From: Faecousia sp.
GTDB taxonomy: Bacteria > Bacillota > Clostridia > Oscillospirales > Oscillospiraceae
Direction: 5' to 3'
Assembly: GCA_034104845.1 (NCBI GenBank)
Contig: JAXECZ010000062.1
Coordinates: 1,303 to 65,302 of the forward strand
DNA: 64,000 bases
Part shown: positions 1 to 64,000 of the stretch, one piece after another
Layout of the letters: every line of letters begins with the position of its first letter
How positions within the stretch are numbered: the first letter of the stretch is position 1
Position numbers and translations under genes: made by a program
Notes under the pieces: model-generated
The model's database searches: none
Told to the model about the DNA's origin: nothing
The model's input: the letters and a program-made list of their open reading frames with translations, nothing else

Positions 1-859
1 AAGGCACACGCAGAATATCCGTGTAGTTTGGAACATAAATGTCCTCCTGTTCCTTGACTACCCACTTAATTTTTTGCAAGGCACCGGTTTTTGCAAATTC
101 CGTATCGTTCTCCACAATGGTCTCAAAGTCCGCTGGCCGCTTCATGAAATGGCAGAAGTAATCAATCATCTTCCGAATCTCCGTGCCGCCATATTTGTCA
201 TCTGCTGATATTTTTGACATTGCAAAATCTGCCTGAGACAGAACGACGCCCTGAGAATTGATACGGATAAAGATGTCCGTAACCTCATCAATACTGAGGC
301 TCTGGTTCAGATCGGTTACACCGATGTTGATGTCCAGAACTTTTTTCAGCTTGCTAATCGTCTTGGAAATGGCGCTTTCCTGGCCGGTCAGTTCGTTTAT
401 CTGGCAGTAAGAAATGATAAATGGGAACTCTTCAAACGTAGCCTCAAACACCTTAGAAATGTCTGGGATCCACTTGCTGTCTTTTTCAATGGCCGGGTTG
501 CAAACTTCAAATGTCTCTGTCTGAGGATTGAAAGCAATCTTTATAGGCTTCTTTTTGTAGTTCGCATCGGTAACATACATTCCTGCAATAGCGGCCTGCA
601 ATGCAGTTACGCGCTGCTGGCCATCGATCAGGATTTTCTTTCCGATGGACATAGTTCCGTCTTTCAGGCGGACATCCGGATTCTTCCAGACGATAATGTA
701 GCCAACCGGGAAACCCTTATACAGAGAATCCAGCAGATCGCGCACCTTAGTAGAATCCCAAACAAACGGGCGCTGAATTTCAGGAATTGCGACTTCGCCA
801 GACTTAATCCAGCTTATGATATTCTGTACTGACGTGCTGTAAACATCAAACTGCGCCAT
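1..859 (-). CDS. DUF262-domain protein (GmrSD/BrxU-like type IV restriction family), N-terminal ~286 codons; the gene continues beyond the window start
   Basis: Absent from the ORF track because it runs off the edge. Reverse-strand translation from the ATG at 857-859 gives MAQFDVYSTSVQNIISWIKSGEVAIPEIQRPFVWDSTKVRDLLDSLYKGFPVGYIIVWKN...KILIDGQQRVTALQAAIAG. IPEIQRPFVW and DGQQR are the hallmark DUF262 motifs. A GGAGAGA RBS lies at 864-870. The start is 12 nt after the brxL stop. Confidence 0.75.
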   Translation of the reverse strand, partial: MAQFDVYSTSVQNIISWIKSGEVAIPEIQRPFVWDSTKVRDLLDSLYKGFPVGYIIVWKNPDVRLKDGTMSIGKKILIDGQQRVTALQAAIAGMYVTDANYKKKPIKIAFNPQTETFEVCNPAIEKDSKWIPDISKVFEATFEEFPFIISYCQINELTGQESAISKTISKLKKVLDINIGVTDLNQSLSIDEVTDIFIRINSQGVVLSQADFAMSKISADDKYGGTEIRKMIDYFCHFMKRPADFETIVENDTEFAKTGALQKIKWVVKEQEDIYVPNYTDILRVP

Positions 860-871
860 AATTTCTCTCCT

Positions 872-2995
872 TTACTCAACGCCCAATGCTTTAAATACGG
901 CATCTTCCGCACTCTGGTATGGAATCAGTTGAAATGCACTCATTAATTCCGGCGGGACAGTGGAAAAATCGATAAAAGATGTGCTTGGGATTAAAATTTT
1001 CTTTGCCCCGCTGTCCAAACAAACCTGCAACGTATTAGCCAGCTCATCCACTTTTATCATGGTCCCGCTGATTGTGATATCGCCCAAAACCACCAGGGAG
1101 CTTTGAACTGGCTTTCCCAGTGCAATAGAACATAAGGCGATCAGTGTCGGCAGTGCCAGTTTCCCGGTCATTCCGATACCCTGAAGGTCTTGATAGTTGA
1201 CGATATAATCCTTTGTCGCTGCGCTGATGGAGCCGCTGATCCGGTTGCCATTAGCCTTTAGGAAATTAAAAGCTGTATTTGTTGCTTCACGGGCATCTCT
1301 GTCAGATCCAATGCCCGTACGCTCGAACTTGCCGCTGCCCGGCAGCATCTGGCTTTCGAGGCGGAATACGCCAATCATACCACTCTTCCCACGAGATACC
1401 GTGTAGACCTGCCCGGGATTGCATATTCCTTCCGGGATCAGCTTTCCTCCACTCTGCTCTGGTACCGAGACATAATGTTCAGACATATCCTCCAAATCTA
1501 TGTAAGAGAAGTTGACGTCGTAGAACTCCATGCCGCCCAGCTTTTTCAGCTGCTCTTTTACACGACGACGCATCTCAAGTGCCAGTTTCAGTACCTCTTC
1601 CAGCTGCTCTTTGGTAAATTCACCATCCGGATACAGAAGCTTGAGATATCCGTCCACCATCTTCCGAACCGCAATGGTATCGCGTTGATTCAGGTTTCGC
1701 CCCAACCGGAAATAGTGGTCAAGGGCGTCTCCGTACTGCTCTTTGCGGAGTTCACGGATGAACTCCGCAAGATAATCGCTGATAAATCCATAATCATTGG
1801 TAAAGTGCTCCGGTCGAAACTTTGGGATCTCCCAGCCGGGAAGATAGCAGTGGATCCGATCAAGGAAGGCCGTATCCATACCCATTTCCGGCGGGAATGG
1901 ATCAAACAGGCTGCTGGTTTTCAGCAGCACATCCACGCTTTGGTTGATGTTGCCCACAAAAACCATGGAAGCAGAAGCCGCTTTTTCTTCTTTCCCGCGG
2001 GCGAAGGAACCGGAAGCCATGTAGTCCTTCATAATCTGAACGCCGTCTTTATCCTTGAATCGGATACCGGCGACCTCATCAAAGGCTACGCAGTCCCAGA
2101 GGCCAACCAACCCCACCGTCTTGCGCCCCATGTTATAAAAAAGATTTGCTACGGTTGTCTGTCCGCCAGACACAAGAATACTGTTCGGCGAGATCTCTTT
2201 GTATAGATGTGACTTGCCCGTGCTGCGGGGTCCAAGCTCACAGAGGTTGAAATTGTTCTCCACCAATGGAATCATTCTGGTCAGGAGCAGCCATTTCTCG
2301 CGTTCTGTCAATTCGTCCGGCTCCATACCGATGGAGCGAAGGAGAACGTCCATCCATTCTTCCTTTGTAAACGCCTTCCGCCCCTGCTTCAGGTCGGACA
2401 TCTCAATATGGGGCATCTGAATCGGTGTCAGTTTGCGGATCTTTATAGGGTAATCATCTGGCTTTTTCTTTTTGGACGGGATTTTCTCGCCAAACATAGA
2501 TACGGAAACAATGTTGTTCCCAAAGCCTTCCTCATCAGATGTGTATTCCAGCTGGACAATGCACCAAATACCGCCGCAAAGAAGGCGGTCAAATTTTTCC
2601 GGATACTCATCGGCGATAGGAACATTGGTCAGCCCGAGATTAGAGAAAGAAGCAAGATAACTGTTTTTCTTGATATCCAGCGTCACTGTGACCATATCAA
2701 TGACCGTATGGCTACCTCTGCTGCGAAGTTTTGACAATATTTTCTGCGCCTCATCTGGGCGCACAAAATTGTCTGCCAAAATTCGCTTCACATTCTGGAC
2801 GCCTTTTTCGATGACTTCTTCATCATCAGAGCTGCAATACTGCCCCAGAAGGAACTCGAGGACATATACGGGCACATTGGCCCCCTCTTTAATTTTCTTC
2901 GTTAAGTCTTTTCGGACAATTTTGCCGTCGAAGTTCTGACGCAGTTTGCCTTTGATTATTTCGCGGGTGCTTACGCCCTCTTCCAGTGTATCCAT
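872..2995 (-). CDS. brxL: BREX Lon protease-like protein BrxL (707 aa)
   Basis: Track ORF 872..3016 starts on a TTG. The ATG at 2995, preceded by GGAGGAGG (3001-3010), is the likelier start. It has the P-loop LGPRSTGKSHLY and a C-terminal Lon-protease-like segment (PTLIALCSIALGKPVQSSLVVLGDITISG). It is the terminal gene of the BREX cluster. Confidence 0.9.
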   Translation of the reverse strand: MDTLEEGVSTREIIKGKLRQNFDGKIVRKDLTKKIKEGANVPVYVLEFLLGQYCSSDDEEVIEKGVQNVKRILADNFVRPDEAQKILSKLRSRGSHTVIDMVTVTLDIKKNSYLASFSNLGLTNVPIADEYPEKFDRLLCGGIWCIVQLEYTSDEEGFGNNIVSVSMFGEKIPSKKKKPDDYPIKIRKLTPIQMPHIEMSDLKQGRKAFTKEEWMDVLLRSIGMEPDELTEREKWLLLTRMIPLVENNFNLCELGPRSTGKSHLYKEISPNSILVSGGQTTVANLFYNMGRKTVGLVGLWDCVAFDEVAGIRFKDKDGVQIMKDYMASGSFARGKEEKAASASMVFVGNINQSVDVLLKTSSLFDPFPPEMGMDTAFLDRIHCYLPGWEIPKFRPEHFTNDYGFISDYLAEFIRELRKEQYGDALDHYFRLGRNLNQRDTIAVRKMVDGYLKLLYPDGEFTKEQLEEVLKLALEMRRRVKEQLKKLGGMEFYDVNFSYIDLEDMSEHYVSVPEQSGGKLIPEGICNPGQVYTVSRGKSGMIGVFRLESQMLPGSGKFERTGIGSDRDAREATNTAFNFLKANGNRISGSISAATKDYIVNYQDLQGIGMTGKLALPTLIALCSIALGKPVQSSLVVLGDITISGTMIKVDELANTLQVCLDSGAKKILIPSTSFIDFSTVPPELMSAFQLIPYQSAEDAVFKALGVE

Positions 2996-3022
2996 GTTGC
3001 GTCCTCCTCCGAACAACCTTTA

Positions 3023-5623
3023 TCAAAAGAAATTGAACTCATCCACCGCAAACGCAATATCAATCTGGAATTCCTCACGCTGCGGAGCCTGAAGGCCGCT
3101 TTCATCCGCGATGACCAGATAATAGCTGTCGCGATTGCTGTATTTCTGGGAGCGCAGATTGAAACTGCAGCGGAAGGTCCTGTCCTGACCGTTTCGGCTT
3201 GTTTTGTCTGCGATGATCTTGCTTGTATCACTGATCTGCTTTCCATTGGAATCAGTAAAGTAGACCAGATAAGTGGCTGCCTCCCGATTGCCGCCCACAG
3301 CCTCTGTCTGATAGAAGTTCAGCGAGAAAATCATGTTGCTGATCTTCCGGTTGGCAGACAGCAGGTTCACCACTACCGGCTTCGTGTCGATTTTATCCCT
3401 GTTGCGCTGGTATGCTTTTGTGGACGAACGAAGATGCTGGTATTGGATCACCGGCACAACCATTTCCTGTAGACTGGCTCCGCCATGAACAAAATTAAGG
3501 CCGCCGCCGTTCATCTTGATCCGAATGTTCTCTCTTGGCGCGTACGCCTCATAGTCCGCAGCCCCATCAAGAAATTTCACCGGCATCAGATAATCCGGGC
3601 TTGTGCCTGCCTGGGTGATGGCATAGCGCCTGCCATATTCCACGGTATGCTTCGCGAAACCGGACTTGTCCACCTTGTCATCTTCCTTCAGGGGGCTGTA
3701 GGTGTACAGGAAGCCGTGATCGGCAGTCATGTAAACTCTGGTGCCGCCAAACTCATTGACGATAATGCGGACCAGATTCTTGATCTCTTCAATCGCCTCA
3801 TCACAGGCCGGGAACACAGCGCTGTCTGAGGTGTGGCTGGCTTCATCGATTTTATCGTGATAGATATACACAATGTCCATGCCCTTGACCAATGCCTGCC
3901 GGTCAGAGCGTTTCATCTTGACGATGTTCTTATACTGAAGGGCCACACTGGCCCCGTGTGCATCCTTCAAAACCTTGTCCCGGTTTGGCATTTCGGTGGG
4001 CTTGCCGTCCGCAAAAACGGCAAGACCGCCAGCAACTTTCGGCTGTACGCTTAAGGTTTTATGAGGCAGCAAAGCCGCCATACCAAATTTGGTAATGGTG
4101 GGGAAAATACCCTCACAGCTGCTCAGCTCCACCTTGCCCTGCATTTCGCGCTGAAGCTGTTCAGACAGGGAGGCAGCAACCTCATAGCGGAGCGCGTCGG
4201 AAATAATAACATAAACCTTGTTGTCGTTTCCCGCGATTCTGCCGCGATAGAATGCCGTCTGCTGCGGCACTTCCAGGATGTGTCCGTACGCCGCAAGCTG
4301 CTCAGCACAGATATCCGACCAGTTCTGTCCCAGGGAACCGAGGAACCAGTGCGTGTACAGGCCCTCTACCTTTTCCGTTACATGCTTAAACAGGTCGTCC
4401 AGCAGTGGGTTGGAAATCCGTAACGAACGTTGGAAACAAAGGTGGTACTGCCGGTAATAGCTGTCCATCTTATAATAATCGCTGGTATATTCCTTCCACA
4501 CCTTGTGCGGCTCCACCGTATGAAAACCGGCAGAGTGCTCCAGGAAGAACGCCTGCATGTTGGCAACCTGAAGAATTCCTTCATAGTAACAGGCTGTATC
4601 CGCATACCAGGCAAGTGTCCGGCGCTTTTCGACTGCCTTTTGTATGGCGTCTACATTGATGATGTGGTCGCTGATTTCCGTCATCAGCATAGTCAAGATG
4701 CATTCATTGATACAGGGGAAGCACTCCGTATCCACCAAATCCTCTGCCGCCAGCCGGCAGAACCGGTCGGGAAGCCTTGCTTCTTCCTCTACGTACCGGG
4801 CTACCTCGTAGAGCTGCCCGCAATCCTCGCTGTGAAGCCAGTCGGATACCAGATCATAACAATACGCCTGATGAGGCATAGAAAGGAAGGCATCCAGCCC
4901 TGCCAGATTGTCCTGGTGTATGGTTCTGGTGGATGCAGTCAACAAAAGATGAATCGCCAACCGTCCGAGGTTCGATTCCTCACCTTCGTTGTAGCCGGTT
5001 GCCCGTGCCACCATGGCCCAGAACGCATTCTGTGCGCCGTAGGTTACAAAGCTCTGGTAAACGCTGTTCTCCTCTATATCCAATCCGGAGCGAATGACCG
5101 CACGGATGATGCTGCCCAGCTGGGTATCGGAAATGCCGCAAAGCGCCGCCATGACAGCAAGATGCATCTGGGAAGCCGTGCTGATGTTGATGTTCAGCCT
5201 GGCCACTGCGTCACGCCGCGCCTTGGCATTGAAGAACTTCCGGTAATGCTTCACCTGCTTGCGGATAATTTGAGTAGACGGCAGGCCCATCTCATCCATC
5301 CAGATGGAATTCAGATCAGCCCGGAACTCCTCGCTGTACAGCTGCACATTGATAAGCCAGTTGTCGTCATCGCGCTGAAACGAACGGGGATCGTAAACAA
5401 GGAAGTTGTCATGGGTTCTTTCCTCGCAGAGCAGCTTCTTTACCGCAAAGGTGTTGTTCCCGGTCAGGACAATCACCTCGGCATGATTCAACTCCAGCTC
5501 GGATAGCTTGTCTTCAAACTCCCGGTCCTCATCGCGCCAGAAGATAATCCGGCGCTGGTAAAATTCTGGCAGCGGCGCCGCAAAACGGCGATTCAATTCC
5601 TGGATGATTTTATCGGTTTCCAT
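3023..5623 (-). CDS. pglZ: BREX alkaline-phosphatase-superfamily protein PglZ (866 aa)
   Basis: Track ORF 3023..5731. The internal METDKIIQELNRRFAAPLPEFYQRRIIFWRDEDREFEDKL is the typical PglZ N-terminus, giving a start at 5623. PglZ-domain core: KVYVIISDALRYEV ... MTADHGFLY. It lies between pglX and brxL. Confidence 0.9.
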   Translation of the reverse strand: METDKIIQELNRRFAAPLPEFYQRRIIFWRDEDREFEDKLSELELNHAEVIVLTGNNTFAVKKLLCEERTHDNFLVYDPRSFQRDDDNWLINVQLYSEEFRADLNSIWMDEMGLPSTQIIRKQVKHYRKFFNAKARRDAVARLNINISTASQMHLAVMAALCGISDTQLGSIIRAVIRSGLDIEENSVYQSFVTYGAQNAFWAMVARATGYNEGEESNLGRLAIHLLLTASTRTIHQDNLAGLDAFLSMPHQAYCYDLVSDWLHSEDCGQLYEVARYVEEEARLPDRFCRLAAEDLVDTECFPCINECILTMLMTEISDHIINVDAIQKAVEKRRTLAWYADTACYYEGILQVANMQAFFLEHSAGFHTVEPHKVWKEYTSDYYKMDSYYRQYHLCFQRSLRISNPLLDDLFKHVTEKVEGLYTHWFLGSLGQNWSDICAEQLAAYGHILEVPQQTAFYRGRIAGNDNKVYVIISDALRYEVAASLSEQLQREMQGKVELSSCEGIFPTITKFGMAALLPHKTLSVQPKVAGGLAVFADGKPTEMPNRDKVLKDAHGASVALQYKNIVKMKRSDRQALVKGMDIVYIYHDKIDEASHTSDSAVFPACDEAIEEIKNLVRIIVNEFGGTRVYMTADHGFLYTYSPLKEDDKVDKSGFAKHTVEYGRRYAITQAGTSPDYLMPVKFLDGAADYEAYAPRENIRIKMNGGGLNFVHGGASLQEMVVPVIQYQHLRSSTKAYQRNRDKIDTKPVVVNLLSANRKISNMIFSLNFYQTEAVGGNREAATYLVYFTDSNGKQISDTSKIIADKTSRNGQDRTFRCSFNLRSQKYSNRDSYYLVIADESGLQAPQREEFQIDIAFAVDEFNFF

Positions 5624-5891
5624 CGGTATTTCCCTCTTCCCCGGCAATTTCAACGCTGTTCCTGCCCTGCTGGGAGGTACGCTTCCTCGTCTGATATTCC
5701 AAATACAGTTCTTCGGCAAGATATTCGTCACTCATGCAGTGCAGATCGGACACGCCATCCCGAAGGAGTGGATAAACCTGCGAACCATAGAAGAAATCCA
5801 ATGCAGCGTCCAGGGAAATGCCTGCCTTTTGCGCAAAGCATTCCATCACACGGGCATATTTCTTTTGGAGCAAAATCGGGTTTGCATTCAT
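5610..5891 (-). CDS. Small helical protein, DUF3791-like (93 aa), third gene of the cassette nested in BREX
   Basis: ORF MNANPILLQKKYARVMECFAQKAGISLDAALDFFYGSQVYPLLRDGVSDLHCMSDEYLAEEL... It overlaps the upstream ORF by 4 nt (5888-5891) and the probable pglZ start by 14 nt. Confidence 0.6.
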   Translation of the reverse strand: MNANPILLQKKYARVMECFAQKAGISLDAALDFFYGSQVYPLLRDGVSDLHCMSDEYLAEELYLEYQTRKRTSQQGRNSVEIAGEEGNTDGNR

Positions 5892-6358
5892 ACCTGTTCA
5901 CTTCCTTCAAAATGCAGCTGTGCCAATGCCTTTTCCGTACGGAAACAAATTTGCAGATTTGGTTTTTCATACCGCAGACGGCTGATCGCTTCCGCTTTGT
6001 CAATCAGTCCATCAAAGAACAGTTCCACGGTATTGAACACCTTATCATTTGCCACGCCGCCGATTACGAGATCATAGTCTGTACAATCCTTTCCGCTTCG
6101 GCAGTTCAAAATAAAATCCAGCCACTGCTCGGAATAGGTATCAAATTTCAGCGTTTTCAGCCCAGCCTCCTGTGCCTCGTCGAAGGAATAGCGGGAAATA
6201 ATTCCATCTTTTCCCCTGCGCTTGAACTTGCCGCACCACTTTGCAGCCTGCTCATAAAGCGGGGTGGTATAAAATCCAAGGCCAAAATCCACATTGGGTC
6301 TGGAATGCTTCAAATCGGGATGGGGAATTTCCAGAAAAGAACCGTGATAAACGATCAT
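5888..6358 (-). CDS. DUF3990-family protein (156 aa), possible ADP-ribosyltransferase-like fold
   Basis: The N-terminus MIVYHGSFLEIPHPDLKHSRPNVDFGLGFYTTPLYEQAAKW matches my recollection of the DUF3990 signature (YHGS ... DFGxGFY). It has 4-nt overlaps with both flanking small ORFs. Confidence 0.7.
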   Translation of the reverse strand: MIVYHGSFLEIPHPDLKHSRPNVDFGLGFYTTPLYEQAAKWCGKFKRRGKDGIISRYSFDEAQEAGLKTLKFDTYSEQWLDFILNCRSGKDCTDYDLVIGGVANDKVFNTVELFFDGLIDKAEAISRLRYEKPNLQICFRTEKALAQLHFEGSEQV

Positions 6359-6591
6359 ACTTCCACACCCCTTTCCTTCATCACATCGACAAGGTCATTC
6401 ACAATGTATTCCTTGCTCTGGGTATGCAAAATCTCATATTCCGGCACAATGTATTCGTTCAGGATACGGCTCTTTTGGGTAAAGGCTTGATAGACCTGTT
6501 CCGCACCCACCCCCAGTCTGGCGGCAACATTTTCGATGCAGAATACGGCAAATTCCAATTCCCTGGAATTTTTGATGGTTCCTTCCAGCAT
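6355..6591 (-). CDS. DUF3791-family small protein (78 aa from ATG 6591; the track ORF extends to 6630)
   Basis: MLEGTIKNSRELEFAVFCIENVAARLGVGAEQVYQAFTQKSRILNEYIVPEYEILHTQSKEYIVNDLVDVMKERGVEV. The ELEF.VFCIEN..A...G and HTQSKEYIV patterns are typical of DUF3791. A GAGGAGG lies at 6602-6609. The longer version would overlap the pglX 3' end by 23 nt. Confidence 0.65.
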   Translation of the reverse strand: MLEGTIKNSRELEFAVFCIENVAARLGVGAEQVYQAFTQKSRILNEYIVPEYEILHTQSKEYIVNDLVDVMKERGVEV

Positions 6592-6607
6592 ACTGTTCCA
6601 CGCCTCC

Positions 6608-9600
6608 TCACTTGATTTTTGCCAAAACATCCTTGAAAATTTCGTAGTTGTGCTTCACGCCGTCGTCCAGGTCGATGGAAATCATCTGGTCAGCCAGATG
6701 GTGAATCTTTTCTTCGTAGACATGGACCTCGGCGGCCTGCTCCTGTAGTTTCTTCAGCTGCTTGTTAAGCTTCACCCGTTCGCTGGTGGAAGCGGTAGCA
6801 CTGCGGTTTTCCAGATCAGCAATAGCAGTACGGTAGCGGGACTGCTGTTCATGCACATAGTCCGTGCGGATCCGGGCAATGGTGTCTTCTCTGTAGCGGT
6901 GCATATAGATCAGGCACTTGAAGCCGTTTTTCTTACCGCTGTCAAACTGCCAGTAGATGGGACGCTTCTGGTAGATTTTGCAGTGGTCACTATAGAAGTC
7001 GTTCAGGAAGTAGCTGCGGATGACCTCTTTCGGCCGACCCTTGCCGCCAAGGGCATCGGCAATGAAGCGGAGGTTCGATTCCAGACTCTGCTTTCCATAG
7101 ACGGTTTCGATGAATTTGATGAAGCGGCCAACGATGTCGTCCTCGAAGTATTCGTCATCGCAGATGGGGATAATATTATCTGTATCCGGGCTGTAGGTGC
7201 AGTCCAGCCACTGTCCATCCACTTGGATTTGATACCCCTTGTTCACCGCAATTCGGACGCCGCCAAAGGTGATGGTATCCCCGTTTTCCGCCAGTGCATT
7301 CCGCCGATAGGTATCCTCCCACTCGCCGCCAGCGTAGACCAAGCCGGAGCGGTTCAGGGAGTACCGGCCAAACATACAGCCCACGGCGTAGGAAATCAGG
7401 CTCTTGATATCCCGCTGGAGGTCTGCTTTGCGGACGGTCACATCCCTGTCCTCCACCTCCGGGGTCAGCTCGTTTTGCAGGCCGTAGATCTCGATGAAGA
7501 TGCGGTTCAGTTCTTCCTCGTTGGCTTTCAGCTTCTGGAAACGGGTTTCACACTCGTTTTCCCAGCACATATAGCATTCAGCCAGGTCGATGCTGTCAAT
7601 GTCATCAAAAAGCAGGCGGTTCTTAGGAATCACGGAAATCAGAGGGTGGCGCTGGAAATCCCAAGAGGTTTCAAAGGAGTCCCAATCTATTCTTGACAAT
7701 TTAATATTTTCATCACACATATTGTCAATTTCCTGTTGCGGATTATCAAGAAGTGGTAATTTTTCTATATCTCCACTAACTATACTCATTCCGGGCGATA
7801 TCACCTTGACAAAATATTGGCAAACTTTGCTATTCATAAAGGAAAGAATATAGTTCATATCATCCTGAGCCGGAAAGCCCTTTAAGCCTACAGAGCTAAA
7901 CACAAAGCCTACTGGCGAATAGCGAACAGACAATTCCGAAGCAATTTTCGACCATGTTAGCCCCTCACGGAAATAGTATTGTCTTGATGGCAAGCGATTT
8001 CCCATTTCAAGCAACCTATTATAACTATTAGTATCAAAACGAATTACTCGATCATTATTTCCATACCACTTCCTATATGTACCACCTTTGTCTATGGGAA
8101 AATAAGTTAGACAGGATGCATGGGCCGACTCGGTTGAAGTATAGTTAAAGCCAAGCTCAGTATAAGACGGTTCAAACCAATATCGAACAAACATTTCATC
8201 ATCACCTGTGGATGTTCCCTGCTTTGGCATTAGTTTTTCTCTAAGTGCGCTTCCTCTCCTAAAATCACAAATTGCAATGTCTGAAATGTAGTAAGCAAAG
8301 GGCTCACCTGGAATGTCTCTAAATTTGCCGACATCCCGAACATTTCTTGTTAACGGGTCAAAGAAAGCACTCTCTTTAGCATCCTCACCAGTGAAGCTCG
8401 TTAAATTTATGAACGAAGTATTATAGTTTGCAATATAATTACTGTTCATGTAGCAGAACGCCGTTGTTTGAACAACTTCCCCGTTAATCTCATCGAACGC
8501 ACGTGTGCCTAAATGGTTCATACAAATAAGAAGTTTTTCATAGAGTTTTTCACGAATCTTTTCAAAGCGGGCTTGAAACATCCATGTGGATTGTGTAATC
8601 ATGGAAACATATCTTCCTGAAAACACAAAATTTCTTTCAATAAAGGCAGCATACAGGTCTGCCTTGCTATCTTCATAATTATCTTTGATGTATTCTAGCA
8701 ACGTATTTCCCATATTGGGACTTCCAATGTAAGGAGGATTCGTCACCACCACATCATACTTCTGCGCCAGCATAGCGGCAATCTCAACCAGACGCCACAG
8801 CTTTTCCTTGGTTTCCCCCAAATTGCCTGCATCAAAATCCAGCTGTCCAGAGTAGTCCACCGTACCGACAAAGCGATACAGCAGTTCCCAGTCGTAATCC
8901 TTGACAATGAGGATGGAGCCATATTCTTTTGCGTCCTGCATGGCATCCAGCAAATCCGTCATCTGATCCAGTGCCATATTCCGCTCGATATCGCTCATGC
9001 TCCAACCGAAATACTTGAGGGAACCGCGGCTGATGGTGTTGCTCTCGCAGATGGCGTACACATAGGGCTGGGGGACATCAGGATTGCCGTCCTCGTCTTT
9101 CCGGGTCAGAAAACGCCGGTCATACTGCCGGGCCTTCATCATCACAGCGAAGTAAGAAAGTTGCGCTGCCCGGTCATCAATGTCCAGACCATAAAGGTTG
9201 TGCGCCACAATACTGGCTACCGCTTCCTGGGTGGTATAGCCGTAGCTCTGGTAGATTTGCATCAGCACATCGAACATGTAGGCAAGGATATGACCAGAAC
9301 CACAGCAGGGGTCAATGCACTTAATCTGTTCCGGTGTCAAAGCTGCACATTCCTTACGGATTGCATCCATCTGTGCCTGTACTTCTGGTTCCTGAGGTGC
9401 ATCAAAAAGGTAGTATTTCCAGCGAGAGATCATGAGTTCATTCAAATCTCCCGGGCGTTCATCATATTCATCTCTAGCGCTGCCAGCGTTGTGTTCAACC
9501 CAAAGACGGCCCAAGCTGTTCTCCACCATATAGCGCACGATCCAGTCCGGAGTGAACAACTGAGTGGCGGCAGGAATGTTCTCCTTGGTGATCTTCACAT

Positions 9601-10273
9601 TCTTCTTTAGAGCGGCGAAAACTTCATCCTTTTTCTCACTGTTATAGTACTGATACAGCCAGCCGATGATCTGTACCTGATCTGTCCAGTCTTTCTCTGG
9701 AATCAGTTCGATCATCTGCTGAATGACGCTGCCTTTCCGGAGCAGATTGTCCGGGAACAGAAGCTCCGTATAATCCGCGATTCTTTGGAACATTCCTGGC
9801 AGGATTCCGCTCAGTGCGTTACACTGGGTAATGAGCAGCAATTTATACAGTTCCTCTTTTTTATCGGCATTCTTGAGCTGATAGACCTTCTCCTTGTCCA
9901 GCCCCTCCAACTCCAGGTCGATGGCCTCAGTCAAGATTTTGGGGTTAAATTCACCCGCATCATCGGTAAACACCCGCACGTGGGTAGGCAGATAGCGGTT
10001 GACCTCCATAAAGCGCAGGGCAGCAAAGCGATTGAACCAGGTATAGGCCACCTCTTCCATGACCTCCCGATAGCCCTTCTGCTGGATCTGGGCAATCAAC
10101 GCCTGACGCTGTTGTTTCTCGGTGGGCGTCAAAACCCTGCCCCGAACACTGTCCGCCGCTGGATCTCCAAAGCCTTCCTCGCTGATGTCATACAGCGCCG
10201 CCCGCTGGGACACCCGGGAGATCAACTCCCGCCGCGCCCAGACTGCGTATTTTTTGATCGCATTTTTATCCAT
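6608..10273 (-). CDS. pglX: BREX N6-adenine DNA methyltransferase PglX (1221 aa)
   Basis: The N-terminus MDKNAIKKYAVWARRELISRV is typical of PglX. SAM-binding motif I is IDPCCGSGHIL and catalytic motif IV is VVVTNPPYIG. Size is ~1200 aa and it sits between brxC and pglZ. Confidence 0.9.
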   Translation of the reverse strand: MDKNAIKKYAVWARRELISRVSQRAALYDISEEGFGDPAADSVRGRVLTPTEKQQRQALIAQIQQKGYREVMEEVAYTWFNRFAALRFMEVNRYLPTHVRVFTDDAGEFNPKILTEAIDLELEGLDKEKVYQLKNADKKEELYKLLLITQCNALSGILPGMFQRIADYTELLFPDNLLRKGSVIQQMIELIPEKDWTDQVQIIGWLYQYYNSEKKDEVFAALKKNVKITKENIPAATQLFTPDWIVRYMVENSLGRLWVEHNAGSARDEYDERPGDLNELMISRWKYYLFDAPQEPEVQAQMDAIRKECAALTPEQIKCIDPCCGSGHILAYMFDVLMQIYQSYGYTTQEAVASIVAHNLYGLDIDDRAAQLSYFAVMMKARQYDRRFLTRKDEDGNPDVPQPYVYAICESNTISRGSLKYFGWSMSDIERNMALDQMTDLLDAMQDAKEYGSILIVKDYDWELLYRFVGTVDYSGQLDFDAGNLGETKEKLWRLVEIAAMLAQKYDVVVTNPPYIGSPNMGNTLLEYIKDNYEDSKADLYAAFIERNFVFSGRYVSMITQSTWMFQARFEKIREKLYEKLLICMNHLGTRAFDEINGEVVQTTAFCYMNSNYIANYNTSFINLTSFTGEDAKESAFFDPLTRNVRDVGKFRDIPGEPFAYYISDIAICDFRRGSALREKLMPKQGTSTGDDEMFVRYWFEPSYTELGFNYTSTESAHASCLTYFPIDKGGTYRKWYGNNDRVIRFDTNSYNRLLEMGNRLPSRQYYFREGLTWSKIASELSVRYSPVGFVFSSVGLKGFPAQDDMNYILSFMNSKVCQYFVKVISPGMSIVSGDIEKLPLLDNPQQEIDNMCDENIKLSRIDWDSFETSWDFQRHPLISVIPKNRLLFDDIDSIDLAECYMCWENECETRFQKLKANEEELNRIFIEIYGLQNELTPEVEDRDVTVRKADLQRDIKSLISYAVGCMFGRYSLNRSGLVYAGGEWEDTYRRNALAENGDTITFGGVRIAVNKGYQIQVDGQWLDCTYSPDTDNIIPICDDEYFEDDIVGRFIKFIETVYGKQSLESNLRFIADALGGKGRPKEVIRSYFLNDFYSDHCKIYQKRPIYWQFDSGKKNGFKCLIYMHRYREDTIARIRTDYVHEQQSRYRTAIADLENRSATASTSERVKLNKQLKKLQEQAAEVHVYEEKIHHLADQMISIDLDDGVKHNYEIFKDVLAKIK

Positions 10274-10287
10274 AATATATGTACCTT

Positions 10288-11097
10288 TTATCCGTTATTC
10301 TGCTTTGCGGCAAGGCGATCCCGGTAGTATTGAAGGACAAAAAGTTTAACACCTGCCATCTGCTCGCGTCGCTCTGCCTCAATACAGCGTCTTATTTTTT
10401 CGTCGAGAAAATCAATAGTAAGCGTCCCCGCTTCCTGACGCTCTAAGCATAAGCTTTCAGTATCTTTGAAAAGATCTCTACGTTTCTTTACCAGTTCTGT
10501 TGTCGTATCTTGCGTACATATATGATTTTCGTCCAGCTTACCGTTCAGAAACAGGACTGCATCCAAATCATGCTGCAATATCTGCTGTGACCAAGTCTCA
10601 GACTCCCGAATACTGATGACTCCATCACTATCATAAGTGATTAGTTTCATCATTTCCTCGTTTCTTGGGTCAATAACCATGCTATCGTTATCTCCCTTTT
10701 TTGCATCACAGCAGATAACCCGCTCTTCTCCTTCACCAAGTGCAACATCACTGCCACCCTTACATGTTCCAAGGAAATTGTAATAATCTATTGCCTTTTC
10801 TTTGTCCCTGCTCAATGGAGAAAAATGTTCGATAGTCATTTTATCTCCATCATGTTCAATAGGAAGCATACAATATGCACACAAACCGTGCTGTTCCTTC
10901 AACAACGCGTCCCGAATCGTTTTTTTCGGAAGTTCGTCAAAGAAATTCTTGCGAAGTTTATTAGCCCATCGATGTCTTTCATGCTCAGGAAGAGCGCCCA
11001 AGTTGCAGGGAATACTGGCCCATGACGGTCTGGCTTTTAGTTGTGTGATTTTCTGCTGAACCTCTTCTGGGCAAGGTCCTTTCTCTATATATAGCAT
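10288..11097 (-). CDS. HNH-type nuclease-like protein (TIGR02646 / Septu PtuB-like), 269 aa
   Basis: The segment HGLCAYCMLPIEHDGDKMTIEHFSPLSRDKEKAIDYYNFLGTCKGG carries CxxC ... IEH.xP ... N, as in HNH proteins that partner with ABC-type ATPases. It starts 15 nt after the ATPase gene and ends 14 nt before pglX. The DNA is AT-rich. Confidence 0.65.
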   Translation of the reverse strand: MLYIEKGPCPEEVQQKITQLKARPSWASIPCNLGALPEHERHRWANKLRKNFFDELPKKTIRDALLKEQHGLCAYCMLPIEHDGDKMTIEHFSPLSRDKEKAIDYYNFLGTCKGGSDVALGEGEERVICCDAKKGDNDSMVIDPRNEEMMKLITYDSDGVISIRESETWSQQILQHDLDAVLFLNGKLDENHICTQDTTTELVKKRRDLFKDTESLCLERQEAGTLTIDFLDEKIRRCIEAERREQMAGVKLFVLQYYRDRLAAKQNNG

Positions 11098-11112
11098 AAA
11101 CCTCTCCCACTC

Positions 11113-12363
11113 TTAAAAGTCCAACTTACGCTTTGCGCTTTTTACTTCTGCATTATCGGGGCCATAAAGATCAAGCATTTTTTCGTACATATCCTGTGCC
11201 ACGGTCATATTGTTATGATAATACGCATTTTCAAAGTTCTTCTTTAAAAGCTGTAACTGTTTGGGAATCCCAGAACTTCCTTGCCGAAGTTCAACAACAT
11301 CATTTATAGAGTAAGCATAGGCTTGAGAGGGGTAATCCACTTCGTGGTATTCATTAATATGAATTATTTTTGCTGTTTTACAGGAGGAAATAACAATCGG
11401 CGCATGGGTTGCAATGATAAATTGAATATTAGGGAATGTTTCTGCCAGAGCGCCAACTGCATTCCACTGCCATTTAGGATGCAAATGCATGTCGATTTCA
11501 TCAAGCAGTACAATGCCTGATGCATCCGAAGAATCCTTCATAGTAGGATTCAACTGCGCCAGACGAAATGCAAGGTCCATTGCGATCCAAAGAACAGATT
11601 GATATCCTGCACTTAGGAACGTAACGGGGAGCTCGTCATCCCCCTCTCTATAAACGATATCACGAAAAACAGAAGAATATCGAACAGAAGGATTCGTTGC
11701 AAGCTCATTCATGCTTCTCATTATTTTAGAAATGGTATTATTGAACAAATCTATTTCTTGAATTTCTGTATTCTGAAAATGCGCTTCATAAGACATTTTC
11801 ATTATCCATTCCATAATGCTGTTTTTGCTAGGAATGCCATCTAGGCTGCCAATGTAACCGCAGCGTCTGTCATTTAACTCGTTCTTTTGTTTTTTTCCAA
11901 AGTCCGCTCTCTTAGAAGAGATAACACGCGAAATGCTCATATAAGAAAGAATAGGAAGGACTGCATCTACATCGTTCGCAATATTCTGTAAATACTTCTT
12001 TGCCTCACTACCTGTTGTGAGTGACTTTCCATATCCCGAAGGATCATCTCTTCTGCGGCTACAGTAAATCATTTCTCCATCAACGTCAATTGCTAAATTA
12101 ACTCTAGGCCCAGCATATGAAATCACATTAGAGGCATTTGTTACTCTCAAAACTTTTTGGCGAAAATCATCCTTCTGAAATCCATTTGCAGGAACGCCAG
12201 GAATGCCACTTAATAGGCCGTTTAGTCCGACTGCCAAAGCTTCCAAAATAGAGGTCTTACCTGCGCCATTATCACCGATAATCAAGTTTATACCAGGATT
12301 AAATTCCAAATCGATGTTCTCAATTCCTCGGAAATCCTGAATATTTGCATCACTTAGAAACAA
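11113..12363 (-). CDS. ABC/SMC-type AAA ATPase (AAA_15/AAA_21; Septu PtuA-like), 416 aa, TTG start
   Basis: Walker A is IIGDNGAGKTSILEAL, the signature-like motif is LSAGYQS, Walker B/D-loop is IVLLDEIDMHLHPKWQ and the H-loop is IIATHAP. The in-frame codon upstream of the TTG is a stop. An AAGGAAAGG RBS lies 9 nt upstream. One 60-nt line (11701-11760) counted by hand is 27% GC. Confidence 0.7.
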   Translation of the reverse strand: MFLSDANIQDFRGIENIDLEFNPGINLIIGDNGAGKTSILEALAVGLNGLLSGIPGVPANGFQKDDFRQKVLRVTNASNVISYAGPRVNLAIDVDGEMIYCSRRRDDPSGYGKSLTTGSEAKKYLQNIANDVDAVLPILSYMSISRVISSKRADFGKKQKNELNDRRCGYIGSLDGIPSKNSIMEWIMKMSYEAHFQNTEIQEIDLFNNTISKIMRSMNELATNPSVRYSSVFRDIVYREGDDELPVTFLSAGYQSVLWIAMDLAFRLAQLNPTMKDSSDASGIVLLDEIDMHLHPKWQWNAVGALAETFPNIQFIIATHAPIVISSCKTAKIIHINEYHEVDYPSQAYAYSINDVVELRQGSSGIPKQLQLLKKNFENAYYHNNMTVAQDMYEKMLDLYGPDNAEVKSAKRKLDF

Positions 12364-12379
12364 ATTGCATCACCTTTCC

Positions 12380-12398
12380 TTGAATACTCGATATTCAA
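12380..12398 (-). promoter_or_regulatory. Perfect 7-5-7 inverted repeat TTGAATA-N5-TATTCAA next to the ATPase RBS
   Basis: Read directly: ttgaatactcgatattcaa, in the 114-nt brxC-ATPase spacer. Confidence 0.3.
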
Positions 12399-12477
12399 AA
12401 GTTTAACCACGTATCATGAAAAGAATCACTATTTTATCTCAAAAACTCAGTCATCTTTTTTACGGAATGAGCTTCCC

Positions 12478-15400
12478 TTATTTCAGCTGAATCCCATCAC
12501 AGCCCTTCATCAGCTGTTTTAGCTGCTGGCGCATTTTCTCAACATAGGCATCAATGTCCGCTTCGCTTTCCAGGCGTTTCGTCGGGAAGATGACCTGCCG
12601 ATTGTACGACTTGATAATCTTCTTCGGCGCGGGAGGTGTTGTGGTTCCGCCACTGGTATAGGTTACAGGCGGCTTCGGTTCCGGAGGTACTAACATCACC
12701 TCAATGCTGCCGCAGGCGGAATCCTTGTACTGTAGCATCGGCGGAACGAGACCATCCAGCAGAGCAAGGCTCTTCAGTTCCTTGATGGTGTCCCGCTTCT
12801 GTGTATAATACTTATCTGCCTTGTCGACAATATCTCTCGTATTGGGGTTTCCGTTTGCTGCCTGGTGGATGGCACCCATACACTGGGTTACAATCTCCAT
12901 CACTTCCTCACGCTTTGCCGCCAGCAAACGATTGTGTCCTTCCTGGACAGTTGCCATCAGGCCGTTCAACTCAGGTATGTGCTTGTAGCGAAAGCCACCG
13001 GACACCGATGTAATCAGGCGAATCTGGTTCAGCGCATGGTTTGCTTCCGGCTCATGAGAGAGGTAATCCAGCTCATTGCGCAGATCCAGCTCCATCTGGG
13101 CAGCCGCGTCAAAAATCTGCACCTGATTCTTGAAGAACCCCTCCACCTGCGCCAGACTCTCCTTGCTGTCAAAGAGGTCATCTTCCCGCTTCAGGAGACG
13201 GTCGATCAGGGCAATGTTATCCTTCTGCTGAGAAAGAATATCCGCCATCAGCTGAATCGCTTGCTGTACCTTATCCCGGTCCGGGTACTTTCTGCCGGAC
13301 TGATAGCGCTGGTCTAGGGCTTCATAATGCGCTTTCTGATCCGTGAACTTGCGGACAATAAAGGCGACCATGCCGTCCTCATTGTCCGGCACATCCATGA
13401 TGTCGAAATATTCACGCAGAAGTTCCTTCGCCGCTTTCATTTTCTGAGCAGAGACCATGTGCCGCACGGAGATACTGGTCTTGCCGATCTCGCTCTTTTT
13501 CCGCAGCATATCCGGCAGCTTCGGGTTATCCGGCTGGATGGTCGTGCCGCCATATTTGATGGTGACTTTCTGCTGCACGATCAGCAGAGCAGCCACAGCA
13601 GCCACATCGATTTCCTTCCAGCCATAGGGGATCCCCTGATAGCGGCTCTGAACGTCAGCCATGGAAGTGGGCAGCTTGATCCTGTCCTGAACAATCAGGT
13701 ATTCCTCCATCTTCGCCGCTGCATCCCGGTTCGGTTCCGTGCCAGGGATCATTTGTTCCGCGCCGGAGAGAATATTCAAAATGTCCCCATCCGTTTCCGC
13801 GTTTTTCGTAATCAGATTCAGTTCACTGTACACATGAACGACAAGATATTCCAGCGCCTGCTCGATCCTGGACTTGGCATCGCCGCTGCGAATCTCCAAA
13901 TGCTCACCATCCACATAGAACGCCGCTGCCTCGATGGCTTTTTTCAGCTGTTCCATGGCATCCTGCTCATAGCGGCTGGCTTCCTCCTGCTTGTCACGAA
14001 TGATATCCTCCACGGACTTCGGCAGCTGGGCTATGCGCTGCTTCGCATATTTGCGGATCTTCATGGCGCTTTCCAAATTCTCGTAATACAGAGAATTCGG
14101 AAGAACGACAATTGCCTGACCTCTGGACTCCGTCATGAGGCGAAGCTCGCTTTTTTCGACAGCGTCCGTTGCCACAGTCAGGAAGCGCAGCTTCATGCCG
14201 CCGGTGGAAGCGCCTGTGGTTACGCCGTCCACCATCTTGTCAAAGTCAAAATCGTATTTTCCATAGCGGAACTTTTTGGTGGTGAAGATATCTCCGTAAA
14301 TCATCTGCGCGATACGATCCACAATGGCCGCAGTATCTACGCTGGTGTTCCGTATTTCCCGCTGGATGTCCTGCTCCTCGTCGGTCAGGAAATTATAGAT
14401 ATCCCCGGACCTGCCAATATAGTTCTGGCTGAGAAGACGGTTCAGGGATTCCCTCGTTTTCTCACGGAGAGTAATTTTGTCAGTACGGATATCGTCCGCC
14501 ATCAGGATGACAATATTGTCAATGTTGGCAGGAATATCGTCCACATAGCGGATCAGATACAGGAGCTTCAGCACATCCACATCCTGGGCTTCGATACCAT
14601 CGCCGCTGTCTGCCGCTTTCTGGCAGCGCTCGATCACCCGGCGGATAGAACCATCCAGGAAGGTATGCACGGTATCATAGAAGCGGAAGAACGGCACAAG
14701 GGCATATTCATCCTCGGTCTGGATCTTCTGCGCTGCTTCCTGGAAGCCGGAAAGCATGGAACGCTCGCCGCCGGACAGGTGCTTTCCGGAATTTCCGTGT
14801 TTCCGAATCTCGGCAAAGACCTTCTGCATGACAATAAACTGATAGGGCACGAAGGGGAAGTTAACTGCAAATTCATTTGGGCCGGTGTATCCCTTGATAT
14901 CCAGAATGGAATCGGTGAAGCTGAACAGATTCCGAAGAACAGAATCATTCCGGTCGTACAGCTTCTCCAGCGCGGTTTCCGCCCCCGGCTTTTTCTTCAG
15001 AATACGCTTCTGGATCACTTCATCCACAGAGGAGGACGACAGGCTCAGCCGAGTTTTAAATCTTGCCTGAATACGGGAGAACTCATCGGCGCGAACCTTA
15101 ATGATCTCGTCAATGGCTTCCTGCCCGGTGCACACCACCCACACTTTGCCGCCGCATTCGCTGCCAATCTTCTCAGTCAGAGATTGAAGATTCAGCAGCA
15201 TATCGGTATCCGTGCCCACATACTGGCCAACTTCGTCGATCATGAACAGCAGGCGGAAGTTATCCGGCTTGCTGCCTACATAGGACTTGATGTCCTCCAC
15301 CAAACGGGCAATGGAGAACTCAACAGCCGTCTTGTCGGTAAACCAGCGCTTTGCATCCTCCTCGCTCATATCCAGGACTTCCATCAACGTTGGAATAATG

Positions 15401-16014
15401 AACTTTCCGTTGAACGCAAAGGCCTTACGCTGGTCGATCCACGGCTTGCCCTTTTTCTCCTCAAACACCCGGCGGAATTCTTCGGTTTTTCCCAGCTGGT
15501 CAATATACTGCTCCAACATGGCAACCTTCAAGTTTTCGCCATAGAAGCCCAGGTGATTGTAGAACATCTTGGCAAAAACCCGGAGCACCGCCGTTTTGTC
15601 CTTGTTGATGGAACCTTCAATATCGATATTGAACAGAATGGTTTCCGTTTTGCCCCGGGTTGCGCGGTCAATCAGCAGGAAGGTTGCCGGATCCTCCTCA
15701 AACTTCTTGCGAAACAACTCTACCGTGGTCTCGCCGTCAATCTTCCTGTTCTCCAAAATATAGGACAGCATTTTCAGGAAGTGAGATTTACCGCTTCCAA
15801 AGAACCCTGAAATCCAAACGCCAATATCGGCAGTTGGCTTTTCAAAGGCATCACTGTAATAATCAAAAAAAGAAATGAAATGCTTTTTCAGTTCGCGGGT
15901 AATGACATATTCCCGCACTTCCTGCTTGATGACATCAGTGGCATCCTGGTCAACCTTGATCACGCCGTTGATTGGACGGTTGATATCTTCGGCAAACATG
16001 TCCCGAATCAACAT
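12478..16014 (-). CDS. brxC: BREX P-loop ATPase BrxC (1178 aa)
   Basis: P-loop ISGFFGSGKSHFLKML, Walker B LFMIDEVGQYV, ~1200 aa. It starts 13 nt after brxB. Confidence 0.9.
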   Translation of the reverse strand: MLIRDMFAEDINRPINGVIKVDQDATDVIKQEVREYVITRELKKHFISFFDYYSDAFEKPTADIGVWISGFFGSGKSHFLKMLSYILENRKIDGETTVELFRKKFEEDPATFLLIDRATRGKTETILFNIDIEGSINKDKTAVLRVFAKMFYNHLGFYGENLKVAMLEQYIDQLGKTEEFRRVFEEKKGKPWIDQRKAFAFNGKFIIPTLMEVLDMSEEDAKRWFTDKTAVEFSIARLVEDIKSYVGSKPDNFRLLFMIDEVGQYVGTDTDMLLNLQSLTEKIGSECGGKVWVVCTGQEAIDEIIKVRADEFSRIQARFKTRLSLSSSSVDEVIQKRILKKKPGAETALEKLYDRNDSVLRNLFSFTDSILDIKGYTGPNEFAVNFPFVPYQFIVMQKVFAEIRKHGNSGKHLSGGERSMLSGFQEAAQKIQTEDEYALVPFFRFYDTVHTFLDGSIRRVIERCQKAADSGDGIEAQDVDVLKLLYLIRYVDDIPANIDNIVILMADDIRTDKITLREKTRESLNRLLSQNYIGRSGDIYNFLTDEEQDIQREIRNTSVDTAAIVDRIAQMIYGDIFTTKKFRYGKYDFDFDKMVDGVTTGASTGGMKLRFLTVATDAVEKSELRLMTESRGQAIVVLPNSLYYENLESAMKIRKYAKQRIAQLPKSVEDIIRDKQEEASRYEQDAMEQLKKAIEAAAFYVDGEHLEIRSGDAKSRIEQALEYLVVHVYSELNLITKNAETDGDILNILSGAEQMIPGTEPNRDAAAKMEEYLIVQDRIKLPTSMADVQSRYQGIPYGWKEIDVAAVAALLIVQQKVTIKYGGTTIQPDNPKLPDMLRKKSEIGKTSISVRHMVSAQKMKAAKELLREYFDIMDVPDNEDGMVAFIVRKFTDQKAHYEALDQRYQSGRKYPDRDKVQQAIQLMADILSQQKDNIALIDRLLKREDDLFDSKESLAQVEGFFKNQVQIFDAAAQMELDLRNELDYLSHEPEANHALNQIRLITSVSGGFRYKHIPELNGLMATVQEGHNRLLAAKREEVMEIVTQCMGAIHQAANGNPNTRDIVDKADKYYTQKRDTIKELKSLALLDGLVPPMLQYKDSACGSIEVMLVPPEPKPPVTYTSGGTTTPPAPKKIIKSYNRQVIFPTKRLESEADIDAYVEKMRQQLKQLMKGCDGIQLK

Positions 16015-16027
16015 GGTCAGTTCCTCC

Positions 16028-16585
16028 TTAAATCACATTGAACGCTCTATAATAGTCGTTCGGCTGTAGTCTGTTGAACAATTTCAGATGGTAACGGTCA
16101 AACTCTCCGGGATACATGACCAAGATCGGCACATCGGAAAAGTACGGCTGCAACGCTTCCAACAGGGTGTGTACCCGCATGAAGGGAAACGCATCTCCTA
16201 CACCGGTCAGCAGCAGCACATCTCCCAGCTTATGAGGAGAATACTGAATTTTTTCAATAAATTCATCTGTGCCAATCGCCGAGTGGAGTTGCTCCAGAAG
16301 GAATTCGCTCCCATCGGATTCTTCCATCTCCGGGATAGCATCCGTGATGTCCAGCTCATCACAGATGGAGAGAAAAATTTTATATAAATTGCATTCGATC
16401 AGTCTGCAAGGAACCCGCTGATCTGTCGTGATCTGGTCCACAAAATGCTGAACGGCCATCTCATCAGCAGGGTCGTAACAGAAAATCCGGATGTTGACTT
16501 CATTGCTTAAGCCCTTACCCTCCAGGAAGTCTGGCTCCTGAATCAACTGGCGAAGTTCATCCAGTCGTTCGTTTATGGATTTCAT
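16028..16585 (-). CDS. brxB: BREX protein BrxB (DUF1788), 185 aa
   Basis: Size and position between brxA and brxC. The sequence (..FCYDPADE..LLLTGVGDAFPFMRVHTLLEALQ..) is consistent with DUF1788. Confidence 0.85.
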   Translation of the reverse strand: MKSINERLDELRQLIQEPDFLEGKGLSNEVNIRIFCYDPADEMAVQHFVDQITTDQRVPCRLIECNLYKIFLSICDELDITDAIPEMEESDGSEFLLEQLHSAIGTDEFIEKIQYSPHKLGDVLLLTGVGDAFPFMRVHTLLEALQPYFSDVPILVMYPGEFDRYHLKLFNRLQPNDYYRAFNVI

Positions 16586-16598
16586 TTACCGCACCTCC

Positions 16599-17228
16599 TC
16601 AAGAGAAATAGTTAAATGCCGGGAATGCGATTTCGTCATGATGCTCCCGGATCGCTGTCTCAAGGACGGGATTCAGCCAAACCGGATTCAGATGATTGGC
16701 ATTGGTATCGTCCAAATACTCGTTTTCTACCAATATACGGGCAAGTACCTGTTTGATTTTTGCGATGGTATTTTCACTCCATGTGGCAACCCCATCGTCC
16801 TGCTCCTGCAAACGAAGAAAAAAAGTGTTCAAGTCAATTTTCCCAAATGAGTTGTCCCGCATTCGGTATTTCTCACCAATCACCGTAATCATGAAATCCC
16901 ATACCAACCGATACTGCTTCATCATGGCATACAGACAGATCTGCTTTGCCACGTCAGACGGCTGCCCAGCCAGAGCCGCCACGAGGGTAGTGTCATTCAT
17001 CGTCCGCAGCCGATTGATGCAGGTCTGTGCCATTTTTCGTACAGATTTTTCTGTAGGATATTGAAACAAGTTTTCTGATACAATTTTATTGACAACCGCT
17101 TTGTCGCCCAGACCATCACACATCAGTTTGGCCGTTGTACGGGTTTCATAGAATAAATACTGCTCTCTAGTCAGCACCGCACTGTACGGACTGGCCGCAC
17201 GGCGTGCTGCAATTGATTTTTCTGCCAT
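16599..17228 (-). CDS. brxA: BREX protein BrxA (DUF1819), 209 aa
   Basis: First BREX gene, ~200 aa and helical. A GGAGGT RBS lies upstream of the ATG, and it ends 13 nt before brxB. Confidence 0.85.
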   Translation of the reverse strand: MAEKSIAARRAASPYSAVLTREQYLFYETRTTAKLMCDGLGDKAVVNKIVSENLFQYPTEKSVRKMAQTCINRLRTMNDTTLVAALAGQPSDVAKQICLYAMMKQYRLVWDFMITVIGEKYRMRDNSFGKIDLNTFFLRLQEQDDGVATWSENTIAKIKQVLARILVENEYLDDTNANHLNPVWLNPVLETAIREHHDEIAFPAFNYFS

Positions 17229-17297
17229 TGGATATTACCTCCATGTGCGGAAAGGAGTCGTTACGGGGCGCCTGTCATCCATTTCCGATTTCTAACT

Positions 17298-17507
17298 TCA
17301 CATTTTGTCCGGAAGGATTTCAAGGATATCATCCACCGAACAATTCAGCGCCAGACAAATTCGAGCCACTACCTCCATGGAGACAATCTCGTCTCTTCCC
17401 ATTTTACTCAATGTACTGGCGCTGACATTTGCTAACTTGCACAGCTCTTTTTTCTTCATTTTCTTGTCGATCAGAAGCTTAAATAATTTATTATATGAAA
17501 CCGCCAT
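17298..17507 (-). CDS. XRE/Cro-type HTH transcriptional regulator (69 aa)
   Basis: Track ORF 17298..17678. The internal start MAVSYNKLFKLLIDKKMKKKELCKLANVSASTLSKMGRDEIVSMEVVARICLALNCSVDDILE is preceded by AGGAGGAGAA (17511-17520). It shows the HTH_3-like pattern and lies 69 nt upstream of brxA. Confidence 0.75.
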   Translation of the reverse strand: MAVSYNKLFKLLIDKKMKKKELCKLANVSASTLSKMGRDEIVSMEVVARICLALNCSVDDILEILPDKM

Positions 17508-17560
17508 GCTTTCTCCTCCTTGCATAGGGATGCCGATTAGAATATCAATTCTTTCTTTAT

Positions 17561-17589
17561 AGCATAACACAAATACGGACGAATGTAAA
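17561..17589 (-). promoter_or_regulatory. Candidate sigma-A promoter for the HTH/BREX operon: TTTACA-N17-TATGCT
   Basis: On the minus strand, TTTACA (17584-17589), a 17-nt spacer and TATGCT (17561-17566), about 50 nt upstream of the HTH start. Confidence 0.4.
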
Positions 17590-17701
17590 TTATTAATAAC
17601 GAGTTCTCGCAAGTTTTTAAGTATTAGGAAATCCTCGACCAATTCCAAATAAAAGGATCCTCTTTTCAAATCTCCCACATTTTGCCGTCTTTTCAGCTCG
17701 C

Positions 17702-17940
17702 CTACTCCAGTTGTTCCAGTGTATAACTACGAGCAACTGCTGCCATATAGGTGACTTCCAGAAGGTCAGTCAGCTCCTCAATAGGCTTCTTTATGGTATT
17801 GAACCAATTTTTATCCAACTTGGCATCCAACATCCGTTCTCCATTTCTGAATTCTTCAAAATTACGCCCAATATCCGTGCATTGTTCCGTATTCTTTGTT
17901 TACAGCATCCCAAATATTGAGCGCACGAAAGTACTTGACT
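17702..17940 (-). pseudogene. Possible decayed C-terminal gene fragment of unknown family
   Basis: Two adjacent minus-strand frames read VKYFRALNIWDAVNKEYGTMHGYWA* and NFEEFRNGERMLDAKLDKNWFNTIKKPIEELTDLLEVTYMAAVARSYTLEQLE*. These are protein-like, but they are broken by a frame change and have no start. Confidence 0.25.
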
Positions 17941-18201
17941 ACTGCCCCACTCTAAGCTACAATCACGACACCTCAGAAAAGCAAACTGCTCCCCGGAGAG
18001 CGGAGCGCTGCGACAAGTGACCACGCTGTGTGGTGTGCAGGAGCATCTCTCGGGGAGCATTAGGATTTGACCACATTTTTGACCATAGACAGCTCTGGAA
18101 CACGTGGAAACAGCGGACTGAAGAGTTCCGGAAAGCATGGTAACTTGAGCAGAAAGCACCAGAAACGAACAGAAAAGATTAGGAAAAAGTTCCATCAATT
18201 C

Positions 18202-18246
18202 TTTGGGACCAGGATGCCGCGAGTTCGAGTCTCGCCACTCGGACCA
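18202..18246 (+). other. 3' half of tRNA-Pro(UGG) with no 5' half: candidate att site / island boundary
   Basis: Anticodon loop TTTGGGA (UGG), anticodon-stem 3' strand CCAGG, variable loop ATGCC, T arm GCGAG-TTCGAGT-CTCGC, acceptor 3' strand CACTCGG, discriminator A, then CCA. No D arm, no matching anticodon-stem 5' strand (CCTGG) and no 5' acceptor (CCGAGTG) occur in the preceding ~500 nt. Confidence 0.6.
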
Positions 18247-18283
18247 AAACCGCCAGTTTTCTTTCTGAAAACTGGCGGTTTTG
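18247..18283 (+). terminator. Rho-independent terminator
   Basis: AAACCGCCAGTTTT-ctttctg-AAAACTGGCGGTTTT directly after the tRNA-like CCA end. Confidence 0.85.
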
Positions 18284-18375
18284 AAATATATTATGATACT
18301 CTCAAAAGTTTCCTTTGTAACGCATCAAACCGGGAAATCTGAGGAATAGGCAAATCTCCCGAAGTCTGTCTTTTT

Positions 18376-18936
18376 CTATTTCGTCAGGTACGCATAGAGG
18401 CCCTCGGCAAAGGCACGGTGTCCTTCTTCCGTGAAATGGACACCATCGAATGTAAGCTCCACATTCCACTGCCCGGCATTCGTGAAGAGAATACCCAGCT
18501 TTAGGGACAGGGTTCGGTACTCCCCTGCCAGTTTCACCGATTCTTCAATCAATTTTTCCTCTGTGACCCACTCGCCCCGCTTCATGGGCGGCGGGGCAAT
18601 CAGCAGAATCTCTCTGCATTTAGGCTGGAGGTACCGCAAAAAGGCTTCCATACGGGAACAGCTTGCCTCAGCAGAATAACCCCGGAGCAGATCGTTGGTT
18701 CCCAGCATAATTGCAAAGACATCCGGCGCACTCTGCGTCAGCAGCTCCCCGGCACGCTGATACTGAAACGGCCGGTCGGGAATCTCTCTGCCGTTCTGTC
18801 CCTCGTTCTGGATTTCCCATTTCAGCTTCTGGGCAAGAATATCCACCCAACGACATTCCGCAGGGTAGCGGTCACCGAAAAAGCCCCTCGGGTCATAGCC
18901 ATAGGTGTTGGAGTCCCCGTAGCACAGCATTTTCAT
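18376..18936 (-). CDS. SGNH/GDSL-family hydrolase (186 aa)
   Basis: MKMLCYGDSNTYGYDP (block I, GDS), ..MLGTNDL.. (block III) and ..DGVHFTEEGH (block V, DxxH). Confidence 0.8.
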   Translation of the reverse strand: MKMLCYGDSNTYGYDPRGFFGDRYPAECRWVDILAQKLKWEIQNEGQNGREIPDRPFQYQRAGELLTQSAPDVFAIMLGTNDLLRGYSAEASCSRMEAFLRYLQPKCREILLIAPPPMKRGEWVTEEKLIEESVKLAGEYRTLSLKLGILFTNAGQWNVELTFDGVHFTEEGHRAFAEGLYAYLTK

Positions 18937-19283
18937 ACTCTCAATACCTTCTCCATCGGCTTTCCCTTGGCAAGCTCGTCCACCAATTTATCCAGATACC
19001 GAATCTCCTGCATCAGCGGGTCTTCGACGGTCTCCACCTTTACACCGCAGACAGAGCCTTTGATCTGCTTTCTGGCGGGATTCCGTGCCGGGGCGTTGCG
19101 GAAGAAGTCGCCGTAGGTGATATCCGAAACCATCAGTTCTTCCAGCTGCTCATTTGTGTACCCCGTCAGCCATTTGGTCACGGTGAACACCTCGTCCCGG
19201 CTGCGCCCCTTTCGCTCTGCCTTGGCAATCAACATGGGGTACACCTTGGCAAAGGACATGGCAAATACTTTTTCGTTGGTCAT
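18933..19283 (-). CDS. DUF2200-family protein (116 aa)
   Basis: MTNEKVFAMSFAKVYPMLIAKAERKGRSRDEVFTVTKWLTGY matches my recollection of DUF2200. It has 4-nt overlaps with both neighbours. Confidence 0.65.
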   Translation of the reverse strand: MTNEKVFAMSFAKVYPMLIAKAERKGRSRDEVFTVTKWLTGYTNEQLEELMVSDITYGDFFRNAPARNPARKQIKGSVCGVKVETVEDPLMQEIRYLDKLVDELAKGKPMEKVLRV

Positions 19284-19633
19284 TTCATTCTCCCTTTTGT
19301 GCTGGAAAACGCTGCCGCTTCCTGAATCCAGCCCAGCAGTTCCCCGTCAATTTCATCGGGATTTCCCACCATCACATGATGGGTCCACCTGCCCGGATAA
19401 GGCTGCGTCGCCACATCGATTCTGGGGGATTCCTTGCGGTAGCCCAGCCCGAATGTGACCGTCATCCAGACCGCTGGGCGCTCCTTTGCCTTGCGGCAGG
19501 GATTGAAAGACACAAAGGCAAAGCCCCGTTTATTGGCAAAGGTGATTTGGGTTTTTGCAACCTTGATTTTCACATCGGGAATCCGGATCAGAATCGCTTC
19601 CTCCAGCCGCTGGTAAATCGGCAGAGCCTCCAT
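19280..19633 (-). CDS. Conserved hypothetical protein (117 aa; possibly DUF5655-like)
   Basis: Track ORF 19280..19669. The ATG at 19633 (MEALPIYQRLEEAI...) has a GGGGAG RBS. The family assignment is tentative. Confidence 0.45.
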   Translation of the reverse strand: MEALPIYQRLEEAILIRIPDVKIKVAKTQITFANKRGFAFVSFNPCRKAKERPAVWMTVTFGLGYRKESPRIDVATQPYPGRWTHHVMVGNPDEIDGELLGWIQEAAAFSSTKGRMK

Positions 19634-19901
19634 ATGCTCCCCGAAGAAAAAGAAAATATTGCTGTCCATTGCTCTCCCCTGGAATGCATTTCTTTGATTA
19701 TGGCATATTGCACCATCCGGAACGTTACGCGATATGCAATATGACTATAACATATTTCAGCCACAAATGAAAGACGCAACTTGCGGATTTTCACCGGAAT
19801 CATAGAAGATAACATACTTGGCGCTGACTTTGTAAAACCGAATTCCATATGGATGACATACCAATCAACCCCACCGGCAAATCCGGTGGGGTTGATGGAT
19901 A

Positions 19902-20690
19902 TTAGGATGTTTCGAGATAGCCAAAGCCGAATCGGTCATCGTATCCGGCGTCGCCCATATCCTGTGCCAATGCCTCGAGGTATTGGGAAACCCGTGAAGG
20001 CTCCACCCCGTTTTGGAGGGCAGCGGCAATCAGGCCGGAGATCCGGGCGGCGGCATAGGAGGAGCCTTTGTCATCACCGCAGTCGCCGCGGGCACAGAAA
20101 TCCACGGCTTCTCCGTAAAGATACCAGAGGCTGGTTTTCGGCTCTCCCAAATCATTCAGATCAACGCCCGCGATGCCAATCACCTCATCCCAGGCGGCGG
20201 GATAGGCGATGGTGCCGAGGCCGGTGCTCATGCTCAGGTTTCCGGCGCAGGCCACAAGGATCGCCCCTTGGTCATAAGCATGGAGTATGGCTTCCCGCAG
20301 CAGGTCGCTTTCCTCACTGAGCGTCCAGCTCATGTTGATGACATCGGCGTGATACGTGTCCACAGCCGCATACAGCGCTGCCACAATGGCCTCTTCGTTC
20401 AAACTGTCCTGTGCATCGAAGCACTTAAGCATCACCACATCCGCCTCCGGTGCGCCTTCGCGAATCAGGGAACAGATGTGAGTGCCATGGCCGATGGAAT
20501 CCGTCAAATCGTCAGAGACCCCCAGAAAGCTTTTTCCCTTGGAGTGATCGTCACTGCAGCCGGAATCCAGGATGCAGACCGTAACCGTCTTCTCAGCGCG
20601 GCAGGAGGTACACAAAAAGGCTGCGAAAAGGATCGGAATGGCCAAAAGAGCCGGAATTCTTCCGGAACGGGCGAAAAAGGCGCGTTTCAT
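19902..20690 (-). CDS. Minimal S8 (subtilisin-family) serine peptidase, probable lipoprotein (262 aa)
   Basis: Catalytic triad contexts VCILDSGC (Asp), IGHGTHICS (His) and GSSYAAARISG (Ser). The signal/lipobox-like segment is LLAIPILFAAFLCTSC. The start at 20690 is 23 nt after the giant ORF's stop. Confidence 0.85.
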   Translation of the reverse strand: MKRAFFARSGRIPALLAIPILFAAFLCTSCRAEKTVTVCILDSGCSDDHSKGKSFLGVSDDLTDSIGHGTHICSLIREGAPEADVVMLKCFDAQDSLNEEAIVAALYAAVDTYHADVINMSWTLSEESDLLREAILHAYDQGAILVACAGNLSMSTGLGTIAYPAAWDEVIGIAGVDLNDLGEPKTSLWYLYGEAVDFCARGDCGDDKGSSYAAARISGLIAAALQNGVEPSRVSQYLEALAQDMGDAGYDDRFGFGYLETS

Positions 20691-20713
20691 ATTGCTTCCG
20701 ATTCCCACATTCC

Positions 20714-23700
20714 TCAGGCCGCCTCTTTAGCAGGCTGCGTCCCGGGGGTAGATTCCTCCGGTGCCGGGGCCGACGCGAAGGTCGGCTCCGGGATGGATTC
20801 CGTAGTGGGTTCGGTAGGCTGCTTCTGTGTGGATTTCTCGGTAGGCTCTGTGGTCTCCTGGGTGGGCTCCGTGGTCTCCTGGGTAGGCTCCGTGGTCTCC
20901 TCGGTAGGCTCCGTGGTCTCCTGGGTAGGCTCGGTGGTCTCCTCGGTAGGCTCCGTGGTTTCCTCGGTGGGCTCCGTGGTCTCCTCGGTGGCTTCCTCGA
21001 AGGGGATCAGCTGGAACATCGCTTCGCCCCAGGTGACGCTGCCGTCTTCCAGAACCGCGCCCACATACAGGGTGTTGCTACCCTCGTAATCCTCCGCGAA
21101 GAGCATGGCGCTGGTTTCTGTGGTCTCGGCGTAGAACTCCAGATTTCCGAATTCGTCCATGGTGTACAGGTAGTATTTGGAGGCCGGTTCGCTGGTCTCC
21201 CACTGGAATTCCACCAGCTCCTGATCCTGCTCAAGGGGAATCACCCAGAAGTCGCCATACTGCTCCGCCTCCTGCTTCGGCCGGATGCTGACCACACTGC
21301 CGATTTCCCCGGGCTCCGGGATCTCCGCAGGCTCGGTGGCTTCGGTGGTGGGTTCAGTGGGCTCGGTGGTGGGTTCAGCGGCCATCAACATAGTGGGGGC
21401 AGCGGCTCTGGTGCTATAAACACCAAAGCTAGGATAGACTTCTCCATCAAGTGAACTCATTGTACCCAATATAATTTTGATGGTGACATCAGTACGATTC
21501 CAGATATAGTTATTCCCTGTCGTATCCGGCGGGAATGTCACCATATTACCAATTACATCTGTTCGGGTCCCATGGGGTACGGTTTTGAGCAGAAGGGGGG
21601 GATTTTGTGGGCCAATAATATTACCATATCTATTAGGCTGGAAGGTAGCCGGATCATACTGCGGGAACTCTGTTTGCAATACCACGTTTCCTTTTGAGTC
21701 ATAGACAGTAGCTCTATAAACACAAATATTCTCTGCCCCACCCGAGACTTTCATGGAGAAGAAATTCACATTTTCCCATGCATAATCAGGAGCCCAGTTC
21801 GCCGTCACCGTGTTTGCCTCACTTTGATAGAGCATATTGAACAGCAGATAGTGATCGCAAATGATCTTCACAGTCATGTATTCCTTGTATTCCAGCGGAA
21901 CCTCCACATTCGCTGTTGTGTAATTCTTGCTGTATCCCTCAGAGGGAGTAAACACAGCGGTGGCAGTTGTTTCGGAGTACTTCGGTTTCCGACTACCATC
22001 TTCCCAGCTCAGCGTTCCATCCACCGTAAGGCTGGTGTCATTGGGACAATAGGGTCTTGCGGAGCCGGAGAAAGCAGGGGTGAAATCATTCAGTGGGTTC
22101 ACCGGCTGCGCTAATCCTTCTCTAGCATCCTTGGGCATATAGATGGCTCCCTCCTTTACCTTGAACATACTACTGTCAGCGGTAGGAGTCACACGGCTAA
22201 TATCCACATGGAAGCTCTTGCTCAGTTCATTGTAGTTTTGGGAATAGGAAGCGTTTGTCGCTGTGAATTTGGCATTCACCTCGTAGCCCTCGCCATTGTC
22301 CCCTGAGACGCCTTTCTTGCTGGCGCCCAGGGTCTTGTCGACATAATTCTCGTCGTCCCATTCCCAGTAGCCGGTCACATTGCTGCCGGAGGCATCCTTG
22401 ATGGTCAAGCCGGAGATCATTTCCGTCGCTGTGGTCTGGTATTTCTTTTCACTAGACGTCTCATGACCCGCTTTCAGCTTTTGCCCATAGGCCAGCTCCT
22501 TGACAGAGGCAGTGCCGGTGACGGTCAGGTTCGCTTTCTGGATGGTAAAGGTCAGCGTCTTGGTGGCGTTTTCGTCGCCATCCGCCCACTTGCACTTGTT
22601 CGTGTCCTTCAGCGTCAGGGTAACTGTGTAATTCCCCGCATTCGTCTGCGCTCCATTGCCGGTCACCGTATAGTCGTCGGTTGCGGAAACGTTGGGCGCG
22701 TGGGACTTTCCATCGTAGACCACAGGATTAATTTTGGGAACCGCCACCTCTTTCTTTGCCACGGTTACAGTCACCGATTTTGCGGAGGGGACACTGTAGC
22801 AGTTCACATTCTCTGGCGTGAATTTCACATCGTAGGACTTTGTGCCAACGGTGTTCAGCGTGGTGTCGTTGGTGTCGAAGCTGAAATTACCGCTCACACT
22901 GTTCTCATACTTTGTGGAAGCCTTGAGGTTCAGCGTGATATCGGTCAGGCTGGTGCCAACGAGGGCGTTATAGGCAGTTTCGCCGGTAATGCTCACAGTA
23001 GCCCGGGTGATGGTGAAGGTATCGCCGGTGTAAGTGCTGTCGAGGGCGTAGAGGCTGTTGCCGCTGATGCCGGTGATATTCAACCCATTGAAGCTCTTCG
23101 GCGTGATGGTGGCAGTACCGGGGACAATGCTGGTCTGATCCAATACGACGCTGGTGCAGCTGACAGCCGCGCTTTCAAGCTTCTCACCGGTATCCTGATC
23201 CACCACATAGAAGCTGCACTCGTCAGGCTTCAGACCGCGTCCCATATACTCGACGGAATCCGGCGCGTCGATGCCAAGCTTCACACCGAACTGGGTATTC
23301 ACCACGATCATGGTTTCCGCGGTGCTGTAATAGCTGGCCCAGCCACGTTCGGCATCCGGCGTGAACAGAACCTTGTATTTGGCCGTACCATTGTCCGCCA
23401 CCTTGGGCACGATGGTTTCGTCCGCCCAGGTAAAGGAGCCCGCTACCAATTCATCTTCTGGGCCTCTTGCCTCGCAATCATCGGAGAGCTTTACATCCTT
23501 GAGACTGGTGCCGTACTTGATGTACTTGCCATCCACCGTGCAGACAGGTTCCGCAATGCTGATGTTCACGGCGGCTTTCGTCAAGCGGATGTTGACGGTC
23601 TTATTCTGGCTGGTGACATCGCCGTTGTCATCAGTGAAGGTAACGGTGACAGTGGTATTGTAGGTATAGCCTGTGCCATCCTCCTTCTTTTCACCGTTCT

Positions 23701-26700
23701 GCACAACCAGCACTGTGAGTTGATCACCCACATAGTCGGCGCAGGTGGCATTCCCAGACAGAATTTCCTGGATTTTGGGTGCAAACTCCGCCGGGCCCAC
23801 ATTGAGGTTGTTGTCGAAATCGGCCTTAAAGCTATAGGTGAGCGTATCGGAGATGGCATTCTTCGCCGCTTTCACGATGTCCGCAACGCTCGTTTTGATT
23901 TGCCAGTTGGCGGTGTAGCTGCGGTTGCCGATGGAGCCGGCGGGAATCGTGACATCCGTCGTAGGATTCTCCAGGCCATCCCCCGTCCAGCCGAGGAAAG
24001 TATAGCCCTTGCGGGTGGGATTGTTCAGCGTGATTTTCGCGCTTTCGATGTTGTAATCCTCGGGATTCTCCGTGGTCACCGTGCCGCCATTCAGCTCATA
24101 GCTGATGAAGTACTTAATGGGCACCCATCTGGCGGACAGGCTGACATTTCCGATGGAGCCGGCGGGGATCCAGTAGTCGAAAGCATCGTTGCACGCAACA
24201 GGGTCTTCATCGGAATAATCCCAGCCATCGAACGCATAGCCCTCACGGGTGGGTTGATAGATGTCGGTTTTTTCATCCACAATTGTGTAGGATTCGGGGT
24301 TGCGGGAATCGTTCACACCGCCGTTCAGAGTGTAGCTGATGGTGTAATCCACCAGCTTCCAGCCTGCATACAGCGTCAAGTCGCCTTCCACCTGGTAAGT
24401 TGCAAGGTCGATCCTGTCTTTTTCCTGACAAGCCGGTGTACGGTACCAGCCGGTGAATTCGTAGCCGTCCCAGGCAGGATCGCTGGGTGCTCTCTGCGCC
24501 AAGTCGCCCACATATTCGACAACTTCATCCCACTGGTCTTCCGTACCGTCATTCCACATGTAGTTCAGCTTGGCGAATTTCTTCCACTTTGCGTAGAAAG
24601 TCACACTCTCAGTGAGCTCATAGCCGTAAAGATTCACCTCTTCATCAGAGTAATCAGCCGTGAGATACCAGCCGAAGAATCCATAGTCTTCGGGTTGCGG
24701 AATGACCAGATTCAGCATGGTGTCCCCAACCCGCTGGGTGGAATAGGTGAAGCGCTCCTTTTCGGTACTGTCGCCGGGGAAGATCAAAGTGTAGTCACCA
24801 CCCAATCCGTCGCCGGGATCAACCACCTCGGGGGGTACCCATTCTCCGCCGGTTTCCTTGGGATAATAGGCCGCCACACCCTTCTGTCCGCCGAAGTCCA
24901 CGGTGACATTCACCCGCCAGTCGGCGTAGAGATCGATGTTCCCGGTGATCTTCTGGCTGAAGTCGAAGGGTTCCCCTGTAAAATCAGGATTGTCATACCA
25001 GCCTGCAAAGGTCAGGCCATCAATGGTGGGATCCGCAGGATTCGTAACGCTGCCATCCTCTGCCGACTCCACATTGCAATAGATGCCCATGTCATTGTAG
25101 TTGTACAGGCAGTTCAGCAGATAATTCTTTACGCCGCGCAGTTCGATATCCACATCATTCGCCGGCATGGTGAAAGTGAGAGTTTCGCCGTAGGAAGTGT
25201 AGCTCAGGCCCTCGGGATCGGAGCTGAGGCGCAGGTTGTTAAAGCCTTCCAGCAGATTGGCGGAGATGGTGATCTCCGTACCCGGAGCGATGGTGTTCAT
25301 ATCCAGATTCTCGGGTTTCAGCAGCTGCCAGCCGTCAAGGCCGTCCGTGTAGGTAACGGAGAGCTTTCTGGGGATATTGTCCAATGTGAGAATGACCTGG
25401 TCATCTGCCTCCCGACCGGTGACGGTCAGTCCGGTTTCAATGGCAGTGCTGCCGCTGCGCTTCAGCAGGATCGGGCACTCGCTGTTCTCTGCGAAAGCGG
25501 CACGATTTACCGTCACGCTCCACTCGTTCGTCTTCCCCTCCACCGGCGCAAAGCTCATGGCTTCCATGGCACCGCTGATGGTGAACTGGGAGTCGGCAGG
25601 GGCGTCCGGCGCCTGGAGGATATAGGTGACCTTGCCGGGAACACCATTGACGGTCACCTTTACATCCAGACTCACGCTTTCGTAGCAGTTCAGATCCTTC
25701 GGGGTAAAGGTCACCTTGTAGGAGAATACGCCCACTTCACCCAGGCGAGTGTTGGGGTTCTCCCATGCAAAATTGCCTTCCACAGAGTCTTCCGCAACGG
25801 TTGCCGCATACAGTTCCAGGGAAATGTCCTTCAGCTGCTTGCCGTAATCGGTGCTGTAGCCCGTAGTGCCGCTGATGATCGGCTTTGCCCGGTTGATGGT
25901 CACTTCCGCGCTGACATCCCTGCCGACGATGGCATAGAGATTGGTGTCGGAAACGCCAAGAAGCTGGCAGGAGTCGAAGCTCTTCAACGTGACGGTAGCT
26001 TTGCCGGGGGTGAACTGGGACTGTTCCAGCACAGCGCCCGCCAAATCGAGGCTCACGCCCTCGAGCTTCTCGCCGGTATCCTTATTCACTGCATAGAAAC
26101 CGACATCGGATAGTCCCAGATTGCCTCCCGTGTACGCGATGGTTGTGGGCGCATCCATTGCAATCTGCACACCGATCTGGGTATTCACAACCATCAGCAT
26201 TTCCGCGGTGCAGTAGTTGGCGGTATCCGTGGGGGTGAACCGGAGCTTGTAGAGAAGCTTGCCGTTGTCCGCCGCCACGGGAACGATGGTGCCGTCCGCC
26301 CACTGGAATTGCCCGGCCACATTTCTGCCCCCGGAAACAGCCGCATTGTTGGTCAGCTCCACATCCTGGAGCACTGTACCATAGGCAACATACTTGCCGC
26401 CAATGGAATAGACAACCTCCGCGGAGATGGTTACGGGATTCTTCTCCACCCGCAGCGCCACATTCTTGTTTCTGGTGATGGGATTGCCGCTGTCATCGGT
26501 GAAAGAAACGGTGACCTTGGCGGTGTAGGAATAGCCAGTGCCATCCTCTTTCGCCTCTCCCACCTGGGCGACTGTGACAGAGAGCTGGTCGAGATAGTCA
26601 GCGCAAATCGGATCCTTGGAGATATCCTCCACGGCAAGGGTCTTTACATCCTGAATGCTCTCGAAGTCGTTCACGCTCATGGTGTACGGGTCCTGAATGG

Positions 26701-29700
26701 CATCCAGTGCCGCCTGAACAATGTCCTCAGTAGCGACGTTGGAGCTCCAGTTGGCGGTGTAGCTGCGGTTGCCGGTGGAGCCTGTGGGGATCACCACATT
26801 CCGGGTGGCTTCCGTCAGATCGGTTCCGGTCCAGCCCAGGAACGTATAGCCACTGCGGCTGGGGTTGATCAGCGTGATCTCCGCGTCTTCGACGGTGTAG
26901 GAGTCGGGATTCTCCCCGTCTACATTACCGCCGCCCAGGGTATAGCTGATGGTGTAGGTGTTGACCTCCCAGGCCGCGGTCAGAGTCACGCTGCCTGTGG
27001 AGCCTGCGGGGATACGGTCAACACTGCCGGAGAGCCCCTCCCCTGCTGCCGTCCAGCCAAGGAAGGTATAGCCCTTGCGGGTGGGGTCAAGGAGGACAAT
27101 CTCGCCGCTTTCAATATTGTAGGAAACCGGGTTGGCAGGATCGTTTTCACCGCCGCCCAATTTATAGGTAATGGTATACTCCACGGGCTTCCAGCCGGCG
27201 TACAGCGTCATGCTGCCTTCGGGAAGATAGGAATCAAGGTCAATGAGATTGGCCGGGTTGGCATCCTGGGTACGGAACCAGCCGAGGAATTGGTAATTCT
27301 TGCGCTGGGGCTCCACCGGAATATGGGATAGCGGCATGCCCACGTACTCCATCGCCATGTCGTAGGGCTCTTCCTGCTGGCCATAGTTCAGCTCATAGGT
27401 CAAAACGGCAATCTGCTTCCAGCGGGCGTAGAATGTCACGCCGCCGGTGAGCTTATACTCCGCCGGGTCCACCGGATCGCCGGAGAAGTCGGAGGTGAGA
27501 TACCAGCCCATGAAATCATAGCCATTGTATTCCGGCAGCCTGTATTCCAGAGCGGTATCGCCCAGCTTATGGGTGGTATAGGTAAAGCGCCGGTATTCCT
27601 TGTCGTCGCCGGAGAAGATGGGCTTGGAAACACCGTTCTCCACGTACCGTGCCTGCCCCATCGCGCCGCCAAAGTCCACGGTGACATTCACACGCCAGTC
27701 AGCATACAGCGTGACATTGCCGGTCACCTGCTGACTAAAATCGTAGGCTTCTCCCTTGCATTCGGCATTGTCGTACCAACCGGCAAAGGTCAGGCCCTTG
27801 ACATAGGGATTGGCAGGCTTCTGAATGGTGTCGCCCTGCACCACATCAAAGCTTTGGTAAGTGCCCAGCTTATCATAGTTATACAGGAAGTTCGCCTGGT
27901 AGCTGCGTACACCCCGGAGGGTGACCTTCACATCATAGGACGGCATGGTGAACGTGACCGTGCTGCCGTCAATGGTATACTGCAGCCCCTCGGGCTCGGA
28001 GGTCAGCCGAAGGCTCTTATAGCCATCCTTTAGAACAGCAGAGAGCGTGACGGTGGAACCGGGAGTGATTGCGGACAGCTGGGAGGCATCGGGGCTCACG
28101 CAGCTCCAGGATTTGATGCCCTCTCCGGTTGCCACGGTGAGCACCTTTGAAAGATTGCCCAGGCTCAGGATCACAACGGATTCCGCTTCCCGTCCGGTGA
28201 CCATCAAGCCGCTGGCAACCGCCATGCCGCCGTTCAGGCTCATCATGATGGCCCGCTCGCTGCCATTGAAGAGAGAGCGCTTGGTGGTCAGCATCCAGCG
28301 GTACTTCGTGGTGTCGCCGGCGGAATTCTGCTCTGCGGTCTGGGTACCGGGTGCGGCGGTGTCGGTGATCCCCATATTGCCTGTGGTCATCCCGGGCTTG
28401 TTGGAGGCAGTGCTGCCCATGGAGGCTGCGGCTGTAGGCGTGGGAAGATCGATACCTCCCATCATCGGTGTGAATGTCAGGGTTTCTCCCTGGTCGCTTC
28501 CCCGGAGGGTGAACACGGCATCGTTCAGCTCCTGCTCCGACTCAATGATGTAGGTGATCTCACCGCTGTAGCCGGGATAACGGCTGGCGAACAGGTTATA
28601 GGTCAGGTTATACTCGTTGGTGGTTGAGAACACGTCATAACGAATGGTATTGCTTTCCGGCGTCATGTAGCACATACTGCTGATGCGCGGGGTGCTGTAC
28701 TGCACAGTACGATTGACCTGGTTGAGCGTGGGACTAAACCAGGAAAGCGCCGCGCCGTCGATTTCGGGATACTGCTCCCTCACCGCATCCATGACGGCAT
28801 TCAAATCAATGGTGCCGGTAGCGGTGGGCTTCACGGGACAGCCGAGAACATGGGTACTCTCAAATTTGCCCGCATACACCACATCGTTGTCCCATTCGGC
28901 TCCCTCGATGCCCCAGGCGTGGGCGCACCAGTCGTACAGCCGGATATCCACATTGACGGTGGTGGTGGCCATTTTGAACTCCCGGGCGAAGTGGAAGACC
29001 TGCCGGTGGTTTTTGATGAGCTCCGACTTGTTCGAATTATGATAGGTAAGCACCACGTCACATTCGTAGTCCGTCACCTTGTAGGCGGCGGCTGCCATTT
29101 CATCCGCGTATACCACACCGCATCTGCCATTTACGCCGTCACCGACATACATGACGCTTGTGCGGGGGTCGTCGGAGGAAACAGGCTCCCCGTTGAGGAC
29201 GATGTTCTCCAGGGTCAGCTCTGCTGTGATCTTTCCATCCTTCAGGTTTTCAAACAGCAGCTGGTTTTCGGTGCAGACAGCGGTGAGCATGTCGTAGGAC
29301 TTCATCGGGAGATACGGGAATGGGAATGTGGTATTCGCATTCGCGTCCTCCATATTCTGTTCCCATATTTCATTGAGCTCATCGCTCTGCACCACACTCA
29401 TGGTCATGCCGATGGATTTTTTATACAGCGGCCAGCGTGCGCTCCACAGCGTCCAGTTGAATTCCTTGGAGATGAAGAGTACCTCCACCTCCAGCGCCAG
29501 CTCGATTTCCGCATCGATGCCGACCTCCAGGTACAGTGCGCCTGCATAGTTGCCTCCGCCCGCCGACAAGGCATATACATACATGAACATGCCCGCCAGA
29601 TCCACATAGGCATAGACCGCGCCGGTGATGGAAACCGTCACGTTCTGAAGAAGCTTGACGGAAAGGGTGATCGCAATGCCCACGCGTATACCGATCTTGC

Positions 29701-32602
29701 CGATCAGATAGATTTCGGTGGTCACCTCGCTGCCCAGCTTCTCCTTGTAGGAGCCGCCCTTGAATTTCAGGAAGTTATAATTGAAGCCGATTTTCTGACC
29801 GTATTCCGCCACCACGGTGACGCCAAAGGTGGCAACCACACCGGCCTGGCCAACCAGGTCGATGTTGATGCCCAGGGTGATGATACCATAGAAAGGATAC
29901 TTGTACTTGAACAGAGGCACAGCAAACAGATCCTGGTATTCCAGCTCCGCTCCGATCAGCTCCTGCATGGTGTTCATCAGTGTGTCGGCAGCCTCCTGGT
30001 AATCGACGTCTTCGGATGCGGTGCCGTCAGCGTTGACGATTTTCTGCAGCGTGGTTTTCGCCTCATCAAGGACATTGTCCATACCATCACCGGTGGTCGC
30101 TTTGATCTGCAGGCTCACAGTGGTCTTGGTATTGAACAGGACAGCCATATCCAGCCACAGGAATCCGCCGTCCACATTCACATCCAGAGTCAGCTGCTCC
30201 TCAAAGTACAGGTAAGGCGTAATGGTGGCAAGGATGCCCTGGGGACTCTTCAGGTAAATCGTAATGCCAACGCCGATGCCGGCAGTGGCGGTACTGCCAT
30301 CGATGGACAGCTTAATATCCAGCTTCGGGTCGGTAGGAATGGGTATCAGCGAAGCAAGGGAATAGGTGTTCGCACCATATTTCTCATCCAGCATCCGCTG
30401 AGTCTCCTCGTTGGTCATAACGGCCACCATCATCTGTGCCTTCAGCTCGTCGTTGGAAGTGAGCTGACTGGCGATGGCCTTTTCCACCTGGGCAATCTGC
30501 TCGTCGTCCATCAGCTCCTCGATGTTCACTTCCTCGGAGGTGTGCACATCCATCTCGGAGATGTAGGTCTCGGGGTCTGCGTAGGAGAAGGTCACCTCAC
30601 TGGTGCCGTCTTTATTGTCCTCCACGGCTTCAATTTTTGCAAAGAGCACATAGCCTGCCAGATCGCCGCCCTCCCATGCGTCGATGGTAGCTTCATCTCG
30701 ATTGATTTCGCCGTCGTAGAACACAACGATCTGCTCCGGCTGGAAATCCACCTCGCCGGTTATCGTCATTTTACCGGGAATGACATCGCCCTCGGCAGCA
30801 TGATCCTCAAGCACATCATGGACTGTGCCATCCAAGGAATAATCGGTTTTGTACTCCACCGCCGTTTTGCTCACAGGGGTGTAATCGGTCACCTTATCCC
30901 ATAGAACGTAGGTCAGCCCCTCGGCAAACTCAACAACTTCCACCTGCTCCCGGAAGACACTCACCGTCAGCGTGTCGATATACTCCGGATATCCGGCAAA
31001 CCGCACGCCGTTTTGTACATACAGGGTGAAGCTGGTGCCGGGAGTGAATCCCTTTTCACAATAGAGCTCCGCGCCGCTTTCGGTTTCCCGGACGGCGATT
31101 TCGGGAATCTCCAAACCGGTACCGGCTTCCACGGTAATGCTCTGTTTCGCTTCGTCTGCGGACATACCCTCGGGCAATACCAGTCCGATGGTCGCCTCTG
31201 CATCGGGAAGCTCAAGCTCAGCGATGCTGCCGGGGTCTTCCTGCGTCTGTTTCTCATAGGAGGCATACATGGCATAAAGGGTCATGCTCTGCTCAATGGG
31301 ATCGGTATAGCCGAAACCGGTGGTGCATTCCTCATCCACACACCAGCCCACAAAGGAATAGCCCTCCTTCGAGGTGTACAGGCTTTCCACCGGCTTGGTC
31401 AGCAGATACTCGCCCTTGGCAAACACCATTGGCTCCAACTCACGACCGCCGAAAGTTTCAAAGGTAATAACCGCCGCTTCGGATTCGTCTACGAATCGGG
31501 CATACAATGTCGTCTGCCGATCCACAGAGGCCAGCCGGGAAACGGGAGTGGTATATTCAGCATCCTCGTACCATGCGGTGAAAAGCTTCCCCTCCAAGGT
31601 GGTAACCGCCTCAGAAAAGTCAATCATCCCACCAGGGGCAATCTCCTGGGTTTCAACGGGTGTACCCTCGGTGACAAAGGACACCAGCCACTTGCTCAGC
31701 ACAAAGTCCACCTGCTCGCCGGGCTGCAGCTCCACGACTTCGGCATCAGGACCGGTCACTTCAAAGGGCTCCTCCGTTTCATTGACTACGGAACCGGTGG
31801 CGCGGACGGTCAGGGAGCCCACAGCCTCCTGCACACGAACCACGCCCAAGGCGCCGCTGCCCTCGATAACCACTTGGTCGGCACCCTTGACAATAACCTC
31901 AGGAAGCTGCGTGCCGGAGTCCATATGGAGGTAAATCACATCCGGCTCTGCTTCTTCCTCAGGCTCCTCTTCCTCTTTCACCGCGGTATCATGGATATGT
32001 ACACGGGTGATCTCGCATTCACTTAAATCGACACTGCTCTTGGCATTCAGCGAGAGTGCAGTGGCCTTGACAGCGGTGAGCGTCAGCCGCTGCGCCGTCG
32101 CAACCGCAAGGCGCTCCGGCAGCATGGTGGAGACGGAAAGGCCGTCACCCAAAATGGCAATATTGCCCGGCTTGCTCTCACCCCGAAGGCTGTCGATGGC
32201 TCCCTGGGAATCGACCACGGTGGGGAACGCGATTTCCATCAGCTGCACATATTCATCGGCAGTGATGGCAGCCTCAGGATCGATCCGCTGGGCTTCCTCG
32301 GGCAGATATCCATTTTCCGCAAGGATGGCCAGATAGACGCTGTCGTCCTCGAGGCTCAAATCTTCAATGCGCTCTGAATATGCGGTAAGATCGATGTTTG
32401 CCGCGTCTTCAACAATAAAGCTCAGCATACCGGCAATCTGCTTGGCTGCTTCCGCCCATGTGACCTCCTTCGCAAAGGAAAACACATCGCCGGAAGACCT
32501 CTGTTCACCGCCAGTTGTCTCTGCAAAGCCTGTAAGGCTGATGTTGGCAATCGTGGCGATCACCAGGATCATCGAAATGATTCTTCTGAAATATGACTTC
32601 AT
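20714..32602 (-). CDS. Giant secreted/surface protein (3,962 aa) rich in Listeria-Bacteroides (Flg_new/InlB-B type) repeats
   Basis: The ATG at 32602 has a GGAGG RBS (32611-32615). The signal peptide is MKSYFRRIISMILVIATIANISLTGFA. There are 13 or more repeats with the GY.F.GW...LYA.W signature. Two ~920-aa superrepeats are present, and the C-terminus has a Thr/Glu/Pro-rich heptad array. No LPXTG, SLH or terminal TM segment is seen. Confidence 0.85.
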   Translation of the reverse strand: MKSYFRRIISMILVIATIANISLTGFAETTGGEQRSSGDVFSFAKEVTWAEAAKQIAGMLSFIVEDAANIDLTAYSERIEDLSLEDDSVYLAILAENGYLPEEAQRIDPEAAITADEYVQLMEIAFPTVVDSQGAIDSLRGESKPGNIAILGDGLSVSTMLPERLAVATAQRLTLTAVKATALSLNAKSSVDLSECEITRVHIHDTAVKEEEEPEEEAEPDVIYLHMDSGTQLPEVIVKGADQVVIEGSGALGVVRVQEAVGSLTVRATGSVVNETEEPFEVTGPDAEVVELQPGEQVDFVLSKWLVSFVTEGTPVETQEIAPGGMIDFSEAVTTLEGKLFTAWYEDAEYTTPVSRLASVDRQTTLYARFVDESEAAVITFETFGGRELEPMVFAKGEYLLTKPVESLYTSKEGYSFVGWCVDEECTTGFGYTDPIEQSMTLYAMYASYEKQTQEDPGSIAELELPDAEATIGLVLPEGMSADEAKQSITVEAGTGLEIPEIAVRETESGAELYCEKGFTPGTSFTLYVQNGVRFAGYPEYIDTLTVSVFREQVEVVEFAEGLTYVLWDKVTDYTPVSKTAVEYKTDYSLDGTVHDVLEDHAAEGDVIPGKMTITGEVDFQPEQIVVFYDGEINRDEATIDAWEGGDLAGYVLFAKIEAVEDNKDGTSEVTFSYADPETYISEMDVHTSEEVNIEELMDDEQIAQVEKAIASQLTSNDELKAQMMVAVMTNEETQRMLDEKYGANTYSLASLIPIPTDPKLDIKLSIDGSTATAGIGVGITIYLKSPQGILATITPYLYFEEQLTLDVNVDGGFLWLDMAVLFNTKTTVSLQIKATTGDGMDNVLDEAKTTLQKIVNADGTASEDVDYQEAADTLMNTMQELIGAELEYQDLFAVPLFKYKYPFYGIITLGINIDLVGQAGVVATFGVTVVAEYGQKIGFNYNFLKFKGGSYKEKLGSEVTTEIYLIGKIGIRVGIAITLSVKLLQNVTVSITGAVYAYVDLAGMFMYVYALSAGGGNYAGALYLEVGIDAEIELALEVEVLFISKEFNWTLWSARWPLYKKSIGMTMSVVQSDELNEIWEQNMEDANANTTFPFPYLPMKSYDMLTAVCTENQLLFENLKDGKITAELTLENIVLNGEPVSSDDPRTSVMYVGDGVNGRCGVVYADEMAAAAYKVTDYECDVVLTYHNSNKSELIKNHRQVFHFAREFKMATTTVNVDIRLYDWCAHAWGIEGAEWDNDVVYAGKFESTHVLGCPVKPTATGTIDLNAVMDAVREQYPEIDGAALSWFSPTLNQVNRTVQYSTPRISSMCYMTPESNTIRYDVFSTTNEYNLTYNLFASRYPGYSGEITYIIESEQELNDAVFTLRGSDQGETLTFTPMMGGIDLPTPTAAASMGSTASNKPGMTTGNMGITDTAAPGTQTAEQNSAGDTTKYRWMLTTKRSLFNGSERAIMMSLNGGMAVASGLMVTGREAESVVILSLGNLSKVLTVATGEGIKSWSCVSPDASQLSAITPGSTVTLSAVLKDGYKSLRLTSEPEGLQYTIDGSTVTFTMPSYDVKVTLRGVRSYQANFLYNYDKLGTYQSFDVVQGDTIQKPANPYVKGLTFAGWYDNAECKGEAYDFSQQVTGNVTLYADWRVNVTVDFGGAMGQARYVENGVSKPIFSGDDKEYRRFTYTTHKLGDTALEYRLPEYNGYDFMGWYLTSDFSGDPVDPAEYKLTGGVTFYARWKQIAVLTYELNYGQQEEPYDMAMEYVGMPLSHIPVEPQRKNYQFLGWFRTQDANPANLIDLDSYLPEGSMTLYAGWKPVEYTITYKLGGGENDPANPVSYNIESGEIVLLDPTRKGYTFLGWTAAGEGLSGSVDRIPAGSTGSVTLTAAWEVNTYTISYTLGGGNVDGENPDSYTVEDAEITLINPSRSGYTFLGWTGTDLTEATRNVVIPTGSTGNRSYTANWSSNVATEDIVQAALDAIQDPYTMSVNDFESIQDVKTLAVEDISKDPICADYLDQLSVTVAQVGEAKEDGTGYSYTAKVTVSFTDDSGNPITRNKNVALRVEKNPVTISAEVVYSIGGKYVAYGTVLQDVELTNNAAVSGGRNVAGQFQWADGTIVPVAADNGKLLYKLRFTPTDTANYCTAEMLMVVNTQIGVQIAMDAPTTIAYTGGNLGLSDVGFYAVNKDTGEKLEGVSLDLAGAVLEQSQFTPGKATVTLKSFDSCQLLGVSDTNLYAIVGRDVSAEVTINRAKPIISGTTGYSTDYGKQLKDISLELYAATVAEDSVEGNFAWENPNTRLGEVGVFSYKVTFTPKDLNCYESVSLDVKVTVNGVPGKVTYILQAPDAPADSQFTISGAMEAMSFAPVEGKTNEWSVTVNRAAFAENSECPILLKRSGSTAIETGLTVTGREADDQVILTLDNIPRKLSVTYTDGLDGWQLLKPENLDMNTIAPGTEITISANLLEGFNNLRLSSDPEGLSYTSYGETLTFTMPANDVDIELRGVKNYLLNCLYNYNDMGIYCNVESAEDGSVTNPADPTIDGLTFAGWYDNPDFTGEPFDFSQKITGNIDLYADWRVNVTVDFGGQKGVAAYYPKETGGEWVPPEVVDPGDGLGGDYTLIFPGDSTEKERFTYSTQRVGDTMLNLVIPQPEDYGFFGWYLTADYSDEEVNLYGYELTESVTFYAKWKKFAKLNYMWNDGTEDQWDEVVEYVGDLAQRAPSDPAWDGYEFTGWYRTPACQEKDRIDLATYQVEGDLTLYAGWKLVDYTISYTLNGGVNDSRNPESYTIVDEKTDIYQPTREGYAFDGWDYSDEDPVACNDAFDYWIPAGSIGNVSLSARWVPIKYFISYELNGGTVTTENPEDYNIESAKITLNNPTRKGYTFLGWTGDGLENPTTDVTIPAGSIGNRSYTANWQIKTSVADIVKAAKNAISDTLTYSFKADFDNNLNVGPAEFAPKIQEILSGNATCADYVGDQLTVLVVQNGEKKEDGTGYTYNTTVTVTFTDDNGDVTSQNKTVNIRLTKAAVNISIAEPVCTVDGKYIKYGTSLKDVKLSDDCEARGPEDELVAGSFTWADETIVPKVADNGTAKYKVLFTPDAERGWASYYSTAETMIVVNTQFGVKLGIDAPDSVEYMGRGLKPDECSFYVVDQDTGEKLESAAVSCTSVVLDQTSIVPGTATITPKSFNGLNITGISGNSLYALDSTYTGDTFTITRATVSITGETAYNALVGTSLTDITLNLKASTKYENSVSGNFSFDTNDTTLNTVGTKSYDVKFTPENVNCYSVPSAKSVTVTVAKKEVAVPKINPVVYDGKSHAPNVSATDDYTVTGNGAQTNAGNYTVTLTLKDTNKCKWADGDENATKTLTFTIQKANLTVTGTASVKELAYGQKLKAGHETSSEKKYQTTATEMISGLTIKDASGSNVTGYWEWDDENYVDKTLGASKKGVSGDNGEGYEVNAKFTATNASYSQNYNELSKSFHVDISRVTPTADSSMFKVKEGAIYMPKDAREGLAQPVNPLNDFTPAFSGSARPYCPNDTSLTVDGTLSWEDGSRKPKYSETTATAVFTPSEGYSKNYTTANVEVPLEYKEYMTVKIICDHYLLFNMLYQSEANTVTANWAPDYAWENVNFFSMKVSGGAENICVYRATVYDSKGNVVLQTEFPQYDPATFQPNRYGNIIGPQNPPLLLKTVPHGTRTDVIGNMVTFPPDTTGNNYIWNRTDVTIKIILGTMSSLDGEVYPSFGVYSTRAAAPTMLMAAEPTTEPTEPTTEATEPAEIPEPGEIGSVVSIRPKQEAEQYGDFWVIPLEQDQELVEFQWETSEPASKYYLYTMDEFGNLEFYAETTETSAMLFAEDYEGSNTLYVGAVLEDGSVTWGEAMFQLIPFEEATEETTEPTEETTEPTEETTEPTQETTEPTEETTEPTQETTEPTQETTEPTEKSTQKQPTEPTTESIPEPTFASAPAPEESTPGTQPAKEAA
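20837..20992 (-). repeat. In-frame 21-bp tandem repeat (~7 units) encoding ETTEPT[E/Q]
   Basis: ggtaggctccgtggtctcctc-type units read directly. The protein reads TEETTEPTEETTEPTEETTEPTQETTEPTEETTEPTQETTEPTQETTEPTE. Confidence 0.85.
22700..28240 (-). repeat. Two divergent ~2.77-kb tandem coding superrepeats inside the giant gene
   Basis: Blocks starting ..ASGLMVTGREAESVVILSLGNLSKVLTV.. and ..ETGLTVTGREADDQVILTLDNIPRKLSV.. run in parallel for ~920 aa. For example, LYADWRVNVTVDFGG occurs at ~27.69 kb and ~24.92 kb. Boundaries are approximate. Confidence 0.7.
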
Positions 32603-32639
32603 TTTTTGTCCTCCTGCCTTCAATAGCCAGTTGATTTCG

Positions 32640-32954
32640 TTATTTCACGATCAGATCTGCTTCTTCCAGGGCGGCCCTGCTTCTCAGTTTTTCATGAAAG
32701 CAGACGCCTATGATATCTCTGGTTTCCTCCTTGATTAGATACGGGCATGAGCCACAATCGTCATAGTCGCCCGCGGCATAGGGGCAGCCATCACTGACGA
32801 CGCTTCTCCACGGTCTGCCGCTCGGTGTGTACCGTGGTTCCGCATCGAATTCAGGAAACTGCCCGATGAAGATTCCTGCATCCTCATCGTAATGGTATGG
32901 CACTGTGAGCTGATCGCCGTCAACCAGAAAGGTTTTCAGTCGTTCATTTTGCAT
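32640..32954 (-). CDS. Small Cys-containing hypothetical protein (104 aa), first gene of the giant-protein operon
   Basis: The ATG at 32954 (MQNERLKTFLVDGDQL...) has a GGAGG RBS. Motifs are CPYAAGDYDDCGSCPY..VCFH. Its stop is 37 nt before the giant ORF start. Confidence 0.5.
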   Translation of the reverse strand: MQNERLKTFLVDGDQLTVPYHYDEDAGIFIGQFPEFDAEPRYTPSGRPWRSVVSDGCPYAAGDYDDCGSCPYLIKEETRDIIGVCFHEKLRSRAALEEADLIVK

Positions 32955-32985
32955 CAGGCTGCCTCCTTCTACCTTTTCTGGAACC

Positions 32986-33014
32986 ATTATACAGTGGGTT
33001 CATCCGATTTCACA
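32986..33014 (-). promoter_or_regulatory. Candidate promoter of the small-ORF/giant/S8 operon: TGTGAA-N17-TATAAT
   Basis: On the minus strand, TATAAT (32986-32991) with a weak -35 TGTGAA (33009-33014). The weak -35 would fit activator dependence. Confidence 0.35.
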
Positions 33015-33066
33015 GAGCAATTTCAGAACTTTTTTTACTTAGGCAAGCAGAGGGTATCCCTTGAAC

Positions 33067-33104
33067 AAAAAAACAAATCCCTTCACTTTCATGAACGGAT
33101 TTGT
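33067..33104 (-). terminator. Rho-independent terminator after the LuxR-type gene
   Basis: Arms ACAAATCC/GGATTTGT (8 bp) followed by a T-run on the minus strand. Confidence 0.6.
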
Positions 33105-33118
33105 AGGGGAATCATGTT

Positions 33119-34318
33119 TTATGCAAGCATGAACTGCCCCAGTTCCCGCTTGCTGGAAATGCCAAGCTTTTGGTAGATCACCTGGATGGTATTCGTTATG
33201 GTGCGCGGGGACAGGAGCATGTATGTGGCAATTTCCTTTGCTGTCCATCCGCGGTTGTACAGCATGGCAATGGTGAATTCCGTTGTGGTCAGATTATCCG
33301 CCACCTCCTGTTTGGCAACCAGGCGGTGAATTTCGCGCCAGCCTGCGCTGAAGGAATAGGTAATGGCAATGATCCTTTCGAACGCTTCCGGATACTCTTT
33401 CTGGAAAAAGAGTTCAATCATTCCCTGCAAAAGGCCGTGATGCTCACCGAAAGGCTCGATCAGGCCATCCTGCTGCGCCAGCGCCCATGCCTGTTCGATG
33501 TGCTGCTTCGCCTCGTTCACGCGCCTGAGACTCATCAGGTTCATAACGATCACAAGATGCATATAGATCGCAGCCACAGGATACATCTGAGGACTGATGG
33601 ACAGCGCCAGTTCCGCGATAGCCAGGGAACCGCTGTAGTTTTTCTCCAGATATTCCCTATGCGCCAGCATATAGCATGCCCACAGCTTTAGGCCCTCCGG
33701 CAGATAGCAAATATACCGTTGAAGATCAATATTGCCGGACATGGGCAGGTGCAGCAGAACCGAGGATGCCGTGGCCGCAAACACACCGATGGCACGAAGC
33801 TGAGGTGCGGAATCCGTCCGGAGATCCCTCTGCAGATCCGCCTGTACCCGTTCAAAGGCATACATGGCCTGACGGGTGTGTCCTCTGGTGAAGTTGGAGA
33901 AGAATCCCACAAGATTGGCTGAATAGCGCAGTACGGGGTCGGCACTATCCTGATAGGGTTCCATCGTCTTAGCTGCCAACTCCGCCTGTCCGCAGAAATA
34001 GTAGTACTCACCCAAGGCAATCGTCCTGTCATCCTCGTCCGGGATCGTGTCGATGAATGCACGGCATTTTCCAACGGGATAGGCGCTGTTCATAAGCGGC
34101 ATGGCGGTTCGGACGGCCCGTTCGGAAATCGTGCTTTGCGGCTCCACATGCTCCATAGGTGCATCCTGCTCTTCTGTGGGAACGAAATCCGCCGGAATCA
34201 TCCACGAATGCCCGCGCTGCATGGCTCCGGGAATCCGCCCCTCCTTCGCCCACTTCCGGATGGTGTGGATGGTTACGCCCAGTCGATCCGCTGCCTGCTG
34301 AGACGATTCATAAATCAC
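33119..34318 (-). CDS. LuxR-family transcriptional regulator with an N-terminal excisionase/MerR-like HTH (399 aa)
   Basis: The N-terminus QQAADRLGVTIHTIRKWAKEGRIPG is an HTH. The C-terminus LTTTEFTIAMLYNRGWTAKEIATYMLLSPRTITNTIQVIYQKLGI is a LuxR/GerE HTH. The middle is helical-repeat-like. Confidence 0.8.
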   Translation of the reverse strand: MIYESSQQAADRLGVTIHTIRKWAKEGRIPGAMQRGHSWMIPADFVPTEEQDAPMEHVEPQSTISERAVRTAMPLMNSAYPVGKCRAFIDTIPDEDDRTIALGEYYYFCGQAELAAKTMEPYQDSADPVLRYSANLVGFFSNFTRGHTRQAMYAFERVQADLQRDLRTDSAPQLRAIGVFAATASSVLLHLPMSGNIDLQRYICYLPEGLKLWACYMLAHREYLEKNYSGSLAIAELALSISPQMYPVAAIYMHLVIVMNLMSLRRVNEAKQHIEQAWALAQQDGLIEPFGEHHGLLQGMIELFFQKEYPEAFERIIAITYSFSAGWREIHRLVAKQEVADNLTTTEFTIAMLYNRGWTAKEIATYMLLSPRTITNTIQVIYQKLGISSKRELGQFMLA

Positions 34319-35046
34319 AGCATATCCCCCTCTCGCACATCCGAAGCCGAAGCCCGGAGCGTATCACTGTTGAAGCCCTCCTGAGCCTGCTGAACCGTGT
34401 TCTCGATTATGCTGCTCGCCATAGCCGCGAGGTCCATCGCCAGCACCTGGGAAATCACCGCTTCCCGCTCCTGGGCCGGCACCTCGTAAATCTTCAGTGT
34501 GCACCGCAGAAATAGCGTGATTTTCTTTTCGATAGGAAAATACAAATCACACTTACGTGCCATGAGTCCGCGCATCACGCCGCCTGAGGCAAGTTCCATC
34601 TCATAAAAATCGCTCTGTGACGCATCTGGAAGATATTTGCTAAAGACCTGCTGCAGCTCCTGTGCAGTGCTTTTGTAAATGTAATCCACCGTAGTGGGCA
34701 GAGTGTACGCCGCCGTATACAGATCCTGCAGCGGTTCGCCGAGTTCGCAGATATGCAGCTGCAGCGCCGTTTCCACGCAGTAAACCAGCAGCGGATCCGC
34801 GTTATCCCCCAGTATTGACCGTGCAGCAAAAAACTGTGCGCTGAACATGTGGGTCACCAGAGCGTACAGAATGGACTCCTTATCCGGATATGCACGAAGC
34901 AAAGCCCCCTTTGTCCGGTCAATCCGCCTGGCGATCTGGTCGAGAGTCGTCTCTCGATAGCCCTGCTTCAGGAAAAGAACAACCGCATACCGCAGCACCT
35001 GAGCACGGGTCTGTTCCGTACGCTGATAGCGTTTTCCCTGTTTCAT
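34315..35046 (-). CDS. TetR/AcrR-family transcriptional regulator (243 aa)
   Basis: Track ORF extends to 35205. The ATG at 35046 (MKQGKRYQRTEQTRAQVLRYAVVLFLKQGYRETTLDQIARRIDRTKGALLRAY) has a GGAGGGG RBS. It overlaps the LuxR gene by 4 nt. Confidence 0.8.
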   Translation of the reverse strand: MKQGKRYQRTEQTRAQVLRYAVVLFLKQGYRETTLDQIARRIDRTKGALLRAYPDKESILYALVTHMFSAQFFAARSILGDNADPLLVYCVETALQLHICELGEPLQDLYTAAYTLPTTVDYIYKSTAQELQQVFSKYLPDASQSDFYEMELASGGVMRGLMARKCDLYFPIEKKITLFLRCTLKIYEVPAQEREAVISQVLAMDLAAMASSIIENTVQQAQEGFNSDTLRASASDVREGDML

Positions 35047-35104
35047 CCAACCCCTCCAAAAGAAAAGCTGACCGTGGTCCGTTTTCCAGTCCTTTGTACG
35101 ATGT

Positions 35105-35133
35105 ATTATAACCGCAAAGCCAAATGAAGTCAA
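35105..35133 (-). promoter_or_regulatory. Near-consensus promoter TTGACT-N17-TATAAT for the TetR-LuxR operon
   Basis: On the minus strand, TTGACT (35128-35133), a 17-nt spacer and TATAAT (35105-35110). Confidence 0.6.
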
Positions 35134-35167
35134 TAGTTCAAATTCGTGTGCACAGATGCTTTGTGTA

Positions 35168-35196
35168 TTGAAAAAGCAAAAATGATATGCTATACT
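35168..35196 (+). promoter_or_regulatory. Promoter for ychF: TTGAAA-N17-(TGc)TATACT
   Basis: TTGAAA 35168-35173 and an extended -10 TGCTATACT ending at 35196. It is divergent from the TetR promoter. Confidence 0.55.
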
Positions 35197-35347
35197 GTAA
35201 AGCAATGTATTGTGCTTATTTCTACAGTTTTTCTTTTGCTGCGGCCCCCTTGCCTTTCCGCAAAGAAATCAAAATGGAGCAGAAACGGCGTAGAATACAC
35301 AACCAAAAATCGAAAAACCCTAGAGAATAAAGGAGATTTGAGAATAA

Positions 35348-36445
35348 ATGAAATTAGGTATCGTTGGTCTGCCCAACGTGGGCAAATCCACCCTGTTCAA
35401 CGCCATCACCAACGCAGGCGTTCCTGCTGACAACTATGCTTTCTGCACCATCGACCCCAACGTGGGCGTTGTGTCCGTGCCAGATGAGCGGCTGGACTGG
35501 CTCGCCCAGCTTCACAACCCCAAGAAGGTCACTCCCGCCGTCATTGAGTTTGTAGACATTGCAGGCCTGGTAAAGGGCGCCTCCAAGGGTGAGGGCCTGG
35601 GCAACAAATTTCTGAGCAACATCCGTACCACCGATGCCATCGTCCATGTGGTTCGCTGCTTTGAGGATTCCAACGTCACCCATGTGGAGGGCTCCACCGA
35701 CCCCCTGCGGGATATTGATATCATCAATCTGGAGCTGGTCATGGCGGATATCGAAATGGTGGAACGGCGCATCGACAAATGCCAGAAAGCCGCCAAGGGG
35801 GGCGATAAGCGGTTCCTCCACGAAGCAGAGGTATTTGGGGAGCTGCTTACCCACCTGAACCAGGGTAAGCTGGCCCGAACCTTTGACGGCAGTGAGGAAG
35901 ACATGGCCCTGATCGCCACCAGTGATCTGCTGACGCTGAAGAAAACCATCTATGTTGCCAACCTCTCCGAGAGTGAGGTCAACGACCCCGATAGCAACCG
36001 GCACTATCTGGCTGTGAAGCAGCTGGCTGAAGCAGAGGGCAGCCAGGTGCTTCCCATCTGTGCCAAGCTGGAGGCTGACATTGCCGAGCTGGACGACCCG
36101 GAGGAAAAAGCCATGTTCATGGAGGAGCTGGGCGTTGCGGAATCCGGCCTGGATCGGCTGATTCGCAGCAGCTACGCTCTGCTGGGGTTGATTTCCTTCC
36201 TCACGGCCGGTTCTGATGAATGCCGGGCATGGACCATCAAGCGGGGCACCAAGGCTCCCCAGGCCGCCGGAAAAATCCACACCGACTTTGAGCGTGGCTT
36301 TATCCGTGCGGAAGTGATTGCCTTTGAGGATATGAAAGCCTGCGGCAGCATGGCAGCCGCCAAGGCAAAGGGATTGGTCCGCAGCGAGGGCAAGGAATAT
36401 GTGATGAAGGACGGGGACATTGTCAATTTCCTGTTCAACGTCTAA
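35348..36445 (+). CDS. ychF: Ribosome-binding/redox-regulated ATPase YchF (365 aa)
   Basis: MKLGIVGLPNVGKSTLFNAIT (G1), DIAGLVKGAS (G3) and a C-terminal TGS-like GFIRAEV..KDGDIVNFLFNV. Confidence 0.95.
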   Translation: MKLGIVGLPNVGKSTLFNAITNAGVPADNYAFCTIDPNVGVVSVPDERLDWLAQLHNPKKVTPAVIEFVDIAGLVKGASKGEGLGNKFLSNIRTTDAIVHVVRCFEDSNVTHVEGSTDPLRDIDIINLELVMADIEMVERRIDKCQKAAKGGDKRFLHEAEVFGELLTHLNQGKLARTFDGSEEDMALIATSDLLTLKKTIYVANLSESEVNDPDSNRHYLAVKQLAEAEGSQVLPICAKLEADIAELDDPEEKAMFMEELGVAESGLDRLIRSSYALLGLISFLTAGSDECRAWTIKRGTKAPQAAGKIHTDFERGFIRAEVIAFEDMKACGSMAAAKAKGLVRSEGKEYVMKDGDIVNFLFNV

Positions 36446-36603
36446 AAATCAGAACGCAAAAAGCATGGCGCTGACTCTCCAACGGGAGAATCGGCGCTAT
36501 GTTCATGATTGAGGTGATAATCTGCTTTTGGATTATCGGGAAAGAATCTGATGCGGTAAATCCGCAATGAGATGGTTGCCTTTTCCTTTTCAAAAACCAA
36601 ACC

Positions 36604-36637
36604 GCGCCGCACACTCCGTTTTTGGAATGTGCGGCGC
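36604..36637. terminator. 10-bp GC-rich hairpin between the convergent ychF and lipoprotein genes
   Basis: GCGCCGCACA-N14-TGTGCGGCGC, followed on the minus strand by a T-rich tract. Confidence 0.6.
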
Positions 36638-36665
36638 CGTATTTCGGAGATGAATGATGTATCCG

Positions 36666-39209
36666 TTAATCCATCTTGACCTTGCTGATGATTTGATTGC
36701 AGGTTGTGCATCTGACAACGCTGTAGCTATCCGAGCCGTCTGGCTCAGTGACGGCGGCCCCGGCAACGTGATTTCCATACTCCGGATAACTGTAGCTGCA
36801 TTGGCTGCAGGAATGGGTTATGGAATAGCACCAGGCGCTGCCTGAGCCGGTATTCAAATGGCCGCTGGCGTCCAGGGGCGGCTCTGCGGAATTGAAAGAC
36901 CGTTCTCCGGCTGTCATCTGATGGCCGGCAGGGATTTTCTTCTGAGCCGTCAGCACCTCTCCGCACACGGAGCACACGGTGCCCTCGGTCAGGCCGTCCT
37001 GGGTGCAGGTGGCTGCCACGGCGGGCAGAATCTTCTTCGTATGGGGCAGTTTGGGCACAACCTCCTGGGCTTTCATCACATAGCTGCACACCCGGCAGGC
37101 AAGTCCCTCGGTCAGGCCGGTGGAGGTACAGGTGGCCGGAACTTCGGAGAGGCCGCCTCTTGTATGGGGCAGGGCGGGAATGACCTGGCTGGGTTCGATC
37201 TCATAGCCGCAGACCTCACAGACCACGCTCTCGGTGTAGCCATCCCGGAAGCAGGTGGCATAAAGGCCACGAACCTTCTTGGGAGTATGCTCCAGTCTGG
37301 GAATGACGGACTGCCGGAGCAGAATCTTGCCGCAGGTCTGGCACCGCTGCCCCGCAGTCAGCCCAATGGAAGAGCAGCTCGCCTCTCTGCCGGGAGTGGC
37401 AATGGGCGTATGCCCCAACTCCGGAATCTCCTCCTGCTCCACCAGGATCTCTCCACAATCCACACACCGGCTCCCCTGGGTCAAACCGGTTTTGGTACAG
37501 GTGGGAGCCTTGCCGGGAACCGTCTCCGGCTGATGCTCCAGCATGGGAATGGTCTTCCGGGGCTCCACCAGCTTTCCGCAGAGTGTACACTTCTGGCCAT
37601 CCGTCAAACCGGATTCGGTGCAGCTGGCTGCCTTGCCGGGAACGATTTCGCATGGATGGCCCAGGGCGGGAACCGTCTCCGGCGGGGTAATGATCTCACC
37701 GCAGACGCTGCATTTTGTACCGGCAGTGCTTCCGGCCTTTTCGCAGCTGGCTTCCACAGCCGGAATTTCCTCTAACTGGTGGCCCAGCGCAGCCACGGCT
37801 TCCTCTTCCCTAAGAACCTTGCCGCATACGGCGCAGCGCACCTCCCCTTTCAGCCCTGCTTCCGTGCAGGTTGGGGCGATATCGGCAGCGGCGGACTCCT
37901 CATGTCCCAGTGCAGGGATCCTCTGCTGGGGAATGAGAATCTCCTGACAGACGCTGCAATGCTCCCCCTGAGTTTTCCCATCCTCGGTGCAGGTAGCTTC
38001 CACCGCTTCATCCGTCACCGGAGTATGGCCCAGAGCAGGAATTTCCTCACAGCCGGAGAGTACTTCTCCGCAAAGCTGGCAGCGGGTGCCCGCAGTGAAC
38101 CCACTCTCGGTGCAGGTGGCTTCCACCGCCTCCACCGTTTCCGGGATATGGTCCAGAGCGGGGATTTCCTCGCAGCCGGAGAGGATTTCTCCACAGACGG
38201 TGCAGCGAACCCCCTCGGTCACACCGGTCTGGCTACAGGCAGCTTCCACACCGGGAACCGTTTCCTCAATATGCCCTGCAGCGGGAATACTCTGCTCCTC
38301 CCGGTGTCCGCAGAGGCTGCATTCCAGCGCAAGCAGGCCATCCTGTATGCAGGTTGCTTCCGCCACCACGGTTTCCACATAGTCGTGGCCGGTTTCCAGA
38401 AGATTGGTCAGCGTAGACTGGGATACGGACAGAGCGTATCCATTCTGGACATACTCCAGCAGCTGCCGAAGCACACCGGCGGGCAGCTTGCCGTAGGGAA
38501 TGGAAAGCTCTTTGGAACCGGTGCCCTGGCTGCTCACCTTGAGCCCGGTGGTTTCCACGGATCGCCAGAAATCTTCATCAATTTCATCGGAGAGGATAAA
38601 CCGGGTTTTCTTTCCGTTCTCCTGAACCAGTGCAGCCTCTCCCGCTTCCAGCTGGGAGGCTTCTCCGTTAGCACGGATGGTAACCTGGGCCTCGCCCTCA
38701 AACACCTCGATCAAAGTATAGGAGGCATCCTTCTCCTGAATTTTGGCGGCGCGAACCACGCCCTCCGGAACGGAGACGGTGATGGTATCCGTTTGAATTT
38801 CCAGCAGCTCTCCCTCTGCCAGGGGTTCCTCCGTGCCCAGAAGCACACCGCCCGCTTTCAGGACGATTCTGGTTTTGCCCAGCTCGGGGGTACCGGAGGC
38901 TTCCAGCTGGAGCTGGGACGCTTCCTCGACATAGACATACTTGTCCCCGTCGGCGCCAAGAGAGAGCTCCCCGCCATCGCCGACCCGCACACCATCGTCG
39001 CTTTTCAGGGTTTCTCCCTGCTGGGCGCTCTGGGCAGACTTGTCAGCATGAACAATCTCCGGGCCATTTCCGGAGCTCTCCACCCGAATTTCACGGCTGA
39101 AATTCTTGGTATCGATTTTTTCCGGCTTCACCTTTTCCGCACAGCTGCACAAACTCAGCACCAGGGCGGCAATCAGCAGGAAAACGAACGCTTTTTGAAA
39201 TCGCTTCAT
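36666..39209 (-). CDS. Lipoprotein with 12 tandem ~41-aa Cys-rich repeats (847 aa)
   Basis: Lipobox LVLSLCSC. The N-terminal beta-rich region is tentatively FecR-like (GDGGELSLGADGDKYVYVEEASQLQL...RIVLKAGGVLL). It is followed by 12 units of ..EA.C...G.T.G..C..CGE.L......IPALGH. Confidence 0.8.
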   Translation of the reverse strand: MKRFQKAFVFLLIAALVLSLCSCAEKVKPEKIDTKNFSREIRVESSGNGPEIVHADKSAQSAQQGETLKSDDGVRVGDGGELSLGADGDKYVYVEEASQLQLEASGTPELGKTRIVLKAGGVLLGTEEPLAEGELLEIQTDTITVSVPEGVVRAAKIQEKDASYTLIEVFEGEAQVTIRANGEASQLEAGEAALVQENGKKTRFILSDEIDEDFWRSVETTGLKVSSQGTGSKELSIPYGKLPAGVLRQLLEYVQNGYALSVSQSTLTNLLETGHDYVETVVAEATCIQDGLLALECSLCGHREEQSIPAAGHIEETVPGVEAACSQTGVTEGVRCTVCGEILSGCEEIPALDHIPETVEAVEATCTESGFTAGTRCQLCGEVLSGCEEIPALGHTPVTDEAVEATCTEDGKTQGEHCSVCQEILIPQQRIPALGHEESAAADIAPTCTEAGLKGEVRCAVCGKVLREEEAVAALGHQLEEIPAVEASCEKAGSTAGTKCSVCGEIITPPETVPALGHPCEIVPGKAASCTESGLTDGQKCTLCGKLVEPRKTIPMLEHQPETVPGKAPTCTKTGLTQGSRCVDCGEILVEQEEIPELGHTPIATPGREASCSSIGLTAGQRCQTCGKILLRQSVIPRLEHTPKKVRGLYATCFRDGYTESVVCEVCGYEIEPSQVIPALPHTRGGLSEVPATCTSTGLTEGLACRVCSYVMKAQEVVPKLPHTKKILPAVAATCTQDGLTEGTVCSVCGEVLTAQKKIPAGHQMTAGERSFNSAEPPLDASGHLNTGSGSAWCYSITHSCSQCSYSYPEYGNHVAGAAVTEPDGSDSYSVVRCTTCNQIISKVKMD
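36918..38387 (-). repeat. 12 x ~123-bp coding tandem repeats (C-x9-C-x2-C ... GH units)
   Basis: The units were parsed from the translation (aa ~275-764), for example IPETVEAVEATCTESGFTAGTRCQLCGEVLSGCEEIPALGH. Confidence 0.8.
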
Positions 39210-39452
39210 GTTTCTACCCCTTTCAGAAACGGATCGGTGGAAATCCGGATTGCATTTCCGAAAAACCAGATTCTCCCCCAGAGTATGATTATGGTTGCAT
39301 TATACCACACCCATGCACCGTTTTGCAAGTATTATTCACATATTTTTCTCTTATTTTTCGCGCTTTTTTCAACATTTTAACCAATGTTTAACCAGAATAA
39401 TCTCCAAAAATCACAAAGCAGCATTTCGGATTATCGATTTAGGGCAACTATG

Positions 39453-39476
39453 CAAAAAACCACCTCCGAAAAGGTG
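39453..39476 (-). terminator. Rho-independent terminator after the DUF1934 gene
   Basis: CCACCT-tttcgg-AGGTGG followed by TTTTTT on the minus strand. Confidence 0.7.
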
Positions 39477-39486
39477 GCTTTCTGGA

Positions 39487-39909
39487 TTATTTCTTCCGGA
39501 TGTCCAAATGGTAGTCGATGACGCCGGCCTCGGTGTTTTCGATGATGATGTTGTACGCCAGGTCGATGGAGCCGCCGTCGGGCACAATGTCGAAAAACAG
39601 ATGGGTAGCATTGACGGAGATCATCAAGGCGCCAAACTCCATGCGATAGAGGGAATCGTGGGGCACCCCCTCCTGGAATACCATGGTGCTGGTGAGCTTT
39701 CCGGTGCGAACCAGCGTGACCCTATCCGGCTCCACCCGGAAGGTGGTGGTCACGCCCGCCAGGCCGGTGAGCTCACTTTCCTCATAGGTGATGTCCCATC
39801 CGCCGTTACGGAACTCCATGGTTCCCTCGGTGTCCAGCCGAATGACCTCCGGCTCCTGGCCCACATAGGTCTGCCGCCCCTGGATGGACAAAATGACGGG
39901 AATTCTCAT
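39487..39909 (-). CDS. DUF1934-family protein (YwiB-like), 140 aa
   Basis: MRIPVILSIQGRQTYVGQEPEVIRLDTEGTMEFRNGGWDITYEESELTG...VTLVRTGKLTSTMVFQEG matches my recollection of DUF1934. It overlaps ddl by 4 nt. Confidence 0.75.
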   Translation of the reverse strand: MRIPVILSIQGRQTYVGQEPEVIRLDTEGTMEFRNGGWDITYEESELTGLAGVTTTFRVEPDRVTLVRTGKLTSTMVFQEGVPHDSLYRMEFGALMISVNATHLFFDIVPDGGSIDLAYNIIIENTEAGVIDYHLDIRKK

Positions 39910-40973
39910 TCCTCTTCCTCCATGGCCAGCTGAATCAGCTCGTCAATCAACTGGGAATAGGGAATGCCGCTGGCGGCGAAGAGCTTGGGATACATGGAGA
40001 TGGAGGTGAATCCGGGAATGGTGTTGATTTCATTGAACACCGGCCTGCCATCCTCTGTGACAAAGAAGTCCACCCGGCTCAGCCCGGTGCAGCCGATGGC
40101 CTGATAGACCCGGACAGCCAGCTCCCGAACCTGCTCCGACGTTTCCTCGGAAATCCGGGCGGGAATGTAGGACACGGAGGTATCGGTGATGTATTTGGCA
40201 TCGTAATCGTAGAACTCCGCGCCGGAGTCGATTTCACCGCAGACGGAGGCAACCGGACTTTCATTGCCCATGACGGCAACCTCAATTTCCTTGCCCCGGA
40301 TGTATTCCTCCACCAGCACCTTATCATCATACACCGCAGCGGAAAGCAGGCCCTCCCGCAGCTGATCCTGATTGGCCGCCTTGGAAACGCCCACAGAGGA
40401 GCCGGTACCGGCGGGCTTAACAAACATGGGATAATCAAAGCGGCTTTCCAGCTGAGAAATCACATGTTCCATATGGCAGTCCAGCTCTATCCGCCGGGCC
40501 AGGAACCAATCCGCCTGGGGTACATCTGCCTGACCGGCCACCAGCTTGGTCAGGGTTTTGTCCATGGCCACGGCGGAGGCGGCAACCTGGGGCCCTACAT
40601 AGGGAATGCCCGCCAGCTGCAAAAGCCCCTGGATGGTGCCATCCTCTCCATTCTCACCATGGAGCACCGGAAAAACCACATCGATGCGCTCCCGAACCAC
40701 ACAGTCGCCCTCGAAGCACAGCAGGCCCTGCCCCCGCACGGGAGAAATGGTGGAGCGCCGGTTGCCGGGATAATCCCGCCACTCCCCGGTGGGAAGCAGG
40801 GAATAATCCTTGCCCACATAATGAATCCAGTCTCCCTCTTTTGTGATGCCAATGGGGAAGATATTATATTTGCTTTGATCCATGTTTTTCAGAACGGATT
40901 CCGCGCTTCGCAGAGAAACCTCGTGCTCCGGGCTGATGCCGCCGAACAGGACACATACACTGAGTTTTTTCAC
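39906..40973 (-). CDS. ddl: D-alanine--D-alanine ligase (355 aa)
   Basis: VLFGGISPEHEVSLRSA, FPVLHGENGEDGTIQGLLQLAGIPYVG, FVKPAGTGSSVGVSKA and NEINTIPGFT. Confidence 0.95.
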   Translation of the reverse strand: MKKLSVCVLFGGISPEHEVSLRSAESVLKNMDQSKYNIFPIGITKEGDWIHYVGKDYSLLPTGEWRDYPGNRRSTISPVRGQGLLCFEGDCVVRERIDVVFPVLHGENGEDGTIQGLLQLAGIPYVGPQVAASAVAMDKTLTKLVAGQADVPQADWFLARRIELDCHMEHVISQLESRFDYPMFVKPAGTGSSVGVSKAANQDQLREGLLSAAVYDDKVLVEEYIRGKEIEVAVMGNESPVASVCGEIDSGAEFYDYDAKYITDTSVSYIPARISEETSEQVRELAVRVYQAIGCTGLSRVDFFVTEDGRPVFNEINTIPGFTSISMYPKLFAASGIPYSQLIDELIQLAMEEEE

Positions 40974-40991
40974 GATGACAGCCTCACTTTT

Positions 40992-42347
40992 TCAATCCTT
41001 GAGAAGTGCTTCTCCGGCACGGAAAATATCCCCCGCACCAATGGTAATCACCAGATCCCCAGGCCGAATGACGGAACGAAGATAATTCGTCACCTCGGGG
41101 AGCGTTTCGCAGTATACCGCGCCAGGAATTTTGTCAGCCAAATCCTGAGAAGAAATTCCGCTGGTGTTCCGCTCCCGGGCGGCATAAATCTCCGCCAGGA
41201 CCAAGACATCGGGCTTGGAAAGCTCCCGGACAAAATCCTGGAAAAGAGCCTGGGTTCTGGAATAGGTATGGGGCTGGAAAGCCACCACCAGCCGGCGGTT
41301 CCCCATGGTTCTGGCGGTATCCAGAGTGGCCCGCAGCTCATCGGGGTGGTGGGCGTAGTCGTCATAAACATCCGCACCGTGGAAGCTGCCCTTGAATTCC
41401 ATCCGCCGTCCGGCACCATGGAACGAGGCCACACCTCGGGTTACCGCCTCGCCGGGAATACCCAGCATCCAGGAGGCCGCAGCAGCGCCCAGGGTGTTCA
41501 GGGCATTGTGCCGGCCCATGACGCCCATGTCCACATGGCAGTAGAACTCCCCGTCCACCGTGACGTTAAAATGCCGCCAATCCTCGGAAATCTCCTGCGC
41601 CCGGACCCGGTTCTGCTCCCCCAGGCCAAAGGAGACATGCTGGATGCCTTTCATGGCCTCTACCGTGTGGGGATCGTCCCCGTTGGCAGCCACGCCAAAG
41701 GTAGCCATTTCGGCAAACTTATGAAAAGATTTTTGAATGTCTGCCAGATCCTTGAAATAGTCCAGGTGGTCTGCCTCCACATTCAATACCACCGCCAGAG
41801 TGGGGAAGAAATTCAGGAAAGAATCGCAGTATTCACAGCTTTCCAGCACGATGGTATCCCCATGCCCCACCCGATGTCCCGCATGGAGCAGGGGCAGATA
41901 GCCGCCGATCATCACCGTGGGATCCATCCTTGCCTCCATGAGAATGTGGGTCATCATGGAGGTGGTGGTGGTTTTTCCATGGGTGCCGGAGATGCAGATG
42001 GCGTTTTTGTAGGATTTCATGATCTCGCCCCAGGCCTGGGCCCGCTCGAACACGGGAATGCCTGCGCTGCGGGCAGCGGCGATTTCCGGGTTGTCATTGT
42101 GGACGGCGGCAGTACGGATCACGCAGTCCGCGCCCTGGACATTCTCTCCCCGGTGCCCGATGGCCACATGAATTCCATGCTCCTCCAATTCCTCGGTGGA
42201 GAGAGAGGCACTCATATCGGAGCCGGTAACCTCCAGGCCCATGCCCTTGAGCACCAGTCCCAGGGGCCGCATGGAAACGCCGCCGATGCCAATCAGGTGC
42301 ACCCTCCGGCCGGGAACAATATATTCAGAAATATCATATGTTTTCAT
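40992..42347 (-). CDS. murC: UDP-N-acetylmuramate--L-alanine ligase (451 aa)
   Basis: HLIGIGGVSMRPLGLVLKGMG and ICISGTHGKTTTTSMMTHIL. The start was moved to ATG 42347 (MKTYDISEY...). Confidence 0.95.
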   Translation of the reverse strand: MKTYDISEYIVPGRRVHLIGIGGVSMRPLGLVLKGMGLEVTGSDMSASLSTEELEEHGIHVAIGHRGENVQGADCVIRTAAVHNDNPEIAAARSAGIPVFERAQAWGEIMKSYKNAICISGTHGKTTTTSMMTHILMEARMDPTVMIGGYLPLLHAGHRVGHGDTIVLESCEYCDSFLNFFPTLAVVLNVEADHLDYFKDLADIQKSFHKFAEMATFGVAANGDDPHTVEAMKGIQHVSFGLGEQNRVRAQEISEDWRHFNVTVDGEFYCHVDMGVMGRHNALNTLGAAAASWMLGIPGEAVTRGVASFHGAGRRMEFKGSFHGADVYDDYAHHPDELRATLDTARTMGNRRLVVAFQPHTYSRTQALFQDFVRELSKPDVLVLAEIYAARERNTSGISSQDLADKIPGAVYCETLPEVTNYLRSVIRPGDLVITIGAGDIFRAGEALLKD

Positions 42348-42534
42348 ACAAAAAATAACTCCCTTACAAGAGTACATATTCATACGATTTTGAATTATAC
42401 ACCATAGCCGTCTTCAGCGCAATTACAAATTGTTACTGTTCTTTGAATTCGTACCGATTCTACGTTTTTTGGCAAAAATTACCCGCCGAAACCTTGGCTC
42501 CGGCGGGTAAATATCATACATTTGTTTGTGAATC

Positions 42535-44184
42535 TCAGGCGAAATCATTGGATATGGGGCTTCCGTCCACCAGCACATCGTAGGAGAAATAGTCCGCGTA
42601 AAGCTCCTCGCCTTCGATGTCGTGGATGTCGCAGCCATCCATACGGACATTGGTGCAGCGATAGAACCAGGCGCCGCCGCTGCTGCATTCATAAATCTCC
42701 GTGTCCGCCACATTCAGGCCGCTGCAGCTCACAGCCTCGATTCCAACGGTGCCGCAGCCAAAGAGCTTGCAATTTTCAATGGAAGAATCATTCACATATT
42801 CCAGCATCAGTACGCCGCCGGAGCAGGCACCGGGCTCCAGGGTGTGTCCGACCTTGATGTTTTTCAGGCACAGGTTATTCAGGTTTACAAACCGCAGCAC
42901 ATTGGCATACCGAGGCTCCGTGACAATGGACACCGCCTCCGGGTCTGCCGCCTCAATGGTCAGATCGTTCACCCCACGAATCACCAGCTCATAGCCGTCG
43001 TAGGTACTCTGCCAGTGGCAGTAGGCACTTCCCAGAGCGGAATAGCCAGTGGCCTGGGCCAGATTATATTCCCCCGGCTCCAAATAGATGGTGGTATCCG
43101 GTGCGATGGCCGCCAGGAATTCATCCACATTGGTCACATGAACCTTGCCGTCCTCACTCTTTTCTACCTTGGGCATTCCGGGCAGCCCGGCAGGCTCCCA
43201 GGTGACGGTACGCATCTTCATGAAGTTCAGGTCTCCCTCGGTGAGCTCCTTTCCGTCAACGTCAACGGGCATCACGTTTTCCGCCCAAGCATGATCGACA
43301 TAGTCAAAGCGGCAGCTTTCCACGGTTACAGGCTTTCCATTGCCCTGGAACACCCAATCGAACTGGTTGTCGTGGACATCCAATCCTCCCAGGTAGATGC
43401 CCGGGCCATCGGAGTTCACCAGACTGCAATATCCAAAATCACTGTAGTTGCCGTAGATTTCGGAATTGATGACGGCAATGTCATAGGAGCTGTAGATTTC
43501 AAACACGCCGCCATAGAGCACGCAATTGTAGAATTTCCCGTTTTCCAGGAGGACATTGCTGCTGCCCTCCACATACACGCATCCCTGACTGCATTCATAC
43601 ACATCGGTGCAGTCCACCCGGACATTCTGGCAGTTTCGCAGGTCAATACCCCGGACGCCGCAGCCGTAGAGCCGGGTATTCTGAATCTCCACATTGCTGC
43701 TGGACTCCACATAGAGCACGCCGCCGATGCAGCTGCCCTGCTCCTTGGTATGGCCCAGGGTGATATTCTCGATTTTCAGATTCGCGGCATAATCGAAGCG
43801 CAGTACGTTGGAATACCGAGGCTCCGTGGAAATGGTCACCTGGGCGGAATTCTGCCCATTGATGGTTAGGTTGTTGGCATCGGTAATCACCAGCTCACAG
43901 CCATCGAAGGTGGATTCCCAGTGGTAGTATTTGCCGCCGATGCGTCCGTAGCCCGTAGCCTGGGTCAGATTATATTCACCGGGGGCCAGGACGATCTCGG
44001 TATCCGGCGCAATGGCGGCCAGAAATTCATCCACCGTGGATACCTGGACGGTATTGACACTTTCCGTCTCCTTGGGCATGTCCTCCGCCCGGGCGGGAAC
44101 CCCGGCAAGCAGGCAGGCAAACATAGCGAGGCACACAAACAGGGCAAGTCCGGTTTTTTGTAATGGATTGCGTTTCATTTCCAT
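42535..44184 (-). CDS. Secreted right-handed beta-helix repeat protein, internally duplicated (about 549 aa)
   Basis: Signal peptide MKRNPLQKTGLALFVCLAMFACLLAGVPARA. Two homologous halves each begin V(S/T)(T/N)VDEFLAAIAPDT..(A/E)PGEYNL(T/A)QATGY and carry parallel-beta-helix-like coils (N..I.N..L.GCG..GI). Confidence 0.7.
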   Translation of the reverse strand: MEMKRNPLQKTGLALFVCLAMFACLLAGVPARAEDMPKETESVNTVQVSTVDEFLAAIAPDTEIVLAPGEYNLTQATGYGRIGGKYYHWESTFDGCELVITDANNLTINGQNSAQVTISTEPRYSNVLRFDYAANLKIENITLGHTKEQGSCIGGVLYVESSSNVEIQNTRLYGCGVRGIDLRNCQNVRVDCTDVYECSQGCVYVEGSSNVLLENGKFYNCVLYGGVFEIYSSYDIAVINSEIYGNYSDFGYCSLVNSDGPGIYLGGLDVHDNQFDWVFQGNGKPVTVESCRFDYVDHAWAENVMPVDVDGKELTEGDLNFMKMRTVTWEPAGLPGMPKVEKSEDGKVHVTNVDEFLAAIAPDTTIYLEPGEYNLAQATGYSALGSAYCHWQSTYDGYELVIRGVNDLTIEAADPEAVSIVTEPRYANVLRFVNLNNLCLKNIKVGHTLEPGACSGGVLMLEYVNDSSIENCKLFGCGTVGIEAVSCSGLNVADTEIYECSSGGAWFYRCTNVRMDGCDIHDIEGEELYADYFSYDVLVDGSPISNDFA

Positions 44185-44282
44185 CCATCCTTTCCTGATT
44201 CTTGGTAAAATAAGGATAACACCGGCTCCCTCCACTGTCAATCTCCCTGGCAGAAACTTTAACCATTCTTAAAAATTGAAAG

Positions 44283-44344
44283 GCCGCCGGATTAACCGGC
44301 GGCAAATTGGAATTTGGCGGGGAGGCCCCGCCAAATTCCAATTT
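44283..44344 (-). terminator. Tandem hairpins, including a 19-bp perfect stem, after the DUF5662-like gene
   Basis: GCCGCCGG-attaa-CCGGCGGC, then CAAATTGGAATTTGGCGGGG-aggc-CCCGCCAAATTCCAATTT. Confidence 0.7.
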
Positions 44345-44374
44345 ATTTGACTGCTACGGCCACCGATGAGCAAA

Positions 44375-44938
44375 TTACCGGCCTGATGCTTCCCAGGGAA
44401 AGGGCTTGTTTTTCAGAACGCTTTCCCTCAGGTAGTGGAACGTCTCTTCCTCTCCCCGCTCCTTCAGCATGGTGAGAATGTACTCCAGTTGATGCAGGGT
44501 TTCCGGGTGCATCAAAAGACGCTCATGGCTCTTCTCCAGGTATTCCAGCTCCGCGCCGGGATGATAGTTGCTTCCCTGGTAGGTCATGCAGGCGGCCCGG
44601 CGATCCATCACCATTTCCGCCAGGTATTTCCTCGGCATCATCACCGGCTCATAGCGGTGGGTTTGCGGGTTCATATCCGTCCAATATTCGTAGTGATGCC
44701 GGTTGCGGCCCTTGTGGTGCATCCAGGCCTCGCTGTACCCCTTTTCCTCCCGCTCGGCGGCGTTGGGGCTGCGATTTCCCTGATAGTAGCGAACGCCCTG
44801 CCAAAATTCCGTGGGAGCGTACTTGGAAAGGTCGTGGCAAAGTCCCTGGCGATACAGGCCGATCCGAAAGCAGCCCAACAGAACCCGCCACCGATGGAGG
44901 GTGATGGTTTTCAAATGCCCAAAGGCTTTCATTTTCAT
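44375..44938 (-). CDS. DUF5662-like protein (187 aa)
   Basis: ..GLCHDLSKYAPTEFWQGVRYYQGNRSPNAAEREEKGYSEAWMHHKGRNRHHYEYW.. matches my recollection of DUF5662. Its start overlaps the prfC stop (TAATG). Confidence 0.6.
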   Translation of the reverse strand: MKMKAFGHLKTITLHRWRVLLGCFRIGLYRQGLCHDLSKYAPTEFWQGVRYYQGNRSPNAAEREEKGYSEAWMHHKGRNRHHYEYWTDMNPQTHRYEPVMMPRKYLAEMVMDRRAACMTYQGSNYHPGAELEYLEKSHERLLMHPETLHQLEYILTMLKERGEEETFHYLRESVLKNKPFPWEASGR

Positions 44939-46530
44939 TATCCTTCCGACACCACGATTTCCGACACCTGGAGGCCCGGATTCCTCTTGCAGGTAAAGTC
45001 GATGGCCCAGTAGCTGGAGAATACAATCAGGCTCCTGCCCCGGTAATCCTCCAAAAGCTCTGCGTCGCTGCCCAGGTTCAGATCACTCAAGTCCCCCGGA
45101 TAGCTGTCAATAAGCCGGATCTCCTCATAGGGCAACCCCTCCATCCGAAGATCCACACCGTATTCACTCTTCATCCGGTACTGGAACACGTCAAACTGCA
45201 GTGTGCCCACCACGCCCACGATCACCTCTTCCATACCGGAATTGGGAACCTTGAAAATCTGAATGGCACCCTCCTGGGCAATCTGCTCCGTACCCTTGAC
45301 GAACTGCTTGCGCTTCATGGAGTCCTTGGCGGACACCCGGGCAAAATGCTCCGGGGCAAAGGTGGGGATGCCGGAGAACCGAAATTTCTTCCCCGGAACA
45401 GTGATGGTATCGCCGATGGAAAAAATGCCCGGGTCAAACACGCCGATCACATCCCCGGCATAGGCCTCGTCCACAATTTCCCGCTCCGCGGCCATCAGCT
45501 GCTGGGGCTGGGACAGGCGCATTTTCCTGCCGCCCTGGACATGGTAGTATTCCGCGTCCCGCTGGAATTTGCCGGAGCAGATACGCATGAAAGCCAGCCG
45601 GTCCCGGTGGGCCTTGTTCATATTTGCCTGGATTTTAAACACAAAAGCGGAGAAATCCGGGCTGAAGGTGTCAATCTCTCCGCAATCGGCAACACGGGCC
45701 AGGGGCGGAGGTGTGAGCTTCAGGAAAGATTCCAGGAACGGCTCGATACCGAAATTGGTCAGGGCGGAGCCGAAGAACACCGGACTCAACTGCCCCCGCT
45801 TCACTTCCTCAAAATCCAGCTCCCGACCGGCAGAGAGCAGCTCCACATCGTCGATCAGCTGCTGATGCTTTTCGCTGCTGTCCAGCAACTGGGCAACCTG
45901 GGGATCGTACAGGTCAATTTCCAGCTTTTCCGCCTTGTTCTTGCCGGAAACACCAGAGAAGAACAGCAGCTGACTCTTCTCCCGGTCATAGACGCCCTGG
46001 AAGTCCTTGCCGGAGCCAATGGGCCAGTTCATCGCATAGGTTTCAATGCCCAGCTCCCGCTCCAATTCGTCCAACAGATCAAAGGGGTCCTTGGCCTCCC
46101 GGTCCATTTTATTCACAAAGGTGAAGATTGGGATATGCCGCATGGCGCAGACCTTAAAGAGCTTCCGGGTCTGGGGCTCCACGCCCTTGGCGCCGTCGAT
46201 GACCATCACAGCGGAGTCCGCCGCCATCAGGGTGCGGTAGGTATCCTCGGAGAAGTCCTGGTGTCCGGGGGTATCCAGAATGTTGATGCAGAAGCCCTCG
46301 TACTGAAACTGCATCACGGAAGAGGTGACGGAAATACCACGCTGCTTTTCAATCTCCATCCAGTCGGAAGTGGCGGCACGGGCATTCTTCTTGCCCGTGA
46401 CCACGCCAGCCTGGGCAATGGCGCCGCCGTAGAGCAGGAATTTTTCGGTTAAGGTAGTTTTACCGGCGTCTGGGTGAGAGATAATGGCAAAGGTCCGGCG
46501 ACGGCTGATTTGTTCAACTAATTCTGACAT
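44938..46530 (-). CDS. prfC: Peptide chain release factor 3 (530 aa)
   Basis: RRTFAIISHPDAGKTTLTEKFLLYGGAI (G1), ILDTPGHQDFSEDT (G3) and FVNKMDRE (G4). The ATG at 46530 has a GGAGGAA RBS at 46537-46543. Confidence 0.95.
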   Translation of the reverse strand: MSELVEQISRRRTFAIISHPDAGKTTLTEKFLLYGGAIAQAGVVTGKKNARAATSDWMEIEKQRGISVTSSVMQFQYEGFCINILDTPGHQDFSEDTYRTLMAADSAVMVIDGAKGVEPQTRKLFKVCAMRHIPIFTFVNKMDREAKDPFDLLDELERELGIETYAMNWPIGSGKDFQGVYDREKSQLLFFSGVSGKNKAEKLEIDLYDPQVAQLLDSSEKHQQLIDDVELLSAGRELDFEEVKRGQLSPVFFGSALTNFGIEPFLESFLKLTPPPLARVADCGEIDTFSPDFSAFVFKIQANMNKAHRDRLAFMRICSGKFQRDAEYYHVQGGRKMRLSQPQQLMAAEREIVDEAYAGDVIGVFDPGIFSIGDTITVPGKKFRFSGIPTFAPEHFARVSAKDSMKRKQFVKGTEQIAQEGAIQIFKVPNSGMEEVIVGVVGTLQFDVFQYRMKSEYGVDLRMEGLPYEEIRLIDSYPGDLSDLNLGSDAELLEDYRGRSLIVFSSYWAIDFTCKRNPGLQVSEIVVSEG

Positions 46531-46686
46531 AGTGGGTTCCTCCAAAGTGGTTTGATTTGATAACGCTGCTTCTTTGGAAGAACGCTACGTTGGAGCGTAA
46601 CGCATGTGGCTGCCTCCTAACGGTTAAATAAAGACATTTCTTTTGGATTTTAACACAGATGTTCCCGGTTTACAAGAGGAATTCAC

Positions 46687-46717
46687 AAAAAAGAACGCCC
46701 GAATGGCTCAGGCGTCC
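46687..46717 (-). terminator. Rho-independent terminator after the ABC ATPase gene
   Basis: On the minus strand, GGACGCC-loop-GGCGTTC followed by TTTTTT. Confidence 0.6.
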
Positions 46718-46732
46718 TTTGGAATATGGCTT

Positions 46733-47809
46733 TTACAGGACGTGGACGTTTTCCTTCTCAAAGTCCACCCAGGCGGTATCCCCCACCTGATAGATTTTCT
46801 TATTTTTGGGATTGAAGTCCGTGATCTTCACCAGGGTATCGCCCACTGTCACATGGTAGTTCTGATAGGAGCCCATGAAGCAGGAGACGATGACCTTGCA
46901 TGGCAGCTGCCCCTTGTCCGCCAGCACGGCAGATTCCGGCCTCAGAACCAGAGTGCACTGACTCCCCTGCTCCATGGCCTGAACGCCGGTAACACTCACG
47001 GTGCTGCCCTCGATCAAGGCCTTGCCCTGGTCGCCGTTCTTTTCCATTAGCTTGCCCCGGAGGAAATTGGCCTCGCCGATGAAGTCCGCCACGAACTCAC
47101 TCGCCGGGTGATAATAGATTTCCTGGGGGCTTCCGATTTGCGCCACCACGCCCTTTTCCATGATGATGATCTGATCGGACAAAGCCATGGCCTCGGACTG
47201 GTCATGGGTAACGTAGATAGCGGTGATGCCCGCCTCCTGCTGAATCCTGCGAATCTCCGTCCGCATACTCACCCGAAGCTTGGCATCCAGATTGCTGAGG
47301 GGCTCATCGAAGAGCAGCACCCCGGGCTCCAGCACCAGGGCTCTGGCCAGGGCCACCCGCTGCTGCTGGCCGCCGGAAAGCTGATTGGTCATTCGTGCCT
47401 CCATGCCCTCCAGTCCAACCAGCTTGAGGATGTTCGTCACCTTTTCCTTGATGGTGGCCTTATCCAGCTTGCGAAGCTTCAAACCATAGGCCACATTGTC
47501 GAAGATGTTATAATGGGGCAGCAGGGCGTAACTCTGGAACACCATGGCGGTATCCCGCTTGTTGGGGGTCAGGGCGTTGATTGGCTCCCCACCCAGGTAG
47601 ATTTCGCCCTCATCCGGGCTTTCAAATCCGGCAATCATCCGCAGGGTGGTGGTTTTGCCGCAGCCGGAGGGGCCCAGCAGGGTTACAAAGGAGCCTGGTT
47701 TGATTTCCAGATTGGCATCCTTGACGGCATAGAAATCCTTGCCGGTTTTGGGGTCTTTGTAAATTTTGGAAATATGCTCCAGGCGAACGCCTTTCCTTTC
47801 TTTCGCCAT
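46733..47809 (-). CDS. ABC transporter ATP-binding protein (Fe3+/polyamine-type, FbpC/PotA-like), 358 aa
   Basis: LLGPSGCGKTTTL, LSGGQQQRVALARAL, LLFDEPLSNLD and a C-terminal TOBE-like domain. Confidence 0.9.
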   Translation of the reverse strand: MAKERKGVRLEHISKIYKDPKTGKDFYAVKDANLEIKPGSFVTLLGPSGCGKTTTLRMIAGFESPDEGEIYLGGEPINALTPNKRDTAMVFQSYALLPHYNIFDNVAYGLKLRKLDKATIKEKVTNILKLVGLEGMEARMTNQLSGGQQQRVALARALVLEPGVLLFDEPLSNLDAKLRVSMRTEIRRIQQEAGITAIYVTHDQSEAMALSDQIIIMEKGVVAQIGSPQEIYYHPASEFVADFIGEANFLRGKLMEKNGDQGKALIEGSTVSVTGVQAMEQGSQCTLVLRPESAVLADKGQLPCKVIVSCFMGSYQNYHVTVGDTLVKITDFNPKNKKIYQVGDTAWVDFEKENVHVL

Positions 47810-47810
47810 A

Positions 47811-49526
47811 TCAGTTTTCCTCCTTGATCTTCCGGCTGGTACCGAAAAACTTGATAAAGAGATTCATCAGCAGAACACTGCCATAGGTAATCGCAATCAG
47901 GATGGTGGCAAAGGCACAGGCCACGCCATAGGCGCCTTTCTCCGCAAACTCATTGATCTGCACGGTGATGAGCAGAAATTCCGGCGTCACCAGCAGGATG
48001 ATGGCGGAAATGGCCGTGATGCTGCGAACAAATGCAGTGACCAGACCGCTGAGGAAGGAATCCTTGATCAGCGGCAGGGTGACCGTCATGAACACCTTGA
48101 AGCTGCCAGCACCCATGTCGTAGGCGGACTCCTCGATGCTCTTGTCGATTTGCCGCAGGGCGGAAATACCGCTTCTTGTTCCGGTGGGCAGACTGCGGAT
48201 GACAAACACGATAATCAGGATTGCCGCACTGCCATAGAGCCCGGCCAGGAGGCCGGTGCCAAACACGCCCTTGACAAAGCCGCGGATATAGCCGATGCCC
48301 AAAACAGTGCCGGGAACCGCCATGGCCAGCATGGAAACAAACTCAATAAAGCCCTTTGCCTTGAAATCCCGCTTGACCACGAGATAGGAGATGATCATAC
48401 TGAGCAGCGCCGTGATGGGGGCAGCCGCCAGCGACAGGAGGAAGGAGTCCTTAAACGCCTTCAGGCCCTTATACTTTTTAAAGACCTGCACAAACCATTT
48501 GGTAGTCAGGTGGAAATCATATCCCCAGGTTTTAAACAATGCGCCAAAGGGAACGCAGATGTACATCATAATAACGAACAGGGCAATCATGGAGCACAGC
48601 ACCGTCAGCGGCAGGGTGACGGACCGGTCCTCAATGAGCATTCTGGCCCGGGAAGCCTTGCCGGTGAGGGTGGCTGCGGTTTTCTTTTCCAGCACATATT
48701 TCTGCACCAGATACATCAGCAGCGTGATGGACAGCAGCACCACAGCCATGGCTGCAGCCCCCTGCTTGTCATAAGCACCGGTGATTTGCAGATAAATGGT
48801 GGTAGCCAAGGTGTCATAGGAGCCGCCAATGATCATGGGGTTGGCGAAATCGGCGATGGACTCAATGAAGGTGACCAAAAATGCGTTGCCCAGCCCCGGC
48901 AAAATCAGCGGCAGAGTGACGCTGGTGAACACCTTGAATCGGGACGCGCCCATATCCCGGGCGGCCTCCTCCAAACTGGGATCGATGTTTTTCAGCAGAC
49001 CTTTGAGCATCATGTAGCACACCGGGAAAAAGGTCAGGGTCTGCACCACAGTGATGCCGCCGAAGCCATAGACGCTGTTGTCATAGATGTGCAGCAGGAA
49101 CCGGGTGATGATGCCCGCCTTGCCGAAGAGCATAATCATACTTAAGGAAAGCACAAAGGGAGGCGAAACCACCGGCAGCATGGAAACCACCTGGAAGAGT
49201 CCGCCCATGAATTTGGTGCGAACCTTGACGTAAACCTCCACATAGGCAAAGAGCAGACCAATCACGGTGGACAGGATTCCCACTGTCAAGCCCACTTTCA
49301 GGGTATTGGAGATGGCACTGCGGAAGTTTTTCATGGCAAAAATACGCTGAAAAACCGACAGGGTCAGACCGGTTTCCTTACCGTAGATGCTATCCACCAG
49401 CAAGATTGCCAGCGGATAGAGAATGAACAGAGTCAGAAATGCGATGAGAACCACAATGGTGGTGACCATGACAGGGTCACCCAGCAGCTTTTTTCGATCC
49501 AAAGCTGCTCCCTGGCGGCTGGCCAT
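47811..49526 (-). CDS. Two-domain ABC transporter permease (FbpB-like), 571 aa
   Basis: It is multi-TM, with two EAA-type loops: LEEAARDMGASRFKVFTSVTLPL and IEESAYDMGAGSFKVFMTVTLPL. Confidence 0.9.
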   Translation of the reverse strand: MASRQGAALDRKKLLGDPVMVTTIVVLIAFLTLFILYPLAILLVDSIYGKETGLTLSVFQRIFAMKNFRSAISNTLKVGLTVGILSTVIGLLFAYVEVYVKVRTKFMGGLFQVVSMLPVVSPPFVLSLSMIMLFGKAGIITRFLLHIYDNSVYGFGGITVVQTLTFFPVCYMMLKGLLKNIDPSLEEAARDMGASRFKVFTSVTLPLILPGLGNAFLVTFIESIADFANPMIIGGSYDTLATTIYLQITGAYDKQGAAAMAVVLLSITLLMYLVQKYVLEKKTAATLTGKASRARMLIEDRSVTLPLTVLCSMIALFVIMMYICVPFGALFKTWGYDFHLTTKWFVQVFKKYKGLKAFKDSFLLSLAAAPITALLSMIISYLVVKRDFKAKGFIEFVSMLAMAVPGTVLGIGYIRGFVKGVFGTGLLAGLYGSAAILIIVFVIRSLPTGTRSGISALRQIDKSIEESAYDMGAGSFKVFMTVTLPLIKDSFLSGLVTAFVRSITAISAIILLVTPEFLLITVQINEFAEKGAYGVACAFATILIAITYGSVLLMNLFIKFFGTSRKIKEEN

Positions 49527-49619
49527 GGGCAGATTCCTCCTTTCAGAGTGTGGATTATCCAGAAAGGAAAAGGGATGGAGACTGACTCCATCCCCTTTCA
49601 GGTATTCTTTTTAAAACGC

Positions 49620-50699
49620 TTACTCGGTCTTGAACCGGTCGTCGCCGCCACCCAGGGCATCCATCACTTCGGCGATGTAGGTCTTGATGTTAGCCTTGGC
49701 ATCCTCGAAATCATAATCCATGACGTTCTCAGGATTCAGGCCGAACTCCTCAGCCACCTCGGGCTGCTTGGCGTTGTCGATGACCAGGAACTGATAAGAG
49801 CCATTCTCCTGGGCCAGCTCCACGCATTCGGGGCTCAGGGCATACTCGATCCACAGCTTTGCAGCGTTGGGATGGGCGGCACCCTTGAAGATGGCGGTAG
49901 CACCGATCTCGAAAGAGGTGCCGGTGGAGGGAATGACCAGCTGGATGTTGCCATAGCCATTGTCCACGATCTGCGTGATGCCGTCGTGCAGGAAGCCAAT
50001 GCCAATGACGCACTCACCGGTGCCCACGTTCTTGGAGGGGCCGGAGCCGGACTTGGTGTAGACATGGATGTTCTTATCCAGGTCAGCCAGATACTGAATA
50101 CCCTCGTCGTGGCCGTATTTCTGAATCATGGTGTTGATGACCAGCTTGGCGGTGCCGGCGGTATTGTAGTTGGACAGCCAAATCAGGTCCTTATATTCCT
50201 CTTTCAGGAGGTCAGCCCAATCCTGGGGAGCCTCCAGGCCCATGCGGTTCAGCTCGTCAATGTTGACGATGAAGCCCAAGATGCCCTTGTAGATGCCGTA
50301 CCACTGGCCGTCGGCATCCTTGTAGGCGTCGCCCAGCAGGTGGGAAGCATTCTGAGCCTCATAGGGCTCCAGCAGGCCTTCCGCCGCGCAGACGTTGTAG
50401 GGGTCGGTGGTGCCGCCAAACCAGACATCGGCAGAGGGAGTTCCGTTCTCTTCTTCGATTTTGCTCTGAACCTCGCCAGTGGACAGGCGCTGATACTTCA
50501 CTTTGATGCCGTACAGCTCCTCAAAATGCTCACAGGCAGCAGCCAGGTATTCCTCTTCGCAGGAACCGTAGACAATCAGCTCGCCCTCTGCCTTGGCAGC
50601 GGCAATCAGATCGTCCATGCTCTCAGCCTGCACACCGCGAACGGCAAACAAGCCAAAAACCATTACCAGGGAAAGCGCAATTGCTAAGATTTTCTTCAT
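49620..50699 (-). CDS. ABC transporter extracellular solute-binding protein (iron-type family), 359 aa
   Basis: The ATG at 50699 (MKKILAIALSLVMVFGLFAVRGVQA signal peptide) has a GGAGGTTGG RBS. It is the first gene of the transporter operon. Confidence 0.85.
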   Translation of the reverse strand: MKKILAIALSLVMVFGLFAVRGVQAESMDDLIAAAKAEGELIVYGSCEEEYLAAACEHFEELYGIKVKYQRLSTGEVQSKIEEENGTPSADVWFGGTTDPYNVCAAEGLLEPYEAQNASHLLGDAYKDADGQWYGIYKGILGFIVNIDELNRMGLEAPQDWADLLKEEYKDLIWLSNYNTAGTAKLVINTMIQKYGHDEGIQYLADLDKNIHVYTKSGSGPSKNVGTGECVIGIGFLHDGITQIVDNGYGNIQLVIPSTGTSFEIGATAIFKGAAHPNAAKLWIEYALSPECVELAQENGSYQFLVIDNAKQPEVAEEFGLNPENVMDYDFEDAKANIKTYIAEVMDALGGGDDRFKTE

Positions 50700-50714
50700 A
50701 ATTCCAACCTCCAT

Positions 50715-50763
50715 TGGTAAATATTTACAATCTGATTATATATCTTCACCAATGTTTTGTCAA
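50715..50763 (-). promoter_or_regulatory. Consensus promoter TTGACA-N17-TATAAT plus a 16-bp near-palindrome (TTGTAAATATTTACCA), a candidate operator
   Basis: On the minus strand, TTGACA (50758-50763), a 17-nt spacer and TATAAT (50735-50740). The palindrome lies at 50715-50730, between the -10 and the RBS. Confidence 0.6.
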
Positions 50764-50831
50764 TCATGCTTTTTATAAATATGCGTTTTGACGGTAAAAA
50801 AAGCAGGAATATGGGGGTATGTGCCTGCCAA

Positions 50832-51110
50832 TCATCTGCTCCGATAATCCTCGATCAAAAGCGTCAGGTGGGCCACCACATTTTGCGGCAGTCCCTCCAC
50901 GTTCAGCCGGGGCACATCCTCCAGCCCCAGCAGGTAGTCCGTGGTCACGCCGAAGATTTGCGACAGCCTCACCAGCATTTCAATGGAGGGCTGAATGTTG
51001 TCGTTTTCCCAGTTGGAGACGGTTTGCTTGGAAACGCGCAGTCTCCTTGACAGCTCCACCTGGCTCCACCCCAAATGTGCCCGCAATTCACAAATTCGTT
51101 GACCCAGCAT
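50832..51110 (-). CDS. XRE-family HTH transcriptional regulator (92 aa)
   Basis: LGQRICELRAHLGWSQVELSRRLRVSKQTVSNWENDNIQPSIEMLVRLSQIFGVTTDYLLG. Confidence 0.8.
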   Translation of the reverse strand: MLGQRICELRAHLGWSQVELSRRLRVSKQTVSNWENDNIQPSIEMLVRLSQIFGVTTDYLLGLEDVPRLNVEGLPQNVVAHLTLLIEDYRSR

Positions 51111-51143
51111 ATTTTCCTCCTGAATTCAAAGATAATAATACTA

Positions 51144-51186
51144 TTGTCAACATATTCTTGACAAATTAGAAATACTATGGTATTTT
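51144..51186 (+). promoter_or_regulatory. Inverted repeat TTGTCAA-N7-TTGACAA overlapping a TTGACA-N17-(TGg)TATTTT promoter
   Basis: Read directly: ttgtcaacatattcttgacaa. The -35 TTGACA is at 51158-51163 and the extended -10 is at 51178-51186. It sits in the divergent intergenic region. Confidence 0.5.
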
Positions 51187-51259
51187 AATATTGGACGGAA
51201 GCGGAATACTTTGAAAAAACAACCGCAACATTCTCTTTCCATTTTAAAGGAGACAGCTC

Positions 51260-51451
51260 ATGGAAGAAAATGCTTTTACATTAAAATGCGACGCTCACGC
51301 CATCAAGGTTAACTATGACAGCCTTGACAAAATATCCCTTATTAAGGTCTATCCTCAAGCCAACTCTGAGATCAAGATAACCCTGGGAAAGCATCGAATA
51401 ACCGTAAACGGTGATGCATTGCAAAAGCAGCACAGGCAGAAGCAGAAATAA
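51260..51451 (+). CDS. Small hypothetical protein (63 aa), divergent from the XRE gene
   Basis: A strong RBS AAAGGAGA lies 6 nt before the ATG. No family was recognised. Confidence 0.45.
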   Translation: MEENAFTLKCDAHAIKVNYDSLDKISLIKVYPQANSEIKITLGKHRITVNGDALQKQHRQKQK

Positions 51452-51634
51452 TCTGCAACATATTTTGCCGTCATTGGCTTCAAAAATGTGCAGGATATGC
51501 ATAATTCCCTCTTGCAGGATGCGGAATCTGTAGATACTCACCATTGCTTTTTTGGGCATTTCGGAGTAATATATTGATATTATGCAAGATAGCGAAGAGA
51601 GACTTGCAAATCAATTGATCAATCGGAGGTAGCT

Positions 51635-52942
51635 ATGAAACCTTATTCCGAACTGACCCGCCAGGAGCTGCTGGACCTAAAGGCTTCACTAAAAGCAGAA
51701 TACGACGAGTACCAGAACCGCAAGCTGACCTTAAACATGGCCCGGGGCAAGCCGGGGCAGGAACAGCTGAACCTGTCCATGGGCATGATGGATGTGCTGA
51801 ACAGCGAAAGCGACCTGACCTGTGAGGACGGCACCGACTGCCGGAACTACGGTGTGCTGGACGGCATTGAGGAATGCAAGGAGCTCATGGCCGACATGAT
51901 GGAGGTTCGGCCCGATCAGATCATCATCTACGGCAACTCCAGCCTGAACGTGATGTTCGACACAGTGGCCCGTTCCATGATTCAAGGCGTCATGGGCAGC
52001 ACCCCCTGGTGCAAGCTGGAAAAGGTGAAGTTTCTCTGCCCGGTGCCCGGCTACGACCGGCATTTCGCCATCACCCAGTATTTTGGAATTGAAATGATCA
52101 ACATCCCCATGCTGCCCACCGGCCCGGATATGGACATGGTGGAGGAGCTGGTTTCCAGCGACCCGGCCATTAAGGGCATCTGGTGTGTGCCCAAGTACAG
52201 TAACCCCCAGGGCATCTCCTACTCCGACGAGACCGTCCGCCGCTTCGCCAGGCTGAAGCCCGCCGCCACGGATTTCCGGATCTACTGGGACAACGCCTAC
52301 ACCATTCACCACCTGTACGACCACGACCAGGACCACCTGATTGAGATTCTGGCCGAGTGCAAGCGGGCAGGCAATCCCGACCTGGCCTACAAGTTCGCCT
52401 CCACCTCCAAGATCAGCTTCCCCGGTTCCGGCATTTCCGCCATGGCCGCCTCCGAGAATAATCTGGTGGACATCCGGGCACAGATGAAGGTACAGACCAT
52501 CGGCCACGACAAGGTGAACCAGCTGCGGCATGTGCGCTTTTTCAAGGACATTCACGGCATGGTGGAGCATATGCGCCTCCACGCCAATATTCTGCGGCCC
52601 AAGTTTGAGATCGTCCGCAACACCCTGGAAGCTGAGCTGGGCGGCCTGGGCATCGGCACCTGGACCAACCCCAAGGGCGGTTACTTTGTCTCCTTTGATT
52701 CCCTGGACGGCTGCGCTAAGGAGATCGTTTCCAAATGCAAAAAGGTGGGACTGATTCTCACCGGCGCCGGGGCCACTTTCCCCTACGGCAAGGATCCCCA
52801 CGACAGCAACATCCGAATCGCCCCCTCCTTCCCCGCCAATTCCGATTTGGAGCTGGCCATGAAAGTCTTCACCTGCGTGGTGAAGCTGGTGAGTGTCAAG
52901 AAGTATTTGGCCATACTGGATGCCGAAGCAAAGGCGCAGTAA
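51635..52942 (+). CDS. PLP-dependent aminotransferase (class I/II fold), 435 aa
   Basis: ..NMARGKPGQEQL.., FASTSKISFPGSGISAM (the PLP-lysine context) and ..IRIAPSFP.. Confidence 0.8.
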   Translation: MKPYSELTRQELLDLKASLKAEYDEYQNRKLTLNMARGKPGQEQLNLSMGMMDVLNSESDLTCEDGTDCRNYGVLDGIEECKELMADMMEVRPDQIIIYGNSSLNVMFDTVARSMIQGVMGSTPWCKLEKVKFLCPVPGYDRHFAITQYFGIEMINIPMLPTGPDMDMVEELVSSDPAIKGIWCVPKYSNPQGISYSDETVRRFARLKPAATDFRIYWDNAYTIHHLYDHDQDHLIEILAECKRAGNPDLAYKFASTSKISFPGSGISAMAASENNLVDIRAQMKVQTIGHDKVNQLRHVRFFKDIHGMVEHMRLHANILRPKFEIVRNTLEAELGGLGIGTWTNPKGGYFVSFDSLDGCAKEIVSKCKKVGLILTGAGATFPYGKDPHDSNIRIAPSFPANSDLELAMKVFTCVVKLVSVKKYLAILDAEAKAQ

Positions 52943-52950
52943 TAAATGTT

Positions 52951-52986
52951 TCTCCCACCCAAAAACATGGGTGGGAGATTTTTTTA
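52951..52986 (+). terminator. Rho-independent terminator
   Basis: TCTCCCACCC-aaaaacat-GGGTGGGAGA followed by TTTTTTT. Confidence 0.85.
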
Positions 52987-53125
52987 CCGTGAAAACCGGT
53001 TCATCGTGTGCATCCGAGCGTACCTCAGAAAAAAACGATGAAGAATAACAAGTTCTTTCCCATCTTTCGGAAGAAAAAGGAGCGGATTGCTCCGCCCCTT
53101 GGTGTATGTTGTTTGCTGCCGAGAA

Positions 53126-53587
53126 TCAGCCGTTCTGGTTGAAGTCGGCGCAGAGTAAGTTCATGGCATGGAACAGCTTGTACATGTAAACCAGAGGCCC
53201 AACCAAAATGAGGGAGCCCAGGATAGCCCAGCCCCAGTAGGAACCGGCTCCAAAGCTGTAGGCAATCCGACGGCGCATCAGCTCGTTGCCAATGCGGGCA
53301 CTCAGCTTGTGAAACCAAACCAGGGGCACAATGCCGAAAGTCAGCCAGGAAAAAATGAAGAAAACCAGGCAGTAGTGCATTGTTCTTCTACCATCGTAGC
53401 GGCTAGCAATCAGGTTGATATCCGTGCTGATACCGGACATAACAAAAATGGGATAGATGCCAAAGGTGATGATGCTCAACAGAATGGTCTTCAGAAGTCC
53501 GCGATTGGTTTTCAGACTAGCTACAGGAGTGTTGCGGTAACCATAGTCACCATTGACATTCACGTTAACATTTACATTACCCTCCAT
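53126..53587 (-). CDS. DUF4234-like membrane protein (153 aa)
   Basis: LLKTILLSIITFGIYPIFVMSGISTDIN..., several TM segments and an N-terminal NVNVNVNVN repeat. Confidence 0.65.
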   Translation of the reverse strand: MEGNVNVNVNVNGDYGYRNTPVASLKTNRGLLKTILLSIITFGIYPIFVMSGISTDINLIASRYDGRRTMHYCLVFFIFSWLTFGIVPLVWFHKLSARIGNELMRRRIAYSFGAGSYWGWAILGSLILVGPLVYMYKLFHAMNLLCADFNQNG

Positions 53588-53795
53588 AGGGATACCCCTT
53601 TCTTTGCAGACAACCGCCTACGAATTGATGCCACAGCAAACCACCGCAGCGCAGGTATTATAAGGCATATTTAACGGTATGTCAACAATTCTCTTCATAG
53701 TTCCTTCATAATTTCTTCATTTTTTGGATACATCAATCACGATTTACCCGACAAAAAGGAAGCGACATTTCGCCGCTTCCTTTTTCTGTATTCGC

Positions 53796-54125
53796 TTAGT
53801 CCAGAATCTCCATCAGTCTGCCGCAGCAGAAAGGAATGGGTTCACCGGCCTTGACGTGCAGCGTCTTGTTGCAGGTGACGCAATAAACATCCGTGTCATA
53901 AGGAGCCCGGATTACAGGAACCTCCTTAGCCTCCTGCTCGGACAGACCGTCGATATGGAACACGGCGGTCTTGTTCTCGCTGGGGATATAGACACCGATG
54001 GGAGACAGTGTCTTGCTACCGCCGACACAGTTGCCCATCTTGATCCAAAGGGCTTCCAGTTCAGCAGCTTCCGCAGCATGCTCAGGAGTAAACTCCACCA
54101 CATCTTTGTTGATCCGAATCTTCAT
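53796..54125 (-). CDS. Hypothetical protein (109 aa), last gene after rubredoxin
   Basis: It starts 5 nt after the rubredoxin stop. C-terminal Cys motifs are CVTCNKTLHV...FCCG. No family was recognised. Confidence 0.5.
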   Translation of the reverse strand: MKIRINKDVVEFTPEHAAEAAELEALWIKMGNCVGGSKTLSPIGVYIPSENKTAVFHIDGLSEQEAKEVPVIRAPYDTDVYCVTCNKTLHVKAGEPIPFCCGRLMEILD

Positions 54126-54130
54126 AGCGA

Positions 54131-54265
54131 TTACTCCTCAGGGCTGAAATCATCCTTGCCCACGCCGCACAGCTCGCAGGCGAAATCCTCGGGCAGGTCT
54201 TCCCACTTCACACCGGTCTCTTCCTCGTCATAGACCCAGCCGCACACATTACAAACGTACTTCAT
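54131..54265 (-). CDS. Rubredoxin (44 aa; below the ORF-track size cutoff)
   Basis: Hand translation gives [44 protein letters not shown]. It has two CxxCG knuckles and a GGGAGGAAAAAT RBS. Coordinates are +/-1 nt. Confidence 0.85.
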
Positions 54266-54351
54266 ATTTTTCCTCCCTTGTTTTTCTCAGGGGGACATAA
54301 GCCCCCCCAAGTATCAAAAAAGCCTATCTGTAAGGCAACCTGCAGGCAGGC

Positions 54352-54822
54352 TTAAACCTTGGGCCGAATTGCCTTGTGGTAGTAAGCGTAGGTGCAGGGT
54401 GTTCCCTTGCCCAGAACCTTGGACTCGGTAACCTCGCCGATGAAGAGCATATGGCTGCCCAGGTCGAACTTCTCCCTGACCTCGCAGGAAAACATGGCGT
54501 TGACATTCTCCGTCAGGTAGATAAGCCCATTGCGGCTGCGCTCCACTGCCTTGAAATCAGCGAACTTGTCCACATCCCGTCCGGACTGCATACCGAAATG
54601 CCGGATGGTTTCAAAGGGAACGCTCTCGGTCAGTACATTGACGTTGAACTTGCCGCTTTTTTCAATCAGCTCCTTATTCAGGTTGCCGGTCTGCACAGAA
54701 ATGGCGATCCGCGTGGGATTGGCTCCGACCTGGAAAGCGGTGTTGGCAATGTGGCCATTATCTTTGTCTGACTCCCTGGCGGTAATCACAAACAGACCAT
54801 AGGTCAGATTGCGAAGCGCCAT
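54352..54822 (-). CDS. Flavin reductase-family protein (156 aa)
   Basis: MALRNLTYGLFVITARESDKDNGHIANTAFQV... is typical of the flavin reductase-like FMN-binding domain. Confidence 0.8.
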   Translation of the reverse strand: MALRNLTYGLFVITARESDKDNGHIANTAFQVGANPTRIAISVQTGNLNKELIEKSGKFNVNVLTESVPFETIRHFGMQSGRDVDKFADFKAVERSRNGLIYLTENVNAMFSCEVREKFDLGSHMLFIGEVTESKVLGKGTPCTYAYYHKAIRPKV

Positions 54823-54847
54823 GGGGTCCTCCGCAGGTTTCTCTCGC

Positions 54848-55438
54848 TTAGCGAAAGTAGCGCTCCAGCAGGCCCTTCAGAGCCTTACCGTGACGGGCTT
54901 CGTCACGGGCCATCTCGTGGACGGTGTCGTGGATGGCGTCCAGACCGTTGGCCTTGGCAACCTTGGCCAGGTCAAACTTACCGGCGGTGGCACCGAACTC
55001 GCAGTCCACACGCCATGCCAGGTTGTCCTTGGTGGTGGCCTTCATGTTGGGCTCCAGATCCTCGCCCAGCAGCTCCGCGAACTTGGCGGCATGCTCTGCC
55101 TCCTCGTAGGCGGCCTTTTCCCAGTACAGGCCGATCTCGGGATAGCCCTCACGGTGGGCGATCCGGGCCATGCACAGGTACATACCGACTTCGCTGCACT
55201 CGCCGTTGAAGTTGGCCATCAGCTGCTCGAAGATGAACTTCTTGTCCTCCTCGGAGATGTCAGGGTTGTTCTTCACGGTCTTGGCGTAGATGCCGTACTC
55301 ATGCTCGGCAGCCAGCTTGCCCTCTTCCATCACCTTGAATTTGGAGCCATCCACCTTGCAGACGGGGCACTTAAAATCGGCGGGCATTTCCTCGGCTTCG
55401 TAGACGTAGCCGCAGACGGGGCAGACAAACTTTTTCAT
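54848..55438 (-). CDS. rbr: Reverse rubrerythrin: N-terminal rubredoxin-like domain plus a ferritin-like diiron domain (196 aa)
   Basis: [29 protein letters not shown], then the diiron motifs [13 protein letters not shown] and [11 protein letters not shown]. The track ORF extends to 55459. Confidence 0.9.
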
Positions 55439-55455
55439 AAATAATTCCTCCTGAT

Positions 55456-55854
55456 TCATTTTTTAATTTGGTTGCAGGTTTTGCAGATGCCGGTCAGAAC
55501 CAGCCTGGTACCATCCACCCGACACCCCAGGAACTGGGCCGCCGCGTGGGATACGCTTTGGGGAACCTCCACCTCTGGAACATCCATCACAGCACCGCAG
55601 GAGCTGCATATGAAATGCACATGGGGATCCACCCTGCCGTCCAGCCGTTCCACACCGTTTACAGAGCCAAGGCTGACGATCAGCCCTTCCTCTTTAAACA
55701 GCTTCAGGTTTCGGTAGACAGAAGCAAGAGAGATATCCGAATGCTCCTTTTGGAGGCTGCGGTAGAGCTCCTCTGGGGAGGGATGGGCCTCAGACTGGCG
55801 AAGACAGGCAAGTATCGCATTGCGCTTGCGAAAGTGCTTACCAGTGTTTTCCAT
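55456..55854 (-). CDS. perR: Fur-family peroxide-responsive repressor (PerR-like), 132 aa
   Basis: The winged helix is ..[18 protein letters not shown].., with [12 protein letters not shown] and CKTC. Its stop overlaps the rubrerythrin start (ATGA). Confidence 0.85.
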
Positions 55855-55865
55855 CGGGGTCCTCC

Positions 55866-55924
55866 TAAATAAGAATAATTCTTATTTATGTCAAAAGTAT
55901 AGCACAGGCTCTCCAATTCGTCAA
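55866..55924 (-). promoter_or_regulatory. perR promoter TTGACG-N17-(TGc)TATACT with a perfect 11-1-11 palindrome (Fur/PerR-box-like)
   Basis: TAAATAAGAAT-A-ATTCTTATTTA lies at 55866-55888, between the -10 (55896-55901) and the GGAGG RBS. The -35 is at 55919-55924. Confidence 0.65.
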
Positions 55925-56017
55925 GCACAATCTTATCTCTTCATTGTGAAATATTTATGAAGAAACGTCCCATTCAGCTGCAGAGGATCCTCCCTCTTCT
56001 AAACGGAACCTGGCTGA

Positions 56018-56113
56018 TCATGTCGTTTCTCCCAGCATGGGCCGGGCGATTTTTTCATTAAAAAACGCGATCAACGGGCCCATAAAAAAGGCCGTACCAT
56101 CCAGTATTTTCAT
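56018..56113 (-). CDS. Possible 31-aa hydrophobic micro-ORF after the PHP gene
   Basis: MKILDGTAFFMGPLIAFFNEKIARPMLGETT*. A GAGGAAG RBS lies 7 nt upstream. There is no other support. Confidence 0.25.
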   Translation of the reverse strand: MKILDGTAFFMGPLIAFFNEKIARPMLGETT

Positions 56114-56139
56114 AAGGCTCTTCCTCGTTTTTATGCCGC

Positions 56140-56823
56140 TCACTGGCCCATCAGCTTCAATTCTCCGGATATCATCCATTGGAGGTAATCTTTAGGGGTT
56201 TCCATTTGCCTGGGAACCTCCACACCGCCGCCATAGAGTAAATCCACATGGTGACTGTCGGAGCCGGAGGTAACCGGAAGCTGGAACATGCTGGCATATG
56301 TAAAGGCCCTCTGGTTCATCAGCTTTCCCTCCGGTCCGATATTGGCAGCATTGATGGCCTCCACCCCGTCAATATCCCTGGGAAAAAGCTGGAAATGGTC
56401 GATATAGTCCCGCTCCCGAAAAGGGTGGGCCTGAACCACAAAGCCTCCCCCCTGTCGGAACAGCGCCAACGCCTTCCGGGGAGAAAGCCGGTCCACATCC
56501 TCATGCTCCAGCAGCCATTGCTTATCCAGGTTATAAACCAGGAATTCCGCTCCATGGTAGTTGTATTCAAAGCCAAAAAACACCTGCAGGCCGATTTTAT
56601 CCCCCTCCCGCAGGGCATCCTCGAAGCCCAGGCAGAATTGCGTCACCCGCTCCCTCCAGGGCAGATTCCGGTCAATGGCTGTGTTTCCGTTAAAAAAATG
56701 ATCGGTGATGAAAATCCCGCTATACCCTGCCGCCAGGTGGGCCCGGGCCATTTCCGCCCCGGTTGCCGAGGCGCAAGCACTGCCCTGGCAGGTATGCAGA
56801 TGGGTTTCGTAACGATAGGACAT
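56140..56823 (-). CDS. PHP-domain (histidinol-phosphatase-like) metal-dependent phosphoesterase (227 aa)
   Basis: MSYRYETHLHTCQGSACA..., ITDH and SGSDSHH. The start was moved to ATG 56823. Confidence 0.75.
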   Translation of the reverse strand: MSYRYETHLHTCQGSACASATGAEMARAHLAAGYSGIFITDHFFNGNTAIDRNLPWRERVTQFCLGFEDALREGDKIGLQVFFGFEYNYHGAEFLVYNLDKQWLLEHEDVDRLSPRKALALFRQGGGFVVQAHPFRERDYIDHFQLFPRDIDGVEAINAANIGPEGKLMNQRAFTYASMFQLPVTSGSDSHHVDLLYGGGVEVPRQMETPKDYLQWMISGELKLMGQ

Positions 56824-56922
56824 GCGTTTCCTCTTTCCTTTTGCCAATTTCCCCGCCATTATGGGGGGAGTCACCCAAAAAGCCAAAACCGGGTCGGAAG
56901 CAATCCGGCCCGGTAGGATGGT

Positions 56923-58506
56923 TTACTTGTTTTCCGCCGCCTGCTGGGCCCGCAGCCGGGCATCCACTTCGTCCAGGTCGAAAACCTCACGGACCTTTTT
57001 ATAGAACTCCGTATAGGTATAGCCATTATCTACATATCGCCAACCGGCACCGGCGTAGGGATCCCTGCCGGTGAATACCGCCACAGTTCCCTCGTGGATC
57101 TCCTTGTACTGCTTCTGCTCCTCGGCGTTCACCCGTGTCTGCTTGCAGAATAGGTTCTGGATATCCAATCCGTCCAGGGGCATCAGACTGCTGACCTTGG
57201 TGTAGCAGATATTCAGATATTTCAGGCTGGAACACCCGGCAAGGGGAGAAATATCTGACAGCTTCATGCAGTTGGCAAGCTCCAGGAATTCCAGCTTCTT
57301 GCAGTTTTCAATGCCGGACAGATCCGATGCCGCGCAGCCGGAGAGAATGAGAATCTCCAGGTCCGGCATGAAAGCCAGAAAGCTCAGATCCGTGAGGGTA
57401 TCATTGTGGCCCATGTCGATGTATTTGGCACTGCGAAGGTAGCGCATCTCATATACGGTATCGTCGGTGACGTTATAAACCGCCCGGATGGTATCGTCGT
57501 TGGTCAGGGTGGAATACTGCCCGTTGGTGCCGAAGTAAACCCGCCACACCAAATCCACATGGTCGTAATCCTGACGGATGGAGTCCAGGAATTCGCTGCT
57601 CAGGCCGCAGCGGTCCAGGATCAGGCTGGAGCCGGGGGCCATAATACTGAGGGCCTCCCGGATCTCCGTCTCATGGCCGGCGTTGAGGTTGAGCTGCTGA
57701 AACGCGATCTCCTCGTCGGTGGTGGAAACCGTCCGGCCGAAGAGGCTGAACACATAGTGAAACCGGACGGTGGGGGCAGCCTCCACCAGCTGGCGAACAT
57801 CCTGCTTGGATAGGTCGCAGGTTCCGGAGGCATTCATCAGCTCCACATAGTTCAGATTGGGCAGGCTTTCCAGTATGCCGATTACCGAGGAAATTTCCCC
57901 CACAGTCATGCCGGAAAGGTCTACACTTTCCGTTGCCTCGTCAAATTCCATTCCGCGGAAGCCCACGGTGTAGGTGATTTCCAGCTGGGGATAGGAATTT
58001 CGAAGGGCCTGAATTTCCGAATAGCTCAGCTGAGTGTTGGGCAGATGAAGGGTTTTCAGATTGGACAGATAAACCAGATTGTTCCGAAGAATGGGAAATG
58101 TCACCCCGTCGGCAGGCAGGGAGACATGCTCCACCCAGTCGGCGGCCCAGGTGCTGCCCAAATCCACGGAATAGGAAACCTCCACCTGAGGATGATTTTG
58201 GATGTAGACCATGATGGCGGTGTAGCAGGTGCTGCCGGACAGATCCAGCTTTCTCAGATTAGGGTATTCCTCCAGCTCCCGGATGGTTCTTTCCGTCACC
58301 ACCATGGAAAGCTCCTCCACCGTCAGCTTATCGGTGGGCTGGGTAGTCACATTCCACTCCTCCGGCAGGACGGAACCCGTTTCCTCCACCCCTGCGGTCA
58401 CCGGGGGCTGATTTACATTTTGGCCTGACTTAGGGAAGAGCTCCGCGCAGCCGGTAAGTCCCAGGCAGAGCAGCAAAAGGGTGAATATAACACGAAACGG
58501 TTTCAT
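56923..58506 (-). CDS. Leucine-rich-repeat lipoprotein (527 aa)
   Basis: Lipobox LLCLGLTGC. LRR units include LEILILSGCAASDLSGIENCKKLEFLELANCMKLSDISPLAGCSSLKYLNICYTKVSSLMPL. Confidence 0.75.
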   Translation of the reverse strand: MKPFRVIFTLLLLCLGLTGCAELFPKSGQNVNQPPVTAGVEETGSVLPEEWNVTTQPTDKLTVEELSMVVTERTIRELEEYPNLRKLDLSGSTCYTAIMVYIQNHPQVEVSYSVDLGSTWAADWVEHVSLPADGVTFPILRNNLVYLSNLKTLHLPNTQLSYSEIQALRNSYPQLEITYTVGFRGMEFDEATESVDLSGMTVGEISSVIGILESLPNLNYVELMNASGTCDLSKQDVRQLVEAAPTVRFHYVFSLFGRTVSTTDEEIAFQQLNLNAGHETEIREALSIMAPGSSLILDRCGLSSEFLDSIRQDYDHVDLVWRVYFGTNGQYSTLTNDDTIRAVYNVTDDTVYEMRYLRSAKYIDMGHNDTLTDLSFLAFMPDLEILILSGCAASDLSGIENCKKLEFLELANCMKLSDISPLAGCSSLKYLNICYTKVSSLMPLDGLDIQNLFCKQTRVNAEEQKQYKEIHEGTVAVFTGRDPYAGAGWRYVDNGYTYTEFYKKVREVFDLDEVDARLRAQQAAENK

Positions 58507-58696
58507 CCAGCAGATGCCTCCGATAAATACACAATTCTTTGAAATTATAGCATATCACAACAGGAAATGCAAGAAAGGCAAGAAAAGTTTGATAATTCTT
58601 AATATAGAAAAGTTGCTTGCTTTCTCCGGCCATCCCTATACGTTTTCTCCAAAAAGCAGCGCGGACGGTCCTATTTGACCATCCGCGCCGTGGCAG

Positions 58697-58891
58697 TTAC
58701 TGCAAGCCCTGCTCGTAGGACTCAATCATTTTCTTGACCATCTGGCCACCGATGGACCCGGCCTCACGGGAGGTCAGATCGCCATTGTAGCCGTCCTTCA
58801 GGTTCACGCCAACCTCATTGGCAGCCTGCATCTTGAACTTGTCCATTGCTTCCCGTGCCTGGGGAACGTTGATCTGGTTGTTGCTCTTCAT
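58697..58891 (-). CDS. Alpha/beta-type small acid-soluble spore protein (64 aa)
   Basis: ..AREAMDKFKMQAANEVGV.. and ..LTSREAGSIGGQMVKKMIE.. are the two conserved SASP blocks. Confidence 0.9.
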   Translation of the reverse strand: MKSNNQINVPQAREAMDKFKMQAANEVGVNLKDGYNGDLTSREAGSIGGQMVKKMIESYEQGLQ

Positions 58892-59210
58892 TTTCGATTC
58901 TCTCCTTTTGACGTTTTCCGCGGTTTTTCTTCCGCAGTCATAGCTTTACCGCTTTTTTCGGGAATATCACTGTTGGTTTCTGGTAAAACTGGTTGAAAGG
59001 ATTGAGAATCGCGATTTGGGAAAAGAATTCAGAGCAAATCACGCAACGGGCGATTCCGCAAGGCCGTGTGCCACAAAGCTTTCGGTATCTTTGGATCCTC
59101 GTCCCCTATTGAATCGCACCCACGAACGAAAAATTCTTCATGGATGCCGATTCCAAAGCGAAAAACACCCATAGAACCATCCTATTAAAAGCATTCGACC
59201 GGTATGGGAA

Positions 59211-61697
59211 TCAATTTGATGCTTGCTGTTCTCCAAAAGGATCGTCGCTGTTTACGACGATAATGCGGGCACGGTTTTTGCCAACGGCAGAATCAAAGAA
59301 CGTATGTCCATAACAGTAGACATAGATGGCAGAGCCGTCCTTGCGGCGCAGACGATGCTTCAGATAGAGATCCTCTCCCCTGCCGTTTTCCGGAAGGACA
59401 ATCTCCAGGTATTCCTTCCTGTCCTCTTCAAAAATCAGGGACAAATGGTTGATCCGCTTACTCAGTGCATCCTCTCTGCTGTAGCCGGTAAGCTTCTCGA
59501 ACTGATCATCCACCTGAACTATGGTGAAATCTTCCTCTATGTAGTAAATACAGCTGAAGACCCGCTGGACATTTTTGCCAGCTGCGTACCCCATTTCCGG
59601 TTTTCTGGCCGGGATGAGCTCCACGGATTTCGCGGATTCCTCCTGAGACATGGTGGAAACGGTGACGCCCCGCTCCCGGTCACTTTCCTCCAGCATAGCA
59701 ATGAATTCCCGGACGATATTGGGGTCGAACTGGGTTCCGGCACAGCGCAGCAGCTCTGAACGGGCGGCGGATTCCGCAAGCGCCTTCCGATAGGCCCGGT
59801 CATTGGTCATGGCGTCATAGGCATCCACCACGGCGATGATGCGGGAAAGGAGGGGAATCTGCTCCTCCCGCAGTCCCTCGGGATAGCCCCGACCATCCCA
59901 ACGCTCGTGATGGTACAAAATCATATCGGCGATGTTGCTGAACTCCTGGGAGCTCTTGGCAATCTGGTAGCCCTTTTGAACGTGGGTCTTCATCATGTTC
60001 CATTCGGAATCATTGAGCTTGCCGGGCTTGTTCAGAATTTCCAAAGGAATGCCGATCTTTCCGATATCGTGCATGATGGCAAGCAGTGCCAGGCTGCTCT
60101 GCTCCTGGTCTGTCAGATTGATACGGCGTCCAAGCTCCTGGCCGGACTTCTGGGTGCGCTGCACATGCTCACCGGTATCCGTGTCGCACTGGGACAGGGC
60201 CTGAAGCAGGGAACGCAGCAGCTCGGAATGGAGGGAGGTTCTGTCCATCAGCTTTTTGGTACGCATGGACTGGAGATTGCGCCGGATGGTTTCCACCACG
60301 CTTTCATTCCCCCGGACACTGACGGAGCTCTGCAGCTGGATGGGATAATCCACCCCACCGCTTTTCTGCATTTTATCCTGAATCCGGGCAATGATCGCCT
60401 CCACGGCAGGCACATTCAGTTCCGTGGTAATGGCAGCAACGGCGGCCTCTCTGGAACGGGTGAAAATGGTACCCACAGGGAATTCCGCCCGCATTTCCTC
60501 CGCCAGCAGCTGAATCACCCGGTCGCCGTTATTGCGCCCAAACTTCTGGTTGATATCCCCCAGACTGTTGATATCGCAGGTGGCAACCACCTGACACTCT
60601 GTGGTCACCGGATAAAGCGCATCGGCGTTTTCTTTAAAATCCGTCCAGGTGCGGAAGCCGGTAAGCAGATCATACTGGGTAGCAACCGAGGAGAAAACAA
60701 AAAGGCAGCCCAACCGCCTGTGCTTGCGATCCCGCTGTTCGGAATAATCACAGCGCATTGGACGACTGTCGATAAAGCACTGGAAAGAAGACCGTTGACT
60801 GGGGACTCCCCTGCTGCGCCGAATGCCACAGCGGGTGAGAAAGTCCTGCAAGGTGACCTGCTGCCCGGAAAACAAGCCGGACGGGAGCATTTCCTCTGCC
60901 TTGCGGTTGTGGAGGATCAGTTTATCATCGTAATCGAAAAGCACAATGGCCTGATCGATATTTTCAAAAATCCAGCTGTGGAAATGGTTCAAAAGGCCAT
61001 GGGATGCATAATCAAAGCTGTTCCAATAGTAGGCAAGGGCGATTACACTGTAGCCAATGAGAGAATAGTCCACATTCTCCTCGCCGAACAGCCCGGGCGC
61101 ATATAGGTATGCCCCATTGATGAGAACAACCACGATCAGGGCATAAACGGTATAAAAATACTGTCTGGCATAGATTCTCGGGGCATGGATGCACTTCTTG
61201 ATCAGTTCATAAAGCACCAGCAGAATCACAAAATAGTCAAAGAACAGGTGCACACGGTAAAGCCAGTGCATCTCATAGCCATAGCAGGAGATTTTGGCAG
61301 GATGGTAGACATAGCTGATGGCGATTTCATAGAAAGGATTCACGGCGAAAACCAGGATATCCAGCACCGTAAACGCAAAAATTGCCTTATAGAGCCATCC
61401 TGACGGCTTATCACCCGAGGGATTGATGAAATACCAGTTGAAGATCAGCAAGGTGAAAAGCGTAAAATCGATACCGCCAAAGTAGATGCTGGACAGAACA
61501 GAATAAAGAAAATAGTCCTGAACAAACAAACTGATGATATAGCTCAATGTGACTGCAAAGGCCCCCAGGCAGGCACACCCCATCCATATGCCCTTTTTCC
61601 CTCCGTGGTCGATCGCTTTCATCGCGATGATAACATCAATCATACACACAAGAGAAAAAACGATCATCAAAAATGCAAATCCACTCACAACAACCAT
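59211..61697 (-). CDS. Membrane sensor with a degenerate GGDEF-like domain, an HD-GYP phosphodiesterase domain and a C-terminal PAS-like domain (828 aa)
   Basis: There are ~7 N-terminal TM helices. HD-GYP motifs are LLAIMHDIGKIGIP and HHERWDGRGYPEGL. The C-terminal ~110 aa are PAS-like. Confidence 0.8.
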   Translation of the reverse strand: MVVVSGFAFLMIVFSLVCMIDVIIAMKAIDHGGKKGIWMGCACLGAFAVTLSYIISLFVQDYFLYSVLSSIYFGGIDFTLFTLLIFNWYFINPSGDKPSGWLYKAIFAFTVLDILVFAVNPFYEIAISYVYHPAKISCYGYEMHWLYRVHLFFDYFVILLVLYELIKKCIHAPRIYARQYFYTVYALIVVVLINGAYLYAPGLFGEENVDYSLIGYSVIALAYYWNSFDYASHGLLNHFHSWIFENIDQAIVLFDYDDKLILHNRKAEEMLPSGLFSGQQVTLQDFLTRCGIRRSRGVPSQRSSFQCFIDSRPMRCDYSEQRDRKHRRLGCLFVFSSVATQYDLLTGFRTWTDFKENADALYPVTTECQVVATCDINSLGDINQKFGRNNGDRVIQLLAEEMRAEFPVGTIFTRSREAAVAAITTELNVPAVEAIIARIQDKMQKSGGVDYPIQLQSSVSVRGNESVVETIRRNLQSMRTKKLMDRTSLHSELLRSLLQALSQCDTDTGEHVQRTQKSGQELGRRINLTDQEQSSLALLAIMHDIGKIGIPLEILNKPGKLNDSEWNMMKTHVQKGYQIAKSSQEFSNIADMILYHHERWDGRGYPEGLREEQIPLLSRIIAVVDAYDAMTNDRAYRKALAESAARSELLRCAGTQFDPNIVREFIAMLEESDRERGVTVSTMSQEESAKSVELIPARKPEMGYAAGKNVQRVFSCIYYIEEDFTIVQVDDQFEKLTGYSREDALSKRINHLSLIFEEDRKEYLEIVLPENGRGEDLYLKHRLRRKDGSAIYVYCYGHTFFDSAVGKNRARIIVVNSDDPFGEQQASN

Positions 61698-61859
61698 TCT
61701 CCCCGCAAAGATAACGCCACGGCACCCTTCGCCTAAGAGGCTTTCCGTGTCAGAGTACCATATATCTACGTTATATTATCACATATATTTTCCTTTTTTC
61801 AATACCACAGTGATATTTTAGAAAAGATTGTAGGAAATTACAGTTATTCCCATTTCCCC

Positions 61860-61887
61860 TTGACTTTTTTGAAAAAGCAGGTATAAT
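61860..61887 (+). promoter_or_regulatory. Promoter TTGACT-N16-TATAAT for tRNA-Gln
   Basis: TTGACT 61860-61865 and TATAAT 61882-61887, about 17 nt before the tRNA 5' end. Confidence 0.65.
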
Positions 61888-61903
61888 AATCGAGTAAGTG
61901 TAT

Positions 61904-61977
61904 AGAGGATTTGTGTAACGGTAGCACACCGGACTCTGACTCCGTTTGCGGGGGTTCGAATCCCTCATCCTCTGCCA
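61904..61977 (+). tRNA. tRNA-Gln (CUG)
   Basis: Acceptor AGAGGAT/ATCCTCT, D arm GTGT..., anticodon loop CTCTGAC (CUG), T arm GGGGG-TTCGAAT-CCCTC, discriminator G and an encoded CCA. Confidence 0.85.
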
Positions 61978-61978
61978 A

Positions 61979-62015
61979 TCCCCTCTTTTGCTTCCGGCAA
62001 AAGAGGGGATTTTTC
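61979..62015 (+). terminator. Rho-independent terminator after tRNA-Gln
   Basis: TCCCCTCTTTT-gcttccggc-AAAAGAGGGGA followed by TTTTT. Confidence 0.85.
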
Positions 62016-62122
62016 AGCTTTATAAGGTAGATCAATGCATTGTGGTTTGCGTGAATTCCATTCGCCGGAACATCTTGGCAAATACCAGCTTGTCCATATG
62101 CATACAAAAACGATAAACACAT

Positions 62123-62217
62123 AAAAAAAGAGATAACGGAGAATAGATAATCGTGTCAGAAATCACCCCCACGTGGGATGGAATCCATACACAATACTCT
62201 ATTATCCGTTATCTCTT
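62123..62217 (-). terminator. Long (~22-bp arm) imperfect hairpin plus a T-run downstream of tRNA-Ser
   Basis: On the minus strand, GAAGAGATAACGGATAATAGAGT...(~45 nt, containing the palindrome CCCACGTGGG)...GATTATCTATTCTCCGTTATCTCT followed by TTTTTTT. Confidence 0.5.
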
Positions 62218-62243
62218 CTCAAGCCCCCATTCCGGGGCATTTT

Positions 62244-62332
62244 TGGCGGAGATGGAGGGATTCGAACCCCCGGTACCCAAAAGTACAACTGATTTCGAGT
62301 CAGCCTCGTTACGACCACTTCGATACATCTCC
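62244..62332 (-). tRNA. tRNA-Ser (CGA)
   Basis: The reverse complement is GGAGATGTATCGAAGTGGTCGTAACGAGGCTGACTCGAAATCAGTTGTACTTTTGGGTACCGGGGGTTCGAATCCCTCCATCTCCGCCA. It has a long variable arm and anticodon CGA. Confidence 0.9.
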
Positions 62333-62380
62333 GTACCGCTTCGCACAGCAGGAGTATTATACCAGCCGTTTGTGGAAAAA

Positions 62381-62659
62381 TCAAGGCTTTTCACCGGTGC
62401 TGTGATTCTTTTTTACAAGCTCCAATACTTCCCCCAGCTTTTTGCAAATACTGCCGTAGTTTTCCCGGCAGTGGGGGCGCAGACAGCGGGAGCAGTCCTT
62501 GATTCCTTTTTCATTATAGGTAAAGCAACCGCCGCAGTCATCCCCCAGGGCATACAGGGGGCAATAGCAAAACAGGCAGCTGAACCGCTCCGGATCCGCC
62601 CCGGGATGGCAGGGAAAATACTCGCATTCCTTGTTTTGAAAAAAATCATAATGGCTCAT
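62381..62659 (-). CDS. Cysteine-rich small domain protein (92 aa)
   Basis: ECEYFPCHPGADPERFSCLFCYCPLYALGDDCGGCFTY..CSRCLRPHC is a dense Cys pattern of the 'Cys-rich small domain' type. Confidence 0.65.
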   Translation of the reverse strand: MSHYDFFQNKECEYFPCHPGADPERFSCLFCYCPLYALGDDCGGCFTYNEKGIKDCSRCLRPHCRENYGSICKKLGEVLELVKKNHSTGEKP

Positions 62660-62692
62660 ATTGCCACCTCATTTCCAGAATACAAAAAACGG

Positions 62693-63340
62693 TCACGAAA
62701 ACAGGCTCCATGGGAAACACTCCGGCGGCTCGTGCTGAAAGTGCATCCAGTTCCCGGAAACGGGATGTCGAAAGCCGATGGATCGAGAATACAGCGCGAT
62801 CTCGCAGGGGTCGTCCAGGGTGGAATATTTTCGTTCTCCCACCAGGGGAAAGCCCCTGCTGGCAAATTGAACCCGAATTTGGTGGGTTCTGCCGGTATGA
62901 AGCCGGATTTCCAGCTCTGAAAATCCCCCTGCCCTACCCAGAATACGATAGCTCAGGCTGGCCTGCTGGATACCCTTGCCGGGCTGGGCTGCCACATAGG
63001 TCATTTTCCGCGCCTTATCCCTGCCCAAAAGGTCCTCCAGCGTGTCCCTTTCCTTCTCCGGGGCGCCATGGATCACGGCATAATAGGTCTTTTGAAACTC
63101 CCCCTCCCGCACCTGACGGGACAGCAGGGAGGCAGCCTGGGGATTTCTCGCCAGCACCATCAGGCCGCTGACAACCCGATCCAGCCGGTGAACCGTCCGG
63201 AGGTCCGCCCCTGGGTCGCCCAACTGCATACGAAGCAGCTCCGGGAGGCCGCCGGGTTCATCTGTGGAAAGCACTCTTGCCGGTTTGACACATACCAGAA
63301 TGTCCGCATCCTGGTAACAGACCTCTACCACGGAAATCAC
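62693..63340 (-). CDS. RluA-family RNA pseudouridine synthase (215 aa)
   Basis: The catalytic motif is TVHRLDRVVSGLMVLAR, followed by ..LHTGRTHQIRVQFA.. Confidence 0.9.
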   Translation of the reverse strand: MISVVEVCYQDADILVCVKPARVLSTDEPGGLPELLRMQLGDPGADLRTVHRLDRVVSGLMVLARNPQAASLLSRQVREGEFQKTYYAVIHGAPEKERDTLEDLLGRDKARKMTYVAAQPGKGIQQASLSYRILGRAGGFSELEIRLHTGRTHQIRVQFASRGFPLVGERKYSTLDDPCEIALYSRSIGFRHPVSGNWMHFQHEPPECFPWSLFS

Positions 63341-63413
63341 CTCGGCCTTATTTTAGCAGATTTCCGGTCAAATCGCAAGACCCGGAACCACCCGGAGGAG
63401 GCTTTTTCAGAAT

Positions 63414-63653
63414 TCACCGCTTATTCTTTTTATCGAAGAGCATGGAAAGAGCAACCCCCGCCAGGACCAGAAGCATGGCGGATGCCAGCGGATTGGGACT
63501 ATGCTTCACGATTCCCTTGGCCAGCTTCGGCAAACCGGTGCCGGGGAGAGCCTGACGGGGTACGTCCCAGCCCTGGGCCCAGATCCGAACAGAGAAAAGG
63601 GCAGCCACCAGCAGCAAGCCCGCACAAATCAAACAAACGACCCGTTTTCCCAT
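63414..63653 (-). CDS. 79-aa exported micro-protein with an LPGTG motif, a C-terminal hydrophobic segment and a basic tail
   Basis: MGKRVVCLICAGLLLVAALFSVRIWAQGWDVPRQALPGTGLPKLAKGIVKHSPNPLASAMLLVLAGVALSMLFDKKNKR. A GGGAGG RBS lies upstream. Confidence 0.45.
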   Translation of the reverse strand: MGKRVVCLICAGLLLVAALFSVRIWAQGWDVPRQALPGTGLPKLAKGIVKHSPNPLASAMLLVLAGVALSMLFDKKNKR

Positions 63654-64000
63654 CTTTCTGAATCCTCCCTCAAATGATTTTGGATTCAGTATACACAGCT
63701 TCTCCGTGGAAAAAGGTCTAACCGTCTCTGTCCTCCGGGGAATCGAACGCCCTTACGCGTCGGCATCCTGCATAATGAGAGCAAAAGCTCTGCGAAAGAT
63801 GGCTCGGGCTCCCGAAGCATCGGTAACAGGGGAAAAACTTTTGTCAGAGCCTTATTTTTTCGATAAACAGGCAGCAAAATCCATAAGGAAGTTTCATTAT
63901 CCAAAACCAGAGGAAGAAACCGCGCCCTGGTTTGAAACCCAGCGATTTCTCCGGAAGCACCCGGTTTTTTCTGGTTAGCCAACTGGGCTCGCCGGAATGG

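What the first reader, a model, noticed from the sequence alone, without database searches (positions are those of the whole stretch)
1..17590. One ~17.5-kb co-directional unit: HTH + BREX type 1 + two nested modules + a trailing DUF262 gene
All 14 genes lie on the minus strand, with very short junctions. In nt these are: brxA-brxB 13, brxB-brxC 13, ATPase-HNH 15, HNH-pglX 14, pglX-DUF3791 16 (or a 23-nt overlap), overlaps of -4, -4 and -14 through the cassette, pglZ-brxL 27 and brxL-DUF262 12. I saw no terminator-like hairpin inside. Four mechanistically different modules therefore appear to share one promoter region (17561-17589): methylation-based BREX, an ATPase/HNH pair, a putative ART-like cassette and a GmrSD-like enzyme. 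Nesting at two different internal junctions of BREX is unusual, and it raises the question of functional coupling versus hitch-hiking.
Basis: partly seen in the sequence, partly recalled or inferred. Interest (0 to 1): 0.7.

Follow-up and report, generated by a model that had tools for sequence, protein, structure and literature searches.

The report
BREX locus with embedded defence modules
This is a complete type 1 BREX phage-defence locus from a gut Clostridia bacterium, with a Septu system and an uncharacterised ART-like cassette inserted at two internal junctions; those junctions are commonly occupied in related loci, so it is a good but ordinary example of a known pattern.

Summary
There are 13 genes, not 14. 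Two longer gaps were left out: 114 nt between brxC and ptuA, and 69 nt between HTH and brxA. The last gene is cut by the window edge.

The modules are:
- BREX type 1, all six core genes.
- Septu (PtuA/PtuB).
- PADLOC candidate PDC-M13 (DUF3791-DUF3990-DUF3791; DUF3990 has an ART fold closest to RES/ParT/MbcT toxins).
- A BrxU/GmrSD-like enzyme.

Nesting at two junctions is not unusual. Among 80 PglX-related loci, brxC-pglX is occupied in 28/77, pglX-pglZ in 53/67 and both in 22/67. The other internal junctions are almost never occupied. The cargo is diverse and nearly always co-directional.

The nearest Septu relative (69% PtuA identity) stands alone. The M13 cassette (about 84% identity) also sits on conjugative or mobilisable elements. 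This favours autonomous hitch-hikers at permissive hotspots, as Payne et al. 2024 described.

A promoter upstream of the HTH gene is supported by positional conservation. A single promoter for everything is plausible but untested: the Salmonella analogue has internal transcription start sites.

Verdict: a new member of a known kind, of modest interest.

The parts
17561..17589 (-). Promoter-like site (TTTACA-17-TATGCT, TG-extended) 53 nt upstream of the HTH start codon
   Evidence: Found by the consensus scan. Equivalent sites end 45-67 nt before the HTH ATG in 35/51 related loci. No experimental evidence.
17298..17507 (-). Leader gene: 69-aa XRE/Cro-type HTH (HTH_26), probable regulator
   Evidence: Pfam HTH_26 at 1e-16. 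ATG 17507 has RBS AAGGAGGAG. Called as 69 aa on identical contigs. A homologue sits just upstream of brxA in 53 of 80 related loci.
16599..17228 (-). brxA
   Evidence: Pfam BrxA 3e-60.
16028..16585 (-). brxB
   Evidence: Pfam BrxB 9.5e-37.
12478..16014 (-). brxC (1178 aa ATPase)
   Evidence: Pfam BrxC 4th, wHTH and helical domains.
12364..12477 (-). 114-nt AT-rich spacer between brxC and ptuA; holds a weak promoter-like match at 12442..12413 and no terminator
   Evidence: The spacer is not conserved with the upstream region of the nearest stand-alone Septu.
11113..12363 (-). ptuA: Septu ABC-type ATPase (TTG start, Walker A GDNGAGKT)
   Evidence: PADLOC PtuA 3.9e-113 over the full length; Pfam AAA_15/AAA_21/SMC_N. 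GC3 is 0.35 against 0.65 in the flanking brxC.
10288..11097 (-). ptuB: Septu HNH nuclease partner
   Evidence: PADLOC PtuB 2e-31, no Pfam hit. CAYC...IEH motif seen in the sequence. GC3 0.40.
6608..10273 (-). pglX: BREX N6-adenine methyltransferase (NPPY at residue 512); its middle part, 7706-9517, varies between strains
   Evidence: PADLOC PglX 1440 bits; Pfam Eco57I. The middle part is replaced or diverged in contigs with identical BrxL. GC3 is 0.45 there against 0.68-0.69 in the flanks.
6355..6591 (-). PDC-M13A: DUF3791 small protein (78 aa from Met14 of the longer ORF 6355..6630)
   Evidence: Pfam DUF3791 4e-22; PADLOC PDC-M13A 2.6e-38, aligned from residue 14. Called as 78 aa in relatives.
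5888..6358 (-). PDC-M13B: DUF3990, an ART-fold protein and putative toxin/effector
   Evidence: Pfam DUF3990 3.9e-52; PADLOC PDC-M13B 4.3e-70. The AF2 model (pLDDT 85.5) is nearest to RES, ParT and MbcT toxins and to PARPs.
5610..5891 (-). PDC-M13C: divergent DUF3791-like small protein; overlaps the pglZ start by 14 nt
   Evidence: PADLOC PDC-M13C 1.1e-37; Pfam DUF3791 4.6e-5, below cutoff.
3023..5623 (-). pglZ
   Evidence: Pfam PglZ 1.3e-50.
872..2995 (-). brxL (Lon-like)
   Evidence: Pfam BrxL_N, BrxL_ATPase and Lon_C; PADLOC BrxL 1101 bits.
1..859 (-). 5' part (286 of 599 codons) of a GmrSD/BrxU-like type IV restriction gene, cut by the window edge
   Evidence: Pfam GmrSD_N 2.3e-32; PADLOC HEC-05 8.8e-30; DGQQR motif. 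Full length seen on 99.5%-identical contigs.
18219..18287 (+). 3' fragment of tRNA-Pro(UGG), then a perfect 17-bp hairpin; marks the edge of the block shared with a Faecousia MAG
   Evidence: The exact 28 nt equals the 3' end of tRNA-Pro(TGG) in three phage tRNA arrays. No full tRNA is called. L009 is 99.3% identical up to 18287 and unrelated beyond.

Best explanation
The region is a complete type 1 BREX system led by a small XRE-type HTH gene. Three other defence modules have joined it at positions where foreign genes are tolerated.

- Septu (PtuA ATPase + PtuB HNH nuclease) lies between brxC and pglX.
- The three-gene candidate system PDC-M13 lies between pglX and pglZ. It is an ART-fold DUF3990 protein flanked by two small DUF3791 proteins, an arrangement like a toxin with antitoxin or regulator partners.
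- A BrxU/GmrSD-like type IV restriction enzyme follows brxL.

The embedded modules are autonomous systems that hitch-hike. They are inserted in the same orientation, with stop-RBS-start spacing, so that expression of the downstream BREX genes is kept. They gain co-transfer with BREX and probably co-expression with it.

Transcription most likely starts at a conserved promoter upstream of the HTH gene and reads through the cargo. Additional internal starts are likely but not shown, for example in the 114-nt spacer before ptuA or inside coding sequence ahead of pglZ.

Functionally the locus gives layered defence:
- BREX: methylation-based exclusion.
- BrxU-like enzyme: cleavage of modified phage DNA.
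- Septu: ATPase/HNH nuclease attack.
- PDC-M13: probably NAD-dependent toxicity (abortive infection).

Status of each step:
- Shown here: gene identities, spacing, junction statistics and contexts elsewhere.
- Inferred: co-transcription, autonomy in this host and the M13 mechanism.
For: - All six BREX core genes, PtuA/PtuB, PDC-M13A/B/C and HEC-05 are hit strongly.
- Junction occupancy (gap over 300 nt) in PglX-related loci chosen without regard to cargo: brxC-pglX 28/77, pglX-pglZ 53/67, brxA-brxB 0/67, brxB-brxC 1/69, pglZ-brxL 3/47, both hotspots 22/67.
- Cargo is diverse and nearly always co-directional. It includes Septu, PDC-M13, PDC-M14, PDC-S02, bSEFIR, PDC-S14, PDC-S25 and a Schlafen-like gene.
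- Septu in other loci is only 30-43% identical to this one, while the flanking BrxC is 65-75% identical. That implies repeated independent acquisitions.
- Septu GC3 is 0.35-0.40 against 0.65 for brxC and pglZ.
- The nearest PtuA relative (69%) belongs to a stand-alone Septu beside housekeeping genes.
- The M13 cassette at 83-84% identity sits on ICE/IME-like elements without BREX, and also in other BREX loci.
- In empty loci the brxC stop codon forms part of the pglX RBS. Occupied loci recreate the same compact junction.
- The promoter position upstream of HTH is conserved.
Against: - There are no transcript data, so read-through is inferred from spacing only. Promoter-like hits overall are not enriched (33 against 24.3 +/- 5.1).
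- No close relative lacks any module. All 19 contigs with the identical PtuA and 7 of the 8 places shown for the identical BrxL carry the same set; the eighth, L081, has an HTH/serine-recombinase element upstream of pglX in place of brxC and Septu, but still carries PDC-M13 and the GmrSD-like gene. Recent gain or loss is therefore not seen directly.
- Septu at brxC-pglX together with DUF3791-type genes at pglX-pglZ recurs in several BREX lineages (L019, L053, L063, L101-L105), which could hint at coupling.
- PDC-M13 has no published functional test.
Confidence: 0.75

Rival explanations
1. Functional coupling. The embedded modules are BREX-dedicated accessory or backup effectors. For example, they might be triggered when a phage anti-BREX protein disables BREX, or they might sense BREX-generated DNA nicks. 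On this view their position inside the locus reflects a mechanistic dependence on BREX proteins.
For: - The M13C gene overlaps the pglZ start by 14 nt, and the cassette genes overlap each other by 4 nt, which suggests translational coupling into pglZ.
- The Septu + DUF3791/DUF3990 combination recurs in distinct BREX lineages.
- The literature proposes backup-effector roles and gives the Ocr-triggered PARIS example.
Against: - The same cassette families occur outside BREX: a stand-alone Septu at 69% identity, and M13 on ICE/IMEs at 84% identity.
- Cargo at both junctions is highly diverse.
- Septu is more often found at brxC-pglX (4 loci) but also at pglX-pglZ (2 loci).
- According to Payne et al., only 0.7% of Septu systems are embedded in Hma.
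- In Salmonella the embedded genes are not needed for methylation.
Confidence: 0.15
2. Independent transcription units. Each module has its own promoter, and termination is effective, so the tight packing is only genome economy. Co-orientation would then simply reflect the strong strand bias of this chromosome region.
For: - A 114-nt AT-rich spacer with a weak promoter-like match precedes ptuA.
- Most coding sequence of the whole window is on the same strand.
- Salmonella LT2 BREX has internal transcription start sites and a terminator after brxC.
- B. cereus BREX has two operons split at pglX|pglZ.
Against: - Gaps of 12-27 nt and overlaps leave no room for terminator-promoter pairs between most genes.
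- No terminator-like structure exceeds chance, and the spacer is unstructured.
- Occupied junctions recreate the stop-RBS-start geometry of empty ones.
- No promoter-like hit was found in the M13 cassette or the 3' end of pglX.
Confidence: 0.15
3. This rival concerns the M13 cassette only. It would not be a phage-defence system but a toxin-antitoxin/addiction module, or an anti-defence cargo of mobile elements, that has landed in BREX and stabilises the locus.
For: - The DUF3990 model is closest to toxins of Xre-RES, ParST and MbcTA toxin-antitoxin systems.
- The small flanking genes overlap it by 4 nt, which is typical toxin-antitoxin architecture.
- The cassette is common on ICE/IME-like elements next to ParB, TnpV, relaxase and serine recombinase genes.
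- It is very conserved, at 80-87% identity across the top 120 of 3042 hits.
- No functional test has been published.
Against: - It was listed as a defence candidate because it is repeatedly embedded in BREX, DISARM or type I RM systems.
- In L089 it sits beside a 2052-aa DUF4011 helicase-type gene, which may be defence-related.
- Toxin-antitoxin and abortive-infection roles do not exclude each other.
Confidence: 0.25

Closest known systems
Salmonella Typhimurium LT2 StySA BREX with an embedded ATPase (STM4493) + DUF4435 (STM4494) pair between pglX and pglZ (PMC9009780)
   Same: Type 1 BREX with a foreign two-gene ATPase module nested at the pglX-pglZ junction. The module is co-directional and was acquired later than the core.
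   Different: Only one junction is occupied there, and the cargo family differs (PARIS-like rather than Septu or M13). Transcription has been mapped there (internal start sites, a terminator after brxC) but not here. That host is a Proteobacterium and that island sits at a tRNA-Leu (leuX) site.
pEFER (Escherichia fergusonii) BREX with BrxU, and the HEC-05 family (Picton et al. 2021 as cited in bioRxiv 10.1101/2024.01.29.577857)
   Same: A GmrSD-like DUF262 type IV enzyme genetically attached to type 1 BREX. It gives complementary targeting of modified DNA.
   Different: Here the gene trails brxL rather than being embedded. The match to HEC-05 profiles is partial (1e-32, N-terminal stretches). 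Pfam does not recognise the C-terminal nuclease domain in the full-length homologue.
[quoted passage not shown] 2024 preprint)
   Same: The same architecture, with autonomous systems nested between core genes on the same strand. Septu is their founding example (in Hma). PDC-M13 is one of their 145 candidates.
   Different: This locus carries three extra modules at once in a gut Oscillospiraceae-like genome. The junction-by-junction occupancy figures reported here come from my own sample of 80 loci.
Septu type I (PtuA/PtuB; Doron et al. 2018, from my own knowledge)
   Same: An ABC-type ATPase with a Walker A motif, followed 15 nt later by an HNH nuclease. The PtuA profile matches over the full length.
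   Different: It is embedded rather than stand-alone. It is only 69% identical to its nearest relative found and 30-43% identical to other BREX-embedded Septu systems.
Xre-RES, ParS-ParT and MbcA-MbcT toxin-antitoxin systems (PDB 9r35, 8gug, 6d0i, 6fkg)
   Same: A small ART-fold protein encoded next to small partner proteins with overlapping genes.
   Different: The structural match is weak (E 3e-3, TM about 0.5, 7-8% identity). There are two flanking DUF3791 partners instead of one Xre-type antitoxin. No NADase or ADP-ribosylation activity has been shown.

Membership tests
BREX type 1 | Six core genes brxA, brxB, brxC, pglX, pglZ and brxL on one strand in canonical order | tested here: met
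   Pfam and PADLOC hits for all six, in that order.
BREX type 1 | PglX is an N6-adenine methyltransferase with the NPPY catalytic motif | tested here: met
   Pfam Eco57I/MmeI_Mtase hits; NPPY at residue 512.
BREX type 1 | Site-specific adenine methylation of host DNA and exclusion of unmethylated phage | not testable with these tools
   Needs methylome sequencing and phage assays.
Septu (PtuAB) | PtuA ABC/AAA_15-type ATPase with Walker A | tested here: met
   PADLOC PtuA 3.9e-113 over residues 1-415 of 423; GDNGAGKT at residue 30.
Septu (PtuAB) | An adjacent PtuB HNH endonuclease | tested here: met
   PADLOC PtuB 2e-31 and HNH_I-A 4e-25, 15 nt downstream. Pfam finds nothing. The CAYC...IEH motif was seen by eye.
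PADLOC candidate PDC-M13 | Three consecutive genes matching the PDC-M13A, -B and -C profiles | tested here: met
   2.6e-38, 4.3e-70 and 1.1e-37 respectively, in that order, with 4-nt overlaps.
PADLOC candidate PDC-M13 | Demonstrated anti-phage activity | not testable with these tools
   Only one paper in the library, a rumen survey, mentions PDC-M13, and I did not read it; no functional test turned up.
ADP-ribosyltransferase (ART) superfamily | ART fold | tested here: inconclusive
   Pfam DUF3990 is listed in the ART clan. The best AF2 model has pLDDT 85.5, but the other four models are poor. Foldseek top hits are all ART-fold toxins or PARPs, but they are weak (best E 3e-3, TM about 0.5).
ADP-ribosyltransferase (ART) superfamily | Catalytic motif (H-Y-E or R-S-E) placed at the NAD+ pocket | tested here: inconclusive
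   Y4-H5-G6-S7 is invariant, as are several Y and E residues. I did not map them onto an NAD-bound template.
GmrSD / BrxU (HEC-05) type IV restriction | N-terminal DUF262 domain with the DGQQR motif | tested here: met
   Pfam GmrSD_N 2.3e-32; DGQQR at residue 79.
GmrSD / BrxU (HEC-05) type IV restriction | C-terminal DUF1524 His-Me finger nuclease domain | tested here: inconclusive
   This part lies outside the window. In the 599-aa homologue (285/286 identical over the shared part) Pfam detects only GmrSD_N. A DIHHIFPK motif is visible by eye near the C-terminus.
Embedded defence architecture (Payne et al.) | Cargo genes lie between core genes of a multi-gene defence system, on the same strand, and homologues also occur outside it | tested here: met
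   Septu and M13 lie between BREX core genes.

The most novel reading that the evidence does not exclude
The ART-fold PDC-M13 cassette might not be a mere passenger. It could be wired into BREX expression or function. Its last gene overlaps the pglZ start, so PglZ/BrxL synthesis may depend on translation of the cassette. The DUF3990 toxin could then act as an NAD-consuming abortive backup, released when a phage blocks BREX. Its recurrent pairing with Septu at the other junction would mark a co-selected three-layer unit.
Probability: 0.12. Interest if true: 0.6.

Novelty: new member of a known kind. Interest (0 to 1): 0.3.

Why it matters
The general phenomenon, defence systems nested inside BREX, is already published, and each module is in PADLOC. 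The locus therefore adds no new kind of system.

Its value is as a compact natural test case. Four or five mechanistically different defences sit in about 20 kb of a poorly studied gut Oscillospiraceae lineage.

The comparative data give a clear and testable picture. Only two BREX junctions accept cargo: brxC|pglX and pglX|pglZ. The second is the operon boundary in B. cereus. Cargo is re-fitted to preserve the stop-RBS-start geometry.

The least understood component is the very widespread and highly conserved DUF3791-DUF3990-DUF3791 cassette (over 3000 homologues). It has an ART fold and no experimental characterisation, which makes it a reasonable target for functional work.

Tried and rejected
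- **Plasmid database, near mode:** only a 359-nt, 75% brxL match in Vibrio plasmids, so the region is not a known plasmid.
- **Rfam:** nothing over 1-20 kb at gathering threshold. The permissive search near 18.2 kb returned only hairpin look-alikes.
- **Full tRNA next to the unit:** ARAGORN finds none, only a 3' fragment.
- **ptuB pseudogene idea:** a 183-aa call appears in some relatives, but there is no frameshift, only a different start choice.
- **Operator-like inverted repeats:** none of 10 nt or more in the HTH promoter region or the ptuA spacer.
- **Conserved promoter travelling with Septu:** the upstream regions of the window and of the nearest stand-alone Septu do not align meaningfully.
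- **Terminator in the 114-nt spacer:** fold z-score 0.06.
- **PDB sequence search with DUF3990:** nothing.
- **DUF3791 (M13A):** the single-sequence AF2 model (4 helices, pLDDT 73) finds no meaningful PDB neighbour.
- **Close relatives lacking one module ('empty sites'):** no true empty site was found. All 19 contigs with the identical PtuA and 7 of the 8 places shown for the identical BrxL carry the same module set; the exception is L081, where an HTH/serine-recombinase element takes the place of brxC and Septu upstream of pglX.
- **Septu/M13 association:** Septu at brxC-pglX tends to occur with DUF3791 genes at pglX-pglZ, but the numbers are too small and the loci are not independent, so I do not claim it.

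Full report
**1. What is in the sequence**

Thirteen minus-strand genes fill window 1-17507. In order of transcription they are:

| Gene | Coordinates | Notes |
|---|---|---|
| XRE/Cro-type HTH | 17298-17507 | 69 aa from the ATG with RBS AAGGAGGAG; the 126-aa maximal ORF is probably too long |
| brxA | 16599-17228 | |
| brxB | 16028-16585 | |
| brxC | 12478-16014 | |
| ptuA | 11113-12363 | |
| ptuB | 10288-11097 | |
| pglX | 6608-10273 | |
| DUF3791 | 6355-6591 | |
| DUF3990 | 5888-6358 | |
| second DUF3791-like gene | 5610-5891 | |
| pglZ | 3023-5623 | |
| brxL | 872-2995 | |
| DUF262 gene, first 286 codons | 1-859 | runs off the window |

Pfam and PADLOC identify these genes as follows:
- All six BREX type 1 core proteins are present.
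- The ATPase/HNH pair is Septu: PtuA 3.9e-113 over the full profile, PtuB 2e-31.
- The three small genes are the PADLOC candidate system PDC-M13A/B/C (2.6e-38, 4.3e-70, 1.1e-37).
- The last gene is GmrSD_N / HEC-05, the family that contains BrxU.

Motifs read directly from the sequence: Walker A GDNGAGKT in PtuA, CAYC...IEH in PtuB, NPPY in PglX and DGQQR in the DUF262 protein.

**2. Check of the observation**

- The count of 14 genes does not; I find 13.
- Two junctions were left out, and they are the longest. brxC-ptuA is 114 nt, AT-rich, with a weak promoter-like match TTGAGA-18-CATGAT at 12442..12413. HTH-brxA is 69 nt.
- Terminator-like hits inside the unit are at chance level (20 against 17.7 +/- 4.7), weak and within coding sequence.
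- The 114-nt spacer has no structure beyond shuffles, z = 0.06.
- The promoter-like site at 17589..17561 exists (9/12 matches, TG-extended). With the corrected HTH start it ends 53 nt upstream of the gene.
- Its position is conserved. Across related loci, the best sigma-70-like match upstream of the HTH homologue ends 45-67 nt before the ATG in 35 of 51 cases. The binomial p is 2e-13 against a uniform position, although the loci are not independent.
- Co-directionality is weak evidence for an operon here, because most coding sequence in the whole 64-kb window is on the minus strand.

**3. Is double nesting unusual? No**

I fetched 80 genome loci encoding relatives of this PglX (49-65% identity, apart from one near-identical MAG). 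They were chosen without regard to cargo. I mapped the window's proteins onto them.

| Junction | Loci with a gap over 300 nt |
|---|---|
| brxC-pglX | 28 of 77 |
| pglX-pglZ | 53 of 67 |
| brxA-brxB | 0 of 67 |
| brxB-brxC | 1 of 69 |
| pglZ-brxL | 3 of 47 |

Both hotspots are occupied in 22 of 67 loci and neither in 12.

The cargo is almost always on the BREX strand and is diverse:
- Septu: four times at brxC-pglX, twice at pglX-pglZ.
- PDC-M13.
- PDC-M14: nine loci.
- PDC-S02 (DUF1016 nuclease).
- bSEFIR.
- PDC-S14.
- PDC-S25 (SIR2).
- Several unannotated small proteins.
- A roughly 490-aa Schlafen(AlbA_2)/HATPase/wHTH protein directly before pglZ in about 25 loci.

A DUF262 gene follows brxL directly in L041, L044 and L051. 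L019, and the P0033 lineage (L101-L105), show the same Septu-then-pglX-then-M13 layout as the window.

The literature already describes this:
- Payne et al. [quoted passage not shown] They derived the PDC candidates from that observation, Septu embedded in Hma was their starting point, and HEC-05 is BrxU.
- Salmonella LT2 BREX carries an ATPase/DUF4435 pair between pglX and pglZ.
- A 2026 NAR survey describes nuclease, HNH/GmrSD and Schlafen 'backup effectors' inside BREX loci.

**4. Hitch-hiking or coupling**

Several lines favour autonomous passengers:
- *Composition.* Septu has GC3 of 0.35-0.40. brxC and pglZ have 0.65, and the pglX ends 0.68-0.69.
- *Divergence.* BREX-embedded Septu systems in other loci are only 30-43% identical to this one, although their BrxC is 65-75% identical. 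The junction has therefore been filled repeatedly and independently.
- *Contexts elsewhere, Septu.* The nearest PtuA outside this lineage (69%) belongs to a stand-alone PtuAB pair between IMPDH and a two-component system, near dnaA. A 52% relative sits in another BREX locus.
- *Contexts elsewhere, M13.* The DUF3990 protein has 3042 homologues, and the top 120 are 80-87% identical. The DUF3791-DUF3990-small-gene cassette at 83-84% identity lies on ICE/IME-like elements with ParB, TnpV, a large serine recombinase, relaxase and NikA/MobC. No BREX is nearby.
- *Junction geometry.* In empty loci the brxC stop codon is part of the pglX RBS (…TAAGGAGACGAGT-ATG). Occupied loci recreate a stop-RBS-ATG junction at the cargo's 3' end. 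This fits selection to keep the downstream BREX genes expressed through the insert.

Points in favour of coupling are weaker:
- The 14-nt overlap of M13C with pglZ.
- The recurrence of Septu together with DUF3791-type genes.
- No close strain lacks a module. All 19 contigs with the identical PtuA and 7 of the 8 places shown for the identical BrxL carry the same set. The eighth, L081, has an HTH/serine-recombinase element in place of brxC and Septu upstream of pglX (see section 7).

**5. The M13 cassette**

- DUF3990 belongs to Pfam's ART clan.
- An AF2 model gave pLDDT 85.5 and pTM 0.81 for the best model, but the other four models were poor.
- Foldseek against the PDB returns only weak hits, best E 3e-3 with TM about 0.5. 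The top hits are consistently ART-fold proteins: RES toxins of Xre-RES systems, VPA0770, ParT, MbcT, then PARPs and exotoxin A.
- With 4-nt overlaps to small flanking genes, the layout is that of a toxin with partner proteins.
- I infer an NAD-dependent toxin/abortive module. This has not been shown, and I found no functional study of it.
- The DUF3791 model (pLDDT 73, four helices) has no informative structural neighbour.

**6. One promoter?**

The sequence cannot decide this.

For read-through:
- Gaps of 12-27 nt or overlaps at nearly all junctions.
- No terminators.
- A positionally conserved promoter upstream of the HTH leader.

Against a strict single-promoter model:
- The 114-nt spacer before ptuA.
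- Experimental precedents. Salmonella LT2 BREX shows a start site upstream of brxC, a terminator after brxC, a start within pglX for the embedded ATPase, and a start inside the end of DUF4435 that drives pglZ-brxL.
- B. cereus BREX has two operons split exactly at pglX|pglZ, while Acinetobacter BREX is one transcript from upstream of brxR.

The pglX|pglZ hotspot thus coincides with a known operon boundary. That may explain why it is the most permissive junction.

**7. Surroundings and extent**

- Contigs 99.5% identical to the window (L084, L086) show that the DUF262 protein is 599 aa. Pfam sees only GmrSD_N in it; an HHIFPK motif near the C-terminus is visible by eye.
- After a 162-nt gap with no detectable terminator come co-directional DUF3427 and ResIII-helicase genes. 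These match PADLOC's type IV methyl-directed restriction model. The defence array therefore extends past the window edge.
- Upstream of the unit lies a 3' fragment of tRNA-Pro(UGG) at 18219-18246, followed by a perfect 17-bp hairpin. This marks the point (18287) where a 99.3%-identical Faecousia MAG contig (L009) stops matching the window. I read this as an island boundary at a former tRNA integration site.
- The host is most likely a gut Oscillospiraceae (Faecousia-like) bacterium.

**8. Verdict**

The claim of unusualness is not supported. The coupling-versus-hitch-hiking question is legitimate but is already framed in the literature, and the comparative evidence here favours hitch-hiking at two permissive hotspots. 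The locus is a new member of a known kind. The uncharacterised, very widespread ART-fold cassette is its most interesting component.

Noticed in passing
L081:965-6388 (junction corresponds to window 10240): One metagenome contig has BrxL identical to the window's. On it, an HTH gene and a large serine recombinase (Resolvase/Recombinase/Zn_ribbon) precede pglX, and the recombinase ORF runs in frame into pglX at codon 12. brxABC and Septu are not on the 10-kb flank. This looks like a mobile element integrated into the 5' end of the BREX methyltransferase gene, which would inactivate BREX, but it could be an assembly chimera.
   Followed up: partly
window 7706-9517 (pglX residues ~253-856): The middle of pglX has low GC3 (0.45 against 0.68 in the flanks). 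It is replaced or strongly diverged between strains whose BrxL is identical (PglX of 1221, 1229 or 1240 aa). Several metagenome contigs break there. This probably reflects exchange of the target-recognition region between strains.
   Followed up: partly
window 18219-18287: A 3' fragment of tRNA-Pro(UGG), without the 5' half, is followed by a perfect 17-bp hairpin. A 99.3%-identical Faecousia MAG contig (L009) matches the window up to 18287 and is unrelated beyond. This is a likely boundary of an integrated island. The other end was not found within 10 kb past brxL.
   Followed up: partly
window 18377-19679 vs L082:18535-20885, L083, L084:19123-19519: The GDSL lipase, DUF2200 and DUF5655 genes lie upstream of the BREX unit in the window. 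Copies 83-89% identical, in the same orientation, lie about 6-8 kb downstream of brxL on near-identical contigs. The island may be flanked by diverged direct repeats, as a Campbell-type integration would give, or strains may be rearranged. Unexplained.
   Followed up: no
beyond window start; L084:14099-17736: After the GmrSD-like gene, near-identical contigs carry co-directional DUF3427 and ResIII/SWI2-SNF2 helicase genes, with two small genes between them. Both match PADLOC's type IV methyl-directed restriction enzyme model, as if it were split. This would be a further defence module in the same array.
   Followed up: partly
window 20714-32623 (-): A single 3969-aa ORF with at least 11 Listeria-Bacteroides (Flg_new) repeats, preceded by an S8 subtilase gene. 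It is probably a giant surface protein.
   Followed up: no
related loci, e.g. L005:14637-16178, L010, L022, L026, L071: A roughly 490-515-aa Schlafen(AlbA_2)/HATPase_c_4/wHTH protein sits immediately upstream of pglZ in about 25 of 67 related BREX loci. It is absent from the window. It matches the Schlafen-kinase-wHTH 'backup effector' described in PMC12839542.
   Followed up: partly
L089-L093:5476-6692: Outside BREX, the DUF3791-DUF3990-small-gene cassette is preceded by a 72-aa HTH_26 gene and followed by a 2052-aa DUF4011/AAA_11/AAA_12/MTES_1575 helicase-nuclease gene. This sits on an element with ParB and TnpV. HTH_26 is the same HTH family that leads the BREX unit in the window.
   Followed up: no
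window 10852-10854 (PtuB residue 82): PtuB has His at residue 82 in the window (IEHDGD) but Asn in all four close relatives checked (IENDGD). The residue lies just downstream of the CAYC motif. Its significance is unknown.
   Followed up: no

Follow-up and report, generated by a model that had tools for sequence, protein, structure and literature searches.

A type 1 BREX operon carries, between pglX and pglZ, a DUF3791-DUF3990-DUF3791 gene trio that matches the phage-defence candidate PDC-M13 and encodes a predicted ADP-ribosyltransferase-fold protein

Results

Gene content of the locus

The analysed window is a stretch of 64,000 nucleotides from Faecousia sp. (contig JAXECZ010000062.1, positions 1,303 to 65,302 of the forward strand). 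On the minus strand of the window, Pfam searches recognised PglX, PglZ, BrxL, BrxC, BrxB, and BrxA, and the operon was therefore assigned to type 1 BREX. At its head lies a gene with a Cro/C1-type HTH_26 domain (17298-17678, Pfam; probable start at Met58), followed by brxA (16599-17228), brxB (16028-16585), brxC (12478-16014), the BREX methyltransferase gene pglX (6608..10273; Pfam Eco57I and MmeI_Mtase), pglZ (3023..5623; Pfam PglZ, E 1e-50), and, as the last gene of the operon, brxL (872..3016; Pfam BrxL_ATPase, E 2e-146). The likely start of pglZ, read from its ribosome-binding site (RBS) and start codon, is ATG 5623. The junction between pglX and pglZ is filled by three co-directional genes, designated here A, B, and C, which encode a DUF3791 protein of 78 aa, a DUF3990 protein of 156 aa, and a divergent DUF3791 protein of 93 aa, respectively. 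A second embedded cargo, located between brxC and pglX (10288..12363, minus strand), is a Septu-like pair detected by PADLOC and consists of PtuA (11113-12363, E 4e-113) and PtuB (10288-11097, E 2e-31). No phage genes were found around the trio in this operon.

A sequence-only reading of the window had placed three co-directional ORFs in the pglX-pglZ junction (5610-6630) and had assigned them to DUF3791 and DUF3990; both the coordinates and the families hold, and the ORFs lie at 6355-6630, 5888-6358, and 5610-5891 of the minus strand. Gene A (6355..6591) matched Pfam DUF3791 with E 4e-22, gene B (5888..6358) matched DUF3990 over its full length with E 4e-52, and gene C (5610..5891) scored 23.8 bits against a DUF3791 cut-off of 25. 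Profile-profile comparison showed that A and C are paralogous (hhalign 91%, E 9e-7). The longest ORF of gene A (6355-6630) would code for 91 aa. Its true start is almost certainly ATG 6591, giving 78 aa, because a GAGGAGG RBS occurs at 6607-6601, immediately past the pglX stop codon (6610-6608), and homologues have a length of 78-79 aa. This RBS is part of a 16-nt leader that separates the pglX stop from gene A (6592..6607, minus strand, read from the sequence), and a related form of the stop-RBS-ATG leader is kept across many homologous loci. The overlaps reported previously were all present, namely the 4-nt ATGA overlaps between A and B (6355-6358) and between B and C (5888-5891) and the 14-nt overlap of gene C with the likely pglZ start. 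The latter overlap is formed by the variable tail of gene C, which has a conserved core of approximately residues 1-68 and no conservation among homologues in the tail.

A scan of the minus strand for promoters and terminators detected none for the trio, internal ones included. Homology among trio loci begins at the RBS, and the trio does not carry its own promoter region. The cassette had been described as resembling the BREX core in composition and as differing in this from an AT-rich insert in the same operon. The lower GC content of that insert, PtuAB, was confirmed (37.5-43%); the trio (47-48%) is intermediate and does not equal the BREX core (50-55%). That all three ORFs are real genes is indicated by dN/dS values of 0.05-0.09 for A, B, and C (0.08 for gene A), calculated against 40-74 homologous loci. 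Recent horizontal transfer as the source of the 81-87% identity across genera was rejected since dS was saturated (1.5-1.9), and the cross-genus similarity therefore reflects purifying selection.

Correspondence to PDC-M13

The products of the trio matched the PADLOC models PDC-M13A (E 2.6e-38), PDC-M13B (E 4.3e-70), and PDC-M13C (E 1.1e-37), in each case over approximately the whole model. As in PDC-M13, a DUF3791 gene is directly followed on the same strand by a DUF3990 gene and then by a DUF3791-like gene (minus strand, 6591 to 5610). Going by the three identical families, the gene order, and the full-length HMM matches, the trio is the already catalogued PADLOC phage-defence candidate PDC-M13, hence no new system; it shows no difference in kind and is one more instance. 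The statement of the sequence-only reading that it knew of no assigned defence role for the trio is thus outdated. PDC-M13, a candidate in PADLOC-DB v2, was described as FAM_00109>>FAM_00403>>FAM_00080 (table S8 in Payne et al. 2024, bioRxiv 10.1101/2024.01.29.577857), a paper that offers neither domain analysis nor mechanism nor experiment for it. No experiments on PDC-M13, DUF3990, or DUF3791 were found in the searchable literature.

Predicted fold and conserved residues of gene B

Gene B is predicted to have an ADP-ribosyltransferase (ART) fold, and DUF3990 is listed by Pfam in the ART (ADP-ribosyl) clan (PMC7955679). The AF2 model of the 156-aa protein (pLDDT 93.5) was compared with the PDB by Foldseek, a check that had been proposed together with the ART assignment, and the best matches were mostly ART-fold proteins. 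The top match was a RES toxin (E 1.7e-3, TM 0.49/0.52); further ART-fold matches were RhsP2-CT, cholix toxin, exotoxin A, tankyrase, PARP14/15, and ParT, with a few unrelated folds mixed in at E > 0.1. Against BFVD, the top matches were ART-PolyVal, PARP-like, and rifampin-ART proteins (E 1e-4 to 1e-2). For this predicted model, the E-values against solved structures are marginal, with 1.7e-3 as the best. Sequence searches against the PDB, performed with the single gene B protein and with a 52-sequence profile, yielded no meaningful relative, and the ART link of gene B is therefore visible by fold comparison only.

Gene B contains the motifs MIVYHGS and DFGLGFYTT. Residue conservation was counted over 518 unique DUF3990 sequences. 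His5 (462/466) and Tyr30 (470/472) were near-invariant, as was Gly100; Asp24, Trp79, Arg87, Asp96, and Asp105 each exceeded 97%, and Gln136 was present in 477 of 477 sequences and never replaced by Glu. The two NAD-pocket residues of the H-Y-[EDQ] clade, the His of strand 1 and the Tyr of G-x-G-x-Y, both occur in gene B. Of the H-Y-E layout that had been read from the sequence, the fold (by Foldseek and Pfam clan), His5, and Tyr30 stood, but the catalytic Glu was absent at the third triad position, which according to the strand layout would correspond to the invariant Gln136. Gln variants are reportedly permitted within the H-Y-[EDQ] clade, a statement attributed to Aravind et al. 2015. Since the canonical catalytic Glu is missing, transferase activity of gene B is not assured; the strictly conserved His, Tyr, two Asp, Arg, and Trp suggest a working active site. 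An hhalign comparison of the DUF3990 profile with PARP1 placed YHGS on WHGS and DFGxGFY on FGKGIYF; it covered the N-terminal 60 columns only with a probability of 6%, used an approximate sequence of the PARP1 catalytic domain, and is illustrative and no proof. The protein is mildly acidic, not basic (pI 5.8).

The DUF3791 pair and gene fusions

Gene A encodes an acidic protein (pI 4.75) for which a five-helix bundle was predicted (AF2 pLDDT 92.6). Database proteins and natural fusions served as input for the DUF3791 structure predictions. The Foldseek search of the gene A model against the PDB gave no significant neighbour (best E 0.9), and no DNA-binding or antitoxin fold was recognisable in DUF3791 by fold search. 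The possibility that DUF3791 is an HTH antitoxin was thus unsupported, the model being confident and without a significant PDB neighbour. In Pfam and PADLOC, genes A and C matched DUF3791 and PDC-M13 alone, with no macrodomain and no SecB-like chaperone among the hits.

The A|B|C order was found in 140 of 178 DUF3990 loci, down to ~30% identity. Three kinds of fusion occur, in different lineages: an A-B fusion lineage with 121 cluster members retains a separate C, a B-C fusion on 18 contigs retains a separate A, and on pBF9343 B is preceded by a C-A fusion. The occurrence of all three pairwise fusions argues for a ternary complex of A, B, and C. Only recurrent fusion lineages were used as fusion evidence. 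The fusions P0004 and P0010 in near-identical relatives were rejected, as was the triple fusion P0270, because all three are singletons and may be frameshift or assembly artefacts.

Distribution of the trio

The trio is autonomous of BREX. BREX genes or fragments were present near 26 of 80 close relatives of the trio and absent within 10 kb in the other 54, so that co-occurrence with BREX is not obligate. The position in the pglX-pglZ junction recurs in ~14 of 80 related loci, and in other BREX loci extra unrelated genes are situated between the trio and pglZ. A decay series leads from full BREX to HTH-brxA-fragments-trio and further to HTH-trio, and pglX 3' scars flank trios lying outside BREX. 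The HTH_26 protein at the head of the operon studied here is 53% identical to the HTH protein encoded immediately upstream of stand-alone trios.

DUF3990 was found on 89 plasmid records; the trio adjoins rep on the 17.5-kb plasmid pCLI and the zeta toxin gene on pBF9343. Homologues also occur in 113 IMG/VR contigs and 8 GenBank phage records, many with the full A-B-C order, and viral records are a tiny fraction of the 3,258 protein clusters (E <= 1e-3). A PHROGs search gave no match for A, B, or C. The trio was further observed as a lone insertion between housekeeping genes, and the neighbours of non-BREX copies are mostly ordinary housekeeping genes. Defence-type neighbours of the trio include Septu, GmrSD, SLFN_AlbA_2/HATPase_c_4, Pycsar, RhuM, and type I RM genes, and mobile elements with the trio carry Pycsar, RhuM, and helicase-nuclease genes alongside. 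The defence context was judged roughly, with no genome-wide background and with family counts dominated by redundant PglX models, and we do not claim formal enrichment. Like type II toxin-antitoxin modules, the trio consists of small, adjacent, co-transcribed, translationally coupled genes spread across plasmids, mobile elements, and chromosomes.

Discussion

Comparison with known systems

RES-Xre, ParST, and DarTG likewise combine a small ART-fold toxin with a small neutralising partner encoded beside it, on plasmids or mobile elements; in the trio, toxicity and neutralisation are presumed. DarTG acts in phage defence, and the RES toxin and ParT rank among the best structural matches of gene B. 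The partners in these systems are, however, Xre HTH or macrodomain proteins, whereas those in the trio are two paralogous DUF3791 helical proteins. The trio also differs by its H-Y-Q triad and by having three components, and no relationship to these systems was found at the sequence level. CmdTAC is a tripartite toxin-antitoxin-chaperone defence system with an mRNA ADP-ribosylating toxin, which causes abortive infection after a phage trigger. It resembles the trio in having three genes with an ART effector; there, the effector is accompanied by a chaperone of the SecB type and by an unrelated antitoxin, whereas the partners in the trio are homologous to each other and gave no chaperone match in Pfam or PADLOC.

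The PARP/diphtheria-toxin-like H-Y-E ARTs share with gene B a beta-strand ending in H-G-S, a G-x-G-[FI]-Y motif ~25 residues on, and a C-terminal strand pair bearing the third triad position. Gene B is unlike them in having Gln136 and never Glu, in its much smaller domain (156 aa), and in its weak alignment (hhalign probability 6%), and no counterpart in these enzymes was assigned to its invariant Asp24, Asp96, Asp105, Arg87, and Trp79. DUF3990 also forms the C-terminus of Rhs effectors of the T6SS (PMC4524185, PMC10763514), and in Serratia Rhs5 and Enterobacter RhsA the same Pfam domain occupies the toxin position of a polymorphic toxin (PMC4524185, PMC10763514, PMC12165300). There, delivery scaffold and candidate toxin domain form a single fusion protein, and the immunity gene is unrelated or unknown, in which the trio differs.

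Proposed explanation and its alternatives

The explanation that we prefer, and to which we give a probability of about 0.55, is that the trio is an autonomous, promoter-less, translationally coupled PDC-M13 cassette that rides as cargo within the pglX-pglZ junction of the type 1 BREX operon and would act as a toxin-antitoxin-like abortive-infection ART module gated by the DUF3791 pair. Gene B would possess a PARP-like NAD pocket of His and Tyr, with an invariant Gln replacing the catalytic Glu of PARP/diphtheria-like enzymes. The products of A and C, paralogous acidic five-helix proteins, may bind B and one another in a ternary complex and thereby silence or gate it in the manner of toxin-antitoxin or abortive-infection modules. 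B would be released by a cue from a phage or from plasmid loss, and the freed protein could mono-ADP-ribosylate an essential target using NAD+, or degrade NAD+, with a halt of growth and phage replication. The match to PDC-M13, the ART fold, residue conservation, the A/C paralogy, the gene order, the fusions, the independence from BREX, and the spread over plasmids, mobile elements, and viral contigs were computed here; that B uses NAD and is toxic and that A and C neutralise it we only infer, as we do its trigger and target. The sequence-only reading had proposed an NAD-using effector with two small partners acting with or alongside BREX. An effector with two partners agrees with how the genes are ordered and translationally coupled and with their natural fusions, and "alongside" is the better description; action together with BREX is unlikely, since most close relatives lack BREX and copies occur on plasmids and viral contigs.

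Several results speak against the preferred explanation. Gene B lacks the canonical catalytic Glu, its fold E-values are marginal with no PDB relative by sequence profile, and it is not basic, while DUF3791 has no recognisable DNA-binding or antitoxin fold. Stable fusions of a toxin to its partner are atypical for degradation-type antitoxins, and housekeeping genes make up most neighbours of the non-BREX copies.

An unlikely but serious alternative is a purely selfish role of the trio, as an addiction (toxin-antitoxin) module that takes no part in phage defence and the loss of which kills the cell; the pglX-pglZ junction would simply tolerate insertions. This would agree with its location on small plasmids by replication genes and by a zeta toxin gene, with its lone insertion between housekeeping genes, and with its outlasting decayed BREX. 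Embedding-derived candidates are tied only weakly to defence islands (Payne et al. 2024, bioRxiv 10.1101/2024.01.29.577857). Nevertheless, the trio recurs inside BREX beside other cargo (GmrSD, Septu, SLFN_AlbA_2), and its mobile-element copies lie beside Pycsar, RhuM, and helicase-nuclease genes. Many toxin-antitoxin modules double as abortive-infection systems, and therefore the addiction and defence readings are not exclusive. Rather less probable is that DUF3990 is not a toxin but a pseudo-enzyme or sensor binding NAD or ADP-ribose, or an enzyme with other chemistry (modification of small molecules or nucleic-acid ends, reversal or mimicry of phage ADP-ribosylation), and that the DUF3791 proteins are adaptors and not inhibitors. 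The invariant Gln in place of the catalytic Glu, the stable fusions of B to either partner, the mildly acidic character of B, and the dissimilarity of DUF3791 to any known antitoxin would be consistent with this. The strict conservation of His, Tyr, two Asp, Arg, and Trp, which suggests a working active site, the use of the domain at the C-terminus of Rhs proteins, a place usually occupied by toxins, and the closest solved folds, which are toxins (RES, RhsP2, ParT, exotoxin A), count against it.

It is improbable that the trio is a functional BREX accessory which, for example, ADP-ribosylates or regulates PglX, PglZ, or phage DNA. Its exact position between pglX and pglZ with translational coupling to both, the sharing of this position by ~14 of 80 related loci, and the failure to find an internal promoter or terminator would be expected of an accessory, but canonical BREX functions without the trio, BREX genes are missing near 54 of 80 close relatives, distant relatives from plasmids, phages, and housekeeping surroundings retain the A-B-C order, and further unrelated genes separate the trio from pglZ in other BREX loci. 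We consider it very improbable that the trio is of phage origin and serves in counter-defence or host takeover, the copy in the host being a prophage remnant. Phages do use ARTs for host takeover, and 8 GenBank phage records and 113 IMG/VR contigs contain homologues, many with full A-B-C; the absence of a PHROG family match, the tiny viral share of the 3,258 clusters (E <= 1e-3), and the location of the present trio inside a host defence operon without surrounding phage genes disagree with such an origin.

Going beyond the preferred abortive-infection module, we regard it as a tentative possibility, of clearly lower probability, that the trio represents a new three-part abortive-infection class. 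In it, an H-Y-Q ART would be clamped by a pseudo-symmetric DUF3791 heterodimer that acts as a phage sensor, not as a degradable antitoxin, and the freed enzyme would modify a non-protein target (RNA or DNA). If this H-Y-Q three-part reading is true, a function would be given to two large DUF families and to one of the commonest uncharacterised defence candidates of gut and rumen bacteria. If the module is a toxin, it would be a further ADP-ribosylation-based immune effector, and it would illustrate how BREX operons serve as landing pads for independent defence cargo and export it. Real and widespread as the trio is, it is already in a public defence database. To the catalogue entry, the present data add a predicted ART fold with an invariant His-Tyr-Gln set, the paralogy of the partners, the three pairwise fusions, the promoter-less cassette with its pglX scars, and the observation that the trio and the HTH regulator of the operon outlive BREX decay. 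In gut and rumen genomes, PDC-M13 ranks with the candidate systems found most often; it was called 3,324 times in 6,530 rumen genomes (PMC13356809).

Gene content of the pglX-pglZ junction

Pfam searches showed that the type 1 BREX operon on the minus strand of the window is complete. Its first gene encodes a small Cro/C1-type HTH protein (HTH_26, 17298-17678) and is followed by brxA (16599-17228), brxB (16028-16585), brxC (12478-16014), pglX (6608-10273), pglZ (3023-5623; longest ORF up to 5731), and brxL (872-3016). Extra genes occupy two junctions, a PtuA/PtuB pair between brxC and pglX and a trio (A, B, and C) between pglX and pglZ. The GC content was 47-48% for the trio, 50-55% for the BREX core, and 37.5-43% for the PtuAB insert.

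The sequence-only reading of the ORFs A (6355-6591), B (5888-6358), and C (5610-5891), with two ATGA overlaps and a 14-nt overlap with the pglZ start, was reproduced exactly. Gene A most probably starts at ATG 6591 (78 aa) since this codon, 16 nt past the pglX stop, is preceded by a GAGGAGG ribosome-binding site and the homologues are 78-79 aa long. Pfam assigned A to DUF3791 (E 4e-22) and B, over its full length, to DUF3990 (E 4e-52); the match of C to DUF3791 was below threshold (23.8 bits). Compared with 40-74 homologous loci, dN/dS was 0.05-0.09 for A, B, and C alike, and all three are under strong purifying selection.

In PADLOC-DB v2, the proteins matched over their full lengths the models PDC-M13A (E 3e-38), PDC-M13B (4e-70), and PDC-M13C (1e-37) of a phage-defence candidate. 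Payne et al. (2024, bioRxiv 10.1101/2024.01.29.577857; table S8) list FAM_00109>>FAM_00403>>FAM_00080 (count 257) as PDC-M13 and place a permuted gene order (count 112) under the same name. Their tests were confined to seven Hma-embedded systems; some PDCs were validated in a later study, M13 not among them (PMC12881386). A rumen survey recorded 3,324 PDC-M13 loci in 6,530 genomes (PMC13356809). Full-text literature searches returned no functional study on DUF3990, DUF3791, or PDC-M13.

Fold and conserved residues of B

Searched against 1.8 billion cluster representatives, B yielded 3,258 clusters at E <= 1e-3. The AlphaFold model (pLDDT 93.5) was built from a 52-sequence alignment with 36-55% identity. 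When the PDB was searched with Foldseek, proteins of the ADP-ribosyltransferase (ART) fold made up the majority of the top matches, led by the RES toxin 9r35 (E 1.7e-3, TM 0.49/0.52) and including the RNA-modifying RhsP2 toxin 7rt7, cholix toxin, exotoxin A, tankyrase, PARP14/15, and ParT; a small number of proteins with other, unrelated folds were scattered among them at E > 0.1. In BFVD, a true homologue came first and ART-PolyVal next, followed by PARP-like and rifampin-ART proteins (E 1e-4 to 1e-2). Both libraries are thus consistent with an ART fold for B, with modest E-values. Sequence-profile searches found no PDB relatives of B. Pfam includes DUF3990 in the ART clan (PMC7955679), and DUF3990 is annotated as a C-terminal domain of T6SS Rhs effectors (PMC4524185, PMC10763514, PMC12165300).

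Among 518 unique sequences of the B family, His5 was present in 462/466 and Tyr30 in 470/472, and Asp24, Trp79, Arg87, Asp96, Gly100, and Asp105 showed essentially no variation. The strand that corresponds by layout to the PARP "E-Y-I-V" strand reads "Q-I-C-F"; its Gln136 occurred in 477 of 477 sequences and Glu never, and the family is therefore H-Y-Q rather than H-Y-E. The earlier observations are confirmed and their interpretation is partly supported: it stands in the PARP-like fold, which model, Foldseek, and Pfam clan all support, but not in its H-Y-E triad. Its claim of novelty does not hold, as the trio is already catalogued as PDC-M13 and DUF3990 had a place in the ART clan. What is left of interest is a concrete, falsifiable model for an abundant candidate.

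The DUF3791 pair

A and C are paralogues: diverse sequences of the A and C types, compared profile to profile, matched with 91% probability (E 9e-7, 60 columns), and iterated HMMs built from each converged on the other. A was confidently modelled as a bundle of five helices (pLDDT 92.6), for which the PDB offered no significant structural neighbour. With pI values of 4.5-4.9, both partners are acidic; the pI of B is 5.8.

The order A|B|C was found in 140 of the 178 loci encoding a DUF3990 protein. It is kept even by relatives of ~30% identity on viral contigs and by a copy of 38% identity flanked by a beta-lactamase gene and ruvCAB. Three independent types of fusion are known: A-B with a separate C following (a 121-member cluster, one member on 39 contigs; a Dorea RefSeq entry), B-C with a separate A still preceding (18 contigs), and C-A preceding B on plasmid pBF9343 of Bacteroides. 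Taken with the translational coupling, these three fusion types argue for an A:B:C complex. Fusions that occurred only as singletons in close relatives, and a lone triple fusion, may be artefactual.

Distribution and history of the cassette

A scan with one genome per species detected close relatives in 429 species, and 80 loci (81-87% identity) were fetched. The trio was intact in all of them where the contig permits, with BREX genes or fragments nearby in only 26 and a position inside the pglX-pglZ junction in ~14. Several of the latter (L014, L020, L057) hold more cargo between the trio and pglZ; in this lineage the junction is a hotspot for multiple cargoes. This cargo includes a GmrSD_N-family gene (484 aa), a 162-aa gene, and a SLFN_AlbA_2/HATPase_c_4 gene.

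The setting of the trio in the other loci was very varied, its 150 immediate neighbours falling into 134 Pfam families. Some have a connection with defence or mobility (type I RM, KAP NTPase, PDC-S01, integrases), and housekeeping genes are numerous (PPK2, ClpB, HSP20, MatE, homoserine dehydrogenase). One mobile element carries the trio with ParB/TnpV, a large DUF4011 helicase-nuclease, Pycsar, and RhuM. Relatives were present in 89 plasmid records (e.g., the 17.5-kb pCLI of C. botulinum, where the neighbour is rep, and pBF9343, where it is a zeta toxin), 8 GenBank phage records, and 113 IMG/VR contigs. The trio is autonomous and mobile, and is distributed in the manner of a selfish element.

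A distinct DUF3990 subfamily (187-193 aa, ~30% identity) was seen on many viral contigs, some >100 kb (IMG/VR loci L126-L162), in every case with its own A-type and C-type partners. Another fetched locus contained two PDC-M13 systems <4 kb apart (L183:3670-4705 and L183:7427-8315), one with a B-C fusion and one a standard trio. Between them lies a Virulence_RhuM gene; this is the domain of PDC-S05, validated as defence (PMC12881386).

The conserved DNA block spans ~880 bp (window 6576 to about 5694) at 75-79% identity, with sharp ends in ~50/80 loci and no promoter region within it. Upstream conservation consists of a stop-RBS-ATG leader, which in many non-BREX loci still holds the last pglX codons and stop (...AAAATAAAGTAAGGAGG...). 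The HTH protein heading BREX in the window shares 53% identity with one whose gene lies ~70 nt ahead of stand-alone trios on a mobile element (L082:7476-7694), and the same HTH precedes brxA in related BREX loci. It may be a common regulator of these defence operons. Intermediate states were HTH-brxA-fragments-trio (L013, L072, L078, L080) and HTH-pglX fragment-trio (L073). In decayed loci, BREX has lost its core genes by deletion and the embedded cassette is kept. The decayed BREX lies upstream of the intact trio in these five loci and downstream in L066 and L068; the flanks hold HTH and brxA or short pglX, brxB, brxC, and pglZ fragments. We infer that this cassette clade once resided in the pglX-pglZ junction and that in several lineages it outlived BREX, retaining the operon's regulator.

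In two loci (L027:10710-10900, L031:10797-10917), a second pglX 3' end with an RBS/ATG leader stands downstream of the trio, directly before another, different gene of small size. Swapping of embedded cassettes may use the pglX tail as a repeated junction.

Proposed mechanism and alternatives

The reading with the best support is an abortive-infection module of three parts that resembles a toxin-antitoxin system. In it, the ART-fold B would be kept in complex with the DUF3791 pair and set free by a trigger; its putative use of NAD+ would then modify a target or deplete NAD+. Since the fusions are stable, the DUF3791 modules are suggested to be regulatory or sensing parts more than labile antitoxins, which would liken them to fused toxin-antitoxin sensors such as CapRel. 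A cassette outlasting BREX fits an independently selected or an addictive module; that the trio serves addiction purely is rather unlikely.

For the predicted catalysis by B, Gln136 in place of Glu is a real caveat, and the catalytic acid may come from Asp96 or Asp105. We assign a lower probability than to pure addiction to DUF3990 being a non-toxic enzyme or sensor; toxins are prominent among its fold matches. A role as an accessory of BREX, in whose operon the trio lies in the window, is very improbable for a cassette so often found elsewhere, and a counter-defence module of phages, in whose records relatives do occur, is the least probable.

Other features of the window

The Septu-like PtuA (416 aa) and PtuB HNH (269 aa) genes (10288-12363, minus strand; PADLOC E 4e-113 and 2e-31) are AT-rich and form a second, independent cargo of the BREX operon. 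The middle of pglX (7601-8800) has a GC content of 38.5-40% vs. 48-56% elsewhere in the gene and could be a swapped target-recognition region. PglX is just 52-56% identical to its relatives vs. 66-88% for BrxC, PglZ, and BrxL. A 3,969-aa ORF (20714-32623, minus strand) with 11 or more Listeria-Bacteroides repeat (Flg_new) domains presumably encodes a giant surface protein with no relation to the trio.

Follow-up and report, generated by a model that had tools for sequence, protein, structure and literature searches.

A probable secondary acquisition: an intact type I Septu pair at the brxC-pglX junction of a type 1 BREX operon in a Faecousia lineage

The stretch of DNA analyzed here (the window, 64,000 nucleotides) comes from a clostridial MAG lineage, Faecousia sp. 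(Oscillospiraceae), a gut bacterium, and carries a complete type 1 BREX operon on its minus strand (Table 1). All six type 1 core genes (brxA, brxB, brxC, pglX, pglZ, and brxL) were detected by PADLOC in canonical order, and the full gene order is HTH-brxA-brxB-brxC-[ptuA-ptuB]-pglX-[PDC-M13 A/B/C]-pglZ-brxL. Between brxC and pglX lie two adjoining, co-oriented genes, ptuA and then ptuB, with no third gene. A first-pass annotation of the sequence had described this pair as genes for proteins of 416 and 269 amino acids flanked by brxC and pglX, and the ORFs were found on the minus strand at the coordinates and lengths claimed, between neighbors that PADLOC assigns as stated. The 114-nt brxC-ptuA spacer, which the annotation had called the only long one in the operon, is the longest (the rest being 69, 13, 13, 15, 14, and 6 nt or overlaps), a ranking that presumes that the 93-aa ORF at 5610-5891 is PDC-M13C and that pglZ starts at ATG 5623. 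A second long spacer before pglZ was considered and rejected because PDC-M13C occupies the gap and ATG 5623 is the most likely pglZ start. The 15-nt ptuA-ptuB spacer is consistent with translational coupling.

Table 1. Genes, spacers, and protein motifs of the BREX operon and its nested pair (positions in the window)
Feature	Position (nt)	Strand	Residues	Match or remark
Whole transcription-unit context	872..17678	-		BREX operon and nested cargo
HTH	17298-17678	-		First gene of BREX operon
brxA	16599-17228	-		PADLOC E 1.5e-65
brxB	16028-16585	-		PADLOC E 2e-76
brxC	12478..16014	-		Upstream neighbor of pair; PADLOC BrxC PDLC02471 E = 0, full length
brxC-ptuA spacer, 114 nt	12364..12477	-		Upstream insert boundary
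ptuA, 416 aa, TTG start	11113..12363	-		PADLOC PtuA1 PDLC00298
PtuA Walker A GDNGAGKTS	12250-12276	-	30-38	
PtuA signature-like LSAGYQS	11596-11616	-	250-256	
PtuA Walker B/D-loop VLLDEIDMHLHPKWQ	11467-11511	-	285-299	
PtuA H-loop ATHAP	11398-11412	-	318-322	
ptuA-ptuB spacer, 15 nt, GAGTGGGAGAGGTTT	11098..11112	-		
ptuB, 269 aa	10288..11097	-		PADLOC PtuB1 PDLC00322, NCBIfam TIGR02646
PtuB CAYC (CxxC)	10870-10881	-	73-76	
PtuB IEHF	10822-10833	-	89-92	Holds E90-H91
PtuB NFLGTC	10762-10779	-	107-112	N107..C112
PtuB CCDAKKG	10693-10713	-	129-135	Holds C129-C130-D131
ptuB-pglX spacer, 14 nt, AAGGTACATATATT	10274..10287	-		Downstream insert boundary
pglX, BREX methyltransferase	6608..10273	-		Downstream neighbor of pair; PADLOC PglX PDLC02521 E = 0
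PDC-M13A/B/C, candidate system	5610-6630	-		Between pglX and pglZ
PDC-M13C, 93-aa ORF	5610-5891	-		Within PDC-M13A/B/C block
pglZ	3023-5623(5731)	-		PADLOC E 7e-269
brxL	872-3016	-		PADLOC E = 0

The 114-nt spacer holds a AGGAAAGG ribosome-binding site ahead of the ptuA TTG and a weak sigma-70-like match (TTGAGA-18-CATGAT, 12442-12413). It contains no terminator, its RNA fold is no stabler than those of shuffled sequences (z -0.84), and it does not resemble the sequence upstream of the standalone homolog L005, a copy equipped with a terminator and a near-consensus extended -10 promoter of its own. Because the cassette has neither a terminator nor a strong promoter of its own, ptuAB is most likely co-transcribed with BREX, although the weak promoter-like match leaves separate expression possible.

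The product of ptuA matches the PADLOC PtuA1 profile with an E-value of 3.9e-113 (residues 1-415 on profile positions 1-415 of 423) and, in Pfam, AAA_15, AAA_23, AAA_21, and SMC_N; its sequence matches in the PDB include PtuA chains (22bu, 22et, 9n69, 9vh1, and 8ee4; E 2e-33 to 7e-25). Each of the ATPase motifs quoted in the first-pass annotation is present. The TTG start that it proposed, at 12363, is upheld by an in-frame TGA two codons upstream, past which it is the first available start, and by an alignment in which the N-termini of 11 PtuA homologs begin at the same residue.

The second protein matches PADLOC PtuB1 (E 2e-31) and passes the cut-off of NCBIfam TIGR02646 (61.6 bits against 52.15); a Pfam profile search with it gave no match. 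[quoted passage not shown] The HNH-like core reported earlier, from CAYC to NFLGTC, is present, and the concern that it might be non-catalytic is countered by the residues invariant in 30 homologs (C73, A74, Y75, C76, E90, H91, P94, N107, C112, G114, C130, and D131), a set that covers the HNH and zinc-finger residues. An AlphaFold (AF2) model predicted from a 27-row alignment (pLDDT 94, pTM 0.88) places the C-terminal helices at 202-222, 228-240, and 248-268. The 11 best Foldseek matches of this model in the PDB are all PtuB chains from Septu and retron I-A (probability 1.00, TM 0.47-0.68), with 8eea_G from the E. coli system among them, and the structural alignments cover entire PtuB chains at 14-18% identity. 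Both proteins are thus PtuA/PtuB family members by sequence, PtuB also by predicted fold, and the Septu-like two-gene architecture first suggested for the pair finds confirmation in PADLOC, NCBIfam, Pfam, and the PtuB fold search.

The segment 10288-12477 has a GC content of 40.4%, compared with 53.0 +/- 3.2% in non-overlapping 2190-bp windows of the 64 kb. None of the others is as low, the minimum being 44.2% within pglX, the middle part of which (7500-9000) is likewise AT-rich at 41.6% GC. GC3 values are 0.35 for ptuA and 0.40 for ptuB, versus 0.51-0.65 for the six core BREX genes. Hand counts behind the earlier view that the segment is compositionally foreign proved exact (26.7% GC at 11701-11760, a local extreme of the segment, and 51.7% at 13021-13080), and the deviation persists in the profile of the whole window. 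AT-richness is common to all 34 inserts longer than 150 bp at the brxC-pglX junction in related loci, so that it cannot date the acquisition of ptuAB; it is a mark of cargo in general and no sign of a recent event.

Those related loci were drawn from the 80 best BrxC matches, and 75 related BREX loci were measured. A bare junction of 10-22 nt with a GGAG ribosome-binding site separates brxC from pglX in 39 of the 75, and in 33 of the 75 other cargo, co-oriented and AT-rich, takes up the junction, for example bSEFIR, an mREase_IV-like gene, DUF2130, or uncharacterized small proteins. Occupancy of the slot is ~44% of measured loci, a rough percentage given that some of the loci are near-duplicates, and the cargo is co-oriented and AT-rich without exception. 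Among relatives, identity in BrxC does not run parallel to identity in PtuA (81% for BrxC and 52% for PtuA in L089; 74% and 64% in L087), and the closest non-strain PtuA homolog (69%) is a standalone copy beside guaB whose DNA similarity is confined to the coding region. One locus (L023) has a 12-bp ATGGACAAAAAT duplication around its bSEFIR cargo. The reverse transcriptase (RT) of the L001 element was rejected as a known defense RT, having given just weak generic RT/DRT matches.

The first-pass annotation had proposed a secondary insertion of a small defense system into the BREX transcription unit, and the insert-free loci bear this out; no insertion scar of the sort that it looked to was found. 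A repeat search across 10150-12620 returned short chance repeats only, none bracketing the insert; neither direct or inverted repeats nor an att site could be made out at its edges, and manual comparison of the junctions revealed no target duplication at this locus. The word "insertion" is therefore used on the strength of related loci that lack the pair. No PtuA relatives occurred in the viral contigs scanned, which leaves no evidence for a phage vehicle, and megablast of 10000-12800 against E. coli genomes gave no match. The locus comparison indicates that ptuAB was acquired secondarily and that this BREX lineage repeatedly carries cargo at the junction; the presumed route is an exchange of cassettes through the conserved flanks, brxC 3' and pglX 5'. 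We consider it highly probable that the pair is an intact type I Septu, carried as co-oriented cargo between brxC and pglX of a complete type 1 BREX and acquired secondarily.

How such a pair might act can be proposed by analogy with published studies of Septu from E. coli and Bacillus and of the PtuAB effectors of retron I-A (PMC12819146, PMC13096335). PtuA oligomers would hold PtuB through contacts of the PtuA C-terminal extension with the PtuB C-terminal helical domain, and the HNH nuclease would be kept silent within the complex. A phage cue would free the nuclease to nick DNA and/or cleave tRNA-Tyr in the variable loop, and growth arrest of the infected cell would block phage production; both the ATPase and HNH sites would be required. 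The trigger, substrate (DNA or tRNA), and stoichiometry in this scheme are extrapolated from proteins only 14-18% identical to the PtuB of this locus. Septu would here form a second, methylation-independent layer on top of BREX.

Whether that layer is an independent passenger is the point on which the strongest alternative differs. Septu could instead be wired to BREX in function, serving as its guard or its backup effector, set off by phage anti-BREX proteins that disable BREX or by BREX-made signals such as PglZ nicks. PARIS, which senses Ocr, provides the model, and we know of no Ocr-type trigger for Septu. The pair is embedded in the operon, lacks a terminator, and has no more than a weak promoter-like match, all of which fits such wiring, as does the fact that, of the six nearest PtuA clusters examined, three lie at the brxC-pglX junction. 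PtuA copies at brxC-pglX and at pglX-pglZ fall in separate clades, although the tree is neighbor-joining only, with 11 sequences. ABC-ATPase-centered modules have been proposed as a BREX backup layer (NAR 2026, PMC12839542), and Went et al. (2024, PMC11341690) voiced the same idea with regard to PARIS in the BREX locus of Salmonella; however, the embedded Salmonella PARIS had no BREX-linked activity. Further, the copy beside guaB and two other close relatives of this PtuA are standalone and far from BREX, indicating that a Septu module works without it, and the junction hosts very diverse cargo, a pattern that suits a permissive site better than a specific partnership. On balance, we regard wiring to BREX as unlikely. 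We are equally doubtful of its fuller form, in which the junction is a dedicated exchange slot for promoter-less cassettes and the resident Septu a BREX-adapted, BREX-dependent guard that fires once BREX has been disabled by phage inhibitors or has marked invading DNA; if true, it would make the locus a physically and functionally coupled two-layer system, not two neighbors.

Much less probable is a reading in which ptuAB is a remnant, inactive or in decay, that is carried along by the operon without contributing anything. Degraded relatives do exist, such as a PtuB cut to 56 aa at the brxC-pglX junction of L089 and a PtuA truncated to 359 aa, without PtuB, in L071, and a TTG start codon could be read in the same way. 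In the pair studied here, however, both ORFs are full length against their family profiles, the catalytic motifs of the predicted ATPase and HNH nuclease are all intact, with catalytic residues invariant and the AF2 model confident, and the proteins are 99-100% identical in five other samples; the TTG matches homolog N-termini and has its own ribosome-binding site.

We give almost no credence to membership in another ABC-ATPase plus nuclease family (PARIS, Gabija/OLD, or a retron I-A effector minus its RT): the N-terminal ATPase segment weakly matches Rad50, RecF, OLD, and AriA models, and the NCBIfam retron Ec78 PtuA and PtuB equivalogs match below their cut-offs (204 vs 500 and 88 vs 150), whereas over the full length the PADLOC Septu models PtuA1 and PtuB1 match best. 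PARIS and OLD-Gabija were rejected because the partner is HNH, not TOPRIM; no AriA model is within the 25 best PADLOC matches of this PtuA, and the related PtuAs L042 and L010 reach ~1e-29 with AriA versus 1e-130 to 1e-146 with PtuA models. The retron I-A effector module was rejected on the equivalog scores and because the BREX-region ORFs scanned hold no RVT-family match, Rfam over the whole window returned just two tRNAs near 62 kb, with no match in the BREX region, the 114-nt spacer included, and PtuA aligns to retron PtuA (a 551-aa chain) only from residue ~70 onward, without the N-terminal extension.

The locus is a clean natural case of defense within defense, a BREX system with two nested cargo modules, Septu and PDC-M13. 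In sibling loci the brxC-pglX slot is empty, filled with other genes, or occupied by decayed copies, and this variety makes the locus convenient for testing embedded-system dependence and cassette exchange at conserved junctions. The question it poses is whether embedded systems depend on, back up, or ignore the host system.

Type I Septu, the PtuA/PtuB system, was reportedly described by Doron in 2018, and the pair reported here has the same ptuA-to-ptuB order, ABC-ATPase motifs, and TIGR02646 HNH protein with a predicted C-terminal helical domain, and no RT. It differs from known type I systems in its clostridial host and in lying inside the operon of another system, where it lacks a strong promoter. 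A further reference on type I Septu is Li et al. (2024, NSMB). Relative to the E. coli Septu structures (8EE4/8EE7/8EEA), the predicted PtuB fold matches 8eea_G, but the sequences are very divergent (PtuA E 7e-25 to 8EE4 PtuA) and PtuA is shorter (416 aa vs 465). Retron type I-A systems (Ec78/Eco7, Ec83) have homologous PtuA and PtuB, which give the best PDB sequence and fold matches, but this locus has no RT or ncRNA, and the N-terminal extension and other elements that bind the retron are missing from its PtuA. PARIS (AriA/AriB) in the Salmonella D23580 BREX and BrxU (GmrSD) in the pEFER BREX island are also defense systems nested within or near BREX genes, PARIS being a complete small system that likewise combines an ABC-type ATPase with a nuclease, TOPRIM there and HNH here. 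Septu is already characterized structurally and functionally, so the pair is no new kind of system, and Septu inside BREX, like embedded BREX defense genes generally, was already published in 2024 and 2026. The nearest precedents are ATPase plus HNH pairs likewise set among the core genes of type 1 BREX and taken to be auxiliary or backup effectors (PMC12839542, PMC11341690): OLD-ABC ATPase plus HNH dyads embedded in BREX core loci (NAR 2026, PMC12839542), and "septu_type_I", 0.53% of 1902 embedded defense genes, drawn between pglX and pglZ in Supplementary Fig. 1 of Went et al. (2024, PMC11341690), who surveyed that interval, whereas the pair described here sits between brxC and pglX.

The two genes nested between brxC and pglX encode a Septu system of the standalone type (type I) whose catalytic sites are intact, given the profile matches, the invariant residues, the modeled PtuB fold, and the lack of any reverse transcriptase or noncoding RNA match. 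The first-pass annotation had proposed this family, and its ORF coordinates, on the minus strand, and all the motifs it quoted were borne out. PADLOC identifies the ATPase as PtuA (PDLC00298, E 3.9e-113; residues 1-415 on profile positions 1-415 of 423) and the second protein as PtuB (PDLC00322, E 2e-31); PtuB also scores 61.6 bits against NCBIfam TIGR02646 (“retron system putative HNH endonuclease”; cut-off 52.15), and Pfam finds AAA_15, AAA_23, AAA_21, and SMC_N on PtuA and no match on PtuB. The NCBIfam equivalogs specific to retron Ec78 PtuA and PtuB match under their cut-offs, PtuA is without the retron-type N-terminal extension, and there was no RVT-family match among the scanned BREX-region ORFs and no Rfam match across the BREX region. 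By sequence, PtuA matches PtuA chains of known structure in the PDB (E 2e-33 to 7e-25), from Septu (8EE4) as well as from retrons Ec78 and Ec83. Because the same search with PtuB gave a single, weakly matching TIGR02646 chain, 30 PtuB homologues were aligned; C73, A74, Y75, C76, E90, H91, P94, N107, C112, G114, C130, and D131 are invariant among them. An AlphaFold2 model of PtuB built from 27 of these 30 rows is confident (pLDDT 94, pTM 0.88), and its top 11 PDB matches are all PtuB chains (probability 1.00, TM 0.47-0.68), including 8eea_G from the E. coli Septu complex, with Cas9 HNH domains next. Three helices at the C-terminal end of the model appear to fit the PtuA-docking C-terminal domain of published PtuB structures. 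The TTG start proposed for the ATPase, which AGGAAAGG precedes, is upheld: it is the earliest start available downstream of an in-frame TGA that lies two codons before it, and exactly this residue is where the alignments of ten PtuA homologues, all from other loci, begin.

The pair sits within a complete type 1 BREX operon that carries a second nested cargo, PDC-M13, at the pglX-pglZ junction. Each of the three PDC-M13 genes overlaps neighboring genes. Because Pfam places DUF3990 in its ADP-ribosyltransferase clan (PMC7955679) and the domain is found as an Rhs toxin tip (PMC4524185), the module resembles a toxin accompanied by two small partners. The DUF3791/DUF3990 pair (76-85% at the amino acid level) also lies 3' of pglX in six related loci (L036, L038, L053, L054, L062, and L065). 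A Faecousia sp. MAG (Oscillospiraceae; BrxC 99% identical) is a close relative of the organism, and nothing similar was found in E. coli genomes. Elsewhere in the window, a 3969-aa ORF of 55.6% GC (20714-32623, minus) is followed by a 268-aa subtilase (Peptidase_S8) ORF, the two together spanning 19902-32623; small DUF2200, DUF5655, and GDSL-lipase genes lie between them and the BREX locus.

Features of the BREX locus and motifs of the nested Septu proteins
Feature	Position	Strand	Remarks
XRE-type HTH	17298-17678	minus	
brxA	16599-17228	minus	
brxB	16028-16585	minus	
brxC	12478-16014	minus	
ptuA	11113-12363	minus	416 aa, TTG start
PtuA GDNGAGKTS	residues 30-38		
PtuA LSAGYQS	residues 250-256		
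PtuA VLLDEIDMHLHPKWQ	residues 285-299		
PtuA ATHAP	residues 318-322		
ptuB	10288-11097	minus	269 aa
PtuB CAYC	residues 73-76		
PtuB IEHF	residues 89-92		
PtuB NFLGTC	residues 107-112		
PtuB CCDAKKG	residues 129-135		
pglX	6608-10273	minus	
PDC-M13 module	5610-6630	minus	PADLOC candidate system, three genes, complete
PDC-M13A	6355-6630	minus	DUF3791
PDC-M13B	5888-6358	minus	DUF3990
PDC-M13C	5610-5891	minus	second DUF3791-like protein
pglZ	3023-5623	minus	
brxL	872-3016	minus	

The two GC values counted by hand in the first pass proved exact (26.7% and 51.7%), and a profile of the whole window shows the same deviation: the Septu segment has 40.4% GC against 53.0 +/- 3.2% in non-overlapping 2190-bp windows over the 64 kb, none of which falls as low (the lowest, in mid-pglX, has 44.2%). 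GC3 is 0.35 in ptuA and 0.40 in ptuB versus 0.51-0.65 in the six core BREX genes. The 114-nt brxC-ptuA spacer is indeed the longest of the operon, the others being 69, 13, 13, 15, 14, and 6 nt, or overlaps. A second AT-rich patch in the locus, within pglX (7500-9000, minus; 41.6% GC versus 52-53% elsewhere in the gene), probably corresponds to the variable region for target recognition; strain L007 (99% identical) aligns to the window as far as 7760, 140 nt short of the end of its contig.

The window proteins were mapped onto the 80 best BrxC-bearing loci of a species-representative genome collection, a sample that includes near-duplicates. The brxC-pglX junction, measurable in 75 loci, spans 10-22 nt and includes a GGAG ribosome-binding site in 39; in 3 others it measures 57-194 nt, and in the remaining 33 it extends over 475-4507 bp. 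Inserts run in the same orientation as BREX, and GC lies below that of the locus's own brxC in 34/34 scored gaps >150 bp; because AT-richness is thus general to cargo at this junction, it cannot date the insertion. The cargo is varied, comprising bSEFIR, an mREase_IV-like protein, DUF2130, and several families without Pfam or PADLOC match (~160 aa in 10 loci, ~155 aa in 4, and ~205 aa in 4). The pglX-pglZ junction is occupied more often (37 of 46 measurable loci, versus 33 of 75), with PDC-M14, PDC-S02, PDC-S25, PDC-S50, and Septu-like pairs among its cargo. Such pairs occur at brxC-pglX in the window's own lineage, L042, L087, and L089, and at pglX-pglZ in L010, L032, and L089, with a truncated one in L071. 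Across loci L007-L086, cargo at both junctions is co-oriented, AT-rich, and highly varied. L089 (3216-10138) is a single BREX locus with two Septu-like modules: at brxC-pglX, only 56 aa of PtuB are left, the HNH core having been deleted, and the pglX-pglZ module is intact. In a small neighbor-joining tree, PtuA copies from the two junctions form separate clades, and standalone copies nest among those from brxC-pglX. In L023 (11537-12663), the opening 12 bp of the bSEFIR cargo gene (ATGGACAAAAAT) are those of the first four pglX codons and recur at the true pglX start, a short flanking duplication that gives a hint of the way in which cassettes come into the junction; none of this type was seen to flank the Septu pair in the window.

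Secondary insertion of a complete small system, as first suggested, is supported by the empty junctions, the varied cargo, a standalone closest relative, and incongruent BrxC and PtuA identities. The comparison with insert-less loci proposed for locating scars yielded the bare junctions (39/75), but junction comparison and a repeat search found no flanking repeats or att-like sequences around the Septu insert. The closest PtuA outside the window's strain (69% aa; PtuB 70% aa) is in L005, where the pair is standalone, not in BREX. There (8283-12458), ptuAB has a full guaB (IMPDH) on one side and, on the other, an 80-codon guaB 3' fragment that is a perfect duplicate, all of it near dnaA-gyrB; such an arrangement is the signature of island integration at the guaB 3' end. 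This copy is equipped with a terminator of its own and an extended -10 promoter close to consensus, and only in the two coding regions does its DNA resemble that of the window. Two more close PtuA relatives (63% and 49%) are also standalone, and L089 and L087 pair BrxC identities of 81% and 74% with PtuA identities of 52% and 64%, respectively. It is plausible that Septu is a guard or backup wired to BREX, for which its genomic embedding is the one support; however, the standalone close relatives argue for an autonomous module, and PARIS embedded in Salmonella BREX showed no BREX-linked activity.

Between strains (window versus L001-L004 and L007), the Septu cassette differs at 5-7/2061 nt and the adjacent brxC at 31-35/3537 nt, making the cassette roughly three-fold less diverged. 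The sibling strain L001 (Logan SRR11670877; BREX and Septu 99% identical) carries a 7.8-kb element (8182-16001) ~14 codons into pglX, directly downstream of ptuB, for which the window (10230-10240) is the empty site. It encodes an endolysin-like protein (Phage_lysozyme2 and Amidase_2), a 557-aa generic reverse transcriptase, an XRE HTH, and a large serine recombinase whose ORF continues in frame into pglX, the called product being 1683 aa long. Its integration would disrupt the methyltransferase of BREX.

The inserted Septu pair is probably co-transcribed with BREX: unlike for the standalone L005 copy, no terminator was found in the spacer upstream of ptuA, where a promoter-like match reaches only 9/12. 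Standalone Septu has been described as an inflammasome-like PtuAB oligomer, its nuclease held in check before infection, that nicks supercoiled DNA and is inhibited in nicking by ATP (PMC12819146). A published homologue, which lowers phage yield and, at high multiplicity of infection, slows growth, depends on its Walker A/B motifs and on the His and Asn of the HNH site (PMC13096335), and in another study mutations in the same motifs abolish Septu function. As the required residues are all present in the window's pair, PtuA would be expected, by analogy with these homologues, to act as an ABC ATPase and PtuB as a beta-beta-alpha-Me HNH nuclease in an infection-triggered response independent of BREX methylation, which would add a second layer of defense at the BREX locus. 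Decay of the pair, of a kind known from the copies in L089 and L071, is unlikely, as the profile matches are full length, the catalytic residues are invariant, and the proteins are 99-100% conserved in five other samples. Assignment to PARIS or OLD fails for lack of TOPRIM, and to retron I-A for lack of an RT among the scanned BREX-region ORFs and of an ncRNA match in Rfam.

Nothing in the locus would surprise a specialist, and it offers a tidy natural test case for whether nested defense systems act independently of the host system. The arrangement has already been described: both Went et al. (2024) and a 2026 NAR survey report such cases. In the former, ~7000 of ~9000 genomes co-localizing pglZ and pglX have genes between BREX components, and “septu_type_I” makes up 0.53% of 1902 defense genes between pglX and pglZ (PMC11341690, Supplementary Fig. 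1). The latter uses the term “dyad” for the linkage of HNH nucleases with OLD-type ABC ATPases that it finds embedded within BREX core loci, and counts 594 taxa that pair non-TOPRIM nucleases with such ATPases, read as backup effectors (PMC12839542). The window locus is a further instance of Septu within BREX, lying at brxC-pglX, whereas the interval surveyed by Went et al. was pglX-pglZ.
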